From positions 1,184,001-1,248,000 of the forward strand of contig CAWCYD010000003.1 in NCBI GenBank assembly GCA_963799775.1: a stretch of 64,000 nt of DNA. The letters are read 5' to 3'. The notes under the pieces were generated by a model. The model saw nothing but the letters and a program-made list of their open reading frames with translations. It searched no databases and had not been told where the DNA came from. Source of the DNA: an uncultured archaeon. Lineage in GTDB: Archaea; Thermoproteota; Nitrososphaeria; Nitrososphaerales; Gagatemarchaeaceae. A program made the translations under genes and the position numbers. The stretch's first letter is position 1. Each line of letters opens with the position of its first letter. Shown here piece by piece: positions 1-64,000 of the stretch.

Positions 1-2813
1 CCAGATTCACGGGATCGAGATAACCGAGGACAGGGAGCTCTTCAAGGAGACGATGCAGGAGATAGGCGTCGCCTGCCCCAAGAGCAGCCCTGCGTACTCG
101 CTTGAGGATGCCCGCTCGACCGTGAAGGGGCTGGGCTTCCCCGTGATAATGCGCGTGGCCTACACCCTGGGCGGGAGGGGAGGAGGCGTTGCGAGGAACC
201 TGAAGGAGCTGGACGAGATAGTGCAGAGAGGTCTGAACCTGAGCATGGCGCACCAGGTTCTGATCGAGGAGTACATCGGCCACTGGAAGCAGATCGAGTA
301 TGAGGTGATGCGGGACGCCGAGGACAACGGGCAGATAGTCTGCAACATGGAGAACGTCCTCAGCATGAGGGTGCACACAGGGGACAACATCGTCGTGGCG
401 CCCTCGCAGACGATATCGAACCGCGAGTATCACATGCTGGTGTCCTTGTCGCTCAAGGCGGCGAGGAGGTGCGGAATCGTCGGCGAGTGCAACATGCAGT
501 TCGCGCTCGAGCCCAGCTCCGAGACATACCGCGCGATAGAGATCAACGCACGGCTCTCGATGTGCCTCGGCGCTCGCATCGAAGGCCACAGGGTACCCCA
601 TCGCGTACATCGCCGCGAAGATCTGCCTCGGCTACTCGCTCACGGAGCTGAAGAACAAGATGACAGGGATAACGACGGCGATGTTCGAGCCCTCGCTCGA
701 CTACGTCGTGGTGAAGATGCCGAGGTGGGACACGAAGAAGTTCGAGGGGGCGTCGCGCGGGATAGGGACGGCCATGAAGTCGATAGGCGAGGTCATGGCA
801 ATCGGGCGGGGGTTCGAGGAGGCGGTGCAGAAGGCCGCGAGGATGCTCAACATCAGATACGACGGCGTGATCCGGCGGTTCCTCGAGGAGGACGACCTCG
901 AGCTCTTGAAGGCCAGGCTGAGGAACCCGACCGACCAGATAATCTTCGACGTCGTCGAGGCGCTGATGGTCGGGATCCCTGAGGACGAGGTGGCGAGGCT
1001 GAGCGTCATCGACCCCTGGTTCGTCAGGAAGCTGAAGAACATCGTCGACTCGTATCGCAGGATAGAGAAGAGCGGACGCGAGGGGGTCGACCGGGACCCG
1101 GAGGTGCTCCTGGACGCCAAGCGCATGGGCTTCTCGGACAAGCAGGTCGCCAACGCCGTCGAGATAGACGAGGACGACGTCCGGGCGATGCGAGAGAGGA
1201 TGGAGATCAAGCCGCATGTCAAGGCCATCGACACGCTCGCGGCAGAGTGGCCCGCTCGCACGAACTACCTCTACGTGACCTACAACGCGTCCACCGACGA
1301 CGCGCCGCCGAGCGACAAGAGGAAGGTGATCGTCCTGGGGCAGGCCCCTACAGGATAGGGAGCTCCGTCGAGTTCGACTGGGGGACAATGAACATGGCGT
1401 GGGCCCTCAAGGAGAGCGGGCAGGTCGACGAGATCGTCGTCGTGAACTGCAACCCGGAGACGGTCTCCACCGACTTCGACCTGAGCGACAGGCTCTACTT
1501 CGAGGAGCTCACAGTCGAGCGCATGCTCTCGATCTACGAGAGGGAGAGGCCCTTGGGCGTGGTCCTATGCGTAGGAGGGCAGATACCCAACGACCTCGCT
1601 CTGGAGCTCGACCAGAAGGGGGTCAACGTATTGGGGACGAGCGCCGACTCCATCGAGAAGGCGGAGGACAGGGAGAGGTTCAGCTTCCTGCTGGACAGGA
1701 TAGGCATCCCGCAGCCCCAGTGGGGGAGCTTCAGGTCGATGAAGCAGGCGAGGGAGTTCTGCGACAAGGTGGGGTACCCCGTGATCGTCAGGCCGTCGCA
1801 CGTCCTGAGCGGCTCCGCGATGAGGGTGATCTGGGGCAGCAGGGAGCTCGAGAGCTTCCTCGCAAAGGCCGCGGAGGTCAACCCCAACTATCCGGTGACC
1901 GTCTCAAAGTTCTTCGAGAACGCGAAGGAGATAGAGGTCGACGGCGTCTCTGACGGAGAGACGACGGTCATCGGCGCGATCATGGAGCACGTGCAGAAGG
2001 CGGGAGTCCATTCCGGGGACGCGATTATGACGATCCCCACCGTCTCGATCAGCGAGGTCGCGAAGGGGAAGATCCGCGAGTACACGAGGGCGATAGCGAA
2101 GGAGCTCGAGGTGAAGGGGCCGTTCAACATCCAATATCTCTGCGTCAAAGACGAGGTCCAGGTGATAGAGTGCAACCTGAGGGCGTCCAGGTCTCTCCCG
2201 TTCGTCTCAAAGGCGACGGGGACGAACCTCATCAAGCTGGCCGCCACCGTCATCCTCGGGGGGAAGCTGGAGGGGATGCGGGACGTCCCAGAGCCCACCC
2301 AGTTCGCGGTCAAGGCCCCGCAGTTCTCGTTCATGCAGATGGAGGGCGCCGAGCCCACCGTCGGGGTGGAGATGAGGTCCACAGGAGAGGTCGCCTGCTT
2401 CGGCAAGACGCTCGCCGAGGCGATGAGCAGGGCCTTGATCGCTTCAGGACTGAGGATCCCCGCGAGAGGGGAGAGGGGGATAATCCTCGCCGACGAGAAC
2501 TCCGAGCTGGAAGAGGCGAAGGCCCTCGTCAAAGACTTCAAGGAAGCGGGGATCGAGTTCGTGACCACCGAGTCCCTGGCCAAGCCTCTGGGCGACGCCG
2601 CCAAGGTCGCGAGCCTCGACTCGATGCTCGAGATGATAGGAGCGGGCAAGGTGGCGATAGTGCTCTCCCTCAACACGAACCTCAACAAGGTGAGGAAAGA
2701 TCTACAAGGTGAGGAGAAAGGCGGTGGAGCTTCAGGTGCCGTTCCTAACGACCGTGGAGGAGGGCCGCGCAGTCCTTCTCTGCGTAAAGTCGCCCTTGAA
2801 GGCCCTGAGCTAG
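1..2813 (+). CDS. carB: Carbamoyl-phosphate synthase large subunit (5'-partial; apparent frameshifts near 560, 1340, 2705)
   Basis: Motifs spread over ORFs 53-982, 660-1358 and 1247-2917: YTLGGRGGG, HTGDNIVVAPSQT, IDTLAAEWPA, GSSVEFDW, NCNPETVSTD, GVHSGDA, NLRASRS; MGS-like tail YKVRRKAVELQVPFLTT ends at TAG 2811-2813. Confidence 0.95.
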
Positions 2814-2820
2814 GCCCCGC

Positions 2821-4105
2821 TCACTCGCGTCTTATGCGGGTGAGGAGACCGTCCATCGGGCACCTTCTCCTCGGCCCGGGTCTGCATGTTCCGGAGCGTC
2901 AGCTGGCCGGTCTCTAGCTCCCTCTTGCCGAGTATCACCACCCAGGCGAAGCTCCTGGAGCTGGCGTCCTCGAGCTGCTTGCCGAGGCTCTTCCCCCGAG
3001 TTCCCAGCTCGCTCCGGATGCCTGCCCCTCTGAGGGATGCGACTATGGCAGAGGCGTTCGTAGACAGCGGTGACTCCGTGTATGCCACGTAGACCGAGGG
3101 CGACGCTCCCTCAGGGCCTTCTTCCTTCCCCATCGAGAGGGCGATGCGCTCGACGCCTCCTGCGGCGCCGGTCGCGGAGAGGTCCGGCCGCCCGAACAGC
3201 TTGGGCAAGACGTCGTACCTCCCCCCGCCGCAGAGGGAGCCGAGGTCGGGATGCCTCCTGTCGACGACCTCGAAGACTATGCCTGTGTAGTAGTCGAGGC
3301 CTCTCACGATGCTCAGACTGTACTCGACGTTCTGGATCCCCCGAGAGCGGAGCGAGTCGCGGAGAGCTATCAGGCCGCCGTCTCCTGCCTTGCTCAGGCC
3401 CAGCTCCTCGAGCCTCTTGGAGACCTGGTCGGGCGGCCCTCTCGTCCTACCGAACTTCAGGAGTTCCGAGAGCGCCTCTCTGCTCACACCTTTCCGCGTG
3501 TACTCCTCTTGGAGCTCTGCCTCCGTCTTCTTCTGGACCTTGTCCAAGGCCCTCATCATCTCAATGAGCTTCTCCTCGGAGGAGATGCCCATGGAATGGC
3601 CGATGTATTCCTCGACCACGCGCCGGTCGCCGACCTCGAGAGAGAAGTCCTGGAGGCCGAGCTTCTTGAAGAGGTTGTAGCAGAGGTCCATCACCTCGGC
3701 GTCCCCCTCTATGCTGCTGTCTCCGAAGATCTCCACGTCCCATTGGTAGAACCACCTGTATCTGGCGTGCTGGGGTTCGTCGTAGCGCCACACCCCTCCG
3801 TAGGATGCGAGCTTGACGGGGGGCTTCAGCCCCTTGTTCGCCGAGACGTTGCGCGTCATCCCCACCGTGAGGTCGAAGCGGAGGCCGATCTCGCGGTCCG
3901 CCTTGTCCCTGAACGCGTAGATCTGGTCGTCCACCTGGTCGCCGCTCTTCGCCCTAAGTATCGATATGTTCTCGAGAGGGCCGGGCTCCATGAGCCTGAA
4001 GTTGTAGGCGCGCGCCACCTCCTCGAAGGCCCGCCGTATCTTGAGGTGGAGGTCGAACTCCTCGGGCTCGATGTCGCGGATTCCTCTTGGTTGGGAGAGG
4101 TCCAT
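2821..4105 (-). CDS. hisS: Histidyl-tRNA synthetase
   Basis: MDLSQPRGIRD start, LRFDLTV, WRYDEPQHARYRWFYQ, RGLDYYTG, GGGRYD; probable frameshift in last codons. Confidence 0.95.
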
Positions 4106-4107
4106 CC

Positions 4108-5086
4108 TCAGGCCTTCCTGCCGGCCTCTCCCTTGAGCGCCGCGAGCTCGGCGAGGAGGGCCGTCAGCTGGACCTCCGGGTTCGCGCCCATCGCGAGCCG
4201 ATAGTCGTACTCGGCCAGGATCTTGATCGCCTCGGCGGTCCTTCCGCTCTTCCCCTTCACTATCTCCTCGTTGGCGAAACGGAGGAAGTCGGACTCTGCG
4301 ATTCCGTAGACCCTCGTGAGCTCGACCAGCTTGAGCCGCGCTGCGGAGAAGTCTCCTCCCAGAGCGAGGTCGACTATCTCGGCGGCCCTCTCCTTGACCG
4401 TCGACCCGGTCGCCGCGTTCACCCTCTCTATCGTCACCTCTCCCCCTCCTGCGGACGCCGCCTGGAGCAGGTTGATCGCCTGCCTGAGGTCTCCGTCGAC
4501 GGCGATGCTCACGGCCTGCATGGACCTTCTCCGTGACCTTGATCTCCTCGGCCTTTGCTATCTTCTTGAGCCGGGCCGTCACCTCCTCTTCTCCTATCTT
4601 CTTGAACCGGAATATTGCGCACCGGCTCTGGATCGCCTCGATAAGGTTCGAAGAGTAGTTGCAGATCAGCACGAAGCGCGTGTACCGCGAGGTCTCCTCC
4701 ATTATCCGCCGGAGCGCCGTCTGCGCGTCCCTGGTCATCTCGTCTGCCTCGTCCAGGATGACGAGCCTGAAGGGGACTCCCTCGCTCAGGTTCGAGTAGC
4801 TCGCGAACGTCTTGATCCTCTCCCTCACAGTGTCTATTCCCCTCTCGTCGCTCGCGTTGAGTTGGAGAGAGTACTCGCCCACGAGGTCTCCGAGGAGCTC
4901 CCTCGCCAGGACCAGGGCGGTCGTGGTCTTGCCCGAGCCCGGTGGACCCGCGAAGAGCAGGTGTGGTAGCTCGTCCCTGTTCTGGAGGAGGGGCTTCAGA
5001 CGCGCCTTGACCTCTTCCTGGTTGACGACGTCGTCGAGCTTCCGCGGTCTAAACTTCTCTACCCACATGAGGGACTCTAGGGACAT
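4108..5086 (-). CDS. rfcS: Replication factor C small subunit (frameshift near 4525)
   Basis: WVEKFRP, GPPGSGKTT, NASDERGID, LDEADEM, IQSRC; continues in ORF 4108-4521 (GDLRQAINLLQ). Confidence 0.95.
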
Positions 5087-5236
5087 GAGGACGCTATGCA
5101 CCGATGATTTGTTGGTTACGGATAGCAGCCGTGGGTTTCGTCATCTCTGGCGAGTGACGCACGGGATGGTTTTGAGTATATATCCATGCGGACAGGTCTT
5201 TGGGTTCGGTCGACCTAATGGGGACGATGTGCGTTC

Positions 5237-5989
5237 TTGCTCGACATGTTTATTACGATTGATGACCAAAAATCCCGATTAGCAATGCGTTTCAGCCGGC
5301 CAGGTGCTGGACGAGGGTCTGGAGAGGTGAGGGTGGGGTTCCACTCCCTGTCCCCGGCACTTTCGGGCGTTCTCCTTCTCTTGCTCCTCTTAGGCGGAGC
5401 TCTGCAGGTCGAAGCAGCGACGACATCCTCCACGTCCTCCTCGACAACCAATCCGTTCCCGTTAAAGACAGACAAATCAAGCTATACAGGAAACGCGACC
5501 ATAATCGTCTCGGGAACACTCGCCGGGACGAACGTCACGGGGGCCAGCGACGTAGCGGTGTATGTCTACAATCCGAGGAACGTCCAGATGACAGTCCAGA
5601 ACGTTGGAGTCCAGAACAACGAGTCCTTCAGCGAACCGATCCAAGCAGGAGGGCCGTCTTGGAACGTGAGCGGCACGTATCAGGTCGCTGTCGAGACCGA
5701 CATACCCGACTTCACTGGCGTGCCGCCGACATCGTACACCACGTTCCAGTACACCTATGTCCCGCCCTCCACCACCACGACGAGCTCGACATCTCTTGTC
5801 AGTGTGAGCACGAGCAACCCAGGGTCAGGAATCACACTGTTGAGTATCCTTCCCGTGTTGGTGGTGCTAGTCTTGGCCATCGGCGTGGTCGGGTACGTCC
5901 TGAGTTCGAGAGGCCGTGGTAGGCCTGCTAGACCCGGCGGCGGATCGGCCCCCCAGCCTCCCATGACGCGCGCCACTAGGGAAAGATAG
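5237..5989 (+). CDS. Secreted Ser/Thr-rich protein with C-terminal membrane anchor (start uncertain)
   Basis: Hydrophobic signal-like stretch, TDKSSY...Ig-like beta domain, Thr/Ser linker, TM helix, basic tail. Confidence 0.7.
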   Translation: MLDMFITIDDQKSRLAMRFSRPGAGRGSGEVRVGFHSLSPALSGVLLLLLLLGGALQVEAATTSSTSSSTTNPFPLKTDKSSYTGNATIIVSGTLAGTNVTGASDVAVYVYNPRNVQMTVQNVGVQNNESFSEPIQAGGPSWNVSGTYQVAVETDIPDFTGVPPTSYTTFQYTYVPPSTTTTSSTSLVSVSTSNPGSGITLLSILPVLVVLVLAIGVVGYVLSSRGRGRPARPGGGSAPQPPMTRATRER

Positions 5990-6029
5990 TGACGCGAACT
6001 CGAACGATCGCTAGTCTCCGAACGAGCTG

Positions 6030-7025
6030 ATGGGATTCGAGAGCATGAGGATTCTCACTCTGGACGCCGGTCAGGTCGCCGCCTCCCTCCCCATGAGGGA
6101 GTGCGTTGAGGAGATGTCGCGAGCCTTCGCGATGGAAGCCGAGAAGAGGTTCCAGTCGCCGGCTAGGACAAGGTTGGCTGCCCCGGCTGGCGACATACTC
6201 GTGATGCCGGCCCTCGCGGAGAGGAAGTCGACCGAAGGGTCGGTCAAGGTCGTGAGCATCTTTCCCAATAACAAGGGAGGGACGCCGCCGATCACGTCTA
6301 TCGTGATACTCCTCGATGGGGAGACCGGCGAACCTCGGGCGCTGATGGACGGGAGGAGGCTGACCGCCATCAGGACGGGCGCCGTCTCGGGCCTGTCGTG
6401 CAGATACCTCGCGAGGAGAGACTCGGTCTCGCTCGGGATAATCGGCGCGGGCGCTCAGTCTTTCGAGCAGGTCAACGGAGTCGCGAGCGAGCTGCGACGA
6501 ATAGAGAGGGTGAAGATATACTCGAGAGAGCTGGCCCGAAGCAAGGCACTCGCTAGGCAGTGCAAGAGGGCGCTCGGCCTCGACTCGGTGGCCGTTGACG
6601 ATCCTCGAGATTGTGTGAGGGGAAGCGACGTGGTGGTCACCGCAACCACCTCGAAGACGCCAGTCTTCGACGGGAGGACAGCGGGCCAGGGAGTCCACGT
6701 GATAGCGATCGGCTCTTATCGGCCGGACGCGAGGGAGCTTGACTCTTCGTTGGTCTGCAGGGCCTCCATCTTCGTCGACTCTCGCGAGGCGGCCCTTGCG
6801 GAGGCGGGAGACCTCTTGATCCCCATCTCAGAGGGGAAGCTCTCGAGAGACTCTGTCAAAGGCGACCTCTCCGAGTTGGTCACGGGAAAGGCGAAGGGCA
6901 GGGGCTCGTCTACAGAGGTGACGCTCTTCAAGAGCGTGGGCCTGGCCCTCGAGGACAACGCGGCAGGATGGCTCGCCTATCGTCGCGCGATCAGGAAGCG
7001 GGTCGGAAAGTGGAAAGACCTCTAG
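6030..7025 (+). CDS. Ornithine cyclodeaminase / mu-crystallin family (archaeal alanine dehydrogenase-like)
   Basis: LTAIRTGA, IIGAGAQ, VVTATTS, FKSVGLALED. Confidence 0.9.
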   Translation: MGFESMRILTLDAGQVAASLPMRECVEEMSRAFAMEAEKRFQSPARTRLAAPAGDILVMPALAERKSTEGSVKVVSIFPNNKGGTPPITSIVILLDGETGEPRALMDGRRLTAIRTGAVSGLSCRYLARRDSVSLGIIGAGAQSFEQVNGVASELRRIERVKIYSRELARSKALARQCKRALGLDSVAVDDPRDCVRGSDVVVTATTSKTPVFDGRTAGQGVHVIAIGSYRPDARELDSSLVCRASIFVDSREAALAEAGDLLIPISEGKLSRDSVKGDLSELVTGKAKGRGSSTEVTLFKSVGLALEDNAAGWLAYRRAIRKRVGKWKDL

Positions 7026-7096
7026 AAGACGCGTATAGACTTAATTATCCGGGCCTGACCGTTTGCCAGTCCCCTAGCAAAATCAGGAGTCGTTGA

Positions 7097-7663
7097 GTGT
7101 TTCTCTTGGATGACCCCGGGACGGATGTGGCGAGGATGTTCGAGCAACGTGAGAGGGAGTTCTTGATCGCACCGGTCGGGGTCATGATGAAGAGCTCGAT
7201 AGAGCAGATGGAGGTGGGCGACCTCGTGCTCGCGAAGGCCAAAGAGGGGGAGAGAGTAGAGCTCCCCAGGTGGGTCGCCGAAGAGCTCGTCGAATCAGGG
7301 ATTGCCGAGCTTCAAGAGGAGCCTTTCGACGTCGAGATATTCAAGGCGCTCACCAGAGAGAAGATGCTGGCTTCCCCGCAGCTCTCGCCGCTCGCGCCCA
7401 GCTTCTACGTCAGGATGCGTCGGAGGCTCGCGGTCATCAAGGCGGGCGTCGAGAAAGGCAAGTACAGGCGCGAGGACTATGAGAAGCTCAGGATGGCGAG
7501 CTACGACCTCATCGGAAGGAGGCTCAGCAAGCTCCTGTCCATCAGCTCGTCGACGAGCGTCAAGACGATAACGGACAGGATAACGCCGGAGGAGAAGGCC
7601 TTCTTCACGGTCTCCAGCTCGATCTCGGCGGCGTGGAAGACGGCGCTTCTGGGAGACCAGTAG
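7097..7663 (+). CDS. GINS family DNA replication protein (Gins23-like)
   Basis: ELPRWVAEEL, FY..MRR, RRLSKL, ITPEEK; lies immediately upstream of mcm as is typical in archaea. Confidence 0.8.
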   Translation: MFLLDDPGTDVARMFEQREREFLIAPVGVMMKSSIEQMEVGDLVLAKAKEGERVELPRWVAEELVESGIAELQEEPFDVEIFKALTREKMLASPQLSPLAPSFYVRMRRRLAVIKAGVEKGKYRREDYEKLRMASYDLIGRRLSKLLSISSSTSVKTITDRITPEEKAFFTVSSSISAAWKTALLGDQ

Positions 7664-7686
7664 GAAAGAGGATCAGGGACCGCACC

Positions 7687-10600
7687 ATGGCTGTCTTGTC
7701 AAGAGGGCTGTCAGAGCGTTTCGAAGAGTTCCTCCGCGGGTTCGAGGACAAGGATGGGGAAAGGAAGTATCAGGTCATCCTTGCCCAGCTCGCGGCCTCC
7801 GGCAGGAAGTCCGTCCTGATCAAGTACGATGACCTGATCCACTCCGACACGGACCTTGCCGAGAGCCTCCTCAACGACCCGGACAGGGCGCTCAAGGAGT
7901 TCAAGTCGGCGACCTTCGACGGTTCATGAGCACCGAGAATCCGGCCTACGCAGGCGAGATCCGCGAGAGCCTCACGGTGAGGATACGCGGGATCACCGAC
8001 AGGATTCCTCTGCGAAAGGTGGACACCTCCCACCTGGACAAGATGATCGCGTTCTCCGGGATGGTGACGCGGACGTCAGAGCTCAGGCCGCTCCTCGTCG
8101 ATGCCGCTTTCGTCTGCCCGGACGGGCACACGACGAGGGTCCCTCCAATCTGGCCCGAGCATAAAGAAACCTGCGAAGTGCGAAGGCTGTGACGAGACTA
8201 GGAACCTGGAGCTGGATCAGAAGGAGAGCAGCTTCATCGACAGCCAGATACTGAGGGTGCAGGAGCTCCCCGAAGAACTCCCGCCAGGGCAGCTCCCGCG
8301 CTTCTTCGACATCGACGTCGAGGGGGACATCGTGAACCAGGCCAGACCCGGGGACCGCGCGATCATGACCGGGATAGTGCGCGCAGAGCCAGACTTCTCG
8401 TTGGGCCAGCCCAAGAGCAGGTCGTTCAGGTCGAAGATCGACGCAAACGACATCGAGGTGGTCGGGAAGGAGCCCAGTCAGGTGCAGATAACCAAGGAAG
8501 ACGAGGCGATAATCAAGAGCATCGCAGCAGGGGAAGACGCATACAGGAAGCTGACCCGTTCGATGGCGCCCGGGATACTGGGGCATGAGGAGGTCAAGGA
8601 GGCCATCCTCCTTCTCTTGGTGGGAGGTCCGCAGACGGTCCTCCCCGACGGGACGAAGCTCAGGGGGGACATCAACATCTTCCTCGTCGGAGACCCGGGA
8701 GTCGCGAAGTCTGAGATGCTAAAGTTCGCGGCAAGCGTCGCGCCGAGAGGGATGTTCGCATCGGGGAGGGGCTCGACGGCGGCGGGCCTCTCAGCCGCTG
8801 TCATCAGAGAGAAGAACACGCTCATGCTCGAGGCGGGTGTCGTCGTGCTGGCAGACCAGGGGATCGCATGCATCGACGAGTTCGACAAGATGAAGGCGGA
8901 GGACAGGAGCGCCCTCCACGAGCAGATGGAGCAGCAATCCTACCACCCGTCTACGGAGATTCTGCTGTCCAGCGGCAAGGCGAAGATAGGCGACTATGTG
9001 GAAGAGGCGATCCGCTCGCACCCCGAGAGGACCGAGCAGGGTAAGGACTGCGAAGTCGTCAGTGTCAGCCCTTCGGAGAGGATCTTCTCGACCGACCTTG
9101 GCACCGGGAAGATAGAGAAGACTGCCATCGCAAACCTAAGCAGGCATCGGGCGCCGGACCGTTTCATCAGGGTCACGTTCTCCAATGGGAGGTCGGTTGT
9201 GGTGACGCCAGAGCATCCCATCTTCGTCTACCATGAAGGCGTGTCGACCGTCGCAGCCGAGAGGCTGCGGGTGGGAGCGTTCGTGCCTGGCCCGACCCAC
9301 ATACCGAACTCCTCGGCGCCAGTCGCCCTGGCTTCCGTCACCCGCTCCAAGTTGTCAAAGGAGATCGTCCAACCTAGCACCCTGACGCTTGGGATTGCGA
9401 GGATACTCGGGTATCTAATCACCGAGGGCAACTTCTATGTTGGTTCGTCCGTCGAAGTCGATTTCACAAACCTGGACGAGAGGCTGCTTAACGAGATGAC
9501 GACCCTGATGCGGGAGGAGTTCGGCCTCGAGCCAACGATCAGAATGTCTGAACAAAGACGGGCGGGTCTAAGGTACAGCTCGACCACGTTCCACGCTTGG
9601 ATGAGCGAGAACTTCCCCGAGATGGTGTCCAAGGCCAGGAGCAAGAGGGCGCCTGAGAAGATCATTGGCGGTTCGGTCGCTCACATCAACGAGTTCCTGA
9701 CTTCTGCGTTCCTCGGCGACGGCGGTGTCGAGACCGAGGCAGTCTGCTACCGCACAGCATCCCGTGGTCTGGCGGAGGACTACCAAGACCTTCTGCTCAA
9801 ACTGGCGATCGCATCCAGGATAGACGTCGACACGTCCAACGACTCCTTCAAGGTGTACATATGCGGGGACTCGCTGGGTGAGTTCCTTGAAAGAGTGGTG
9901 GACCGGATGGACCACAGACGAGCGAAGATCCAGAGGCTCGTCGAACGCAGCGAGGGGAAGAACAGAATCCACGACGTGCTTCCGACGGGCGTGGCGAAGA
10001 CCCTCGTCCAGCTCCTTGACGACGCAGGAATGAGCTACGACGGGTACTTCTGGAGACACCTCAGGTCAGGGAGCGGAATAACCAAACCCACGGTGGAGCG
10101 ACTCCTGGGTCGGATAGAGGAGAAACGTCGGAGCGTCCTGTCGCTCTTGCCCGGGAAGGGTACTGTGAAAGAGTTGCGTGCTGCCGCGGGCTGGTCACAG
10201 GAACGGCTTGCAAGAGAATGCGGAGTGAAGAGGGGAGCAATAGACTATGCAGAGCGCGGAGGGTATGGAAAGGAGGAACTTGGCGAGCTTGTCGAGACGG
10301 TCAGGAGCGCCATCCGCGAGAGTTTCGCATCAATAGGCGGGACTACGGAATTCATCAGAGGCCTGATTGGCCTGCGCTTCCTGAGGGTGGTCAAGGTGGA
10401 CACCGTGCTCAACGAGGGAGCGGCAAAGACAGAATGGGTTTACGACGTCACGGTAGAGCCCCGGCACAACTTCGTGTCGGCGGGAGTTGTCCTTCACAAC
10501 ACGGTGACGATAGCAAAGGCAGGGATCTACGCCACGCTGAACGCAAGGACGGCCATCCTGGCCGCGACCAACCCCGTGTTGGGCAAGTACAACCCGTACC

Positions 10601-11302
10601 AGAACCTGATAGACAACATCACGCTCCCGATCCCTCTGCTGACGAGGTTCGACCTGATCTTCGTGCTCAGGGACACGCCGACGGCTGCGCAGGACGAGAA
10701 GCTCGCCACGCACATACTGGACGTCCACAGGAAGAGGAGCCTACGTCGAGGCCCCTCCCATCCACTTTGAGCTCCTGAAGAAGTACATCGCCTATGCGAA
10801 GAACTTCTCGCCAGTCCTCACCATCGAGGCGGAGAACAGGATAAAGGAGTACTACCTCCAGCTGAGGAGGAGCGTCACCGAGGGACAGATAGGCGCGACG
10901 CCCAGGACGCTAGAGTCCCTGATACGCCTGGCGAGCGCGAAGGCTAGGCTCATGCTCAGGGAGCAAGTACTCGAGGAAGACGTCCACACAGCGATTTCCC
11001 TGATGAACAAGATGGTCGAGGATGTACTGACCGACACCGCGACGAATACGAAGGGAGACTTTGGGATACTGCTCGGCAAGCCCGCAGGCGAGAGGACCAA
11101 GTCGGAGTCGGTGATGAACGTCCTCAGGCAGCTCGAGGGCCCCGACAAGAAGCCCGTCGAACTGGGGGTGCTGAAGCAGGAGCTCATGAGGTCCAACAAG
11201 TTCGCAAACGAGGACGAGCTGAACAAGTTGCTCCAAAAGATGACAAAGGAAGGCATAACCTACGAGCCGAAGCCTGGATACATCAGACGCGTCCAGGGCT
11301 AG
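7687..11302 (+). CDS. mcm: MCM replicative helicase with intein (frameshifts near 7920, 8140, 10750)
   Basis: QELPEELPPGQLPR, GDPGVAKS, GLSAAV, IDEFDKM, EQQ|TVTIAKAGI, LTRFDLIF. Confidence 0.95.
8938..10500 (+). mobile_element. Intein (521 aa) in MCM with LAGLIDADG homing endonuclease and internal XRE-type HTH
   Basis: Begins SYHPSTEI after EQQ; block B VTPEHP; LGYLITEG and FLGDGG motifs; ends VYDVTVEPRHNFVSAGVVLHN followed by Thr. Confidence 0.92.
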
Positions 11303-11374
11303 CGGCAAAGGGAACGGGCCGAGAGGTGACCGGGGCACGGCGCGTGGATTAGGGGAGAGCGGGGCCGGCTCGCC

Positions 11375-13524
11375 ATGAAGGTCAAGGAACTCCCGCTCCC
11401 GGAGACCTTCACGTCGTTTCTGGACTCGCAGGGCTTCCACGAGCTCTTCCCGCCTCAGGCCGCGGCCGTCGAGGCGGGGCTCCTCGAAGGGAAGAACCTG
11501 CTAGTCGCGAGTCCCACAGCGAGCGGGAAGACTTTGATAGCATCGCTGGCCGCGTTCAAGAGGATCGTAGAGGAGCACAGGAAGGTCGTCTACCTGAGCC
11601 CTCTCAGGGCCCTCGCGTCAGAGAAGTACTCCGAGTTCAAGAGCCTCTTCGAGGGCTTCGGCGTCAAGTGCGTCATCTCGACAGGCGACTTCGACTCGGC
11701 GGGGGAGGCCCTCAAGAGCTACGACCTGCTGGTCCTGACGAACGAGAAGTTCGACTCTCTCCTAAGGCACGGCATCCCATGGCTCCCGGACGTCGGCCTC
11801 TTCATCTCCGACGAGGTCCACCTGGCAGGGAGCGGCGACCGGGGGCCCACGCTCGAGATGATCCTCACGAAGGTCATCCACAGCGGCGTGAAGGCCCAGC
11901 TCCTCTCGCTCTCCGCCACCGTGAGCAACGCGGAGGAGATGGCGGGCTGGCTGCGGTCGGAACTGGTGGAGCTCACATGGAGGCCCGTCCCCCTCCGCCA
12001 GGGCGTGTACGACCACGGGAGGGTATGGTTCGCCGACCTTCAAGGCGAGTTCCAGACGGTGAGGTCGACCTACGGCCCGCCGATAGACATTGCGATAGAG
12101 TCCGTCTCGACCGGCGGGCAGTCTCTGATATTCGCCTCCACGAGGAGGAGGGCCGTCAGCCTCGCAGGCAAGGCCTCCGAGCTGACCTCGAGATACCTGG
12201 GAGAGTCTGACGTGAAGGCTTGCAGAGAGGCGGCGAGGAAGATCCGCGAGTCCGGGGAAGAGACGGGTCTGAGCAGGATGCTCGCTGACATGGTGGGGAA
12301 GGGAGCGGCCTTCCACCACGCAGGCCTGCCCCACGAGCACAGGAAGATAGTCGAGGACGCCTACAGGGCGAGAGCCGTGAAGGTGCTCGCGAGCACCCCG
12401 ACCCTCGCCGCCGGCGTCAACCTCCCCGCGAGGCGGGTCGTCATAGCGGACCTCTCGAGATACGACGGCGAGACGTCATCGAACGCCCCCATCTCCGTGC
12501 TCGAGTACAGGCAGATGGCCGGACGGGCCGGGAGGCCCCAGTACGACGAGTACGGGGAGACCGTGATGGTCCCACCACCCAGCCTGGGGGCGGAGGAGGC
12601 GATGCGCCATTACGTGGAGTCGAGCCCGGAGCCCATCGAGTCGAGGCTCGGAGGGGAGAGGGGCATGAGGGTCCACCTTCTCGCTGTCATAGCCAGCCGA
12701 TTGGGGACAACGAGGCAGGAGATTGACACGCTGTTCTCGAAGACGCTCTTGGCGGTCCAGACCGGGAGGGAGAGCGTCGCGAGGCACGTCGACGCCGCCT
12801 TGGGATACCTCTTCGCGGAGCAGCTGATCATCGAGAAGGGAGGCCTCTTCCAGGCGACGGGGTTCGGCAAGAGGATCTCGACGCTCTACATCGACCCGGT
12901 GACAGGGGCCTCTTCAAGAAGCACCTGGGGAACATCGTGCCCGGCCCTGACAACACGCTCAGGCTCCTCCACCTGGTCGCCAAGAGCCCAGACTTTGAGC
13001 CGAAGTTCCCGATGCGGGAGAAGTACCTCCAAAAGGCCTACGAGTTCCTTGAGGAGCACAGGGGCGACCTGCTCCTGGGAGGGCCTGGCAAGAGCGTGAC
13101 ATTCATGGAGTACGACGAGGCCGTGGAGGAGATGCGGACTATGATGGTCCTAGAGTCGTGGATAGACGAGCGCAAGGAGGACGACGTCCTCGAGAGTCTC
13201 GGGGCGGAGCCCGGCGACCTGCACAGGGCCGTGGACAGCGCAGACTGGCTGCTCTACTGCCTGTCAGAGCTCGCCAGGCTATTCGGAAGACAGGAGGTCA
13301 TCAAGGAGGCGAACTACCTCGGGAAGAGGGTGGCGATGGGAGTGAAGGGAGAGCTCGTGGAGCTGACGAAGCTCAGAGGGATCGGGCGCGTCAGGGCGAG
13401 GGCGCTCTACAACTTCGGGTTCCGTTCGCTAAAGTCGATAAAGGAAGCGCCGGTCGAGAAGCTCGCGCTCGTCGAGAAGATAGGGCCTACCCTCGCTCAG
13501 AGAATCAAGGAAGAGGCGTCCTGA
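11375..13524 (+). CDS. hel308: Ski2-like DNA helicase Hel308 (frameshift near 12910)
   Basis: PTASGKT, DEVH, FHHAGL, TLAAGVNLPA, QMAGRAGRPQYD, C-terminal HhH GIGRVRAR. Confidence 0.93.
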
Positions 13525-13541
13525 GGCGGACGGGGCCCTTC

Positions 13542-14789
13542 GTGCTGACAAACGGATTCGCCCTCCTTCGCGGTGAGGATGCCCCATCGGCGACGAGGGA
13601 GGCGATCGACCGTGTGGAGAGGTTCTCGAAGCACGTCTTGGTGGACGCCGGGGACGGCTTCGGAGACTACAGAGAGGCTAAGCTCTCCGGGAAGAAAGAG
13701 ATAGCGCTTGCTTACTCGTTGGCCAAGCCGGATGGAGGCCCGCTCGTCCATGGTTACACGCAGGAAGGTTGGGAAGGCGAGACCACAGGGACGATGCCGA
13801 ACGGAGAGTTCTCACTGCTCGCAAGGAGAGATAGGGAGAGCTTCGCGGGAGCGCGGGACGCGCTCGGGACGAGAGGCCTGTGGATCGTAGGAGACGGGCA
13901 GGGGGCCTCGATGGCCAGTGACCACAGGCTTCTGAAGGGAACCCCTCGCCTCGTCGAGCCAGGGTGGGTCTCCGACGGGAAGAGGGCGTGGCGGTGGGAG
14001 GACGGAGCGCCCAGGGATCGCCCGCCTGGATCTTTCGAGTCGGCAGCACGAGACCTCGCGGTGTTGATCGAGGAATCGGTGGGGGAGAGGGTGAGAGGGA
14101 GGAGACACGTGGCAGTCTCGTTCTCAGGAGGACTCGACAGCTCCCTCCTCGCCTTGGTGGCCTCGAGACACACGGATGTCCTGCTCTGTTCCGCATACTC
14201 TGCCGACTCTTTGGACGAGGAAAAGACGGAGACGGCCGCGCAGGTGCTCGGGCTGAGGCTGGAGACTGCAGTCCTTGACGACAAGGTTGTGGAGAAGAAG
14301 CTTGGGGCCCTCGGCCTGCTTCCAGGTGAGACGACGTTAATGGACAAGGCCCTCTGGTGCATCTACTCCTCCACGAGCGAACTGGCCGGAAAGAACGGTG
14401 CCGAGATGATCCTGCTCGGCCAGCTGGCAGACGAGCTCTTTGGAGGCTACAGAAAGTACACGCTCAAGGCGAGAGAGGAGGGGGTGAAGGCCGCCGAGGC
14501 CATGATGGCCCAGGACGTCCGAGCCTGCGGGACATGGGGGTTCTTGCGCGACGAGGCGGCGTGCTCTCGCTTCGCGGAGGCGAGGTTCCCGTACGCGGAC
14601 AGAAGAATCGCCTCCTTCGCCTCGGCACTGCCCTTCGACTACAAGGTAAGAGGAGAGGAGAGGAAGGCCGTCCTGAGGGCCGCGGCCATCGAGCTGGGGC
14701 TACCCGAAGAGCTCGCGATGGCGCCCAAGAAGGCGGCGCAGTTCAGCTCTGGGACATCCAAGCTCCTCAAGAGGTTGACTGGTTTTTAA
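13542..14789 (+). CDS. Asparagine synthase C-terminal-domain family protein
   Basis: ARDALGTR, SFSGGLDSS PP-loop, GQLADELFGGY, KKAAQFSSG. Confidence 0.8.
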   Translation: MLTNGFALLRGEDAPSATREAIDRVERFSKHVLVDAGDGFGDYREAKLSGKKEIALAYSLAKPDGGPLVHGYTQEGWEGETTGTMPNGEFSLLARRDRESFAGARDALGTRGLWIVGDGQGASMASDHRLLKGTPRLVEPGWVSDGKRAWRWEDGAPRDRPPGSFESAARDLAVLIEESVGERVRGRRHVAVSFSGGLDSSLLALVASRHTDVLLCSAYSADSLDEEKTETAAQVLGLRLETAVLDDKVVEKKLGALGLLPGETTLMDKALWCIYSSTSELAGKNGAEMILLGQLADELFGGYRKYTLKAREEGVKAAEAMMAQDVRACGTWGFLRDEAACSRFAEARFPYADRRIASFASALPFDYKVRGEERKAVLRAAAIELGLPEELAMAPKKAAQFSSGTSKLLKRLTGF

Positions 14790-14813
14790 CGCGGTGATTG
14801 GTCCCTGAGGCCG

Positions 14814-15074
14814 ATGGCCCCAGAGGCACCGAAGGGAAAGCTGGTCGGATTCAAACCCCTCCAAGAGGGATTCTGCTACTACTCGTTAGACGACGGGACG
14901 GTCCTAGGAGTGAAGCCGGTGATGGTGAAGATCTTCCGCCTGACGGGCCAGGACGGTCGTCCGGCGAGCGGCCCTGACGGAGTCCCTGCATACTTCTACC
15001 AGACTCAGAATGTGACCCAGTTCCTCACCCCTGACGAATACAAGACGATGACAAGCCGAAACCTGCAAGAGTAG
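14814..15074 (+). CDS. Small hypothetical protein
   Basis: ATG ORF of 86 aa, co-oriented, TTTTTAA box upstream. Confidence 0.65.
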   Translation: MAPEAPKGKLVGFKPLQEGFCYYSLDDGTVLGVKPVMVKIFRLTGQDGRPASGPDGVPAYFYQTQNVTQFLTPDEYKTMTSRNLQE

Positions 15075-15082
15075 CTCGGCTC

Positions 15083-15646
15083 TTGGCCGCTGGAGCCGGT
15101 GCAAGGTATCTCCCGGCCGCGGACACCTATCTCCTCATTGAGGCGCTCCGGCCCTGCGCAGGGAAGGCGTGTCTGGAGATAGGGTTCGGGAGCGGTGCGG
15201 TGATCTCCAGCGTCGCCGAGCGATTCGAACTCGCCGTGGCGACCGACCTGCTCGGCGTGAGCGACGCCAGACTTGCACGGACCCGAGGTGCGGACCTTGT
15301 CCTCTCGGACAGGGCTCGATGCTTCAGAGATGCGTCTTTTGACCTCGTATTCTTCAATCCGCCCTACGTCCCTTCTGACGAGGTGGAGGACCGTAGTGTG
15401 GACGGTGGACCAGAAGGGATCACGGTGCCCCTCGCCTTCCTCGAGGAGGGCTTGAGGGTCTTGAGGTCGGGAGGGAAGATCTTCGCACTGCTCTCTTCGG
15501 AGGGGAATCAGGAGTCGTTCCTCTCCCGCTGCGAGGCCCTCGGCCTTGTCGTAGAGAAGGTTGCGGAGAAGAGGCTGTTCTACGAGACTCTCTCCGTCTT
15601 TTCGATACGGAAGGGCTTGGAAGACCGAAAGCCTCACCAAAGCTAA
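15083..15646 (+). CDS. HemK2/N6AMT1-like SAM methyltransferase
   Basis: YLPAADTYLL, LEIGFGSG, NPPY, DGGPEG. Confidence 0.88.
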   Translation: MAAGAGARYLPAADTYLLIEALRPCAGKACLEIGFGSGAVISSVAERFELAVATDLLGVSDARLARTRGADLVLSDRARCFRDASFDLVFFNPPYVPSDEVEDRSVDGGPEGITVPLAFLEEGLRVLRSGGKIFALLSSEGNQESFLSRCEALGLVVEKVAEKRLFYETLSVFSIRKGLEDRKPHQS

Positions 15647-15664
15647 TACTCCGTCGTCGAGGGA

Positions 15665-16825
15665 GTGGCGGCGTTGGAAACGTCGAAGAGGGTGCTCGCG
15701 GTATCAGTCACGTTTACGCTCATGGCGCTTCTTCTTGTCGCGCCCCTGCAGACGGCGCACGCGGAATCGGTCGGGTCGTGGACGTCGACCACAAAGTACC
15801 CTCTCGCCCTCGCGGGCGAGTCGTGCGTCGCATTCTCATCCAGCGTCTACTGCATAGGAGGGTTCGGAGGGGGCGGAAACAGCCACAACCAGGTCTATCA
15901 CGCCAGCCTCGGCGCATCGGGGATCGGGACCTGGTCCGCAGGGACTGCATATCCGACCCCGGTGGACAGCGCAGCCTGCGTCAACGCCACGGCAGGGATC
16001 TACTGCGTCGGCGGAGAGGACTACCCTAACAACATATCCAACGTCTACTTCGCTCCGTTCTCCTCTTCAGGCCTGGGGGCTTGGTCGAGCGAGACCCCCT
16101 ATCCCAACGCCCTCGCCGGGATGTCCTGCGTCGTATACGGTGGATACATCTACTGCGTCGGCGGGTTCGACAGCAACGGCGACGAGGTCAGCTCGACGTA
16201 TTACGCCTCGCTGTCATCTGGTCTGACCTCTTGGTCAGGCACGACCCAGTACCCGCTCGCGGTGGACAGGGAGTCCTGCACCGCCTCTGCCGGGTACATC
16301 TACTGTGTGGCGGGAGAGATGGAGGTGGACTCGAACCAGAACAACCCTGTGACATACGTCTACTACGCCCCGCTGAGCTCCTCCGGGATAGGGCAGTGGA
16401 CAGCCACGCTCTCGTACCCGACCGCGCTCACGGCCTCGAGTTGCGCTCAATACTCTGGATACGTCTACTGCATCGGGGGGTTCGACAGCAGCGAGCTGAG
16501 CAGCGCCGACTCCTACTTCGGTCCGACGACTTCGACCGGGATAGCTTCATGGACGGACCTGCCACAATACCCGGTGGCCATCGACACCAGCTCCTGTGTT
16601 GCTGATTTGGGATACCTCTTCTGCATCGCAGGGAACTCGGTGACCCAGAGCAGCCAGTCGACGTTGAATCCTGTAAACTTTGCTTACTATGCCCCGATCT
16701 CAGGTGCGTCGACCCAGACCTCGACCACGCCGGAGTTCCCTCTCACCTTGGCGATCCCGACGATCCTCGCCCTGGCGCTGGTCGCGGTCGCTGGAATGGG
16801 ACGCCTCTACAACAAGAAACGCTAG
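15665..16825 (+). CDS. Secreted Cys-rich Kelch-like beta-propeller with PEF-CTERM sorting signal
   Basis: Signal peptide; six repeats W..T.YP......SC......YC.GG; TTPEFP + TM + KKR tail. Confidence 0.8.
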   Translation: MAALETSKRVLAVSVTFTLMALLLVAPLQTAHAESVGSWTSTTKYPLALAGESCVAFSSSVYCIGGFGGGGNSHNQVYHASLGASGIGTWSAGTAYPTPVDSAACVNATAGIYCVGGEDYPNNISNVYFAPFSSSGLGAWSSETPYPNALAGMSCVVYGGYIYCVGGFDSNGDEVSSTYYASLSSGLTSWSGTTQYPLAVDRESCTASAGYIYCVAGEMEVDSNQNNPVTYVYYAPLSSSGIGQWTATLSYPTALTASSCAQYSGYVYCIGGFDSSELSSADSYFGPTTSTGIASWTDLPQYPVAIDTSSCVADLGYLFCIAGNSVTQSSQSTLNPVNFAYYAPISGASTQTSTTPEFPLTLAIPTILALALVAVAGMGRLYNKKR

Positions 16826-16831
16826 AGCGGT

Positions 16832-17953
16832 CTAGAGCCCTATGCTGTTGATGGCTGCCCCGGAGCTCCCGTCCAACACGAAGATCATCTTCTTCCCCTT
16901 GTGGTCGTACCTCACGAACCACACAGGGACGTGGAGCAGCTCGCCGTCATCGACGTCCATCTGCGTTTGAATCTGCTGAATCATATGGTGAGCCTCGTGG
17001 GCCTTTTGCGACTGGAGCTGGTCGACGAGCGTCTTTGCCTGGGACTTGGCCACGTCCTCGCTGATGTCCCCGTTCAGGACCTTGATGCTCTTGTCTATCT
17101 TGGAGACGTCGAAGAACACCCTCTCGTCGAGCGCGAATGTGTAGTCGTGAGGCTGGTACTCCGTGATGGTCCCTTCATCGCGACGACGGGGAAGTTGTAG
17201 TTCTGGTCTAGCTGGTAGGTCTTCCTGGCCCCGCCTCCCATCCCCATGCCCATCCCGTAGAACATGGCTCGCGGATAGCGGCCTCCCAGGGCCATACCCT
17301 TCCCCAGGCCGCCGAAGAGCGGCAGGCCGAACGGACTGATCAGACCAGCCATGTCGAAGTGACCTTCTCCTTCCACCTCCTCCAAAGCCGCCGCCACCCC
17401 TCGCTCCGCCCATCCCGCCCAATATGATCCCCATCAGGGCGGCGCTGGTCGCGGTCTGGCCGAGCTGTTGCATCTCGTCTATCGCCACGATTGTCGTCCT
17501 CGCAGAGACGGGGATGATCCAGTAGGGGATGAAGGTCGCGCTCATCTCCTCGAGCGTCGACTCCTCCTGGAGATGGTGCTTGAAGATCCCCTTGTCCATC
17601 ATATCGCGGATAGCGGAAGTGACCTGGTCCTTTGTCAGCTTCATGGGGAGCATGGTGTGCTTCTGGATGTCCTTCCAACCTTGGTTGCCCAGCGTGATGC
17701 CCGTGCCGCAGTACTCGCACGTGATCACCATCTCTCCGAACTTCGGCGATATCGGAGCGCCGCAGCTGGGACACTTTAGAGCGGTCGCGCCTGCGGGGGC
17801 GATGACCTGCGCAGCGCTCTGCTGAGTCGCAGGAGCTGGAGAGGTCCTGGCCGCGCCCGCCCCTCCAGACGAAGAGGCGAGGGACGAGCCGCACTTGTAG
17901 CAGAACGCAGCCCCGTCGGGAAGCTGAGTGCCGCAGTTCGGACAATAAATCAT
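16832..17953 (-). CDS. Multi zinc-ribbon membrane-associated protein (internal compensating frameshifts ~17170-17400)
   Basis: CPNCG/CYKCG, CPSCGA/CEYCG, PYW and HVPVW motifs. Confidence 0.75.
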   Translation of the reverse strand: MIYCPNCGTQLPDGAAFCYKCGSSLASSSGGAGAARTSPAPATQQSAAQVIAPAGATALKCPSCGAPISPKFGEMVITCEYCGTGITLGNQGWKDIQKHTMLPMKLTKDQVTSAIRDMMDKGIFKHHLQEESTLEEMSATFIPYWIIPVSARTTIVAIDEMQQLGQTATSAALMGIILGGMGGARGGGGFGGGGRRRSLRHGWSDQSVRPAALRRPGEGYGPGRPLSASHVLRDGHGDGRRGQEDLPARPELQLPRRRDEGTITEYQPHDYTFALDERVFFDVSKIDKSIKVLNGDISEDVAKSQAKTLVDQLQSQKAHEAHHMIQQIQTQMDVDDGELLHVPVWFVRYDHKGKKMIFVLDGSSGAAINSIGL

Positions 17954-17968
17954 GCTGCTCTAGTCCCT

Positions 17969-19109
17969 TTACATCTTCGTCCCGCAGTTGGGACAGAACT
18001 TCGGCTGCCCTGTGATCGCAGTCCCACAGTTGGGACAGAACTTTGTTTTGGCTGCCGGCGCTGTCGATGGCTGTGGTGCGCCCTGTTGCTGCTGCTGGCT
18101 CTGCTGGGGTGCGGACAGCGCAGCGCCGCAGTTGGGGCAGAAGGCGCTGTTCAACGGGATGATCGAGCCGCAGTTGGAACAAGACCTTGTCGCGCCCTGG
18201 CCCATCGCTCCCATCATGGCTTGGCCGAACACTCCCCCTACGCCGACGCCCGCGCCGAGTCCGACTCCGAGGCCTGCCCCCACTCCAGCGACTCCAGACG
18301 GGTTCGAGGCAGCCTCGGTCATCGCCTGGCCCGCCTGGTACTGGAGATAGTTCACCCCGAGGGCCTGCATCTGGGGACCTGGTGTCGATTGCCTTCTGGA
18401 CCTCGTCGGGCAGGCTGATCGTCAGCCCGGAGATCTTGTTTATCTCGACTCCGTACTGGCCGAAGTTGTCCGGCGCGGTGGAGAGGACCATCTGCTCCAA
18501 GTTCGTGAGGTTTCCTGCGAGGTCGGTGACCTTTAGGCCCTGACCCTTCATCTTGCCGAGGGCGTTGTAGAGCAATATCAGCATCTGCTCCTTGAGCCTG
18601 TCCTCGACGTCGGCGGAGGTCTCGACGCTGAAAGTCCCCACGAACTGGTTGATGAAGTTCTCAGGAGAGGAGACCCTCCACCTGTATTCCCCGAAGACGC
18701 GCAGGCTCACGATCCCGAAGGTCGGGTCCGTGAACTGGTAGGGCTGGGTGCTTCCGAACTTTCCGTCCATGTACCTCTTCTGGAGGTAGTAGACCTCAGC
18801 CTCCTGGACGACTCCTGTGAAGAACTTTAGGAGGTTCCCCACTATCGGGGCGTTGAAGTCTGTGAGAGCGTATCTGTTGGGCTGGTCGAAGTAGGTCATG
18901 AACTTTCCGTCCCTGTAAAAGACGGCGATCTCGTCTTCCCTTACGACGATGTTGTCGTTGAGCCTGATGTTGCGGGTGACCTTCCACATCACGTTGTTCT
19001 GCTTGTATTGGTCTTCCCAGGTGACCGTGGTCGAGCCGAGGACGCTGCCTCCGGTCGCGGGTATCGAGCCGCTCCCTGCGGCGGGCTTCTTTCCGAAGAG
19101 GTTTACCAT
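17969..19109 (-). CDS. SPFH/Band-7 domain protein with C-terminal zinc ribbons (frameshift near 18375)
   Basis: IVVREDEIAVFYRDGK, DPTFGIVSLRVFGEY, ISLPDEVQKAID, YQAGQAM, repeated FCPNCG. Confidence 0.82.
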
Positions 19110-19134
19110 TCTTCTATCTTCTCGCTTTTCTGGC

Positions 19135-19683
19135 TCACTGCTTGACCAATATACCCTTTACCGCTTCCATCCTCACGCCCCACTTTTGCTTGAAGTCCGA
19201 GATGGCTGCGCCCACGCGGGCTAGCGACGCCATGACCGAGGCCGCGTTGGCTGGGTCGTAGACCAAGTTGGGGGATGACGTGGCTGCCACGAGCGCGAAG
19301 GCGGAGGCGACGAAGTCATAGTCGTAGTCATAGAGCTGGTTCAGCCTGTTCTGGTCAATCGTAATGCTCGCGACCCAGCCAGAATAGCCCTGCTCTGCGT
19401 GCCTCACCTCCCCTGCGATCTGCTGCAATTGGAAGATCAAGGAACCGATGTTCGTGAGGTTCGAGTAGTCGCCGGCGGTCGACATCTGCTTCCTCACGTC
19501 CTCTAGGTTGGCCTTTGCCGCGTTGAGCTTGTCCGCCACCTGGTTCCGGAGCATGTCGTCGGCGACCCGGAGGTCGTCCAGCTTCCTGTAGTTCCTCAGG
19601 CCCGGTATGAGCAGTTCGAGGTTCTTCTGTGGACCCCTGCTCGCATTCACTTGGTTCCTAATGTCAGAATTGTCTTGGGACAC
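19135..19683 (-). CDS. Conserved helical hypothetical protein, first gene of SPFH operon
   Basis: 182 aa ORF, IPGLRNY...LRVADDMLR, LYDYDY; co-oriented with SPFH gene. Confidence 0.7.
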   Translation of the reverse strand: MSQDNSDIRNQVNASRGPQKNLELLIPGLRNYRKLDDLRVADDMLRNQVADKLNAAKANLEDVRKQMSTAGDYSNLTNIGSLIFQLQQIAGEVRHAEQGYSGWVASITIDQNRLNQLYDYDYDFVASAFALVAATSSPNLVYDPANAASVMASLARVGAAISDFKQKWGVRMEAVKGILVKQ

Positions 19684-19749
19684 GAAAGCTCACTTGTAGA
19701 GTATCTAAGCGGGTATTCCTTGTTATAAAGGGTATAGGTGATTACGGGA

Positions 19750-20703
19750 CTAGAGAACGACTAGGCTGGGACCTCTTCTAGCCTGCTCGCGAAGGAACTT
19801 GTCCGCGTCGAGGACCGCTTTGCATCCGTCCGCGGCGGCAGTGACCGCCTGCCTGTATCTGTAGTCTCTCACATCGCCGGCGGCGAAGACGCCGGGGACG
19901 TTCGTCTCTGTCTCGTTCTTCACCCTGAGATAGCCGTTCGGCTCGAGGTCGAGCTGCCCCTCGAAGAGCTTGGTGTTGGGCTCGTATCCGATCGCGACGA
20001 AGACACCCTCGACGTCGAGCTTGCTCTCTTGGCCGGTCTCGGTGTTCTTGATCGTTACTCCCTCGACCTTCCCGTTTCCGTTGATCTCCTTCACAACCGA
20101 GTTCCAGTTGAAGCGGATCTTCGGGTCCTCGAGCGCCTCGGTCTTCAACGCGGCGCTGGCCCTCAGGTCTCCCTTTCTGTGTATAACCTGTATCGAGGAG
20201 ACAAGGTTGGAGAGGTAGGTGGCTTCCTCCATCGCCGTGTCCCCTCCACCGACTACTGCTACCCTCTTCCCCTTGAAGAAGAAGCCGTCACACACGGCGC
20301 AGTTTGAGACTCCCTTCCCCTGGAGCCTCGCCTCGGACGGGATGTTGAGGCGCCTGGGGGTCGCTCCGGTCGCGACGATGACCGAGAGAGCCCGGACCGA
20401 CTGTCCTCCAGACGTCGTAAGCTCGAAGGGATACTTGTCGAAGCGGACCGCGACGACATCCTCCTGGATTAGCCTGGCGCCTAGCCTCTCCGCCTGGCCC
20501 CTCATCTTGTGCATCAGTTCCGGCCCCAAGATTGGGTCGACGTAACCCGGGAAGTTCTCGACCTCGCTCGTCAGCATGAGCTGCCCGAAGGGGACGCTGC
20601 CCATGAAGACGACGGGCTTTAGGTCGGCCCTGGACCCGTAGATCGCTGCGGTGAGCCCTGCTGGCCCTGACCCGATGATTACCAGCTTCTCCAGCGACTC
20701 CAT
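19750..20703 (-). CDS. trxB: Thioredoxin reductase
   Basis: IIGSGPAG, VENFPG, CAVCDG, VGGGDTA, FAAGDV. Confidence 0.96.
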   Translation of the reverse strand: MESLEKLVIIGSGPAGLTAAIYGSRADLKPVVFMGSVPFGQLMLTSEVENFPGYVDPILGPELMHKMRGQAERLGARLIQEDVVAVRFDKYPFELTTSGGQSVRALSVIVATGATPRRLNIPSEARLQGKGVSNCAVCDGFFFKGKRVAVVGGGDTAMEEATYLSNLVSSIQVIHRKGDLRASAALKTEALEDPKIRFNWNSVVKEINGNGKVEGVTIKNTETGQESKLDVEGVFVAIGYEPNTKLFEGQLDLEPNGYLRVKNETETNVPGVFAAGDVRDYRYRQAVTAAADGCKAVLDADKFLREQARRGPSLVVL

Positions 20704-20944
20704 ACCGAGAAATCCGCGAAAGGGACTGATAAAGATATGCGAAGGGAGGAGCGACTAGGTAAGGAAACGTATACTTTGTCTGATGTGAGACTGAGGGAAA
20801 ATCAAGACTTTCCGCGAGTCAAGAAAGGAGCAACCGCTTTCACGGTTCTCCCTTCTGTTCCACGTCCGTTCCAGGCCATTTTCGCCGCTGGAACTCGGTG
20901 GAGACACCGGCCCGGGATTATTTAAGGTCTGTGCCCAGCGGGAT

Positions 20945-20960
20945 TGGCGGACCGGTCAGG
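20945..20960 (-). repeat. Degenerate tRNA-Arg 3'-end (att-like) copy, distal island boundary
   Basis: TGGCGGACCGGTCAGG, 13/16 to TGGCGGGCCCGGCAGG. Confidence 0.5.
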
Positions 20961-21045
20961 GCAGGCCCTGCAAAAAAAAAGCTGACCGAAACGCAAGGAA
21001 CAAGCCCGTGAAACATAATTAAGCTCTGAAGGCGGATAGAGTTCC

Positions 21046-21465
21046 ATGAAGCCTGCACAGAAGGGCACGGGGTTCACGGACGAGGAAAAAGCCGCGATGA
21101 GGGAGCGCGCCAAGGAGATGAGAGCGGACGAGAAGGACGGGGAAAGTGCCGTGCTCGCGAAGATAGCCGGGATGAAGGAGCCCGACCGCACAATGGCCAA
21201 GCGGCTCCATGCCATCATCAAAGCCAGCGCGCCAGACCTCTCGCCGAGACTGTGGTACGGGATGCCAGCGTATGCCAAGGACGACAAGGTCGTCTGCCAC
21301 TTGCAAGATGCGAAGAAGTTCAAGACGAGGTACTCGACGTTAGGATTCAGCGACAAGGCGAACCTCGACGAGGGCTCGATGTGGCCGGTCGCCTACGCGC
21401 TGAAGGCGTTGACCGCTGCCGAAGAGGCAAAGATTGCCTCGCTCGTGAAGAAAGCGGTGAGTTGA
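21046..21465 (+). CDS. DUF1801 (YdhG-like) protein
   Basis: [47 protein letters not shown]. Confidence 0.85.
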
Positions 21466-21517
21466 GGACCGAGCTCGCTTCTAGGGCCTGCCTTAAGCAG
21501 TCCAATTCTTGATTGAT

Positions 21518-21533
21518 TGGCGGGCGCGGCTGG
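21518..21533 (-). repeat. att-like tRNA-Arg 3'-end copy
   Basis: TGGCGGGCGCGGCTGG (14/16) followed by ATTCG. Confidence 0.7.
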
Positions 21534-21607
21534 ATTCGGAGCCCTCGTTGTGTCAAAGGATCGCCAGAAAGGCGGCATAACGATGAGAACACTAGCACAA
21601 ATAGGGC

Positions 21608-21886
21608 TTGACACGTTTATCAGCCGGCGCAAGTGTCCGCTCTCCAGAGGAAATGAGAAAGTTGCCGAGAGCCCAGCATGATGACGGGATCGATGGCTTG
21701 ATGAAGAAGGCGATAAAGGCGCGTACTCCGAAGGGGGCGATTGCGACGATTGACGAGCTTGGGAAATACGGCCAGGACGCGGTATACGCATTAGAAGAGA
21801 TTGTTGATGAAACCGTATTCGACGAGGTGCGCGCCCATGGATTGCAGGTCATAAGAGACATCAAGAGTGAGGACACTCAGTTCTGA
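21608..21886 (+). CDS. Small HEAT-like helical protein (start may be 21652)
   Basis: AIATIDELGKYGQDAVYALEEI...VRAHGLQVI. Confidence 0.55.
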   Translation: MTRLSAGASVRSPEEMRKLPRAQHDDGIDGLMKKAIKARTPKGAIATIDELGKYGQDAVYALEEIVDETVFDEVRAHGLQVIRDIKSEDTQF

Positions 21887-21929
21887 GTTCTCGTTTCAGA
21901 GTTCAAGCCTGTTTGTGGCGAAGTACTTG

Positions 21930-21956
21930 CGGCACGCCCGGCAGGACTTGAACCCG
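21930..21956 (-). repeat. att-like tRNA-Arg 3'-end copy including T-arm
   Basis: CGGCACGCCCGGCAGGACTTGAACCCG; last 21 nt match the tRNA at 20/21. Confidence 0.85.
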
Positions 21957-22024
21957 AACATGCTCTCGAAAAAGGATTGCAAGGGCCGGTTGGGTGCGAG
22001 AGCACTTGGGATGCCACAAGCAAG

Positions 22025-22047
22025 TTACAATCCGGCACAAAAAATAC
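22025..22047 (+). promoter_or_regulatory. 23-bp phased operator-like motif
   Basis: TTACAATCCGGCACAAAAAATAC, then 6 nt, then CTTAAG upstream of ORF 22091. Confidence 0.55.
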
Positions 22048-22090
22048 CTCTACCTTAAGCGCGCCCGCGCAGTGAATTCATCGATAGATC

Positions 22091-22516
22091 ATGATGACCG
22101 CTAACAGCACGACAACGATACCTAAGGACGCAGCAGCATGGCTCAACCTGAGCTTCCAAGGGAAGAACAAGGACCTTGACGCGCTCTCTCAGCAGATAGA
22201 GCAGCAGCTCAAGGCTGATGGATACAAGACCCAGTCGATGAAGGCCCCGATCGGGAACATCGTCCAGGCCCAAAAGGCTGGAGTCCTCCGCGGAATCGTC
22301 GACGCGAACAGGGCGTTCTCGATACTCATCTCCGGACAGCCCAACGACTTCTCAGTCCACATCGGCATCGGGAAGTGGCTTCAGAACGCCGCCGTAGCAA
22401 TCGGTGAGTCGCTGATCTTCTCGCCGCTCGTCTTCCTCGTCGATGGTGGGGAGGTCCTCTGGACGACCCACGTCGAGAGCGGGATCGCGAAGCAGATAAC
22501 CCAAATCGTCGGCTGA
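22091..22516 (+). CDS. Hypothetical protein
   Basis: 141 aa ATG ORF with TATA-like box upstream. Confidence 0.7.
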   Translation: MMTANSTTTIPKDAAAWLNLSFQGKNKDLDALSQQIEQQLKADGYKTQSMKAPIGNIVQAQKAGVLRGIVDANRAFSILISGQPNDFSVHIGIGKWLQNAAVAIGESLIFSPLVFLVDGGEVLWTTHVESGIAKQITQIVG

Positions 22517-22610
22517 TCACTCAGACCAACGAGCCAGACTGGAGACCCGCGCCATGAAGAGCCCAACGCTCGTTCAAGAAACTCGAGCAAACGTCGATGC
22601 CGGGATGAAG

Positions 22611-23592
22611 ATGAGGGCGATCACTCGCACAAGGTACGGGTCTCCAGACGTTCTTCGGTTGGAGGATGTAGCCAAACCTACTCCCAATGACAACGAAGTC
22701 CTGGTGAAGATCAGTGCGGCATCCGTGAATGCGGGCGACTGGCATATCCTGAGAGGCAAGCCGTTCTTGATACGCCTGATGGGCTTTGGTCTGCTGAAAC
22801 CAAAGGGCAAGATCATAGGTGCAGACATCGCGGGGAGGGTCGAAGCTGTTGGCAAGAACGTGAAGCAGCTTCATCAAGGTGAAGAGGTTTTCGGAGACTT
22901 GGCCAAGTGTGGTCTCGGTGCTTTTGCCGAATATGCGTGCGTCCCCGAGAGTGCGCTAGCGTTAAAACCGGGCAACATTTCGTTCGAGGAAGCAGCGGCC
23001 GTACCCAGAGTAGGAGTCGTCGCTTTGCAGGCACTTCGCGACCATGGGCACATTCGGGCGGGGCAGAAGGTCTTGGTCAATGGTGCGTCTGGCGGTGTGG
23101 GCACTTTTGCGGTGCAGATCGCCAAATCGTTCGGAGCGGAAGTGACCGGCGTGTGTAGCACGAGGAATCTAGACAAAGTGCGGTCGCTCGGCGCTGACCA
23201 TGTCATCGATTACACCAAAGAGGATTTCACCAAGGACGGGCAGCAATACGACCTGATCCTTGCGGCCAACGGATATCATCCCATCTCAGATTACAAGCGC
23301 TCCCTAAAGCCCAACGGAACATACGTCATGAGTGGAGGTTCCAACGCCCAGCTCTTCCAATCTATGCTCCTATGGACCTCTGAACTCGATGACCGGGAAC
23401 AAAAAGATGGGCAGCATGATGCACAAGCCAAACCAAGGGGATTTGGACGTCATGAGAGATCTCATCGAAGCCGGCAAAGTCATACCTGTGATCGATAGAC
23501 GCTTCCCGTTGAGCGAGACTGCGGAGGCTATCCGATATCTTGAGCAAGGACACGCTCAAGGCAAAGTCGTCATCAGTATTTCCCCTGCGTAA
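22611..23592 (+). CDS. NAD(P)-dependent MDR alcohol dehydrogenase / quinone reductase 1 (frameshift near 23375)
   Basis: YGSPDVL, GADIAG, NGASGGVG, GADHVIDY, GKVVI. Confidence 0.88.
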
Positions 23593-23637
23593 CAAAGGGC
23601 AGTATCCGACCAAGACCCAATTGGAGCTTCCTTAGAT

Positions 23638-24661
23638 ATGAGCGGTCAGTCCCTCTCTCTAAAGACCGCTGAGAGAATGATAGCAATCGTCTGCACAAAG
23701 TACGGACCTCCGGAAGTCCTTCAGCTCAGAGAGGTGGGGAGGCCGACTCCCAAGGACAATGAGGTGCGGGTAAGAGTCCATGCGACGACTGTGACGATGG
23801 GAGATTGCGAGATTCGAAGGTTCAAGATGCCCGCATGGCTATGGTTGCTTGCGCGAATAGGATTTGGTTTCAGGGGCCCGAGAAAGAGAATACTGGGGCA
23901 AGAGCTTGCCGGGGAAGTTGAATCTGTCGGCAGAGACGTGAGCCAATTCAAGAAAGGCGACCAAGTCTTCGCCCTCACCGGTCTCCACTTGGGCGCGTAT
24001 GCCGAGTATGACTGCCTGCCTGCGAGAGGGCTGATCGCAACAAAGCCGGCCAACATGAGCTTCGAGGAAGCCGCCGCAATCCCCCTAGGCGGGCTTCATG
24101 CGCTACATTTTCTTCGAGAAGCGAAGATTCAGAGAGGCCAGAAGGTCTTGATCGTTGGTGCGGGAGGAAGCATAGGCACCGTTGCAGTGCAGCTAGCCAA
24201 GTCGTTCGGAGCGGAGGTGACAGGTGTAGACAGCACGAGCAAACTGGACATGTTGCGCTCCGTTGGTGCTGACAAGGTCATCGACTACACAAAAGACGAC
24301 TTTGCCAAGAGCGGTGAGAGCTATGATGTCATCTTTGACGTGGTGGGCAAGACATCGTTCTCGGTTTGCATGAGTGTCCCTCAAGGAAAACGGGTTCTAT
24401 CTGATGGGCAACCCAGGGCTGTCGCAGCTTTTCGGAAAGCTGAGGCGTTCGGGCAGCAAGAAAGCGATCGGCGGGATGGCGTCGTACAAGACCGAGGATT
24501 TGGTCATGCTCAGACAGCTCATAGAGTCAGGGAAGATAAGATCGGTCATAGACAGGCAGTATCCACTGGAGCGCATAGCCGAAGCTCACAGATATGTTGA
24601 CACAGGGCAGAAGGCAGGGAACGTGGTCATAACCGTGGGCCCAGACAGCCTGCACGGCTAG
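23638..24661 (+). CDS. NAD(P)-dependent MDR oxidoreductase 2 (frameshift near 24378)
   Basis: [33 protein letters not shown]. Confidence 0.88.
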
Positions 24662-24684
24662 CACTTTCTGAGGGTGCGGGCACC

Positions 24685-25653
24685 ATGAAAGCGATTGTGT
24701 ACACAAGATATGGGCCTCCGGAAGTTCTTCAAATCAAGGAGGTAGCGCAACCAGCCCCCAAGGACGACGAGGTTCTGGTCAAGGTTCACGCGGTCTCGTT
24801 GAACAGATCTGACTGGGAGAGACTGAGAGGCACGCCGTTGTTCGTCCGTTTCGGAGGGCTTCTACGACCTCGGCACCATATACTCGGGTCGGACATAGCC
24901 GGGCGAGTCGAGGCGGTTGGCAGAAAGGTCACGCGATTTCAGCCAGGCGACGAGGTCTTCGGAGACCTGATGGGGCCCGCGGGCGGGTTTGCCGAACATG
25001 TCTGCGTCCTTGAAAAGGCCTTGGCTTTGAAACCAGTCGGTCTGACGTTCGAGGCGGCGGCCACTATCCCGCAGGCTGGGGTAATCGCCTTTCAGGGGAT
25101 TCGCGACAAAGGACGGGTCAAACAGGGGCAAAAGGTTTTGATCAATGGCGCGGGCGGCTGCACCGGCACGTTCGCAGTGCAGCTCGCAAAATCATACGGA
25201 GCTGAGGTGACAGGAGTGGATAACAGGGGCAAGCTCGATTTCATGCGCTCGCTTGGGGCGGACCATGTCATCGACTACAACCGGGAAGACTTCGCCAAGA
25301 ACGGGCAGCAGTATGATCTCATACTGGATGTCGTCGCGAATCGGTCTGTCTTCGCCTACAAGAATGCGCTGAGGCCTAACGGGCTCTATCTTGCTGTCGG
25401 AGGTTCTCTATCGGCGCTCTTCCAGATCTTGTTCTTGGGAACATGGATTGGGGGGACGACGGGAAGAAAGATGCGCATCTTGGCCGTTCGACCAAGGCTG
25501 GAGGACATGCTCGCTATGGCGGAACTCTGTGAAACAGGCAAGATAGTCCCTGTCATCGACCGACGACTTGCGCTAGGTGAAGTTCCCGAAGGGCTACGGT
25601 ATCTGGGAGAAGGACGCGCCAAAGGAAAAGTCGTGATAGTCTTGGGTGCGTGA
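24685..25653 (+). CDS. NAD(P)-dependent MDR oxidoreductase 3
   Basis: YGPPEVL, GSDIAG, NGAGGCTG, GADHVIDY, GKVVI. Confidence 0.9.
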   Translation: MKAIVYTRYGPPEVLQIKEVAQPAPKDDEVLVKVHAVSLNRSDWERLRGTPLFVRFGGLLRPRHHILGSDIAGRVEAVGRKVTRFQPGDEVFGDLMGPAGGFAEHVCVLEKALALKPVGLTFEAAATIPQAGVIAFQGIRDKGRVKQGQKVLINGAGGCTGTFAVQLAKSYGAEVTGVDNRGKLDFMRSLGADHVIDYNREDFAKNGQQYDLILDVVANRSVFAYKNALRPNGLYLAVGGSLSALFQILFLGTWIGGTTGRKMRILAVRPRLEDMLAMAELCETGKIVPVIDRRLALGEVPEGLRYLGEGRAKGKVVIVLGA

Positions 25654-25687
25654 CGGGCCGCTTGACCCTCGATTCGGCACACCGGGC

Positions 25688-25720
25688 GTATTCTTTGTTA
25701 CAATTCGTAATTTTTCGTAA
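25688..25720 (-). promoter_or_regulatory. Phased operator array upstream of RHH regulator 1
   Basis: Reverse complement TTACGAATTGTAACAAAGAATAC plus an extra TTAC 10 bp away. Confidence 0.55.
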
Positions 25721-25817
25721 CCAGACCCAAAACGGGTACTTATCGCAACATGAGCATCAGTAATAGACAGTAGCGTCATGCTTAAGAAATTGCAGGCCCG
25801 ACCAACGTTGGGTTCAT

Positions 25818-26336
25818 ACGAAGCCGAAGACATCGACTGCCTCGTTCAGAGTGGATGAGCTGGCTCTAGACGCACTCCATAACGATGCGAAGAAGCAAAA
25901 TGTGAGCGTCAATACCTTGCTGAACCAGCTCCTACTTGGGTACGCGAGCTACGACCAGCCGATGAAGAGGTTCCAGATGATAAAACTACCCGCCGCGACC
26001 TTCAGATATGTCTTGCAGGCGGCCACCAACGAAAAGATAGCCGAAGCCGGTAGGCTGGCTGGGGACGACGTTCCCAAGACGTACATCCTCGCAAAGTGGG
26101 GTGTACTTACTCCTGAGAACTGTCTCGATTATCTGAGGGCCATGTCCAAGCACGCCAAACTCTTCGACTACAGTGAAGTCGTTCACGACGGAATGCTTAG
26201 CGTCACCTTGTCGCATGGCTTTGGGGCGAAAGGAAGCCTGTTCCTGCAGAACTACGTGACGGAGGTATTCGCACGGTCTGGCAAAGTGCCGAGGTTCTCC
26301 GCAGACGAGAATGCCGTCGTGTTCGAACTCTCCTGA
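25818..26336 (+). CDS. Ribbon-helix-helix transcription regulator 1 with C-terminal ligand-like domain
   Basis: KPKTSTASFRVDE...AKKQNVSVNTLLNQLL; paralog of 31065-31583; homologous start codon is ACG at 25818. Confidence 0.75.
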   Translation, partial: TKPKTSTASFRVDELALDALHNDAKKQNVSVNTLLNQLLLGYASYDQPMKRFQMIKLPAATFRYVLQAATNEKIAEAGRLAGDDVPKTYILAKWGVLTPENCLDYLRAMSKHAKLFDYSEVVHDGMLSVTLSHGFGAKGSLFLQNYVTEVFARSGKVPRFSADENAVVFELS

Positions 26337-26377
26337 CAGAGCATGAATTAGGCCGCGTCTCGCTCCTTCGCGTTCTC

Positions 26378-26400
26378 TGACAAATAGTTACGAAAAATAC
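26378..26400 (+). promoter_or_regulatory. 23-bp phased operator-like motif
   Basis: TGACAAATAGTTACGAAAAATAC upstream of HMA-like gene. Confidence 0.55.
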
Positions 26401-26443
26401 CATCACCCCATTAGCCTCGAGACCTGCCATTCACCGGACTACG

Positions 26444-26650
26444 ATGCGATCAAAGAGCGGGGATGCAATGGTGATCTTCAGGGTCGACAGAATGAGCAGC
26501 CGAGGACGAGCCAAGAACCTCGGGCTGGAGCTCGGCAAGCTTGATGGAGTCCGCGCAATTGAGTTCAACTACATCTTGGATACAGTGTCGATCAAATACG
26601 ACGGCAAGAAGCGGACTCTAGGTTTCATAAGAAACACGCTAGTCAAGTGA
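26444..26650 (+). CDS. HMA-fold-like small protein lacking CxxC
   Basis: LGKLDGVRAIEFNYILDTVSIKYD; paralog of 31702-31917. Confidence 0.7.
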   Translation: MRSKSGDAMVIFRVDRMSSRGRAKNLGLELGKLDGVRAIEFNYILDTVSIKYDGKKRTLGFIRNTLVK

Positions 26651-26822
26651 GCACCGAGTTGCGGCAGCGTTCCGTTGCCGCAAACCGGTCTCCTGCACGT
26701 CCTAAGTGCTCATTATCCGTTTTCCTGCTCGACGCTTCTTTACGGGGACCTTTCCCGCCAGGCGCCTTGGCGGCGCGCGCCTTTGCCGCTGTCATCCTGC
26801 CGCCTCTGCTCTTCTTTGCCAT
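26643..26822 (-). CDS. Small basic hypothetical protein
   Basis: MAKKSRGGRMTAAKARAAK; degenerate homolog near 41960-42090. Confidence 0.4.
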   Translation of the reverse strand: MAKKSRGGRMTAAKARAAKAPGGKGPRKEASSRKTDNEHLGRAGDRFAATERCRNSVLT

Positions 26823-26859
26823 TTTTGAGTTCACCCCCACTACTGTGTGCTTTTGGCCT

Positions 26860-27030
26860 CTAGAGTACTATTCCAAAGACGAGTGCTAGGACGAAGAGAA
26901 CGAGAAACAGGACAATCAATATCTTGGCGATGTCCATCGACAAACCTGCTACTCCCTTTGCGCCGAGCAAATAGGCGACGAGAGCTATGACCAGGAATAA
27001 GACGGCGAGTCCGAGTAACGATGTTGCCAG
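26860..27030 (-). CDS. DUF1328 (UPF0391/YtjA-like) small membrane protein; missing from ORF track
   Basis: Manual translation LATSLLGLAVLFLVIALVAYLLGAKGVAGLSMDIAKILIVLFLVLFVLALVFGIVL*; probable CTG start. Confidence 0.85.
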   Translation of the reverse strand: MATSLLGLAVLFLVIALVAYLLGAKGVAGLSMDIAKILIVLFLVLFVLALVFGIVL

Positions 27031-27080
27031 TCCTCATCGTCCCCTATCCAGCATCTCTGAATAGCGCCCTTTTGCACTAC

Positions 27081-27374
27081 TCAGGTGTGCTTATCGGTCT
27101 GCGTCTCGAGAAGAGCGCTCCGTCCGAGCAGCTTCTTGTCTAGGATGAAGATTATTACTTGGTCGCCCACGTCCACACCGACGTTTCCGCCGATGGGCTG
27201 GACCACGAACTTTCCGCCTCCGGTGAGCCTCGCCACCGTCGCTTCGACGACCGCGACGCCTGTCTTGGATTTGAAGACCGTCGCTCTCTCCCTGCCGCCT
27301 CCGGCCCTCGAGACGTTTCTGCCGGTGTCAGATTTTCGCTCTCTCTCAACCTCTTTGTCTGCGTCTGATGGCAT
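27081..27374 (-). CDS. Small beta-barrel-like hypothetical protein, copy 1
   Basis: Near-identical paralog at 42136-42429. Confidence 0.75.
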   Translation of the reverse strand: MPSDADKEVERERKSDTGRNVSRAGGGRERATVFKSKTGVAVVEATVARLTGGGKFVVQPIGGNVGVDVGDQVIIFILDKKLLGRSALLETQTDKHT

Positions 27375-27421
27375 GTCTAATTCGTGGCCCATATTCCTCA
27401 CGCGCGATATATGAATACCGT

Positions 27422-27444
27422 GTATTTTCTGCAATGGATTGTAA
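27422..27444 (-). promoter_or_regulatory. 23-bp phased operator-like motif
   Basis: Reverse complement TTACAATCCATTGCAGAAAATAC, 6 nt, TTCATATA, upstream of ATG 27374. Confidence 0.7.
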
Positions 27445-27525
27445 GATGAGAGAAGGGGTGAGCCTCGGTTGATACCTACGCTGGCAACACTCTAATAGAG
27501 AAGGGGGCCGGAAAAAAGAGTCGGC

Positions 27526-27762
27526 ATGAAAGAAGACAAGCGCGCCGAGTGGCTTGGCGCAGTTCTCTCGCTCCTCTATGAGTTCAACTGGCCAATGGGC
27601 GAGACGGAGATACTGCAGCGCTCGATGGAATCCTCGAACGTCGAGGACCTGCGTTCGCTGCTAGCTGATCTCAAGAAGGCAGAGCTGATTTCGGACGCTG
27701 TTCCCGGGAACTGGAAATTGACGAAGAAGGGGAAAGAACTCGTTAGAAAGTCGCTCGGGTAG
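27526..27762 (+). CDS. Small winged-helix protein
   Basis: LADLKKAELI...WKLTKKGKE wing motif. Confidence 0.65.
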   Translation: MKEDKRAEWLGAVLSLLYEFNWPMGETEILQRSMESSNVEDLRSLLADLKKAELISDAVPGNWKLTKKGKELVRKSLG

Positions 27763-28771
27763 GAAGAGCAGAGCGAAGAACTCGACGTAGTCCACTTCCG
27801 GTTTCCTCCCCATGAACCGCCAAAGCCACGCAGAAGGACGGCCGGCCAGCTCGCCTATCCGCGCCGGTTTTTGGGATAGTGGTCCTGGGCCGACCAATCC
27901 TGACGTAGGCAAAAGCGGCCGCACCGTAGAAACCAACGAAGAGGACGTACCCTATAACCTCGTGGAGACTCGTCAGCAATTGTAGCCCGCCGATGACGCC
28001 GGCCCACACGATTGCCGCTATCCGCAGAGCGTTAAGGACCACCAAGGCGACGGTGCCCAAGACGGCTATCATTGTCGTTGACGACCAGTCCTTCCCCAGG
28101 TCGATGTGCATAAGGGCGACGACGAGGAGGAAGATGCTAATCGAGGAGATGCTGCTGCAATATGGTGTTATGTCGATGCTCAGGCCCGTCCCCAGTCGAG
28201 AGGAGAACTGGATTTGGGGCCCTGGGAGCGCAGAGTAGGAGTAATGAACGCCGGAAGCGCTCAATATGGCCCTGCTGAAGAGCGAGGCCATGCCGACCAG
28301 CGGCCCACCTACGAGAGCGGTGAACGGGTCCACCAGGAGCGTCGCCGCCAGAAGCACCCCCGCGTATGGTAGAGTCATCTTCAGCGTTGACGGGTTGAGC
28401 ACGAGCGATACACCCCAGAAGACCAGGAACACCGGCAAGACGGCGACCGAAATGGAGTTCTCGTAACTCTTCAGCAGGGGGAGAAATATCAACGGCGAGA
28501 GCGTGAGCAAAAGCCCCGCCAGCCTAACCAGGGGCCTGGTCCGGAGGCCGCCCTCCTCCATGAGCAAGCCGCGAAAGTCCCGCCACCTGAGCAGAAGGAA
28601 GATTCCTACGAAGAGGACCGCCGCTATCGGGTAGTTGATGCCGAGATTCGACGGCGATATTCCGTCAAGCGACGAGATGAGAGTGGACACTTGTTGCGGA
28701 TAGAGCACCTGGCACAGGATCGCGGCCATGCCCAGCCATAGTGCCAGCCGATAGCGAACGTCTAGAGTCAA
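27743..28771 (-). CDS. Archaeosortase/exosortase family protein
   Basis: Multi-TM; ITPYCSS (Cys), LNALRI (Arg), LHEVIGY (His) catalytic triad. Confidence 0.85.
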   Translation of the reverse strand: MTLDVRYRLALWLGMAAILCQVLYPQQVSTLISSLDGISPSNLGINYPIAAVLFVGIFLLLRWRDFRGLLMEEGGLRTRPLVRLAGLLLTLSPLIFLPLLKSYENSISVAVLPVFLVFWGVSLVLNPSTLKMTLPYAGVLLAATLLVDPFTALVGGPLVGMASLFSRAILSASGVHYSYSALPGPQIQFSSRLGTGLSIDITPYCSSISSISIFLLVVALMHIDLGKDWSSTTMIAVLGTVALVVLNALRIAAIVWAGVIGGLQLLTSLHEVIGYVLFVGFYGAAAFAYVRIGRPRTTIPKTGADRRAGRPSFCVALAVHGEETGSGLRRVLRSALPTRATF

Positions 28772-28887
28772 GCCAGCCCTCCAATCTCTTGCCTTCTTCC
28801 TTCCTCATGAAAGGTTCTTGCCAGATGCCCCCACTTGGGAAGTACTTACCGTGAGGACGTTGTTAAATGAGTCGCTTGCGAGTTGGT

Positions 28888-29887
28888 CTATCTACTGCTG
28901 GCGAGCTGGAGCATTGTCAGAGCCCATGCGTCCGCTAGGCGAGTTCGTGCGCCGAGACTGACTCCCTTCCCCCTCATGAAGAGGTAGATTGCCAAGACCG
29001 GAACCGCTAGGACTAGGATTCCTGTTGGAAATTCTGGGACGCTAGGTCCATCCTGCTCCTGCCGTTAACGCATCAGTTATTTGTTCTGATGCGGCGGGCC
29101 ATCCGCTTGTAAACGAGCTGGAGTAAGTGCCTGCCGAACTTACAACGTCATACGAGACGCATGATATTGCTGCGCTTCCATAACACTGTGCATCGACTTC
29201 CGTGTTGGGGGCAGCCACGGCGAATTGAGTGGAAGATCCCTGAATGGCGCCTATTATCATGTCATTGGCGTTTGTAGTCGTGATTGCAAGGGTGAATGGC
29301 GTGGATGCACCCATGACTGTGGCCGGAATGCCGCCGTGTGGATCGAATGGGGAGGCCGTATTCGCACCCGAGACTGCGAAGGTGTAGATGGTATTAGTGG
29401 TGCCCGCCACAACTGCAGTCACAGTTATCGTGTCGGCAGTGAGCACACCCGATGAGACCGCCCAATATTCGTACAATATTCCCCCCGTATTGGAAACACT
29501 CGTGCGGAGGCTCCACGACAAGCTGTTTGCATCAGTCACGGTCGGTGGATTATCTGTAGGAGTAATAGTGGAGGTAAAGAACAGAATTATCACGTCGTTT
29601 ATGGTGCCTGTTGTCAGAGCAACGGTGCAAAATGGAGTGCAAGCGCCCTGGTACTTGGCGTTGCCGTCTAACGCAAGCGAAGTGGCATGCGCCGCGGGGA
29701 TGGAGGCGCCGAACAGGATGGCCAACGCCAAGGTCGCCATTAATGCGAGGCTGAGGACGCGCCTCGCGCCCCCAGACGTGGCATATTTCCCACCGGTCAG
29801 GAGCCCTGCGTAACCTTTAGAGTGTCGGAACTTGTAGAAGGATGAGTTCATCGAAACCGTCCCTGTCTTGTACATCGGGCCCCTCAC
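28888..29887 (-). CDS. Secreted Thr-rich protein with PEF-CTERM (frameshift near 29050)
   Basis: Signal-like LMATLALAILFGASIPAAHA; shifted frame reads GPSVPEFPTGILVLAVPVLAIYLFMRGK. Confidence 0.75.
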
Positions 29888-30069
29888 GTGGCGAGAACCA
29901 CTACAAAAGCCGAGCCGTCAAAAAGTTAGGAAAAAAGAAGCGGAATGGTCAAGTCTGGAGTCAAGGATGAGCAATAAGCCCAAATTCCCCGATGAAGCTG
30001 AAGCAAGATGTGTTCGGTTGATGACTCGCGGTTCGTCCTACTTGTGAGGAATCGCACCAGTCAAAGGCT

Positions 30070-30579
30070 TCAAAGCTTGTCGATGATTGAGGATGGTACC
30101 GACCTCTTCTTGCCTATGACACGGACTATCTCGCTCCATATCACATCTTTTACGTCATCAATAGCTTTCACCGATTCGAGCAGTTCAAGCAGTTCTGAAT
30201 TATCTTTGATGACCACCTCTGCCCTCAAATCAATCGTGTGCTCTCCAATGGAGCTGCCGACATACACAACTTCGTCGCGGCGTAACAGTTCTTGTGCGAT
30301 TGCCTGGGTGGCCCCGCCTCCAGTATAGATCAGCAAATCTACGCGCCTAAACCCCAGGTTTGCCAGATTAAGGGAGTAGGCATGTTCCAGATAGGTCCGT
30401 TGAAGATATCTTCGCCTTCGCTGGATGGTGCTGCGAGGGATTCCAAGTTTTACTCCCAACGTGCGGGAGGAAACTTCGCCTTCAGGTCCCCGAGGATTGA
30501 GGAAAATCTTCAGAATCTTCTTATCAACCGAGGAGAACTTTGTACCTCGCACATGGCTCTTCCCTGCAGCGACAGCCAT
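30070..30579 (-). CDS. Lrp/AsnC family regulator
   Basis: DKKILKI, LGIPRSTIQRR HTH, RAM-like C-terminus. Confidence 0.8.
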   Translation of the reverse strand: MAVAAGKSHVRGTKFSSVDKKILKIFLNPRGPEGEVSSRTLGVKLGIPRSTIQRRRRYLQRTYLEHAYSLNLANLGFRRVDLLIYTGGGATQAIAQELLRRDEVVYVGSSIGEHTIDLRAEVVIKDNSELLELLESVKAIDDVKDVIWSEIVRVIGKKRSVPSSIIDKL

Positions 30580-30936
30580 TGATTGGATTAGTGGCGCCGA
30601 TATATATTAAGATTCATTGGAACGGTTCCGAAGTCTCATCGAGGCATGAGCCCGATTTTCACTCTTGCTCCCTTCGACTCAAAGGATTCCCATCGCCGTC
30701 TGACAATTCTTGATCGTTCGTCCACCAAGAAAGCCCTATCCCACCGGTATCATTGCCGCTTTCTCTTCAGAGCTGAGCGAGTTTCTGTTGGTATGTGGTT
30801 CTTCCTGCCAACAACTTCTATAACCTGCGGAATGTCTGAAGCTGTAGAAGGATGAATACTTCCCGACCTGCCCTATCTTGTAGGACTTCGTTTTCGGAGC
30901 AAAGGTAGTCTACATCATATTGAATTTAGATCTTGC

Positions 30937-30969
30937 GCAATTTCTGCAACGAATCGTGTTTTCTTGCAA
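30937..30969 (-). promoter_or_regulatory. Phased operator array upstream of RHH regulator 2
   Basis: GCAA/GCAA/GTGT/GCAA at 9-10 bp spacing (reverse TTGC boxes). Confidence 0.45.
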
Positions 30970-31064
30970 TTGATTACTATAATGCAAGAGGATCGCCTTC
31001 AACGACCCCGAACTAGCATGACGTTAAGCAAATAAGTTGCGAATCCCAATAGCCTTACGCTAGG

Positions 31065-31583
31065 ATGAAGCCAAAGACGACCACGGCCTCGTTCAGATTG
31101 GACGAATCCTCGCTGGCCGCCATTCAAGAGGACGCAAGAAAGCAGAACGTGAGCGTTAACACCTTGCTGAATCAGCTTGTGCTGGCGTACGCCAAGTACG
31201 ATCGACCCATGAAGAGGTTTCATATGGTAAAGCTGCCGGCGTCGACCCTCAGGCACCTCCTTGAGGCGGCGACGAATGAGACGGTACACGCGGCCGGAAG
31301 CGCTTCGGGCAAGGACGTTCCGAAGACGTACATCAGGGCCAACTTGGGAGAGCTCACAGATGAGACCGCTCTAGATTATCTCAAGGTCACCGCCGACCAT
31401 ACGAACCTCTTCGAATATAGCGAGGTCGCACGAGACGGGAAGACTAGTATCACTCTCACGCATGATTTCGGTCCCAAGGGGAGCCTCTTCCTGCAGCGAT
31501 TCGTGCAGGCGATCTTCGAGCCGCTGAGAAGGACTCTAAAATTCGTTCCGGACGAGAACGCGGTCTCCTTCGAGCTCGAATGA
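31065..31583 (+). CDS. Ribbon-helix-helix transcription regulator 2
   Basis: MKPKTTTASFRLDE...ARKQNVSVNTLLNQLV. Confidence 0.78.
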   Translation: MKPKTTTASFRLDESSLAAIQEDARKQNVSVNTLLNQLVLAYAKYDRPMKRFHMVKLPASTLRHLLEAATNETVHAAGSASGKDVPKTYIRANLGELTDETALDYLKVTADHTNLFEYSEVARDGKTSITLTHDFGPKGSLFLQRFVQAIFEPLRRTLKFVPDENAVSFELE

Positions 31584-31627
31584 AGAACGGCAGCCCCCCA
31601 CCGGCACTCTAGGTACTCCGCTCCACA

Positions 31628-31650
31628 TTGCAATCTGCTACAGAAAATAC
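31628..31650 (+). promoter_or_regulatory. 23-bp phased operator-like motif
   Basis: TTGCAATCTGCTACAGAAAATAC. Confidence 0.65.
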
Positions 31651-31701
31651 GTGCCCTTCAATAGACACCGCGCTCCGGTTATACCGAGTTCCGATCGCGA
31701 T

Positions 31702-31917
31702 ATGGCACAGGAAGCAACGGCAATCCTGAAGATTTATGGCCTGCACGAATCGGGCCGAGCCCAGCGACTAAGGCGCGCTGCTGGCACGCTCGACGGAGTC
31801 GGCCTGGTGCATATCAACTACATCCTCGACAGCTTGACCATAAAGTATGATGCTGAGAAACTCACCCTCGCACAAATCAGGACGACTCTAGACCCGCGCA
31901 AATCTGCCCCGGTCTAA
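31702..31917 (+). CDS. HMA-fold-like small protein lacking CxxC, copy 2
   Basis: LDGVGLVHINYILDSLTIKYD. Confidence 0.7.
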   Translation: MAQEATAILKIYGLHESGRAQRLRRAAGTLDGVGLVHINYILDSLTIKYDAEKLTLAQIRTTLDPRKSAPV

Positions 31918-31956
31918 CCTCAGTCCGCAGGGAGCGCGAACGTTGCTCCCCTGGAA

Positions 31957-31991
31957 TTACATTTCCTTGCAGAAAATACGTCCACTTAAAA
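31957..31991 (+). promoter_or_regulatory. 23-bp operator motif plus TATA box
   Basis: TTACATTTCCTTGCAGAAAATAC-gtccac-TTAAAA, about 30 bp before ATG 32023. Confidence 0.75.
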
Positions 31992-32022
31992 TCAGCACTT
32001 CACCTCCGAGTTCCAGTTAGCA

Positions 32023-32340
32023 ATGTCCCAGAGAGAGAGGCACTCTAGAAGCGCTGCGGAACGGTCCCTGAGAGAAGCCCGAAGGGACTTTGACAGGAGG
32101 ATTGACGAAATCAGGGCTGAGCTCAGAGAGAAGGGGCCGGAGAAGACCGACAAGTCCCTCATGGACTTGAAAGCAGACTTGGAAGATACCCTCAGTGAGG
32201 CACGGGAAAGCCTTGAAAGTGCCCGCGAGAGCTATGATGATGCGCTCAAGATAGGTAGGGCGACCATACAAGAGCAACCTCTGACGTCAGTCGGAGTCGC
32301 GTTGGCGGTCGGGGTCGTAATCGGACTGCTCTTCGGATAA
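32023..32340 (+). CDS. DUF883/ElaB/YqjD-like tail-anchored protein 1
   Basis: Coiled N-terminus, IQEQPLTSVGVALAVGVVIGLLF. Confidence 0.85.
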   Translation: MSQRERHSRSAAERSLREARRDFDRRIDEIRAELREKGPEKTDKSLMDLKADLEDTLSEARESLESARESYDDALKIGRATIQEQPLTSVGVALAVGVVIGLLFG

Positions 32341-32378
32341 GACTAAGGACCAGTTTCTTGGAAAGAGCAAGGGATTAG

Positions 32379-32708
32379 TTGTCGTTCGTAAGCAAGATCA
32401 CTGACGCAATAGTCCACGAGATAAAGGCCATTCTCAGAGAGTATGTGCATGAGACGGAAGCCGCTCTTAAGAAACGCCTCCGAAAGCTTCTGATGATAGG
32501 CACAGTCATCAGTATTCTATTGGCCCTGGTGATCACACTGCTCGGATCTGCCGCCGTATTCATTCTCATCGGGTCTGTCAGGTATCTCGAAAGATCCATG
32601 CCGGCGTGGGAGGCTTGGGACATCGTCGGCATCATCTCAGCCGTCATTGCTGGACTGCTGCTTTCGGTGCTTTTCACATTCATGAGAAAGCAATTGAAGT
32701 CCGACTAG
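32379..32708 (+). CDS. YqjE/holin-like two-TM membrane protein
   Basis: Charged N-terminal helix then two TM helices; sits between DUF883 genes as in bacterial yqjDE. Confidence 0.65.
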   Translation: MSFVSKITDAIVHEIKAILREYVHETEAALKKRLRKLLMIGTVISILLALVITLLGSAAVFILIGSVRYLERSMPAWEAWDIVGIISAVIAGLLLSVLFTFMRKQLKSD

Positions 32709-32766
32709 ATTCCCACATTGTGCTGGCGCCCAGTCAGCACGCGGCGCGAACCTTTCTCCTCTGGCA

Positions 32767-32801
32767 TTACATTTCCTTGCAGAAAATACGTCCCCTTAAA
32801 A
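32767..32801 (+). promoter_or_regulatory. 23-bp operator motif plus TATA box (near-duplicate of 31957)
   Basis: TTACATTTCCTTGCAGAAAATAC-gtcccc-TTAAAA. Confidence 0.75.
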
Positions 32802-32834
32802 TCAGGCACTTCACCATTGAAGTTGTTGGTAGTA

Positions 32835-33152
32835 ATGGCCGGCAAAGAGAAAGTCACGAGAGACGGAGCAGAAAGATCCCTGAGAGAAGCCCGAAGGGAT
32901 TTTGACAAGCGGATCGATCAGATAAGTGCCGAGCTCAAAGAGAAAGGACCCGAGACGGTCGAGAGGGTTGAGAACGCCTTGAAGGAGCTGAAGCTGGACC
33001 TGCAAAGCGACTTCGAAGAGATTCACGCGATGGTCGACGACGAGCTTGAGACCGGCAGGAAAGAGGTTCGTGAGCACCCGCTGCTTGCAGTCGGGATCGC
33101 GGTCACCGCAGGACTCGTGATTGGGATGCTCCTCGGAAGGCGCAGGGACTAG
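32835..33152 (+). CDS. DUF883/ElaB/YqjD-like tail-anchored protein 2
   Basis: VREHPLLAVGIAVTAGLVIGMLLGRRRD. Confidence 0.88.
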   Translation: MAGKEKVTRDGAERSLREARRDFDKRIDQISAELKEKGPETVERVENALKELKLDLQSDFEEIHAMVDDELETGRKEVREHPLLAVGIAVTAGLVIGMLLGRRRD

Positions 33153-33445
33153 CTGTCGAAGCTACAAAGAATGCTTCAGCGACTCAAGAAGACTCTCGAT
33201 GGACCCTAGCACGATTATGAGGCACGCGTTGACAGAGTCCTGCGCCGAGCCCTAGACGCCCAGACACAACTCCGTCATCTCCTGAAATCCTTAGGCTTGG
33301 GCGCGCCGACTGAAAGCATCGTATGAGCGCGAGCTACATGGTCTGAGTTGGACTAGGATGAGTCGACGGCGCCATCTACGATGCGGTTAGAGGCGCCGCT
33401 CAAGCATCTTCCCAAATGTCAAAAACACCGGTCTGGGTTGGGTAG

Positions 33446-34561
33446 ATGATGGAGACCGAGAAACCGGTGGCGGACTACAGGCTGCCCAGGTCGGTCCTGA
33501 GGTGGGTCGCCGTCGGCGTGACGCTAAGTTCGGCCATTGTTATCGCTATCACCATATTCTCGGGCGTCTCCTGGTCTGACCTTGAGCGGCTCGGCTACCT
33601 CCCGTTCGGCTTGGCGGCCGCGGCGTCCGTAGCGAGGCTCCTCGTCCAGACTTTGAGGTTCAGAGTCATAGCGGCGGGCCTGGCTGACGACCCGAAACCC
33701 GAACTGAGCGGAGCGGCGATCGCCAGGATGAGCAGCGAGTTCATAGCGATGTCGACGCCCTCGGAGGTCGGCGGCCCCGTCCTGCGTGCCGCGTGGCTCT
33801 CTGGAAAGGGAGTGGAAGGCGGCAAGTCTCTCTGGATCGGCTATTTTGAGGTGCTCATAGAGATATACGTCGGCTCCGGTCTTGCGCTCATCGCGGCGGC
33901 ATACGCGCTGTCGAGGGGGGCGGTGGTCATCGGATCATCAATCGCTGTGGTCGCGACGGTCCTGATTGTCGGGTACACCCTCGTCTTCATAGTTCCCGCC
34001 ATCAGGTCTCTCAAGGCCCCACACCGCGTGTTCAGCATCGCGTCTCTCCTGCTGGGTGCCCCGAGGGCGAGGGCCCTGTATCTCCGCGCCGTCGTAGGCT
34101 CCCTGAACTTTTCAGTGGCGGCGAGGACGATAATGAACAGACGAACCCTCCCCGTGGTGGTCAAGGCCGTCGGGCTGACCATCCTTGAGGACGTCCTAGA
34201 GGGGACTGCTCTATGGCTGGTGCTAAATGCCGCAGGCTTGAAGATCGACATATTCTCAGCCACCGTCGCGGCGTTCGGCGTGCTGACGATCGCCGCCCTC
34301 CCGGTCTCCATAGGGGGCTCTGGAGTCACGGAGCTCAGCATGCAGCTCTACCTCTCCTCGGTCTACGGATTCTCCTCCTGGGCGGCAATCGTCCTCTGGA
34401 GGATCGCTACTTTCCAGGTCGTGTTGGCGGTTTCTGGGGTCGCGTTTCTTCTTTTCACGCGAAAGGCAACAGGATCCGACAAAGCACGTCCCGTCGGAGT
34501 CGAAGGGCCTGTCAAGGGAGCTTCCACAGGTCATGCCCCCACCACGGAGAGCGGCAAGTGA
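33446..34561 (+). CDS. Lysylphosphatidylglycerol-synthase TM / flippase-like (UPF0104) protein 1
   Basis: Multi-TM; TPSEVGGP, LPVSIGGSGVTE, LWRIATF. Confidence 0.82.
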   Translation: MMETEKPVADYRLPRSVLRWVAVGVTLSSAIVIAITIFSGVSWSDLERLGYLPFGLAAAASVARLLVQTLRFRVIAAGLADDPKPELSGAAIARMSSEFIAMSTPSEVGGPVLRAAWLSGKGVEGGKSLWIGYFEVLIEIYVGSGLALIAAAYALSRGAVVIGSSIAVVATVLIVGYTLVFIVPAIRSLKAPHRVFSIASLLLGAPRARALYLRAVVGSLNFSVAARTIMNRRTLPVVVKAVGLTILEDVLEGTALWLVLNAAGLKIDIFSATVAAFGVLTIAALPVSIGGSGVTELSMQLYLSSVYGFSSWAAIVLWRIATFQVVLAVSGVAFLLFTRKATGSDKARPVGVEGPVKGASTGHAPTTESGK

Positions 34562-34627
34562 GACCCACGGCTTGAATATCGACGCGCTAGATTCGTTTAA
34601 GTTCGGGGGTATTTCACCAACCGTAAA

Positions 34628-34933
34628 ATGGATGAAGATTTTGCCACCTCGTTCAACTTCGCGGTACACGGTGGCTTGGACAAGGTCCTGGGTCAGAGCG
34701 GGACGGCGGCGGTCCTGTTCCACATGAAGATGGCCCATGGCCTTCCCGAACCGGGCGAGTTCCACAAGAAGCTGGTCGCGCTTTTCGGCGCGCAAGGAAC
34801 GCTGTCGCTGGAAAGGGCGATTGTGAAGGACCTTGCGACGAGGCTCAAGTGGTCGCTAGATCTTTTGGATATAGAGGGCGCTTTCGACTTCGATGCGACC
34901 ATGCGCGCGGTCGAGAAGGGAGCGAAACGTTGA
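34628..34933 (+). CDS. Small helical protein, putative partner of KaiC-like ATPase
   Basis: LDKVLGQSG...EFHKKLVALFGAQG..LERAIVK; stop overlaps next start. Confidence 0.65.
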   Translation: MDEDFATSFNFAVHGGLDKVLGQSGTAAVLFHMKMAHGLPEPGEFHKKLVALFGAQGTLSLERAIVKDLATRLKWSLDLLDIEGAFDFDATMRAVEKGAKR

Positions 34934-36351
34934 CGCCCAAGAAAGGCCTCGCGGCGAATTCTTCCGTCCAGGCGGACGTAGGTGGTTCTCGGCTGTCCGA
35001 GCTGGCAGAGACAAGAATCGCCACAGTCCTCGGCCTGAAGCAATTCATGAAGGGCCCCATCAACACCTTGCTCATCAAGGGGGTCGCGGGCACGGGGAAG
35101 ACGACCGTCGCGCTAGAGATTCTCAAGGCCGCAGGCCCGGGGAAGGGCGCGTTCATCTCTTCGAGGGTTCCGAAAGGGCTCCTCGAGACGCACCTACCTG
35201 CCATGAAGGAGACCATAGACAATCAAGAGTTTCTGGACATCAGGCTCGAGGACGCAACGTCGGTGCTGGACTTTGTCATGCAGCTGACGGAGCCCAAGAA
35301 GATCACGACGATCGTCTTTGATAGTTGGGATGCTCTCGCGAAGGAATTGGAGCAGAAGGAGAGGCTCCGCGCGGAGAAGACTCTGATGGCGCTCGCGAAC
35401 AACTCCGGGGCTCAGTTCATCTTTGTCAGCGAGGAGCCCGGTGCCACCACCATAGACTACCTCGTCGACGGGATCGTCGAGGTGGTGAGCGCCGACGAGC
35501 AAGACCGCACGGTGCGAGAGTTCATCATTCACAAGCTGCGCGGGACGATAATACCCCAGCACAAGTATATCTTCACGCTCCTGGAGGGAAAATTCACTTT
35601 CTTCGGGCCATACATCCTCCCGGACTACTCGAAGATGAGAAAGTTCGCTCAGAGGCGGGACATGGGTCAAACCTATTCTCTTGGGAGCAGGGCCCTTGAT
35701 GGGCTGTTCGGGGGCATGATCCCTGGGAGCACCCTGGCCATCGAATACGATGAGAATGTCCCTTACACCGCTCTAAGGGCAATCGGGTATCCCCCCATCA
35801 TCAACTTTCTATTGATGGGAAGGAGCGCGATACTTCTCCCGCTGCCAGGCGCAAACGACGAGGAGACCAGCGCGATTTTGGCCAAGGGCGCTGGCGAACG
35901 TGCGGTGAGAGACCGGCTCAGCACTCTCAACATACTGAGGACAAGCGACATCAAGACCACAAACCTGCCGAAGATAGCCACGCCCAGGGAGATCCACGAA
36001 GAGGTCACCAATGAGACGACCAGGCTGCGGAAGAAGTCTGTTGACAAGACGGTGTTGCTGGTGAAGTCCGTCAGCGCCCTCGAGAACCTTTTCGCCTCGG
36101 ACCTGGATTCGCTGCTCGAAGTGACGTCCCAAGAGATAATCACGCTCCAGCAGTCGCGTGACGCGCACATCCTCTTCTTGGCAAAGGACTCGCCCATCAG
36201 GTCGCGCATCCTCTCGATAAGCTCCAGTTACGCAAAGCTCTTCGTCAGAGACGGCACCGTTCTGATGTTCGGCGTGAAGCCTCACACCGGGATCTATGCG
36301 CTGCAGCACCTCGAGGACCCCACTTCTCCGTCATTGACTCAGCTCGTATGA
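34930..36351 (+). CDS. GvpD/KaiC-like RecA-superfamily ATPase (active plus degenerate domain)
   Basis: GVAGTGKT, FDSWD, DYLVDGIV, KLRG; second domain LDGLFGGM lacks Walker A. Confidence 0.82.
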   Translation: MTPKKGLAANSSVQADVGGSRLSELAETRIATVLGLKQFMKGPINTLLIKGVAGTGKTTVALEILKAAGPGKGAFISSRVPKGLLETHLPAMKETIDNQEFLDIRLEDATSVLDFVMQLTEPKKITTIVFDSWDALAKELEQKERLRAEKTLMALANNSGAQFIFVSEEPGATTIDYLVDGIVEVVSADEQDRTVREFIIHKLRGTIIPQHKYIFTLLEGKFTFFGPYILPDYSKMRKFAQRRDMGQTYSLGSRALDGLFGGMIPGSTLAIEYDENVPYTALRAIGYPPIINFLLMGRSAILLPLPGANDEETSAILAKGAGERAVRDRLSTLNILRTSDIKTTNLPKIATPREIHEEVTNETTRLRKKSVDKTVLLVKSVSALENLFASDLDSLLEVTSQEIITLQQSRDAHILFLAKDSPIRSRILSISSSYAKLFVRDGTVLMFGVKPHTGIYALQHLEDPTSPSLTQLV

Positions 36352-36425
36352 TTCGATTCCATATCTGCGCTCAGGCCTCGCCGAACTGAGCCAAGTGGGC
36401 TTGGCTTGGCCTGATTCTTCCGACC

Positions 36426-36460
36426 TTGCATTTCCGCGCAGAAAATACACTGTCCTTAAA
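36426..36460 (+). promoter_or_regulatory. 23-bp operator motif plus TATA box
   Basis: TTGCATTTCCGCGCAGAAAATAC-actgtc-CTTAAA, 30 bp before 36490. Confidence 0.72.
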
Positions 36461-36489
36461 TTAATTCTTGCCCGCTGGTCTGCAATCTC

Positions 36490-38064
36490 TTGGGAGAAAC
36501 GAAACCATCGAGCGAGTATCAGCTCCCGAAGTCGGTGATGAAATGGATCGCCTTTGGGCTGCTCCTCACCTCCGGCGTTGTAATCGCGATCTCGATACTC
36601 TCGGGAGTGAAGTTCTCGGACCTGACGAAGCTCGGCTACCTCACGTTCGCCCTCGCCGCTGGGGTTTGCGCATCCAAGCTGCTGGTCCAGGTCATTAGGT
36701 TTCGGGTGGTGACGCTCGGTCTCGCGGGGAATCCCAAGCCCGACATCAGTGGGCTGGCGCTCACAAGGGTCGCGAGCGAGTTCGTCTCGCTCTCTACGCC
36801 GGCGACTAGCATGGGCCTTTTCATACTCACCTCCTGGCTTACAGGGAAGGGAATAGACGGCGGAAAGGCTCTCGCGATCTGCTACTTCCAGGTGCTGATC
36901 GAGATCTACGTCGGCGCCGGTCTCGCTCTCATCGCCGCTGTGTACGCCATCACGAGGGGGTCGGTTGCCCTCGGGTCGTCGATATTCCTCGTCGCGATGG
37001 TCTTGATAGTCGGGTACACGGTCATCTTCATAATCCCGGCTGTGAAAGGCATCCACGTCCCCCATTTTGTCTTCACATTTTCACGATACCTCGTAGGGGG
37101 GCCTAGAGCGAACGACCTCTATCTGCGTGCAGTCGTCAGCTCCCTGAATTTCTCACTCTCGGCCCGCGAGATTGCGAGGAGGCAGAACCTCCCAGTCGTC
37201 GTCAAGGCTGTCATCCTTACGATCGTCGAGGACTTCTTGGTAGGCGCCGCCCTGTGGATCATCTTGAACGCGTCTAGCCTGAAGATCGACCTGGTCTCGT
37301 CGACGCTGGCGGCCTACGGCGTGGTCGCCATCGCCCAGATCCCGGTGTCGATTGGCGGCGCGGGGATCACCGAACTGACGATGAAGTCCTACCTCACCGC
37401 GGTCTACGGATTCTCCTCCTGGGCCCCGATCGTCCTGTGGCGGATCGCCACCTACCAGGCACTTCTGGGGATAACCGGCATCTTCTTCATATTCTTCCTC
37501 CGCAAAGCTACTCGAGGCTCAGGCAAGACCCCCCCGACGGATTCGGTCGAGAGCGCGAGCAAGGCACCTGGCCTGAGCGCGGTCGGAGTCGAGAAGGAGG
37601 TCGTGAAGCTGGAGACGCGATACGGCGTCGTGAAGACGCTAAGGTTCGCGATTGCCGGCGTGGCGGGCTTTGTGGTCACAGAGGCCGTCCTGACCGTCGG
37701 ACTCCTCGTCTTCTTCGGGAAGCTGAGCATCCCGCATGAGAGCTTCTCCTCTCCGGCGCTCCTAGCGTTGGATGTTCTCTCGCTCCTGATCGGCGTCTCA
37801 GCTTCCTTCCTCATCAACGAAAGGATCACGATCCACGTGCCGAAAGGTGAGAAGGGCGGAGGGGCGAGCAGGTTCAGGAGACTTGTGAAGTTTCAGGCAG
37901 TGAGCGGGATCGGGAACACGGGCATCGTGGTGGTCCAGCTTATCCTCCTGGCGACTCTCGAAATCTCTCCGCTCTTAGGCTCGATTGTAGGGGCAGTAGT
38001 CACCTATCCGCTCGTGTACTACATCTCGATCAGGTATGTCTGGCACGCACACCGGACCAAGTGA
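36490..38064 (+). CDS. Flippase-like (UPF0104) protein 2 fused to GtrA-like domain
   Basis: Paralog of 33446; C-terminal LRFAIAGVAG...SFLINERIT...KFQAVS...RYVW. Confidence 0.8.
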   Translation: MGETKPSSEYQLPKSVMKWIAFGLLLTSGVVIAISILSGVKFSDLTKLGYLTFALAAGVCASKLLVQVIRFRVVTLGLAGNPKPDISGLALTRVASEFVSLSTPATSMGLFILTSWLTGKGIDGGKALAICYFQVLIEIYVGAGLALIAAVYAITRGSVALGSSIFLVAMVLIVGYTVIFIIPAVKGIHVPHFVFTFSRYLVGGPRANDLYLRAVVSSLNFSLSAREIARRQNLPVVVKAVILTIVEDFLVGAALWIILNASSLKIDLVSSTLAAYGVVAIAQIPVSIGGAGITELTMKSYLTAVYGFSSWAPIVLWRIATYQALLGITGIFFIFFLRKATRGSGKTPPTDSVESASKAPGLSAVGVEKEVVKLETRYGVVKTLRFAIAGVAGFVVTEAVLTVGLLVFFGKLSIPHESFSSPALLALDVLSLLIGVSASFLINERITIHVPKGEKGGGASRFRRLVKFQAVSGIGNTGIVVVQLILLATLEISPLLGSIVGAVVTYPLVYYISIRYVWHAHRTK

Positions 38065-38193
38065 AATATCTCCCTGGAGCCCGACAGGATTCTAGCCCGG
38101 CCATCCGATTCCAGCAGTCTGGGGTTTCGGAGCGGCTCGCGGGAACTCCCGGGCTTCGGACCAAGCCAACGGGATGGCGAGTATGTCTCGGCG

Positions 38194-38382
38194 TCACACG
38201 AACTCGTGGGCGCGGTTGAAAGTCTTGCAGGCGCTGCCTTCTCCACCCACGCGCGTGTTGCAGTGTTTGCACGCCATCTTCTGGTTACCGGTGACAAATT
38301 GGTGTGAGCCTCCGAGGAGCTGACTCGGGCAGTGTCCTCCCCCAGAACCCTTTGAGGCCCCGCAGTTCTTGCAGAATTCCAT
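38194..38382 (-). CDS. Small tandem CxxC-C-H zinc-finger protein
   Basis: CKNC...C...HQFV / CKHC...C...HEFV; TATA-like CTTATA upstream. Confidence 0.7.
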   Translation of the reverse strand: MEFCKNCGASKGSGGGHCPSQLLGGSHQFVTGNQKMACKHCNTRVGGEGSACKTFNRAHEFV

Positions 38383-38587
38383 ACCAGAAGTAAGGTGTTG
38401 CATCAGATATAAGTCTACAACAACAGCAAGCGTCTCAGCCTATCCCAAAGGTGTCACTAGGAGTTTCTTGTCGCCTTGCCTGTCTATGCACTGGCCCTTC
38501 CTTCGGCTTGCTCAATCTTACCCTTGAGCTGTTCCAGGTTCGAGCCGTCTACGGACCTACGTACTGCAGGGCTTCATTGGCCAGGAG

Positions 38588-38885
38588 TTACTGTCGCTTC
38601 TTTGACCGCTTCCGCGAGGGTTGCGTTTCTTCGGACTTTTTCCCGCGCGCCGCATCATATATTGCGCTCGCGAACCCTCTCGTATCTCTTGCCAGAGTGT
38701 TTCCTGCATCCTTCACTCCCTGGGGCCCCGATGACCCTCTTCGCACCCCGCCCCGCACTATTCATGGTCTCTTTCGCTTTCGCGCCTAGCTGATGCGCCT
38801 CTTTGGACTCCACGATTTGTCTCACGTCTCGTTTGGCGCTCCCATACACGCCACCTGCCTTCCTCTTTGTTTTCTTTCGCTCCAT
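38588..38885 (-). CDS. LEA-like amphipathic helical protein (frameshift near 38725)
   Basis: GAKAKETMNSAGRGAKR / GVKDAGNTLARDTRGFASAIYDAARGKK. Confidence 0.5.
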
Positions 38886-39254
38886 CGAAAACACGCCTGC
38901 TGCCTCGTTCTATAAGGCTTGGCCTGGAGCCGCTGTGGCTTCTGTCAGAGACTCGGCCTGGAGAGAGGCTCGATCACTGCCGCGTCGGTCTACTTCTGCA
39001 GGGCCGACGGCCGGCTCACGCCAGCTATTGAACTCGCGCCACATTTCCCGAGCATCTTCCTGAAGCAAGCCGCCTCAGCGAAAGTGACCAGAAGGCTGCC
39101 ATGAACCCCCAGGAAGACGTATCCTGCGAACTGGTGTACAACATCCTGGGCGCCTAGGCCGAACATCCGAATAATTGGTTGAATCCCTTCCAGCTCAGTA
39201 GGCTATACTCTGGGTGGGAGGTTCATATTTGGAACTGTCCGTAGGGATGGCACT

Positions 39255-41808
39255 GTGGACAAGGAAGCAATCGCCGCGCTACCGGTGCAACAGGCGCTCG
39301 AGCAGCTCCACACCTCGGTCGAGGGCTTGAGTCAGAGTGAAGCGGAGAGCCATCGCGCGACCTCGGGCCTCAACGTCCTCACGAAGACCCGGCATACGGC
39401 TCTGGACGTCCTCGGAAGGCAACTGAAGAGCTCGCTGATCTACTTGTTGGCCGTTGCCAGCATCGTCAGCTTTGCCATTGGCGATCTCTCCGATGGCATC
39501 ATCATCGCCGTCATCCTGGTGATCAACGCGCTGCTCGGCTTTGCGCAGGAATACCGATCCGAGCGGGCCGTCGAGAAGCTCTCCACCCTCATCAGCAAAC
39601 GAGTGTCCGCCAGGCGAGATGGCAGGACAGTGCAGCTGGACCAGGCTCAGCTCGTGCCGGGCGACATCATCTTCGTGGAAGAAGGGGATGTCGTCTCTGC
39701 GGATTGCAAATTGCTCACGGCGGAGGGTCTGCAGGTCAACGAAGCGCAACTGACGGGGGAATCAGTGCCCGTCACCAAAGCGGTCCAGATCCGGAGCACC
39801 CCAGATTACATCCAGCGGCGACGCGTCTCTGCTCTTCACCGGCAGCGTGATCGAAAAGGGGAAGGCCACCGCCGTCGTCTACGCCATCGGCGATGGGACA
39901 GAGCTTGGGAAGATCGCCTCCCTCTCGACGCGCACGCGCAAGGTGACCCAATACCAAAAATCGCTGCAATCCTTCAGCTCCCTGCTGATTCGGGTCGTGC
40001 TCGTGACCCTCGCGTTCACGTTTCTGGCCAAGCTGCTGCTCACGCGCGATCTCACCCATCTGCCGGCGTTCCTGCTGTTCGTCGTCGCCCTGGCCATCGT
40101 CGCCGTGCCGGAAGCGCTGCCGGTGATTGCCACGACGACCCTCTCCACCGGGGCGATGCACCTGGCCAAGAAGCAGGTGGTCGTCAAACGGCTCTCCTCG
40201 CTGGAAGACCTCGGCAACGTCACGCTGCTTTGCACCGATAAGACGGGAACGCTGACCGAGGGGAAGATGAGCATCCAGAAGATCGTGGCGGACGACCCTC
40301 TGCGCTTGCAACGATTCGCCGCTGCCACCGTGAAGTCCCTGAGCGGAGCGGGCGTAGCGCGTCAGGACTCTTTCGATCTGGCCTTTCTCGCCTACATCCC
40401 GCCCGATATACAGGAGCAGGCCAAGGCGTACCTGCAGGTCCAGGCCCTTCCCTTCGATCCAGAGACGCGCAGGAGCTGCATGGTCATCGAAGATGCCAGC
40501 TCGCACGCCCGCTATCTGGTGGTGCTCGGCGCGGTCGAAGCGCTGCTGGCGGTCAGCGATTGCGAGGGGCCGCAGAAGGAGCGATATCTGGCGGAGGTGA
40601 CCAGCGACGGCGCGCAAGGGCTGCGCGACCTCGCCCTGGCCTATCGCGAGCTGCCTGTCTCTGGGCCCATCGACATCCCGGAGTACGACCAGCACCTGAC
40701 TTTTTTGGGATTCGTGACGCTCGCCGACCCGCTGCGGCCAACCGCGAAAGAGACCATCGAGCGGGCGAAAGCCCTGGGGGTGGCTGTCAAGATATTGACC
40801 GGAGACAGCAAGGAGGTCGCGGCGTACATCGGGAGGCAGATTGGACTGGGAGGCGAGGTGCACACCGGGGATGAGCTGGAGAAGATGCCTCCCGAAGAGC
40901 TGCAGCGCGTTGCGGACAGCTGCGACGTCTTCGCGCGCGTCTCCCCCGCCCAGAAGTTCGCGATCATCGAGGCCCTCAAGCGCGGCCACGTCGTCGGCTA
41001 CCAGGGCGACGGGATCAACGACGCGCCGGCGCTCAAGATGGCGGACGTCGCTCTCGCGGTGGACAGCGCGACGGACGTGGCGAAGGAGAGTGCCGACATC
41101 GTCCTACTGGACCAAGACATGGGCGTGATCATCAACGGCATTGAAGAGGGGCGAACCATCTTCCTCAACATCGACAAGTACCTGAAGTACACCATGGTGG
41201 GGAACTTCGGCAACCTGTTTGCGCTCGTAATCCTCTACCTTCTCTCGCTCAACCTGCCGTTGCTCCCCGTGCAGTTGCTGTTGACCAGCCTCATCACCGA
41301 TGTCCCGCTTATCACCATCGCTTCCGACCGCGTAGACACCAAGGAGGCCATGAGGCCGGAGAAGTACAACACGCGGTCGCTGATGTCGATCTCGCTGGTG
41401 CTCGGCTCGTGCACCGCGCTTTTTGAGCTGCTGTACTTTGAGCTCGTCAGCTCCCGGTCGCTGCCTTTCGTGCAGACCGGCATGTTTCTTTTTCTCACCT
41501 TGCTTCAGTTCATCGTCATCGTTTCAATACGGAACCATTCTTACTTTTGGAGAGGCGTGAGGCCATCGTTTCTCTTAGCCGCAGCCGTCTTGCTGGCGTT
41601 CTTCGGCTCGTTTGCCCTCCCCTATATCCCCTTCACGGCTCGCCTGTTCTCGTTCACGCCTCTGGCTCTGAGAGACCTTGCGGTCATCGTAGGGCTGGCG
41701 CTGGTGTACCTTGTTGCCCTAGACGCGATCAAAGTCAGGTACTACAGGCGAGCGGACAAAGAAGGTTCGCCCTCGCTCGACGGGCAGAAATCTTCCCAGA
41801 AGAGATGA
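39255..41808 (+). CDS. P-type cation-transporting ATPase (MgtA-like; frameshift near 39800)
   Basis: LTGES, PEAL, DKTGTLT, LPFDP, GDGINDAPAL. Confidence 0.9.
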
Positions 41809-42135
41809 CCGCGAGGTGCGTGTCCATCCAAGGCCAGGTGAGGCTTCGAGGGTTGCATTGGTTTATCCGATCTCCGCTAGTTCTGAGCAAGGATTATGGC
41901 TTTCTCTATCGGGAATAATCCAGCTAGGACGCCAGAGTACGGCGCAGTCCCTGATGTCACCGCAACTTGTCTCCGGACCTAGGTCCTCACTATTCTTTTT
42001 CCTGCTCGACGGTTCTTGACGAGCCCTTTCCCTCCGGGTGTCTCGACTGCGCGTGTCTTCGCCGCAGTCATCCTGCCGCCTCTGCGTTTTGTTGTGTTCC
42101 GAATCTCAAGACGTTGAGTAGAGCACCTGATCTAC

Positions 42136-42429
42136 TCAGGTGTGAGCCGAGGTCTGGGTCGCGAGCAGCGCGCTGCGTCCGAGCAGCTTCTTGTCCAGGA
42201 TGAAGATGATCACCTGGTCGCCCACTTCGACGCCAGCGTCTCCGCCGATCGGCTGGACGACGAACTTCCCGCCTCCGGTTAGCCTCGCAACCGTCGCTTC
42301 GACGACCGCGACGCCGGTCTTGGACTTGAAGACCGTCGCCCTCTCCCTGCCCCCTCCGGCCCTGGACTCGTTTCTGCCAGTGTCGGACGTCCGTTCTCTC
42401 TCGATTTCTCTTTCTGTGTCTGTTGACAT
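42136..42429 (-). CDS. Small beta-barrel-like hypothetical protein, copy 2
   Basis: Paralog of 27081-27374. Confidence 0.75.
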   Translation of the reverse strand: MSTDTEREIERERTSDTGRNESRAGGGRERATVFKSKTGVAVVEATVARLTGGGKFVVQPIGGDAGVEVGDQVIIFILDKKLLGRSALLATQTSAHT

Positions 42430-42606
42430 ATCAGGTCACTAGCGATCATATCGCAAGAGCGATTAAAACCCGGGTGACGATTCCCAGGATTGAGAATAGG
42501 GTCCGGAAGTCCTTTGAGAGATTGAATCGGACTGGGTGGTTCATCATTCGTAGATGACTCCTTTTGGACAATTACGGCCAAACAAAGTTCATAATGAGCT
42601 TATTAT

Positions 42607-42628
42607 TGGCGGGACCGGCAGGGTTTGA
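42607..42628 (-). repeat. att-like tRNA-Arg 3'-end copy (arm B-like)
   Basis: TGGCGGGACCGGCAGGGTTTGA followed by TGCAAAAA as at 47033. Confidence 0.88.
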
Positions 42629-42700
42629 TGCAAAAACGCAGCTAGAAGGTAGAATCCTGGAAGATTCCCCGCAATTGTCCTGGCGAACGAGAGGGGCGCA

Positions 42701-43012
42701 CTAAGGCTTCTTTATCCAGACCGCCGAATCCTCGACTTTGACCTGAAAGGTCGGCTCGGGCTTTTGTGCCGGACCAGCTACCACTTCCCCAGTCTTCATG
42801 TCGAACTTAGATCCGTGCCACGGGCATTGGATCACGGAACCTGTGAGCTTTCCCCTTCCAAGAGGCCCGCCCACGTGCGTGCATTTGTTCGCAACGGCAT
42901 ACATTTCGCCCTCTAGGTTGGCGACCACTACATCTATGCCGCTCACCTTCACCACCTTCATGGAGCCCACGGGAACTTCGGATGCTTTGGCGACCTCCTC
43001 GAACCCTTCCAT
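42701..43012 (-). CDS. Rieske [2Fe-2S] ferredoxin
   Basis: CTHVG ... CPWHGS. Confidence 0.92.
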   Translation of the reverse strand: MEGFEEVAKASEVPVGSMKVVKVSGIDVVVANLEGEMYAVANKCTHVGGPLGRGKLTGSVIQCPWHGSKFDMKTGEVVAGPAQKPEPTFQVKVEDSAVWIKKP

Positions 43013-43112
43013 AACCTTCTTGCCATCCCGAGGATAGGTCGCCCGAGTAATTCTGCTTTTCCATCTGCTTGCCCGGTCGAATGCACGACGGAGGGTGAAA
43101 TACTAGGTGTTT

Positions 43113-43158
43113 TGGCGGGCCCGACAGGGCCCACCCCTGAATAGATTCTCAATGTGGA
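43113..43158 (-). repeat. att-like copy plus arm A
   Basis: TGGCGGGCCCGACAGG + GCCCACCCCTGAATAGATTCTCAATGTGGA. Confidence 0.9.
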
Positions 43159-43310
43159 GTCCCGGGCTCCACGCGGCGGGCAAGCCGTCAAGTCGCCGCA
43201 TCAAAATGACTACAAACTCGGCCATGGAATCGGCTCTCTCAAACGCCCGAGAAGCTTCTTCGATTGGCCGACTCTGAATTTCCAACCTTAGATGAGACGG
43301 GGATGTCGGC

Positions 43311-44357
43311 TCAGACTTTAGGAAGACTAGCGAAGCGCGACCGCTGGTAGCCTGCGAACACACCCTCGACCCCGGTCAAGACCACCATCACCCTGACCCT
43401 TCCGTGCATGTTCTCTTCGACCCTAGCACCCCAGACGATCTTCACTCCTGGTCGGAGAGCTGTCGTTATCCTCTCGCCCGCGGCTATGACCTCCTCAAGC
43501 CTTAGGTCGCTTCCCCCCGTTACGTGCACTAGCACTCCATACGACTTCGACGCATCGCGCAAGTCCAGGAGCCTACTTTCTATTGCCTTCATAGCCGCTT
43601 TCTCGACTCTTCCCTTACCAGAAGATTCGCTTACACCTATAGCGGCCAGCCCTCTTCGCTCCATTATCTCCTTCAGGTCCGAGTAGCTGATGTTGATGAG
43701 AGAAGCCGTGGTAATGGTCTCAGTGATGCCTTTCACAAATAGGCCGACCAGGTCGCTTGCTACTCCGAGCGCCTGCTCGAGAGGTAAATTACCTGCGACT
43801 TTGGAGAGCCTGTTATTGTCGATCGCGACCACCGTGTCGCAATACTCGCGAAGCTTCTCGAGACCCTTCCTGGCTTTTTTGTACCTGTATCTCTCAAAAG
43901 AGAAGGGAAGCGTGACGACGCCGATTTTCAGGATGCCTTCTCCTGGGAGCGCCTTCGCGAGCACGTTTATCGCGCCAGTACCAGTCCCTCCCCCCAAACC
44001 CGCACATAGGATGAGTATGCTCGACCCAGCAACCGCCTTTCTCAACTCCTGAAGACTCTCGTACGCCGCCTTTTCACCCACATCAGGGTATCCACCGGCA
44101 CCTTGACCGTGAGTGAGCTTCTCACCGATGAGAATCCTCCTGTCGGCTCTTGTCACGCTCAGGTGGACTGCGTCGGTGTTCGCGGCAATGAGTTTGCCTC
44201 CAGCCATGCCCTTCTCCTTTAACCAAGAAACAATGTTGCTACCGGCTCCACCCAAGCCAACGACGCAAACCTTGGGACGTGCGGCCATCATAGCCGCTAC
44301 TATCCTATCATCTTCCGACAAATCGTCGGATGCTGGATCTCCCTCCATAACATTCAC
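43311..44357 (-). CDS. ftsZ: FtsZ/tubulin-family GTPase
   Basis: VVGLGGAGSN, ANTD, GLGGGTGTG signature, TLPFSFE, DNNRL, WGAR, VVLTGV. Confidence 0.92.
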   Translation of the reverse strand: MNVMEGDPASDDLSEDDRIVAAMMAARPKVCVVGLGGAGSNIVSWLKEKGMAGGKLIAANTDAVHLSVTRADRRILIGEKLTHGQGAGGYPDVGEKAAYESLQELRKAVAGSSILILCAGLGGGTGTGAINVLAKALPGEGILKIGVVTLPFSFERYRYKKARKGLEKLREYCDTVVAIDNNRLSKVAGNLPLEQALGVASDLVGLFVKGITETITTASLINISYSDLKEIMERRGLAAIGVSESSGKGRVEKAAMKAIESRLLDLRDASKSYGVLVHVTGGSDLRLEEVIAAGERITTALRPGVKIVWGARVEENMHGRVRVMVVLTGVEGVFAGYQRSRFASLPKV

Positions 44358-44518
44358 GTCTTTCGAGTATCATTCATAAAGAATAAGCAATGTGCACGAT
44401 GTAAACGAAGCTGAAGTCTGTCCATCAATTCAGGTCATAGCCAGCTCCTTTCGGTCAGCTTGAGGTTCGAACCCAGCAGAGAGAGTTCGAGAGCAACGAA
44501 GGGTTTGGACTCGAACGG

Positions 44519-44556
44519 TGGCGGGCCCGGCAGGATGCGATTAGATAATTAAGCGA
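44519..44556 (-). repeat. att-like copy plus arm C
   Basis: TGGCGGGCCCGGCAGGAT, with TAATTAAGCGA 27 nt from core start. Confidence 0.92.
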
Positions 44557-44895
44557 ATCCGAGGCTGAGCAATTCGAGTCTCAAATTCGCTGCGACCGCA
44601 CCTAACTCTCTCTTTTCAGTAGGCGCAGCCTACCTTGAGAAATCGACCTTAGGACTCCAGGAGACCCCTGAAAGAGATCTAACCGCCGCAAGAAATTTTA
44701 GGGGAGAATCACTGCAGCTAGAGTTGGACTTCCGCTTCGCCGCCTACGGCTCAAGGCATCCTAGTTCGGGGAAACCGAACTGCTAAGTGTGGCAAGTGAA
44801 AGGTAGTATTTGCAGTCAAGACCAAATTCACATTCACAGGGGCAAAGAGAGCGCACATTTTGTATCTCGCTCTGCTCAGCACTCGAGCCCTGACG

Positions 44896-45189
44896 CTAGA
44901 CTTGAGGCTCGATTTCCGCTTCCTTGACGAAGCTCTGGGCCTTCAGGGTCTTCAGAAGCTCCTCTGGAGTCACCTTTGCGTTGGCCATTTCCAGATAGAA
45001 GAGGTCGTACCCCGTCTTCTTGTCGTCCGAGCACTCGATTCCTCCCGCGAGAATATCGATGTTCCTCTCGCCCAATATCATGGCAATCTTGGCAAGAATC
45101 GAAGGGCGAGATTCGACCGTGAGGTAGAGGTCGAAGACCTTTTCGCCGGGGGGCGATACTACCCTCATCGACCTTAGCCGCTCCGACAT
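44896..45189 (-). CDS. ACT-domain protein
   Basis: VESRPSILAKIAMILGERNIDI. Confidence 0.8.
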   Translation of the reverse strand: MSERLRSMRVVSPPGEKVFDLYLTVESRPSILAKIAMILGERNIDILAGGIECSDDKKTGYDLFYLEMANAKVTPEELLKTLKAQSFVKEAEIEPQV

Positions 45190-45276
45190 AAATCGGACTT
45201 GCCCATGGTAGGATTTAAGGGGAGCGGCTGCGAGATTGCGAATCCGGCTTTGACAGTCTAATTGAGCGTGAAAAGT

Positions 45277-45322
45277 TGGCGGGCCCGGCAGGGCCCGCGC
45301 CTGAACAGGTTCTGAAAGTGGA
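45277..45322 (-). repeat. att-like copy plus arm A
   Basis: TGGCGGGCCCGGCAGG + GCCCGCGCCTGAACAGGTTCTGAAAGTGGA. Confidence 0.93.
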
Positions 45323-45324
45323 TT

Positions 45325-45702
45325 TCACTTTCCAATCTCTTTCTGCAGTAGCTCGGCCTGGCGCTTGTCGAACGTAGCGAGGTCTGAGGTTAGCTCTAGC
45401 GCTAGAGCGATGAATATCGCGTCGTATATCGAGCGGTGGCTCTTGGCCGCCAGAGAGTATCCATGCTTCATCAGTTCTTCCCCAGGACGAATCACCCGAA
45501 TTCTTCCCGATTCTACCAACCCATAGAGTATGGACACGTAGGGTACCCCGTCGCCCAGATCTTTTATCAGGAATTGATGCTTCCACACTGCGTTGACCGC
45601 TTCATACAGGGCCAAGTCGACCGTAATCAGAATGTCCTCTTCAAGCAGTTCCTTGCGCCTAAGAAGCCCCTCGACTATGTAGCTGCTGTCCGCAACCTTC
45701 AA
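45325..45702 (-). CDS. vapC: VapC PIN-domain toxin
   Basis: VADSS, LYEAVNAVWK, IYDAIFIALA, LATFD. Confidence 0.9.
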   Translation of the reverse strand: MKVADSSYIVEGLLRRKELLEEDILITVDLALYEAVNAVWKHQFLIKDLGDGVPYVSILYGLVESGRIRVIRPGEELMKHGYSLAAKSHRSIYDAIFIALALELTSDLATFDKRQAELLQKEIGK

Positions 45703-45917
45703 CGTCTTCTGTCCTCGTTAATTCGCCTGACTTCTTCGGCGGTCGTCGTCCTAATCTCGTTACTCCGTTGGAGCTTCTCTAGCTTTCCGATGAGCTCGTC
45801 AGACTTCCTCGTGCTCAAGTAGAGTTCGAGCGCCTCTCTGACCGACTTTGAAAGCGCTCCGTGTTTGAGGAGCCTCTTCTTTTCTTCATCTGAAACCCGG
45901 ACGGTAATGGTAGGCAT
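45699..45917 (-). CDS. vapB: VapB-type RHH/CopG antitoxin
   Basis: MPTITVRVSDEEKKRL...VREAL...IRRINEDR; 4-bp overlap with vapC. Confidence 0.85.
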   Translation of the reverse strand: MPTITVRVSDEEKKRLLKHGALSKSVREALELYLSTRKSDELIGKLEKLQRSNEIRTTTAEEVRRINEDRRR

Positions 45918-45953
45918 GTCTTACTCTGCGTAAGACACTGTGTCTTAAGTTTT
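45917..45953 (-). promoter_or_regulatory. vapBC promoter with overlapping palindromic operators
   Basis: TGTCTTAC-N5-GTAAGACA and TAAGACAC-T-GTGTCTTA; minus-strand AAAAACTTAAG abuts att core. Confidence 0.7.
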
Positions 45954-46065
45954 TGGCGGGCCCGGCAGTTTCCGCACCAAAAATGGTGCTAGAAATGGTT
46001 CCGTTTCGCGGGTTCATGCCTCAATGGATTCGAACTCCCGAGGAGTCGGCTTGTCTCGCTCATTC
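45954..46065 (-). repeat. att-like copy plus 97-bp arm B
   Basis: TGGCGGGCCCGGCAG; arm matches 53510-53606 at 88/97. Confidence 0.93.
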
Positions 46066-46097
46066 ATGCTTTCGCTCGAATCGATGTCAGGAAGCTC

Positions 46098-46379
46098 CTA
46101 TGCGTCAGGAAAGAATCTCCTCATGAACGCCATTATCTCTTCGCTCTGCCTCGGGTTGAGCGAGACCTGTAGACCGTAGGATGTCGGCTTGGGAACTACT
46201 GCACCCTGACGGACCAGCTGCTTCGCCATCTGCTCCACACGCTTCAGTCCGTGCTTTCCGAGTTCTGATTCCTTCCATCCTTTCTTGAGGTTATCGAGAG
46301 CTGTATGACTTGCTCCCCAGTTTCCTCTTTTGTGGAGCTTGAACAGGAGTGTCGCCTTGATATCATCGTCAGAAAGCAT
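46098..46379 (-). CDS. Small winged-helix-like hypothetical protein
   Basis: WGASHT..NL.KG, KQLVRQG.V.PKPTSYGLQVSLNP. Confidence 0.7.
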   Translation of the reverse strand: MLSDDDIKATLLFKLHKRGNWGASHTALDNLKKGWKESELGKHGLKRVEQMAKQLVRQGAVVPKPTSYGLQVSLNPRQSEEIMAFMRRFFPDA

Positions 46380-46449
46380 AAGTTCACTTATGATACTTCG
46401 AAGGTTCTTATTTAAATACTCGCCAGGTTAGTTAGTTACAGGGAGAAAA

Positions 46450-46794
46450 ATGACATACAAGCCTGACGAGACATTGTTGTTGAAATACCTTGGAGCGAGC
46501 CCAACGCTTCGAATCATTGATTTTTTCCTGGACAACCCACTCTCTGACTACTCGAAGAACGAGATCGCGAAGAATCTGGCGATGAGCCGTGTGACGTTTT
46601 TCAAGTACTGGAAGCAGTTGGCGAAGTCCGGGGCTGTTAAGCCAACGAGAGAGATCGGAAGGGCAACTTTGTACAAGCTGGACAAGGAGAACGACGTGGT
46701 GAAGCAGACGATCAAGCTCGATATGACGCTTGCCAGAAAGTCGATGGAAAAAGCGGCCGAAGAATACAAGAAACCGATAACTATGCGAAGCTGA
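46450..46794 (+). CDS. Winged-HTH transcription regulator
   Basis: LRIIDFFLDN...YSKNEIA...SRVTF...TREIGRATLYKL. Confidence 0.82.
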   Translation: MTYKPDETLLLKYLGASPTLRIIDFFLDNPLSDYSKNEIAKNLAMSRVTFFKYWKQLAKSGAVKPTREIGRATLYKLDKENDVVKQTIKLDMTLARKSMEKAAEEYKKPITMRS

Positions 46795-46891
46795 ATTCAT
46801 ACCCTTTTTGCATCTCTTTCATTCCGTCCAGACCTCCTTTCCCTCTCGCGAGAGAACGACACGAAATCCAATCAGGCTGAGAATATACTAT

Positions 46892-46925
46892 TGGGCCGGA
46901 AGGGATTCGACCCCTTGACCTGCCG
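46892..46925 (-). repeat. 3' half of a different tRNA (Ile/Met-like), att remnant
   Basis: Reverse complement CGGCAGGTCAAGGGGTCGAATCCCTTCCGGCCCA: variable loop, T-arm, acceptor strand; no 5' half. Confidence 0.75.
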
Positions 46926-47010
46926 AGAAATCTAGGTAATCGCGGGCATCCGGCTAGATAGAGCGTGTTTCAACCCCTAATGAGCGCATGCAGTCTACTT
47001 CCAGGTAGTT

Positions 47011-47094
47011 TGGCGGGCCCGGCAGGATTTGATGCAAAAATGGCGCCAGAAAGGGTTCCATTTCGCGGGTTCATGCCTCGATGGTTTCGAACCC
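47011..47094 (-). repeat. att-like copy plus diverged arm B
   Basis: TGGCGGGCCCGGCAGGATTTGA (21/22 to tRNA) then GGTTCCATTTCGCGGGTTCATGCCTCGATGG. Confidence 0.94.
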
Positions 47095-47125
47095 GTGTTG
47101 GCTAGTGAATCCCTGAGCAGAGATG

Positions 47126-47578
47126 CTACAAAGCGTTGACTTGAAGGGGCTGAAGATGGGAGCTTCGACCGAATTTCGTTGCTAAGGTCTGACGAACCTT
47201 TCCTAGCCAAGCAGGAGATTGTTTGTATTTGCAGGATTGCAGGTTGTGCAGCCTGGCGAAGACCAAATATACGAAAGTCATCGTGCCCTTTCCTCCGGGA
47301 GCGCCGGTCATCATCATTGAAAAGACGGGCCCGGCCGGGAACAGACTAATCAGTTCTGGGAGCGCATTGGCTCCGCTGAGAACTTTTCTGTCTGGGAGCA
47401 CAATATGAAAGGACCGGTATCGGAGATTGCGGGGCACTGCGTCTAGCAATCCTGATGCATCAGCTATGTCCAGCGGGACAAAATCGACCTTCCGGCGAAT
47501 GTCTAAGATGGCCACGACCTGCTTGAACTTCGCACAGGGCCCGCAATCCGCGTCATAGGCCATGACATACCTGGACAA
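47126..47578 (-). CDS. DCC1-like thiol-disulfide oxidoreductase (DUF393)
   Basis: YDADCGPC, SFHIV, SGANAL. Confidence 0.82.
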   Translation of the reverse strand: MSRYVMAYDADCGPCAKFKQVVAILDIRRKVDFVPLDIADASGLLDAVPRNLRYRSFHIVLPDRKVLSGANALPELISLFPAGPVFSMMMTGAPGGKGTMTFVYLVFARLHNLQSCKYKQSPAWLGKVRQTLATKFGRSSHLQPLQVNAL

Positions 47579-47872
47579 GCAATTTCGCCTGCCAATTATT
47601 CTGACGACGGTCACATAAAAATATGCCCCGAGCCTGGATGGTTCAGGGACTGAGGGAGTCCCAGGCGCCCGAATCTCGGCAGCGCAGTAGAGGCTCCTTT
47701 CACGGCACTTTGTTCCCAAAGGCCTCTGTCAAAGCTTGAGGTCCCTCCTGCGGCCTCTCAAGGGTCGGGGCCTAAATCGAACTCAGACAATTGGGTACGC
47801 GGCTAGTGGAAAAAACGGTTAGACCATAATTCCGCCTCATTCTGACACAATACGCTCAAACGTGGCTATTGT

Positions 47873-47894
47873 TAGCGGGCCCGGCACGGCCCGC
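47873..47894 (-). repeat. att-like copy
   Basis: TAGCGGGCCCGGCA followed by CGGCCCGC (hairpin). Confidence 0.85.
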
Positions 47895-47923
47895 CACGCA
47901 TGGGTAGCAAATCCGGCTCGCAT

Positions 47924-48631
47924 TCAAGCGTTTAGTTTTGCAATTTCGCCGTCCCAAGTTGCGGTGAGAACCCCCTCTCTGCTCAAGTAAAACACTATGC
48001 CGTCCAGATATGGTATCCACTTGGTCTCCTTGAATCGTCCGCCAAAGATGGTCTCTATCAGGACTATCAGCCCGTAATCGTGCCCCACCCACAGCCGCAG
48101 GAGCGGGGCTTGACGGGCCTTCAAGTCCTTGCTAACGCTGCTTACGACGAACTGCTTTACCTCCGAAGGGGGTTTCATCATCCCGAAAGGAAGGCTCCCG
48201 TCCAGCCATTCTCTAAGGAATGGCAGTCCTCCCACCTTTCCCCTATGCGACTCCATCGCATTTCTGTCCTTGGCGAAAAAATGGGTCACGGCCAAGGAAT
48301 CGTCTATTCCAATGTCTGATATGGTACCAGAATTCATCTGTGAGTAGCCATTCATGATGCCGGTCCCAGTCTCTACGCAGCGGGGGACGGGACTATAGCC
48401 TACGACGAGGTTCAAACCTCTAGGGAGCGACTGGCCGAATCTCTTCGATTCGCTGTGCCCGTGAGGAGTCAACCCTGCGACCATATTCGGATTGGCGACC
48501 TCGCCTCTTCGACCTTGATCCCTAACGGAATGTCTGAGGATGATCCCCATCCGATCGGACTCCATGGAATTGATAACGTCAATCAGTCGGTCTCCGTAAG
48601 GGATTTCTTCGGCGGGCCTCTCAGGTTCCAA
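47924..48631 (-). CDS. Histidine phosphatase family protein
   Basis: ILRHS, LTPHG, SPVPRCVET, VGHD. Confidence 0.85.
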   Translation of the reverse strand: MEPERPAEEIPYGDRLIDVINSMESDRMGIILRHSVRDQGRRGEVANPNMVAGLTPHGHSESKRFGQSLPRGLNLVVGYSPVPRCVETGTGIMNGYSQMNSGTISDIGIDDSLAVTHFFAKDRNAMESHRGKVGGLPFLREWLDGSLPFGMMKPPSEVKQFVVSSVSKDLKARQAPLLRLWVGHDYGLIVLIETIFGGRFKETKWIPYLDGIVFYLSREGVLTATWDGEIAKLNA

Positions 48632-48724
48632 CTCTCAAACGTCCGATAGGGCATGAATATGAACCATGTTCAATTTCCTATCCCATGCCCAAGAGGTTCG
48701 AATCCATTTCTGGGGAAGTTTTGG

Positions 48725-48762
48725 TGGCGGGCCCGGCAGGATTTGCTTAACTAATTAAGCGA
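48725..48762 (-). repeat. att-like copy plus arm C
   Basis: TGGCGGGCCCGGCAGGATTTG, with TAATTAAGCGA 27 nt from core start. Confidence 0.94.
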
Positions 48763-48796
48763 CACCTTGATCTCGGTGTTTCGATTCCCCGAGAAA

Positions 48797-48970
48797 TCAA
48801 TCATTGGAGCGAACAGAATGTTGGCCCAACCTTACCAGAATCAAGAGGCAAGAAATGAAGCCGCATCCTAGTATCACGACGACCGATTCAGACGCGGTCC
48901 CGTTGAGCTCTATCGACGTTGCGACCATCGTGAAAGCCCAAACCAACGAAATGGCAACGTTTGCGGTCAT
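48797..48970 (-). CDS. 57-aa two-TM membrane protein; missing from ORF track
   Basis: Manual translation MTANVAISLVWAFTMVATSIELNGTASESVVVILGCGFISCLLILVRLGQHSVRSND*. Confidence 0.45.
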   Translation of the reverse strand: MTANVAISLVWAFTMVATSIELNGTASESVVVILGCGFISCLLILVRLGQHSVRSND

Positions 48971-49201
48971 GAACCTAGTGGGGATGCCGCTGTTCTTCGA
49001 CCCGGTCTCTGAGCGACTCGCGGGGTTCTTGGGCCGACGAGCCTTAGGCTAAAAGTTAGCGTCAATCGCGGCAACGCTCGAACAAAGTCAGACCGACCAA
49101 AACAGGTCGTTCAAATCTCTGCGACCGCACACCAATCACATCAGACGGCCGGAATCCTCGAAATCCTCTTTGGGAACCGATTCTCCGAGGGCGGACCGCG
49201 G

Positions 49202-50374
49202 ATGAAGCGAAAAGGAGTCTGCTACGATGTAGGGCGGGTCATGCTTGGGGCCGATTGGCGACCTAAATTCGACCCTCGAGCCGTCCACCGGGAACTCGAA
49301 ATCATCAAGACCGACATGCACTGCAATGCCGTTAGAATATGCGGCCTCGACATCGATAGGCTCATGACCGCGAGTGAGGACGCCCTGTCACAAGGGCTGG
49401 AGGTCTGGCTATCTCCCGAGATGTGGGACAAAAGCCAGGATGAGACCTGCGAATACATCGCGAGGGCGGCGGAGCGGGCGGAGGGGCTCCGTCAACGGTG
49501 GCCCGGAAAGCTGGTCTTCAGTGTGGGCTCCGAGCTGAGCCTCTTCTCTCAGGGGATGATCGAGGGCAAAAACGTCTTTGACCGGATATCCCGTTCCTCG
49601 TTCTTTAGCGATATATCGGCCGGGACGTACAACGGCCCGCTCAATCTGTACCTGTCGAATCTGAGCGAGGCCGCGAAGAAGTCGTTCCGTGGGCCGCTCA
49701 CCTACTTCTCCTTGCCGTTCGAAGCTGTCGACTGGAAACCGTTCGATTTCGTCGGGGTAGACCATTACAGGGACGCGCAGAACAAAGTCGCCTATGGTCG
49801 GATGATAAGCAAGTACAACGCATTCGGCAAGCCTGTGATTGTAGGGGAGTTCGGGTGCTGCACTTTCCGGGGCGCGGAGCTGCTCGGAGGAAACGGCTTC
49901 ATGATAACCTTCGGGATGATTGAAGGCCTCCTCGGGCCAAACCAGAAGCTTCCCAAGATGTTCTTGGACATGGCGCATGTCCCGCCCCGAGCCGACGGGC
50001 ACTACATCCGTGACGAGGAGCTCCAGGCACGCGAGCTGGTCGATCAGCTGGGGGTGCTCGACGCAGCGGGGGTTGAGGGCGCGTTCGTGCAAACCTTCGT
50101 GGTTCCTAACTCCCCGTACCGCTCGGACCCCAGGTACGACACCGACATGGCGAACTTTAGCCTGGTGAAGAGCTTCCAGGAGGCAGAAACGGCGGAAGAG
50201 TTCAGGAGACAGACCATCCGTGGGGCCAGGGAAGTGATTGGGGTGGACCTCGACCCCCGCGTTCTGGATGGTTTTTCAGGTCGAATGGGCGAGCATGGAG
50301 TGACATATCCGGATCTGCCGTGGGAGCCGAAGGAGTCTTTCAGGGCGGTAGCGGAGTATTATGCGAAACATTAG
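49202..50374 (+). CDS. Glycoside-hydrolase-like TIM-barrel protein (actinobacterial-type family)
   Basis: KGVCYDVG, HCNAVRI, GLEVWLSP, VGSEL, GKPVIVGEFGC, WEPKESF. Confidence 0.75.
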   Translation: MKRKGVCYDVGRVMLGADWRPKFDPRAVHRELEIIKTDMHCNAVRICGLDIDRLMTASEDALSQGLEVWLSPEMWDKSQDETCEYIARAAERAEGLRQRWPGKLVFSVGSELSLFSQGMIEGKNVFDRISRSSFFSDISAGTYNGPLNLYLSNLSEAAKKSFRGPLTYFSLPFEAVDWKPFDFVGVDHYRDAQNKVAYGRMISKYNAFGKPVIVGEFGCCTFRGAELLGGNGFMITFGMIEGLLGPNQKLPKMFLDMAHVPPRADGHYIRDEELQARELVDQLGVLDAAGVEGAFVQTFVVPNSPYRSDPRYDTDMANFSLVKSFQEAETAEEFRRQTIRGAREVIGVDLDPRVLDGFSGRMGEHGVTYPDLPWEPKESFRAVAEYYAKH

Positions 50375-50496
50375 GAAAAAATAACTTCGTGTTGAATCCT
50401 GTTGGAACCCGACGCAATCTGAACTTAAAGTTCAAGTTGCTGCCACCGCACAGTTCGAATTCAACAGACCGCGTTTCGGAGGATTCGCTTAGTGAT

Positions 50497-52792
50497 TTAA
50501 GCGGGCCCAGGCAAGAATTCGGCTCGTCGCAATCTAGGTGAGCGTGAAAGGTTGGCAGGCCCCGATGGTCTAGCGCCGAATGTCATGTTCTTTCGTGTGA
50601 GGAAGGAAATGATGAGAAGGGAGGCGAGAAGCAGAGGAACGAGCATTACTGTCGGGAACTCCGGAACGGTTGACGATGTCGTAGTCTGGGGATCGCCGAT
50701 GACCAAAGGCGAACCCGTTAGACTGGCGACCGGGATATCTCCGCAGACCATGCCAAGGGAGCTGTTCGTGCTGGCTGAATCCGATATTGCCGCAGCAGCG
50801 CTCCAAGCACCGGCCGAGTAATATTCGATCAAGGTTTTCGAACCTACATACGCGCTCGACACGCATGTGTGCGCCGTCCCCCCTGTAATCCCGGAGATGC
50901 TGAGGTCGTAGAACTTCAAGGCCGCACCGCTTGCGGGGCCCAGAGAAACTGTGCCCGTGTTAGAAGGTTGAGCAGCCAGCTGCTGTGTGTTTATGGTTGC
51001 TGTGGCGCCGCTCGTTCCGGAGACCCCGACGCTGATTCCCGTGGTCGGGAATGACTGGGTCGGGACCGAACCTGAGGAAACGGCCGCGGAACCTGCTTGG
51101 GTCGACTGGCATGTGTCGACGACCGGGTTGGGCGACACCGGAGTCGTTGAATCGTTTCTGAAAGTCCCGTTACAGGCGTTGTTTATGGTGCCGGAGTTCG
51201 AGATTGTCGCTAGGTCGAAGTTGGTGAAGGAACCGGAGTTGGCCACAGTACCCCCCATCATGTTGGTTAGAGTGGCACCGACGAGCGCGCCACTGGCGAG
51301 CGCGCCGTTTATGAAGGTGGCACCGTAAACGTTCGTGATCACTCCGGAGGCGTTGTTGTTCAGAGTGCTCCAGACTCGGACGAAGCCGCCCGCGTTGTTC
51401 GTTATGGTCCCGCTGTTGGATGTATGATATGCAAATGTCACACTGCCCAGGTTGGATATAGTCCCAAAGTTGGCAACGACAGAGTCGAAAGATATTGTTC
51501 CTGTGTTGGAGATCATGCCCTTGTTGACGATGTTGCCGCCCGCATCATTGGTATCGTAGGTGAAGGTGCCGGAATTGGCGATTGTGCCCGTGTTGGTGTT
51601 GGTGAAGCTCTGCTCGTTCGTCATCGTGGCGCCCTGGTTGTTGTTGATCGTGCCCGAGTTGGTCGCGATGCCTGTCCCCGGTGATCCGTAGAAGCCAAGG
51701 CTGCCTCCCTTGTTGTTGGTGATGGTTCCCGCATTGTTGAAATTGTAGAAGCTGTTGAAAGTGCCGCTGTTGGTGATTGTTCCCCCTGCGTTGTTGGTGA
51801 CTGTGGACGGCCCAAAAGCGGTAATGATGCTGCCGGAGTTTGTTATCTGCCCTCCTGGGTCGCCCGTGCTGTCTGGACCAGCCTGCGTCGTAATGAAACC
51901 GTCGCACTCGATATTGGCGCCGGCGTCCACGTCGACCTTCCCGCTGTCGCTGACGTACAAGGTGACGCCGGTCGGGAGGTACAGCTCAGCGCTCGGCGAT
52001 ATCTCGAGCACGGTTGCGATTCCGGCGTAGCCTACCGTGAGAGTGCTCCCTGACATCATGTTAAAGGTCCCCAGTGCTGGTAAAGGTGCCAGAAAAGTAG
52101 GGCGTGCCCAATGGCGCGGTCGAGCCCGTCACCTTTACCGTCTGGCCTGAGTACAGCTCCATCCAGCCGCCGTTGTTGATCGTGCCGGGGTTGAGGAGAA
52201 CCCCCGTTCCGAGTCCGTAGTTATCGTCCTGCAGGGCACCGCCCAGGAGGTTGTCAATCGTCCCCTGGTTGGAGAAGGTTCCCCCGCCCGCGTAGATCAG
52301 ACCGCCGGCGCTGTTCGTGAGCGTCCCCGTGTTCGTGAACGTGCAGTCGCTCGATATCGTCCCTGCGTTCGTTATGGTGCCTGAGCTTGTTACCGTGCCA
52401 CAGACGGTGCTGGCGATAGCGCTCTGGATCTGCCCCGTGGAAGTGATCTTCATGACTCCGGAGTTGGTAATCGTGCCCGCGGAGTCCGACATGATGGCAG
52501 ATATCGTGAATGTCGCACCTGGGCCCACGGTAAGAGTCGCCCCGGGGAATATCGACAAGGAGGTTCCCGCCGGGAGCTGCCCGCTCGCTGCAACATAGCA
52601 GTCGACTGTAGCGTTGGACCACGATCCTCCCAGGCTCGCGCAATCGGCGGTGCTTTGGTGCAGGGAGCCAGGATTGTTGCCGTTGAGATTGTATGAGACT
52701 TGGGCACCCGCGTCAGGAGGCAGAAACGCAAGGATTGACACAAACGCCAGAATCACTGCAAGAACCAGTGGGGCTTTGTGAGAAACCCTCAA
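50497..52792 (-). CDS. Secreted beta-helix-repeat adhesin-like protein with PEF-CTERM (frameshift near 52060)
   Basis: Signal peptide; many GTITNSG/NxGxI repeats; VPEFPTVMLVPLLLASLLIISFLTRK. Confidence 0.8.
50499..50513 (-). repeat. att-like copy (CCCAGGCA variant)
   Basis: AAGCGGGCCCAGGCA; same 1-nt insertion as 52834. Confidence 0.65.
50515..50568 (-). repeat. Degenerate att-like copy with left arm shared with the 45277 site
   Basis: TGAGCGTGAAAGGTTGGCAGGCCC vs TGAGCGTGAAAAGTTGGCGGGCCC (45263). Confidence 0.65.
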
Positions 52793-52833
52793 CCGCTCGT
52801 AATTTCAAGATTCAGTCTATTAACCATGATGTC

Positions 52834-52880
52834 TGGCGGGCCCAGGCAGAGCCCACCCCTGAACAGGTTCTCAAAGCGAA
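52834..52880 (-). repeat. att-like copy plus arm A
   Basis: TGGCGGGCCCAGGCAGA + GCCCACCCCTGAACAGGTTCTCAAAGCGAA. Confidence 0.88.
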
Positions 52881-52904
52881 TTCCTAAGGATTGCAAGGAC
52901 TGGT

Positions 52905-53409
52905 TTAGTAGAACCCGGAGGCGACCATGAAGACCGATGTGACGATGAGAAGGAGTACCGTCAGGGTGGCCAGGTCAGAGGCTCGTTTTGAGCGTCTTTG
53001 GAAAGTCCGGAGGTGGCTGATGTTGACCGGCGGCCTGCATTTCCTTTATCATTTTTATGGCTCTCAGTTGGATTGGGACGGCAACGAATTCCGATATCAA
53101 GAAAGCAATGAAACCGATGGCGAGCCCGATTGTGAGATACATGCCGAAAGAGGTCGAGAAGGAGAGAACCTTGAAGTCCCCCCCGGAGTAGTTATAGAGG
53201 AAAAGCACTCCGAACAGTATGGTTGTGCCTGCCGTGATTTGGAAGAACCGGACTACTCTGGGGACGACCTTCACGAGGAACTCTCCCGAGCTTGCGGGTG
53301 AAAGCTTCGCGAGAGCCGGTCCTACCACAAAGGCGAACATGATCCCGCCCCCCAGCCATCCAATTGCTGAAATGACGTGGAGCCAGGCGAGAATCGCGGT
53401 GAGAAGCAA
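52905..53409 (-). CDS. Four-TM CopD/DUF2269-like membrane protein (frameshift near 52988)
   Basis: WLHVISAIGWLGG; shifted tail RASDLATLTVLLLIVTSVFMVASGFY*. Confidence 0.75.
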
Positions 53410-53495
53410 GTGGGAACAAAATCTTGTCCGACTATATGAATATGATTTCTTGGGCTTCTTCGCCGCGTTCTGAAAATTACCGCTGAGGAGAAATT

Positions 53496-53606
53496 TGGGG
53501 GCCCGGCAGTTTCCGCACCAAAAATGGTGCTAGATTTGGTTCCGTTTCGCGGGTTCATGTCTCGATGGATTCGAACTTCCGAGGAGTCGGTTCGGCTCAC
53601 TCATTC
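53496..53606 (-). repeat. att-like copy plus 97-bp arm B
   Basis: TGGGGGCCCGGCAG (1-nt deletion) plus arm 88/97 identical to 45969-46065. Confidence 0.92.
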
Positions 53607-54323
53607 TCCCTTTCCAGCCAGCATTCCCTTTACTGTCTTCAAATGTTCAAGGGTCAGCTTGATTTGCGAAATTATGTCGATTCGCAGGCGGAATTCTGCC
53701 TTAAGCGAGGATGGGAACTCCTTGCTTCCAAGCCTGTTGATGCCGGAATCCAGTTGCTTTGCCAGCTTGGCCCTAGTCCCAGTGTTAGTAAAATCAGCCA
53801 CCGCATTCCAGTCTGCCTGTTCTCCCAGCATTACGATGTCTCTCATGTCCGTATTTCTTGCCGGGTGCAACTTCATCGCAATTAGCAATTCCTTCTTCGG
53901 AACCATGGCCATAGTAGAATCGGTTACCCCGACGACATTGGCCTCAGTGGAACTCCGCATCAGGAGTTCGTAACTCCATTCCCCTCCAGTATCCCTGCAC
54001 ACAACACTATTGATTGACAGATCGACGGAAACCCTTCGTCCTCCGATCAGTTTTACGTACTTGACAGTTTTCGCACCGTAGGTTCCCTTGCCCACGTTCG
54101 ACGCTCTTGCCTTCCTGTATCCTTCACCAGTCAATACTTTTCCAAATGATTCGAGATTCTTTTCAGAAATGACAATATCGCAGTCGACCGACAACCGATG
54201 AGACGCCAGAGCGCTGACCGCATAACCGCCAATCACCACGAACTTGCCCGAATGCGAATGGAGAACCCTAACTATTCGAATAACTTCAGTTTCCCTCGCA
54301 GTCAGATCGGCGGCTTGCGACAT
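53601..54323 (-). CDS. Nucleotidyltransferase, AbiEii/type IV toxin-like
   Basis: VVIGGYAV, RLSVDCDIV, LIAMKL, RNTDMRDI. Confidence 0.75.
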   Translation of the reverse strand: MSQAADLTARETEVIRIVRVLHSHSGKFVVIGGYAVSALASHRLSVDCDIVISEKNLESFGKVLTGEGYRKARASNVGKGTYGAKTVKYVKLIGGRRVSVDLSINSVVCRDTGGEWSYELLMRSSTEANVVGVTDSTMAMVPKKELLIAMKLHPARNTDMRDIVMLGEQADWNAVADFTNTGTRAKLAKQLDSGINRLGSKEFPSSLKAEFRLRIDIISQIKLTLEHLKTVKGMLAGKGE

Positions 54324-54327
54324 TCGA

Positions 54328-54939
54328 TCACTCGTCGTATTTTATTCCAAGACCGAGCTTGTATTCTTCGTCGAGCATCTCAAGAGCCGGCTCGTACGCG
54401 TAGATATTTTTCTTGGCGAATTCAATGGTCTCTTTGAGCGGCTCAACCCTCAACCCTTCGACCGTTTCTGATTCGATTCTCTTTGCTGGATGCATCAGAT
54501 AGAAGACCCCGAAGACAGTCTCTTTTGGAATCATATCGACAAGGAATGATTTCTTGCCATTGTTTCTGAAGAATCGTTTCCACTTTTCCACGTCTTTTTC
54601 GATGACCTTCAAATGGATTGGATAGAAACCGAAGAACCTATCCACATTATACCCTCCCCTAGTCCAAGCGAATACTGCATCCACGTCTGACAGTGCGTAT
54701 GGGTATTCTGCCTTCTTCAGAAGCTCGTATGCACCGCCTACGTCATTTCTCATCGTCACGTAATCATCTACCGACTTGACCCTGTACTTTCCGTATTCCA
54801 GATGCTCGAGCATCCCCTTCTTCGCCATGTCGTGCAATACCTTTCGGGGATTAGGGCTGGAGAACGTTGCGGCAAACTCTCCGCTGGTGAACTCCCTCCT
54901 CCACTTGCCGAGGATTGCCCAAAGTTCATAGTACGACAT
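54328..54939 (-). CDS. wHTH protein, AbiEi-like antitoxin candidate
   Basis: N-terminal wHTH (VLHDMAKKGMLEHLEYGKYRV); 4 bp upstream of the NTase gene. Confidence 0.65.
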   Translation of the reverse strand: MSYYELWAILGKWRREFTSGEFAATFSSPNPRKVLHDMAKKGMLEHLEYGKYRVKSVDDYVTMRNDVGGAYELLKKAEYPYALSDVDAVFAWTRGGYNVDRFFGFYPIHLKVIEKDVEKWKRFFRNNGKKSFLVDMIPKETVFGVFYLMHPAKRIESETVEGLRVEPLKETIEFAKKNIYAYEPALEMLDEEYKLGLGIKYDE

Positions 54940-55104
54940 AATGTTACTATGGTGGTTACATCTTATAAAGATGGTGTATCAGGCATATCAAGCGACTTAC
55001 TCTGTCGGCTTCGCTCATTCCCCCTTTCCCATATCTGATTCCAAAGCGAGATAGCCAGTGTCAAGCTCATATCCTTAGAGAAGTAACGACAAAGCAGGGA
55101 TCGA

Positions 55105-55578
55105 ATGGTAGGCAACGGAGGAAGTAGGCGAAGATTCCTAAAGTACGCGGCGGTATCAGCCATGGGACTTGCAGCGGTAGGTACCGGGCTTTACTACTCA
55201 GGCAGATTCTTGCCGCCACCGGCCGAAGCATCTTCAACTAGTGAACAGACTTCAAGTAACTCAACTTCAGCATCTTCCGCTACCAGCTTCGACCCGATTG
55301 AGTACATCCAAAATGACATTCTCGACAATCTTCCAGAATACAATTCTCTCCCATTAGCAAGCCAAGCCGCGGCAATACAAACAAACAATGTGGTAGTCAA
55401 CACTATGGGTAAGGGTGATTTGGGGGCTTACGATAGGAACAAGCAACGTGTCTATACGATTTTATCGAATCAATATGATTATTGGAAAGATGGGAAATCA
55501 CCAGAGGTACAATTCATCGATCTGCAAAGGCCAGACGGCACTTTCATAAACTTGTATGGAAATTCCCCAAAAGTTTGA
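55105..55578 (+). CDS. Twin-arginine (Tat) signal protein, AT-rich, possibly truncated
   Basis: SRRRFLK + hydrophobic helix, Ser/Thr linker. Confidence 0.6.
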   Translation: MVGNGGSRRRFLKYAAVSAMGLAAVGTGLYYSGRFLPPPAEASSTSEQTSSNSTSASSATSFDPIEYIQNDILDNLPEYNSLPLASQAAAIQTNNVVVNTMGKGDLGAYDRNKQRVYTILSNQYDYWKDGKSPEVQFIDLQRPDGTFINLYGNSPKV

Positions 55579-55723
55579 TTTTGCTATAAAGCTGACAATG
55601 GCGCAAAAATTCCGCCACCCACAGCAATATCAGAGATCCTCCAACTTCGGACTGAAGGAATCTTGAAATAGTTTAATTCGTCTTAATTCTGACTAAATAG
55701 GTGAATAACGGGGGTAGTTTTAG

Positions 55724-55798
55724 CGGGCCCGGCAGGATTTGAACCCGCGACACCGGGGTCCGAAGCCCCGTGCCCTATCCGTGCTAGACTACGGGCCC
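55724..55798 (-). tRNA. tRNA-Arg(TCG), intronless
   Basis: GGGCCCG acceptor stem, anticodon loop CT-TCG-GA (55761-55763), T-loop GTTCAAATC; followed by CTA rather than CCA. Confidence 0.96.
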
Positions 55799-55823
55799 GA
55801 ACTAAGGCTGGCTCGTGCAGTTA

Positions 55824-56864
55824 TTAACGAATTATGGCCGCGATATTGTCTTGGATGGGGCTCTTGATTACGCCCCTGTCAGAGATGATCGCTGAGACAA
55901 GTTCGGGAGGGGTCGCGTCGAACGCCGGGTTGGCAACCGGAACTCCCTTGGGGGCGATCCGCCTGCCGCGTATGCTGACGATTTCGTCGGCTGGGCGCTC
56001 CTCGATTGTTATCTGGTCGTGGGTCCTTTTGAGGTCGAAGCTGGATGTCGGTGCTGCTGGATAGAAGGGGATGCCATGCCGCTTTGCGAGGACAGCGACC
56101 TGATACTGCCCTATCTTGTTGAAGACGAACCCGTCCTTTGTCACCCTGTCGGCCCCCACGACCGCCTTGTCGACGCGGCCGGACTGCATCATAGATCCGA
56201 CTGCCGTGTCTGCGATGATCGTGCAGCTGAAACCGTCCCTGGAGAGCTCGTAGGCCGTGAGCCTCGACCCCTGGAGCGTGGGCCTTGTCTCGGGGACGAT
56301 CACCCGCACGCACTTGCCCTGCTCGCTCGCAGCTCTGATGACCCCAAGGGCCGTCCCGTATCCGACCGTCGCGAGCGCTCCCGCGTTGCACTGGGTGATG
56401 ACCGTGTCGCCGTCCTCTATGAGGTCGGCCCCGAACCTCCCGAGCCTCTTGCAGGCCTCGACATCCTCCTCAGCCATCTTCATCGCCTCCTTCACGAGAG
56501 CCTCCTTCGCGCTCTCAAGGTCCTTGGCCCCAAGCGCTACGTCCATCACCCTGTCGATCCCCCAGAAGAGGTTGACAGCCGTAGGCCTGGTGGAGCGCAG
56601 CCCGGTGGCGGCCTTCTGAAGTTCCAGCTTCAAGTTGTCGAGGTTCCTGGCCTTCGAGTTGTAAGCCGTGGAGGCGATCGCCATCGCCGCGGCCACCCCT
56701 ATCGCTGGAGCACCCCTCACGACTAGTCTCCGGATGGCGTCGGCCACCTCCTCCCAGGTCGCGTAGGAGCGATAGACCAGGCGGCCCGGCAGGAGGGTCT
56801 GGTCGATCATCTTCACCCGTCCGTGGTCCCACGAGACTGTGCGAAGAGTGAAGAAGTTCTCCAA
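55824..56864 (-). CDS. mtnA: Methylthioribose-1-phosphate isomerase (eIF2B-like)
   Basis: IDQTLLP, VRGAPAIG, RPTAVNL, TQCNAGALAT, ETRP, NPAFD. Confidence 0.9.
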   Translation of the reverse strand: MENFFTLRTVSWDHGRVKMIDQTLLPGRLVYRSYATWEEVADAIRRLVVRGAPAIGVAAAMAIASTAYNSKARNLDNLKLELQKAATGLRSTRPTAVNLFWGIDRVMDVALGAKDLESAKEALVKEAMKMAEEDVEACKRLGRFGADLIEDGDTVITQCNAGALATVGYGTALGVIRAASEQGKCVRVIVPETRPTLQGSRLTAYELSRDGFSCTIIADTAVGSMMQSGRVDKAVVGADRVTKDGFVFNKIGQYQVAVLAKRHGIPFYPAAPTSSFDLKRTHDQITIEERPADEIVSIRGRRIAPKGVPVANPAFDATPPELVSAIISDRGVIKSPIQDNIAAIIR

Positions 56865-56963
56865 GTGAGGCCGCGACGGCCCGACGAGTTCTAAAGCCTT
56901 TGTGCGGTCGGGCCGCCAACGCCCGTCGCTGGCTTAAGTAATTCAGGGGCGGGCGAGACGCAG

Positions 56964-57362
56964 TTGACGACGAACCAGTCGCTGAGCGTCAACATGAAGG
57001 CATCGATTGCTCTGCTTGAGCTGTTCGTCGTGGCTATTGCCCTTGCTTTCATCGTCACGGTCTCGACTGGCACGTCGCAGATGCAGACTCTGGCGGTCGG
57101 CTTGGTCGCGCCGATGATAATCCTCAGCTTGGTGCTCGTCAGGTATTGCAGGAGAAGAAGGACTTGGAGCTACGCAGGGGCCTCGATCTTAGGTCTCCTA
57201 GGCGTCGCCCTCAGGGTCGCCGTGAGCACCCAACCCAACCTCGAGGTCGGCGGTGGGTTGCCTCTCGGGGTGAATGTCTTCTACATCGTGCTCGGGTCGC
57301 TGGTGGCGCTGCTGAACTTCAGGTCCGTCTTGGAACTTAGACGGACCGCCTCTAGCGCTTGA
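56964..57362 (+). CDS. Four-TM membrane protein
   Basis: Hydrophobic helices, QPNLEVGGG loop. Confidence 0.65.
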   Translation: MTTNQSLSVNMKASIALLELFVVAIALAFIVTVSTGTSQMQTLAVGLVAPMIILSLVLVRYCRRRRTWSYAGASILGLLGVALRVAVSTQPNLEVGGGLPLGVNVFYIVLGSLVALLNFRSVLELRRTASSA

Positions 57363-57372
57363 AACCCTTATT

Positions 57373-57978
57373 ATGACTTGGCGGGTTCGCGGGCTTCAGT
57401 TGGAGATCCAGGAACAAGAGGACGCCAAGTCGGGGCAAGCCCAACCCTCGCGCGACCCTCTCCTCGGGAAGGTCGGCAAGGACGGGGCCGTGGTCGTCGA
57501 GCAGAGCGACAGGTTCGGCGAGCTCGAGGAGGCCGGCTACGGCGACCGACAGGGAAAGGCGATCAAGCTCAAGGACTTCGAGGCGCTATACCTGGTCTAC
57601 GCCAAGAAGATGGTCGTCCATGACCACAAGGGCGCAGAGGTCTCGTTCGAGGCCCTGGCAAAGGCGGACCAGGCAAAGGTGAAAGACTCGTGGACCAAGT
57701 TCATCATCTACAGGGACCTCAGGAGCAGGGGATACGTGGTGAAGGACGGGTTCGGCTTTGGGACCGACCTCAGGGTCTACGAGAGGGGGGACTTCCCCGC
57801 GAAGGCAGCGAAGTTCGTGATATTCGCCCTCGACGAGGGGACGGAGAAGAGCCTTGGCGACCTCAGGGACTCTGTGAAGCAGATCGTCAAGATGGGGAAG
57901 GAGGCAATAGTCGCAGTCATCGAGCGCAGGGGCGAGGTCATCTACTACAGGGTGACGAAGGCGAGCTTCCGCAAGTAG
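57373..57978 (+). CDS. endA: tRNA-intron endonuclease subunit
   Basis: FEALYL, YRDLRSRGYVVKDGFGFG, VIYY. Confidence 0.88.
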   Translation: MTWRVRGLQLEIQEQEDAKSGQAQPSRDPLLGKVGKDGAVVVEQSDRFGELEEAGYGDRQGKAIKLKDFEALYLVYAKKMVVHDHKGAEVSFEALAKADQAKVKDSWTKFIIYRDLRSRGYVVKDGFGFGTDLRVYERGDFPAKAAKFVIFALDEGTEKSLGDLRDSVKQIVKMGKEAIVAVIERRGEVIYYRVTKASFRK

Positions 57979-58003
57979 GGAGCCTCTCTAGGCGCGAGCG
58001 ACC

Positions 58004-58849
58004 TTGAACCTCAGGGCTTCCGTCTCACTGCTCAGGCCCGTCAACTGCGCGATGATAGGGTTCGCTGTGATCATCGGCTACTTCGTCTCGAGGCCGTCCT
58101 CCGTCTCCCCGCTAGCGCTAATCCTCGGATTCTTGACGGGCTTCTCCATCTGCGCCTTCTCGATGGTGGTCAACGACTATTACGACATCGAGGTGGACAG
58201 GGTGAACCAGCCGGGCCGGCCGCTGCCGAGCGGCAATGTCTCGAAGAGAGAGGCCGTTGGAATCTCGCTGGTGATGCTCGCGGTGGGTTTCGTCGCCACA
58301 GCCCTGCTCTCGAACCTGGTCGCGGTCCTCATAGTGGCTCTCTACAGCCTCCTCGCCTGGGTCTATGACTATCGGGTCAAGAAGTACGGGGTCTCGGGCA
58401 ACCTGATAGTCGCGTCCTCGCTGGCGATCCCGTTCATCTACGGAGGCGTCATCTCTGGAGGCCAGGTCCTCGCCTCCCTCCTTCTCTTCATGGCGGCGAC
58501 GTCCTTCCTGGCGGGCGTAGGACGGGAAGTCGTGAAAGCCATGGCTGACATACCCGGAGACCAGAAGAGGGGTGTCAGGTCTTACGCGAGCGTCCACGGG
58601 ATGAAGTCTGCGGCGCTCCTGGGAGGCGCCTTCTTCCTCCTCGCGGTGGTCAGCAGCCTCCTTCCCCTCGCGCTAATCCAGGTCAACACGGTCTACAAGA
58701 TAGGCGTGGTCCTCCCTGACGTCATCTTCGTCTACTTGGCATACAGGATAACCAAGAACGCGGACGTCAAGGGAGCGCTCTCGGTCAAGAAGACGGCGCT
58801 GATGGGCATGCTCGTCGGTCTCATCGTCTTCATCGGCGGTGCATTCTAG
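58004..58849 (+). CDS. Digeranylgeranylglyceryl phosphate synthase (UbiA family)
   Basis: LRPVN, NDYYDIEVDRVNQPGRPLPSG, REVVKAMADIPGD. Confidence 0.88.
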   Translation: MNLRASVSLLRPVNCAMIGFAVIIGYFVSRPSSVSPLALILGFLTGFSICAFSMVVNDYYDIEVDRVNQPGRPLPSGNVSKREAVGISLVMLAVGFVATALLSNLVAVLIVALYSLLAWVYDYRVKKYGVSGNLIVASSLAIPFIYGGVISGGQVLASLLLFMAATSFLAGVGREVVKAMADIPGDQKRGVRSYASVHGMKSAALLGGAFFLLAVVSSLLPLALIQVNTVYKIGVVLPDVIFVYLAYRITKNADVKGALSVKKTALMGMLVGLIVFIGGAF

Positions 58850-60068
58850 GTGGACATGTGGTCGGAGAGATACAGGCCCAAGAAGACGAGCCAGATGATA
58901 GGGAACGAGGAGACGAGGCTGGCGCTCTCCCTCTGGCTGGGAAAGTGGAAGCCCGGGACCAAGGTGGCCCTTCTCGTCGGGCCACCAGGGACGGGGAAGA
59001 CGACGTTCGTCACCCTCCTCGCTAAGGAGAACGGGATGAACCTCGTCGACCTGAACGCGAGCGACGTCAGGACGAAGGAGAAGCTCCGCAACAAGATGGG
59101 CGAGGCGATGCACACGGTCAGCCTGTTCGGGGAGAGGGCGCTCATATTCCTCGACGAGGTCGACGGGCTCGCAGGAAGGGCGGACATCGGGGCCGTCGAG
59201 TTCATCAAAGAGTCCGTCAAGGAGAGCCAGAACCCCATCGTGATGGCGGCGAACGACCCCGACTCGGACGAGATCAAGAAGCTCGCCAGCTCGTGCGTCG
59301 TCTTCAGGTTCAGGCCACCTCCTCCGAGGGAGGTGGAGATGTATCTCAGACAGGTGGTGCGGGGCGAGGAGCTCGACGTGAGCGAAGATGAGCTTCGGGG
59401 TTACGTGACTCTCGCGGCCGGGGACGTCAGGAACGCGATCAACCTGCTGCAGAGCAGGGCCAAGGTCTCCCTCGAGGGAGACAGGCAGGGCCACTACAAG
59501 GACACGGACAGCACCGAGAGCGAGGCCTTCAACGGTTTCTTCGCTGCCGATGACAAGAGACAGGCGGAGGCCGCGCTGAGGGCACTGTCCATGTCCTCCT
59601 TCGAGAAGATCAGGGAGATACACAGGTGCATCGTAAAGTCGAGCCTCCCCGTGGAGTCCAAGGCGAAGGCGCTCGAGGCGGTCTCGAGGGCGGACCTCAT
59701 CGTCGGGAGGATGATGAAGGCCGGCGACTGGAGGCTCCTCCGCTATCTCGACAGGCTCTTCGTGGAGGAGCTGTTCCCCGTCGTGAAGGGGATGGGTGTC
59801 AGGTACACGGGGCAGGACGACCTGCCGTTCCCAGTCCTCGTCCGCGTCTGGAACGACTCTAGGAAGATAACCGAGCTCTCTCTGAGATACGCGGCGAAGG
59901 CGGGGACGAGCGGGAGGAGCGCGAGGACCCATGGACCTGCCCTACCTCTTCTCCCTCTGCTCCAGGAAGGCGTTCCGGGAGGAGCTCGAGCACGCGCTCG
60001 GGCTCGACGTTGACAAGGACGTGCTGGAATCGTATGACAGGTTCCTCACGAAGGAGGCCGCGAGGTAG
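58850..60068 (+). CDS. rfcL: Replication factor C large subunit (frameshift near 59930)
   Basis: WSERYRPK, GPPGTGKTT, LNASDVR, LDEVDG, GDVRNAINLLQ. Confidence 0.88.
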
Positions 60069-60070
60069 GG

Positions 60071-60427
60071 ATGCCTGCGAAGAAGATCGTCATGGGAGGC
60101 TGGTTCGACCTCCCCAGGGTGGGTAGGGACGTCTTCGCCATCTTGATGAAGCAGGGCGTCGTCTACGACAAGTCGATGGGGTTCAAGCTGGATGCGGGGA
60201 CCGACCTGCAGGCCGCCGTGAGGACGATCGGCGCCGCGACAGGCGGGGAGGTGGAGCTTGTGCTCCGATGCTTCATCGATGGGAGGGAAGCTTGCCCCGG
60301 GTGCCCATACCTATCCTCGTGCGACAGGACCAGCGTCTCGACGCTCTGCCTCTGCGGAGAGCATGCCGCAGAAAGAACTGTCTTCGAGACCTACGCGAAG
60401 ACCTTCGAAGTCCATCTCAAAGCGTGA
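60071..60427 (+). CDS. Cys-rich hypothetical protein
   Basis: LRC...CPGC...C...CLC cluster. Confidence 0.7.
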   Translation: MPAKKIVMGGWFDLPRVGRDVFAILMKQGVVYDKSMGFKLDAGTDLQAAVRTIGAATGGEVELVLRCFIDGREACPGCPYLSSCDRTSVSTLCLCGEHAAERTVFETYAKTFEVHLKA

Positions 60428-60447
60428 CTCAAAGGTCGCGCTGTCAG

Positions 60448-60816
60448 TTAGCTGAACGCCCTTACCACTGCCTGACCCGAGGAGATGGACCTCCACTCTG
60501 AGAGGAAGCGGCCGACGGCGTTCGTGTACGGGTTCGAGTGGTTGACCCTGAATATCCTTATCCTGTTGAACCTCTTCTCGGTGAGGAGGCCGAGCTTCAC
60601 TAGGAGCTCCAGGTGGACCTCCACGGACGAGTGCGATATCCCGGACCTGCGCGTTATCTCGGAGATGTTGAGCTCGTTGCTCTCCATCATTATGCCCATT
60701 ATCTTCACCCTCCCATACGAGGAGAAGAGCTCCTCGACCTGAAGCGCCTGCTTGCCGCTAGGTTGGCGCGCGGCGGCCTTTCTTGCTGTCGCTATCGTGC
60801 ATATGTCGCCTCTCAC
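60448..60816 (-). CDS. ArsR-like wHTH protein
   Basis: FSSYGRVKI, LNISEITRR, HLELL..G. Confidence 0.78.
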   Translation of the reverse strand: MRGDICTIATARKAAARQPSGKQALQVEELFSSYGRVKIMGIMMESNELNISEITRRSGISHSSVEVHLELLVKLGLLTEKRFNRIRIFRVNHSNPYTNAVGRFLSEWRSISSGQAVVRAFS

Positions 60817-61970
60817 GCCTCTTTGTGCAGCTCTTCGATGAGCTGCTCTGCCGAGACCCTCGAGAGGCCTATCATCGTGGTCCTCCCCCGGAACCCCTTT
60901 CCGGAGAGCTGCGTCTCGATTATCCCCTTCCTCGCCAGCTCGTTGATGTCGTTCCAGACCTGGGTGTGGTGGTTCGGAGAAATCCCCTCCGACTCGCAGA
61001 GGGCGTTGTAGTTCTTCTCCACCTCCCCTATCGTCGTGAAAGCGGCGTCGCTGTTCTTGAGCATCCCGGAGATGGCCCTGAGCATGACGCGCTGGTGCTT
61101 GTCCAGGTAGACCAGCTCTTCCTTCGTGAACTGGGGCGGGAGCGAGGTCTTGGCGCGCCTCACGTGCTCAGGCGTCACCTTGTCTGCTTCGGCCATCTGC
61201 GCGAGCTTGCCTGCCCTGTAGAGCAGCTCGATCGCGTACCGTGCGTCGCCGTATATGCTCGCGAGCTCGGCGGCCATCTGGAGCGACCCGTCGTCGACCG
61301 TCCCCTCGCGGAACGCCTGCTGGCTCCTAGAGAGGAGTATGTCGTAGAGCTGCTCTGCCGAGTACGGCTCGAGGGATATCGAGTTCCACTGCAGCGAGCT
61401 GAGCGTGCTCAGGTCGACCATCTTCACGTAGTCTAGCGTCTTCGAGATGAGGAGGGAGGAGAAGGACTGGGCCTCTTGCGAGAGCTCCCTGATCCTCGTT
61501 ATCGTGTATAGAGAGGAGGGGTCCGACTCCACAAGGGAGTCCACCTCGTCGAAGGCCACCAGCATGTGCACCCTGTCCCTCCTCAGCTCCTCGAACAGGG
61601 CCTGTAGCAGCTCCTCGAAACTGAGCCCTCTCGAGGGATAGACGTGCCCGAGGGTCCGGAGCGCCTTGTTGAATATCGCGACCAGCGACCTGTCGATCCG
61701 GCAGTTGACGTGGAGGAACTTGACCCGGTTGCCGTAGGCCGTCGCCTTCTTCTCCAGCGACAGGCCCAGCTTCTTCGCGAGCATCGTCTTCCCTGACCCC
61801 ACGGGGCCGTAGAGCAGCACGTTCTGACTGACGCTCTGGGAGCGCTCCGCGACGCCCTGGAAGTAGGCTTCTAGCTCCCTCATCTGGACGCCCCTGTGCG
61901 GCGTCGTCGCGGGGACGTATTCGGGGACGAGCACGCTCTCGTTCTTGAAGAGAGGGTTGTGGAAGCTCAT
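60813..61970 (-). CDS. cdc6: Orc1/Cdc6 replication initiator
   Basis: EYVP...HR, GPVGSGKT, HVNC, DEVD, PYSAEQL, GDARYAI, GFRGRT wing. Confidence 0.94.
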   Translation of the reverse strand: MSFHNPLFKNESVLVPEYVPATTPHRGVQMRELEAYFQGVAERSQSVSQNVLLYGPVGSGKTMLAKKLGLSLEKKATAYGNRVKFLHVNCRIDRSLVAIFNKALRTLGHVYPSRGLSFEELLQALFEELRRDRVHMLVAFDEVDSLVESDPSSLYTITRIRELSQEAQSFSSLLISKTLDYVKMVDLSTLSSLQWNSISLEPYSAEQLYDILLSRSQQAFREGTVDDGSLQMAAELASIYGDARYAIELLYRAGKLAQMAEADKVTPEHVRRAKTSLPPQFTKEELVYLDKHQRVMLRAISGMLKNSDAAFTTIGEVEKNYNALCESEGISPNHHTQVWNDINELARKGIIETQLSGKGFRGRTTMIGLSRVSAEQLIEELHKEA

Positions 61971-62132
61971 CGCAGAAGAAATTTTTGGGCGCCGTTGTAT
62001 ATAATCGTGATTAGGAGAGTAGAGTGAAAGTATTCAGCCAGTGAGCGTTCTTAAGAGGAAACGGATGGGCTGAGACGTCCCGCCCTGCCTTGATGTTCCC
62101 CACCCCCTCGCAATATACGGAGAGGTTCCTCC

Positions 62133-62657
62133 ATGCGGGTCACCTACTCGTTGATGGCCGCGAACGTGGCCGTCTACGTCGTGCTCCAGATCGGGGGGAC
62201 GCCGCTCTACGACGCGCTGGCCCAGACAGGCTCGGGCGTCTTCGGGGGCCAGTACTGGCAGCTCTTCACCGCGCTCTTCGTCCACTTCGACATCTTCCAC
62301 ATCGGGTTCAACATGATCGCTCTCTACTACTTTGGGAGGCTGAACGAGATCTCGTACTCGGAAGGCGAGTATCTGGCCATCTACTTCGGGGCGGGGCTCC
62401 TGGGGAACGCGGTCTCGCTCTTCCTCATCCCGCTCGACGTCCAGACCGGCGGGGCGTCGGGGGCGATCTTCGGGCTGATAGGCTCCTACGCCGCTAGGAA
62501 CCACAACCTTGCGAACATAGCGCTCGCGCTCGTCTACGCGGTCTTTATCCTGATTGCGAGCGCTGGGCCGGGGGTCAACGACTTCGCCCACATCTTCGGG
62601 GTCGTCGGGGGGTTCGCGCTCGGCCTCCTCTTCACGCGGATGCGCCCGCCCGAATGA
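62133..62657 (+). CDS. Rhomboid intramembrane serine protease
   Basis: FVH...HIGFNM, GASG, AHIFG. Confidence 0.9.
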   Translation: MRVTYSLMAANVAVYVVLQIGGTPLYDALAQTGSGVFGGQYWQLFTALFVHFDIFHIGFNMIALYYFGRLNEISYSEGEYLAIYFGAGLLGNAVSLFLIPLDVQTGGASGAIFGLIGSYAARNHNLANIALALVYAVFILIASAGPGVNDFAHIFGVVGGFALGLLFTRMRPPE

Positions 62658-62715
62658 GGCATGAAAAGGAAGGATGGCCCGTTTAAGGGAGGGCTCTGCC
62701 AGGGGAGGGGAGAAG

Positions 62716-63748
62716 TTGAAAGCGGTAAGGTTCCACGAGCACGGAGGTCCGGAGGTCCTCCGATACGAGGACGCCCCCGACCCCGTCCGCAGCGGCTCCG
62801 ATCAGGCCCTGGTCAGGGTGAAGGCATGCGCGCTCAACCACCTGGACATATGGGGGCGGATGGGCCCGCCCTACTCCAAGCCTCCTCTCCCCCACATCCC
62901 AGGGTGCGACATCGCAGGGGTGGTCGAGGAGGTGCCCTCCTGAGGAGGGGGAGTTCCAGGAGGGGACGGAGGTGATGGTGAGCCCCGGGGTCGGCTGCGG
63001 GAGGTGCGAGAGATGCCTCAGCGGCGCTGACAACCAGTGCCGGCGCTATTCGATCATCGGGAACGAGATCGACGGAGGATATGCGGAGCTCGTCCTCGTC
63101 CCGAGGAGGAACCTGATCCCAAAGCCGGAGAGGATGGACTTTGTCCAGGCCGCGTCCGTGCCTCTCTCGTTCCTCACCGCGTACCACATGCTAGTCACGA
63201 AGGCCAAGCTCCAGGCAGGGGAGACGGTCCTCGTCCTGGGGGCAGGGTCGGGAGTCGGGATAGCCGCGATCCAGATAGCAAAGGCGTACAACGCGAACGT
63301 CGTCGCGACCGCGGGGACCGACGCGAAGCTGCGCAAATCGCTGGAACTCGGTGCGGACTACACGATCAACCACAAGTCGAAGAAGGTCTCCGAGGAGGCG
63401 AGGAAGTACACGGAAGGCCGCGGGGTCGACGTGGTCGTGGAGCACCCGGGCAAGGCCACGTGGGACGAGAGCCTGAGGTCGGTCGCCAAGGGCGGGAGGA
63501 TAGTCACTTGTGGTGCGACGACGGGCTACGATGCGGTCACTGACATCAGGTACGTCTTCGTCAAGGAGATCTCGATTTTCGGGAGCTACATGGGAGGGAG
63601 CGGAGAGCTGCTTCGGGTCCTCGAGCTCTTCAAGCAGAGGAGGCTGCGTCCTGTCGTCGACATCTCGATGCCGCTCAGCAACGCCAAGGAGGCTCAGATC
63701 AGGATGGAGAAGAGCGAGCACTTTGGGAAGATAGTGCTCACGCCCTGA
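62716..63748 (+). CDS. Zinc-binding alcohol dehydrogenase family (frameshift near 62940)
   Basis: ALNHLD, PHIPGCD, CGRCERC...C, GAGSGVG, GKIVL. Confidence 0.88.
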
Positions 63749-64000
63749 GCGAAGGCGTTATCTCGTAGTCGTACGAGATCTTCACCTTTTCACTGAGGGT
63801 AGACGCCACGCTGCAGAACTTTGTCACGCTGTCCGAGACCGCCTCCTTGACATGCTTGTCCTCGACCTTCCCGGATACGCGGAACCTGAGGTGGATCTCG
63901 GTGAACGGTTTTGTCCGACCGAACTGAGGCCGCTTGCCAGAGACCTCGACGGAGAGCGAATCGACCCTTTGTTTCCTCTTCTGGAGTATGGCTGCGACGT
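63738..64000 (-). CDS. OsmC family protein (5'-partial)
   Basis: Manual translation VAAILQKRKQRV...FTEIHLRF...KFCSVASTL. Confidence 0.8.
   Translation of the reverse strand, partial: VAAILQKRKQRVDSLSVEVSGKRPQFGRTKPFTEIHLRFRVSGKVEDKHVKEAVSDSVTKFCSVASTLSEKVKISYDYEITPSLRA

Follow-up and report, generated by a model that had tools for sequence, protein, structure and literature searches.

A tRNA-Arg(TCG)-anchored array of core-bounded gene cassettes in a nitrososphaeral archaeon and its possible accretion by integrases encoded elsewhere

In integrons, the integrase IntI is encoded next to the cassettes and reads attC sites that fold. An archaeal analogue of such a system, with minimal cassettes inserted one after another at a tRNA gene by a trans-acting recombinase, was the original prediction for the locus described here. 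It lies in the window (the whole stretch of DNA analyzed, 64,000 nucleotides), where 11 core-to-core units of 0.5-2.3 kb with one to three genes each form the right-hand 13 kb of an island (Table 1). Our best reading is that the array works like an integron, yet is not one by membership, as no IntI gene adjoins it and folding attC sites are lacking. At a probability of roughly 0.6, we consider that miniature integrative elements, themselves non-autonomous and moved either in trans or by co-excision, accreted at a tRNA-Arg(TCG) hotspot.

The tRNA-Arg(TCG) gene, the 3' end of which reads ...CCTGCCGGGCCCGCTA, adjoins an IF-2B-family gene, and a core copy is present near the IF-2B homologue in all 12 congener loci fetched. 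The core corresponds to the last 16 nucleotides of the tRNA, the 16-mer TGGCGGGCCCGGCAGG, and recurs about 15 times in a single orientation, as originally noted: at up to three mismatches the window contains 17 matches, as compared to a mean of 1.30 and a maximum of 5 in 100 shuffles. Thirteen of the copies originally listed were recovered at this threshold, all on one strand (20945, 21518, 21930, 42607, 43113, 44519, 45277, 45954, 47011, 47873, 48725, 53495/6 and 55721). The other three, at 50499, 50553 and 52834, exceed three mismatches and were seen by eye only, as degenerate or indel-containing copies with a recognizable flanking arm at each. A further match at 47323, within an ORF, is probably due to chance. 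All four exact copies in the 2,470,806-base genome reside at the array locus; with up to one mismatch allowed the share is 8 of 10, and with up to two it is 10 of 17. Matches elsewhere include other tRNA-Arg genes. Not more than two copies per genome are found outside the genus (151 order-level genomes sampled), and several genomes within it contain 6-13. The repeats represent att-type duplicates of the 3' end of the tRNA and are confined to this locus. Within the 13-kb array (42.6-55.7 kb) the cores do not decay with distance from the tRNA, the worst-decayed ones (50553, 52834, 53495) even being those closest to it, so that strictly successive insertion at the tRNA is not demonstrated.

The variable island comprises the whole 35 kb from the conserved oxidoreductase gene to the tRNA. 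Between syntenic flanks, this interval spans 35 kb in the window, 4.5 kb in genome G016, ~11 kb in G018 and ~26 kb in G013; compared with congeners, the island represents inserted DNA. Its middle encodes three tandem Zn-dependent alcohol dehydrogenases, an archaeosortase-like protein, two LPG-synthase-TM proteins, a GvpD/KaiC-like ATPase and a frameshifted P-type ATPase. In the array, the unit sizes listed originally follow from the core coordinates (506, 1406, 758, 677, 1057, 862, 852, 1774+54, 2281, 662 and 2225 bp), and gene calls and Pfam scans agree with one to three ORFs per unit, ~13 of 17 being located on the tRNA's strand.

Table 1. Features of the tRNA-Arg(TCG) island and its flanks (window coordinates)
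Feature	Position	Strand	Remarks
Pyridine-nucleotide-disulfide oxidoreductase gene	19750-20703	-	conserved left flank; last gene syntenic with congeners
Island left edge	20945-21945	-	three degenerate cores (20945, 21518, 21930; 2-3 mismatches); copy at 21930 reaches into T-loop region
DUF1801-like cassette gene	21046-21465	+	island left edge
Island middle	21946-42606	n/a	core-free; absent from congeners at matching position
Unit c1	42607-43112	-	core with 1 mismatch, then type-A-like arm (repeat family D4)
c1, Rieske [2Fe-2S] ferredoxin	42701-43012	-	
Unit c2	43113-44518	-	core with 1 mismatch, then type-B arm 43129-43165
c2, FtsZ	43311-44357	-	Pfam Tubulin, FtsZ_C; TIGR00065 322 bits vs cutoff 295
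Unit c3	44519-45276	-	exact core, then type-C palindromic arm GGATGCGATTAGATAATTAAGCGAATCC (44532-44559; first 3 nt, GGA, overlap core)
c3, ACT-domain-like protein, 97 aa	44896-45189	-	
Unit c4	45277-45953	-	677 bp; exact core, then type-B arm 45293-45327; P' arm GTAAGACACTGTGTCTTAAG
c4, VapC/PIN protein	45325-45702	-	
c4, putative antitoxin	45699-45917	-	
Unit c5	45954-47010	-	core with 1 mismatch, then type-A arm ~45970-46075
c5, 93-aa ORF	46098-46379	-	
c5, 114-aa HTH protein	46450-46794	+	
Unit c6	47011-47872	-	exact core, then type-A arm
c6, DCC1-like thiol-disulfide oxidoreductase	47126-47719	-	
Unit c7	47873-48724	-	core with 2 mismatches; P arm truncated
c7, 235-aa ORF	47924-48631	-	no family match
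Unit c8	48725-50552	-	exact core 48725-48740, then type-C palindromic arm; type-C-like remnant, reversed, near 50481-50515
c8, ORF	48804-49052	+	
c8, 390-aa ORF	49202-50374	+	
Unit c9	50553-52833	-	degenerate core 50553-50568 (repeat families D9, D10, D12)
c9, surface-protein-like, repeat-rich	50497-52059	-	
c9, surface-protein-like, repeat-rich	52061-52792	-	matches haemagglutinin-repeat family
Unit c10	52834-53494	-	indel in core 52834-52849; type-B arm ~52850-52884 (repeat family D7)
c10, membrane-protein-like, 144 aa	52975-53409	-	
Unit c11	53495-55720	-	degenerate core 53495-53510; type-A arm ~53511-53615 (repeat family D3)
c11, nucleotidyltransferase-like ORF	53601-54323	-	
c11, 203-aa ORF	54328-54939	-	
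c11, weak ORF	55105-55578	+	
Core copy within tRNA	55721-55736	-	1 mismatch, CTA for CCA
tRNA-Arg(TCG)	55723-55798	-	anchor (attB); ARAGORN; Rfam RF00005 at 55.8 bits
IF-2B-family gene	55824-56864	-	conserved right flank

The cassettes for FtsZ, the ACT protein, VapBC and the 235-aa protein (c2, c3, c4 and c7) were found again outside this genome, both in other species and on metagenome contigs. Copies of c2 are present in G011 (90.9% identity), G022 (91.5%) and G017 (86.2%), and G017 also contains c3 (757 bp, 90.8%) and c4 (93.9%), colinear with c2. The c4 cassette is 677 bp long in G017, G008 (85.5%) and the window alike and occurs in G008 without the other two, beside neighbours unlike those in the window; c7 directly follows c2 in G011 (89.5%) and is solitary in G018 (88.5%). 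Homology to the window stays core-to-core in seven of seven metagenome contigs with the VapBC cassette, in one of which the cassette abuts the tRNA itself. The DUF1801 gene occurs in five congener islands and in both orientations. Cassette identity is ~10-15 points above that of adjacent housekeeping flanks (78.2% for the flank on the same G017 contigs that carry c2, c3 and c4, and 74.9% in G018, which carries c7), except in G013, where c4 (75.7%) shows no excess over its flanks (72.5-76.2%). Two cassette genes have copies at other tRNA islands of the same genome: c7 at the tRNA-Arg(CCT) island (C3:46014-46980; 91.6% nucleotide and 89% protein identity), with homology that stops inside the core, after GGCGGGCCCGG, and the c8 390-aa ORF, a paralogue of which (1150 nt, 96.4% identical) is situated beside a core-like sequence (G000 C2:211268-212417). 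Judged by such sequence comparisons, the units are self-contained modules that species and tRNA loci have in common, and their breakpoints fall at cores. The predicted core-to-core variation in relatives holds in this respect, but among the assessable ends of shared cassettes a core is present within 15 nt in only 12 of 19; c2 of G017 has no left core, the VapBC genes of G013 are not core-bounded on their right side and bear an arm of another type, and none of ten DUF1801 cassette ends in congeners lies near a core. Since 23 of the 36 units are singletons, evidence of mobility is limited to a minority.

It is conceivable, albeit unlikely, that the units are in-situ remnants of larger integrase-bearing elements, worn down by deletion and immobile, with interspecies similarity stemming from DNA uptake and subsequent homologous recombination of entire island segments, and cores and arms acting as mere homology patches. 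The many singletons would fit, as would integrase-bearing elements of congeners that use the array's core, the loss of the core at the c2-c7 junction of G011, the truncated arm of c7 in the window, the inheritance of c2-c3-c4 as a block in G017 and the left 20 kb of the island without internal cores. The behaviour of individual cassettes argues against it: c4 has the same pair of arms and an unchanged length in G008, G017 and the window although its neighbours differ, and is found again in the seven metagenome contigs, once directly at the tRNA, and c7 resides at two tRNA genes of one genome. Neutral decay also predicts otherwise than the arm boxes show, which are conserved across species and target tRNAs and covary with the core. 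The arm types reappear in this genome beside duplicated ends of tRNA-Ala, tRNA-Lys and tRNA-Arg(CCT), and the type-B box occurs at 36 loci in other Nitrososphaerales MAGs, its stem-forming bases changing together with the core (CAGG..CCTG vs TGGG..CCCA). Since the arms resemble those of integrase-bearing elements, the cassettes have the appearance of hitchhikers on ordinary integrative elements, or of miniature derivatives of these.

In agreement with the original observation, gene calls and Pfam scans of the region from 20.9 to 55.8 kb revealed neither an integrase nor a transposase or replication protein, and a tblastn search of the whole window with seven integrases gave a best E-value of 0.2. 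The island thus encodes no recombinase, and any recombination must be catalyzed in trans. The term "integrase-less" is true of the array island only, and the array is not an orphan system: a divergent tyrosine-integrase family is encoded beside tRNA 3' ends elsewhere in the genome (three intact copies and one frameshifted) and at the array's core in congeners. Its profile matches archaeal XerA (E = 1e-5), it also matches the phrog_1 integrase, and relatives are named "site-specific integrase" by NCBI. The family is present in 21 of 23 genomes of the genus and was not found in the other two, which are 90% and 59% complete. In 19 of 19 copies examined, a tRNA 3' end or fragment lies shortly upstream of the gene start. 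One copy each in G017 and G011 starts directly at the array's core, on the side of homologous cassettes that faces the tRNA; the element bearing it is 100% identical over 12,000 nt in these two genomes, which may partly reflect shared-sample assembly or binning. Of the copies in the present genome, the one nearest to the Arg(TCG)-type integrase (77% identity) has a frameshift immediately behind its catalytic Tyr.

A true integron analogue, in which a dedicated host recombinase reads folded cassette sites as IntI reads attC and single promoterless cassettes enter preferentially at the tRNA as attI, appears improbable. The cassettes are reminiscent of integrons in that most carry a single gene, functions are diverse and frequently unknown, toxin-antitoxin pairs are included and one orientation prevails. 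Several site types, all with dyad symmetry beside the core, were discerned by eye, among them type B as an 8-6-8 arrangement (GGCGGGCC-CGGCAG-GGCCCGCC), the hairpins of which appear in ssDNA folds, and type C as a 28-bp palindrome. On the other hand, a search with PF00589 revealed no recombinase gene adjoining the array in the window or in five congeners, and no recombinase is genus-wide (PF00589 in 18 of 23 genomes; the tRNA-end family as given above). With one exception, the ssDNA folds of ten junctions are no stabler than shuffles (z +0.48 to -2.51), Rfam gave no match besides tRNA, no GTTRRRY/RYYYAAC boxes were seen by eye, and the integrases at the array's core ride on mobile elements. 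Finally, it is very improbable that core and arm form a tRNA-like 3' module (T arm, acceptor 3' strand and CCA mimic) that serves as a signal for mRNA processing, stability or termination and was spread by gene duplication, for although it lies downstream of most cassette genes on the sense strand and, in type B, arm and T-stem portion of the core are paired and covary between Arg(TCG)- and Arg(CCT)-type sites, the core invariably agrees with the island's own tRNA gene (Arg-TCG here; Ala, Lys and Arg-CCT elsewhere), congener island content varies exactly at core sites and integrase genes start beside the same sequences.

In the accretion that we favour, the tRNA-Arg(TCG) 3' end would be an integration hotspot in a soil or peat archaeon of the Nitrososphaerales (Thaumarchaeota), at which the 35-kb island accumulated. 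Each cassette would consist of a P arm of one of few recurring types, one to three cargo genes, a P' arm and the core, the latter comprising 15-16 nt of T-stem, acceptor 3' strand and CCA and dividing neighbouring cassettes; the arms are putative integrase binding sites. Site-specific recombination at the core may insert, excise and reshuffle cassettes, catalyzed presumably by the tRNA-targeting tyrosine integrases encoded outside the array island, at the genome's other tRNA islands, a family that congeners carry at the array's very core on an integrative element that spans 12 kb or more. Single cassettes could be moved in trans, or cassettes could be co-excised with an adjoining integrase-bearing element via a distal core (accretion and cis-mobilization), and would be left behind once the autonomous element departs or decays. 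Cassettes may move singly or in blocks. Neither the excised circles and empty sites that had been predicted nor recombination products were seen; just one soil run contains 18% of the words, in short contigs only, and the sole joint found is a relative's arrangement and not an excision. Our observations suggest that related species of these archaea exchange cassettes in the manner of integrons, seemingly in dependence on integrases encoded elsewhere.

The repeat that runs through the island is the last 16 nt of the adjacent tRNA-Arg(TCG) gene. This core reads TGGCGGGCCCGGCAGG on the plus strand and spans the 3' strand of the T-stem, the 3' strand of the acceptor stem, the discriminator base and CCA. 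It matches the window 17 times at up to three mismatches, with 1.3 matches expected. The copies listed in the original prediction were recovered, all on one strand, except for those at 50499, 50553 and 52834, which are degenerate or contain an indel and can be identified only via their flanks. All four exact copies in the genome (G000; 2.47 Mb in three contigs, 58.8% G+C, the window being C3:1184001-1248000) reside in this locus, as do eight of ten copies with at most one mismatch and 10 of 17 with at most two, and the core is thus not scattered over the genome in the manner of a REP element. The tally of cores for the order includes the unpublished genome G132 with one core match. The palindrome CGGGCCCG within the core might allow inversions. 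An origin of the repeats as retro-copied tRNA, as could be suspected from their CCA, is rejected, as is a split or permuted tRNA: CCA is encoded by many tRNA genes in G000, the tRNA-Arg genes of congeners terminate in GCCA, and the repeat comprises only the 3' strands of T-stem and acceptor stem. ARAGORN predicts 18 tRNAs in G000 without intron mode and 37 with introns allowed, many of the predicted introns being long. Several tRNA genes (Lys, Gly, Leu, Gln, Ala and Val) are accompanied by a nearby duplicate of their own 3' end, and integration at tRNA ends is therefore pervasive in this genome.

Between 42.6 and 55.7 kb, the cores delimit eleven units of 0.5-2.3 kb, each with one to three genes (cassettes c1 to c11 from left to right), and about 13 of the 17 cassette ORFs are located on one strand. 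To the right of a core on the plus strand lies a P arm and to the left of the next core a P' arm, and both come in few recurrent types. The type-A P arm comprises about 105 nt, is present in three or four copies and was seen only in the window array and, weakly, in the congener G013. Type B is RCCCGCCCCTGAACRGGTTCTSAAAGTGGATTCC, and type C is an imperfect palindrome of 28 bp, GGATGCRATTA-N6-TAAGCGAATCC. By eye, type B and the core together form an 8-6-8 inverted repeat, GGCGGGCC-CGGCAG-GGCCCGCC, a layout that would correspond to the usual core site of tyrosine recombinases. In other MAGs the type-B box adjoins a core of the Arg(CCT) type and its pairing bases covary with that core (CAGG..CCTG vs TGGG..CCCA). 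The same arm types flank duplicated ends of tRNA-Ala, tRNA-Lys and tRNA-Arg(CCT) in G000, and a scan of public genomes with one arm motif returned 36 loci in Nitrososphaerales/Thaumarchaeota MAGs from peat and acid soils. The arms furthermore resemble those of integrase-bearing elements: the element at tRNA-Ala has a type-C arm, the arm beside the integrase shared by the congeners G017 and G011 is type-B-like, and a further type, D, agrees with type B to about 60%, estimated by eye.

Features of the island and of related loci. Positions without contig name refer to the window; C1, C2, C3 and C5 are contigs of the genome named beside them, or of G000 where none is named.
Feature	Position	Strand	Remarks
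tRNA-Arg(TCG)	55723-55798	minus	ARAGORN; Rfam 55.8 bits
c1			Rieske ferredoxin
c2	43311-44357	minus	FtsZ; TIGR00065 322 bits vs cutoff 295
c3			ACT-like protein
c4			VapBC
c5	46450-46794 (HTH protein)	plus (HTH protein)	93-aa ORF and HTH protein
c6			DCC1-like oxidoreductase
c7			235-aa protein, no family match
c8			390-aa protein, no family match
c9			two repeat-rich surface-protein-like genes
c10			membrane protein
c11			nucleotidyltransferase-like gene and 203-aa protein of unknown kind
DUF1801-like gene	21046-21465
Zn-dependent alcohol dehydrogenase genes	22554-25653		three tandem paralogues inside the island; repeat copies 60-73% nt identity
Archaeosortase-like gene, LPG-synthase-type membrane proteins, GvpD/KaiC-like ATPase	within 21.9-42.6 kb
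P-type cation ATPase	39255-41808		two overlapping ORFs, apparent frameshift near 39.8 kb
Duplicated segment of ~700 bp	26701-27434 and 41978-42431		78-84% identity, 15 kb apart
Integrative element, at least 12 kb	G017 C1:1153337-1165901; G011 C5:1-12000		integrase at tRNA-Arg core
tRNA-Arg(CCT) island	C3:45001-52500
c7 paralogue in tRNA-Arg(CCT) island	C3:46014-46980		91.6% nt, 89% aa identity
Fourth integrase copy of G000	C2:214880-216197		frameshifted
Apparent second large island at tRNA-Lys(TTT)	C2:211001-238043		type-B arms at C2:213384, 214106 and 235602; type-C arm at 235269

Some of the cassette genes deserve comment. For the 114-aa HTH protein of c5, the HTH domains of transposases, resolvases and DNA invertases are weakly matched (E = 0.003-0.01); a role in regulation or as a recombination directionality factor is conceivable. 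The proteins encoded in c7 and c8 were considered as hidden recombinases and rejected, as neither has similarity to integrases or hits any family; an RHS...H motif spotted by eye in the c7 protein recalls histidine phosphatases. The FtsZ on c2 is full-length and common to four species of the genus with 86-91% nucleotide identity. In this archaeal lineage, which presumably divides by means of the Cdv system, one would not expect an FtsZ that is accessory and passed on horizontally.

The boundaries of the island follow from comparison with relatives. To the right of the tRNA lies an IF-2B-family gene with orthologues in 38 of 41 relatives, and in all 12 congener loci fetched a core copy is found beside it. 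On the other side, the window genes from 6030 to 20703 are colinear with the congeners G016 and G018. From the last syntenic gene (19750-20703) to the tRNA, the distance is 4.5 kb in G016, about 11 kb in G018, about 26 kb in G013 and 35 kb in G000; as it varies between genomes, the whole region from 20.9 to 55.7 kb is a variable island, whose old edge is marked by three degenerate cores at 20945-21930. The DUF1801-like gene amidst these is present in the islands of five congeners in both orientations relative to the tRNA, and none of ten ends of this cassette in the congeners is close to a core. The stretch from 21.9 to 42.6 kb is devoid of cores. Given the apparent frameshift in its P-type ATPase gene and that in an integrase gene at C2:215.85 kb, the assembly may contain indel errors. 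Both copies of the duplicated segment of about 700 bp contain an ORF of 97-117 aa without family match, and the second is situated just left of the core at 42607.

Individual cassettes recur in other genomes in varying company. The c2-c3-c4 block is colinear in G017 with 89.3% identity over 2786 nt; the three cassettes share 86.2-93.9% there versus 78.2% for the housekeeping flank on the same contig. In the congener G008, c4 occurs alone, core to core, with 85.5% identity and unrelated neighbours. Cassette c7 directly follows c2 in G011 (89.5%) at a c2|c7 junction without a core, and in G018 it resides between other units with 88.5% identity versus 74.9% for the flank on the same contig. No excess identity is apparent in G013 (c4 75.7%, flanks 72.5-76.2%). 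Unit lengths are conserved, with 677 bp for c4 in three genomes and 758 and 757 bp for c3. A metagenome scan with the VapC protein yielded 29 loci, and cores were examined in the ten closest (at least 59% amino acid identity); among these, all seven with at least 69% VapC identity carry cores. On these seven contigs similarity to the window begins at q375-424 and stops at q984-1068 (q984 being a contig end), with cores at q377 and q1054, and none of the seven matches c3 or c5. On one of these contigs, the cassette directly adjoins the tRNA-Arg gene. Copies at other loci also exist within G000, where the homology of the c7 paralogue at the tRNA-Arg(CCT) island ends inside the core after GGCGGGCCCGG, the portion common to both tRNA-Arg genes, and the c8 ORF has a copy of 96.4% identity at C2:211 kb with an adjoining core-like sequence. 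The picture is not entirely regular, however: of the assessable ends of shared cassettes, only 12 of 19 lie no more than 15 nt from a core, and singletons account for 23 of the 36 units that make up 11 arrays. A contig joint connecting 45324 to 47910 was rejected as a case of excision because a relative's c7 follows a full type-B arm; the joint stems from Logan contigs, short pieces from one soil run that contained 18% of the sampled words and from two runs of the same study that contained next to none.

The absence of an integrase from the array, noted already in the original prediction, is borne out for the window, where Pfam scans are negative and the best tblastn hit has an E-value of 0.2. 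PF00589 detects five recombinases elsewhere in G000, whereas next to the arrays in five congeners it detects none. Relying on this model alone is misleading, since it misses integrases that sit at cores: three of four members of the respective family tested are without match even at E = 1. Using tblastn, we found in G017 and G011 a protein of this family (441-469 aa) that starts directly at a core on the tRNA-proximal side of the cassettes. Over 12,000 nt, the element it belongs to shows 100% identity between the two species, pointing either at very recent transfer or at an assembly effect of a shared sample. Its cargo (DUF7002, PurA-like, IrrE-Macro and ThiF-like proteins) looks defence-like, and both contigs end at an IS110-type transposase. 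In two further congeners, G007 and G015, integrases reside beside the same core or tRNA. The family alignment (A1) reveals invariant R153, K191, R283, H310 and Y318, the catalytic set of tyrosine recombinases; the family profile matches archaeal XerA structures (E = 1e-5), two members match the phrog_1 integrase (1.9e-11), and relatives from Nitrososphaerales and Bathyarchaeia MAGs are named "site-specific integrase" at NCBI. The family is therefore not new. It is present in 21 of 23 genomes of the genus, and each of the 19 copies examined has, a short distance upstream of its gene start, the 3' end of a tRNA or part of such an end.

G000 itself contains three intact copies, one beside tRNA-Ala, one beside tRNA-Met and one inside the tRNA-Arg(CCT) island. 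Candidate integrase genes are located at C3:47926-49188, C3:1347680-1348945 and C3:1415577-1416836 in G000 and at C1:1153412-1154743 in G017. A fourth copy in G000, 77% identical to the G017/G011 enzyme, is frameshifted just past the catalytic Tyr, either because the gene has decayed to a pseudogene or through an error of assembly; it resides in the apparent second large island at tRNA-Lys(TTT), which also holds the c8-ORF paralogue. The tRNA-Arg(CCT) island combines the c7 paralogue with an integrase 89% identical to that at tRNA-Ala. In front of this integrase lies a 3' fragment of tRNA-Ala whose orientation is opposite to that of the island's tRNA, which makes the island a mosaic whose elements target different tRNAs. 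Regarding other recombinases, serine recombinases were not found in five genomes, an SSV-type integrase (PF16795) is absent from G000 and represented by a single match far from the array in G017, and no conserved host XerA was detected in searches whose best NCBIfam XerA match reached 74 bits versus a cutoff of 220.

Taken together, tandem accretion at a tRNA integration hotspot, with units that are mostly miniature non-autonomous elements keeping both att arms, is the best-supported reading. Of the original prediction, the observation is confirmed, and the interpretation as an integrase-less, integron-like array with a tRNA as attI is supported in part. The cassettes may be moved in trans by the tRNA-end integrase family, whose members are candidate enzymes, or they may be co-excised with a neighbouring autonomous element; bacterial CIMEs are thought to behave likewise (PMC5704250). 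Streptococcal CIMEs keep attL and attR but are devoid of genes for integration and transfer, be it by loss or from the outset; they occur in tandem at a tRNA 3' end and are mobilized when an integrase-bearing neighbour integrates and the composite excises (PMC5704250). Our units similarly form tandems at a tRNA 3' end, are flanked by direct att repeats of the 3' end of the target gene and lack integrase and transfer genes, and the autonomous element of G017 and G011 uses the same att site. They differ in being smaller and more numerous, with 11-14 in a row, in the small set of arm types recurring at different tRNA genes, in single units being common to several species and in the absence of any involvement of conjugation genes; excision of the units is a proposal.

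Prochlorococcus tycheposon islands are likewise tRNA-adjacent; successive integrations push older elements inwards, scattered partial tRNA copies separate the elements, and most islands are without an active element (bioRxiv 10.1101/2020.12.28.424599). The growth of our island resembles this. In Prochlorococcus, partial tRNAs mark integrase-bearing elements or irregular remnants, whereas here they delimit regular, discrete cassettes with conserved arms that are reused between species. Recombinase family and domain of life also differ. Compared with CIMEs and tycheposons, our case stands apart by residing in an archaeon, by units that are very small and regular, and by a small number of conserved arm types recurring at different tRNA genes. 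Of the thaumarchaeal integrated elements in an earlier survey, 57% reside in tRNA genes, the median att length is 17 bp, the integrases are of the tyrosine type and tandem integration is mentioned (Krupovic et al., 2019; PMC6563490). Phylum, tRNA target, short att sites and tyrosine integrases agree with our case. An integrase is present by definition in every cryptic element of that survey, the smallest having 2.6 kb, and arrays made up of units that lack an integrase and measure at most 2.3 kb, some below 1 kb, do not feature in the sections consulted (PMC6563490). In the literature covered by our searches, no account was found of cassette arrays without integrase next to tRNA genes of archaea. 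By G+C content and habitat, G000 fits the non-ammonia-oxidizing family Gagatemarchaeaceae, to which it probably belongs and whose G+C content is given as 54-62%; the genomic study of this family does not contain the terms "integrase", "mobile genetic" or "genomic island" (PMC10640624).

Integrons have also been described for archaea (Ghaly et al.). The likeness of our array to integrons extends to small, mostly single-gene cassettes in one orientation with diverse cargo including toxin-antitoxin pairs, to a recombination site at the end of each cassette and to cassettes that are shuffled and common to several hosts. As an array without adjacent integrase, the island also resembles a CALIN. In contrast to integrons, IntI is lacking, the place of attC hairpins is taken by tRNA 3'-end copies with their arms and that of attI, which in integrons comes with a Pc promoter, by a tRNA gene, and the candidate recombinases are borne by mobile elements. 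The IntI model (TIGR02249) gave a single distant recombinase match in the genome (41.5 bits vs a cutoff of 265) and none beside the array. As to attC sites, Rfam returned no family besides tRNA and inspection by eye no GTTRRRY box. Folded as single-stranded DNA, ten junctions were in general no more stable than shuffles (z-scores from +0.48 to -2.51); for just one of the ten did no more than 2 of 200 shuffles fold equally well. In number, size and prevailing orientation of its units and in their sharing in varied contexts, the array parallels an integron in broad terms, yet neither an adjacent IntI nor attC sites were found.

Xer-dependent IMEX elements and the pdif modules of Acinetobacter plasmids are integrase-less as well, often bear toxin-antitoxin genes, are bounded by short recombination sites and rely on a recombinase encoded elsewhere. 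The type-C arm has, by eye, the 11-6-11 layout of dif sites (PMC8371274), a likeness confined to some of the units. The common core differs in being a tRNA end and not dif, and a conserved host XerA was not found.

A bolder possibility, to which we assign a probability of roughly 0.3, is that soil Thaumarchaeota operate a tRNA-anchored, integron-like system in which single-gene cassettes with a bipartite site of core and arms would leave the array singly in circular form and be integrated by trans-acting integrases, either at any of its cores or at other tRNA-Arg genes, giving rise to a shared and shuffled gene pool. If cassettes do move singly, this pool would include FtsZ, redox proteins and toxin-antitoxin pairs, and the array would represent a second, independent solution to the integron problem of stockpiling and exchanging single accessory genes at one site. 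Its components would be a tRNA gene and ordinary tRNA-targeting integrases, in an archaeal soil lineage without a genetic system. Small units without integrase are overlooked when archaeal mobile elements are surveyed by way of their integrase genes; in Thaumarchaeota such surveys have a lower size limit of 2.6 kb. With the 16-nt core, the few arm types and the four candidate integrases, substrates are defined on which site-specific recombination in Thaumarchaeota could be tested biochemically for the first time. Even as accreted remnants, the cassettes constitute an unusually clean record of the assembly of a tRNA island and of exchange between species.
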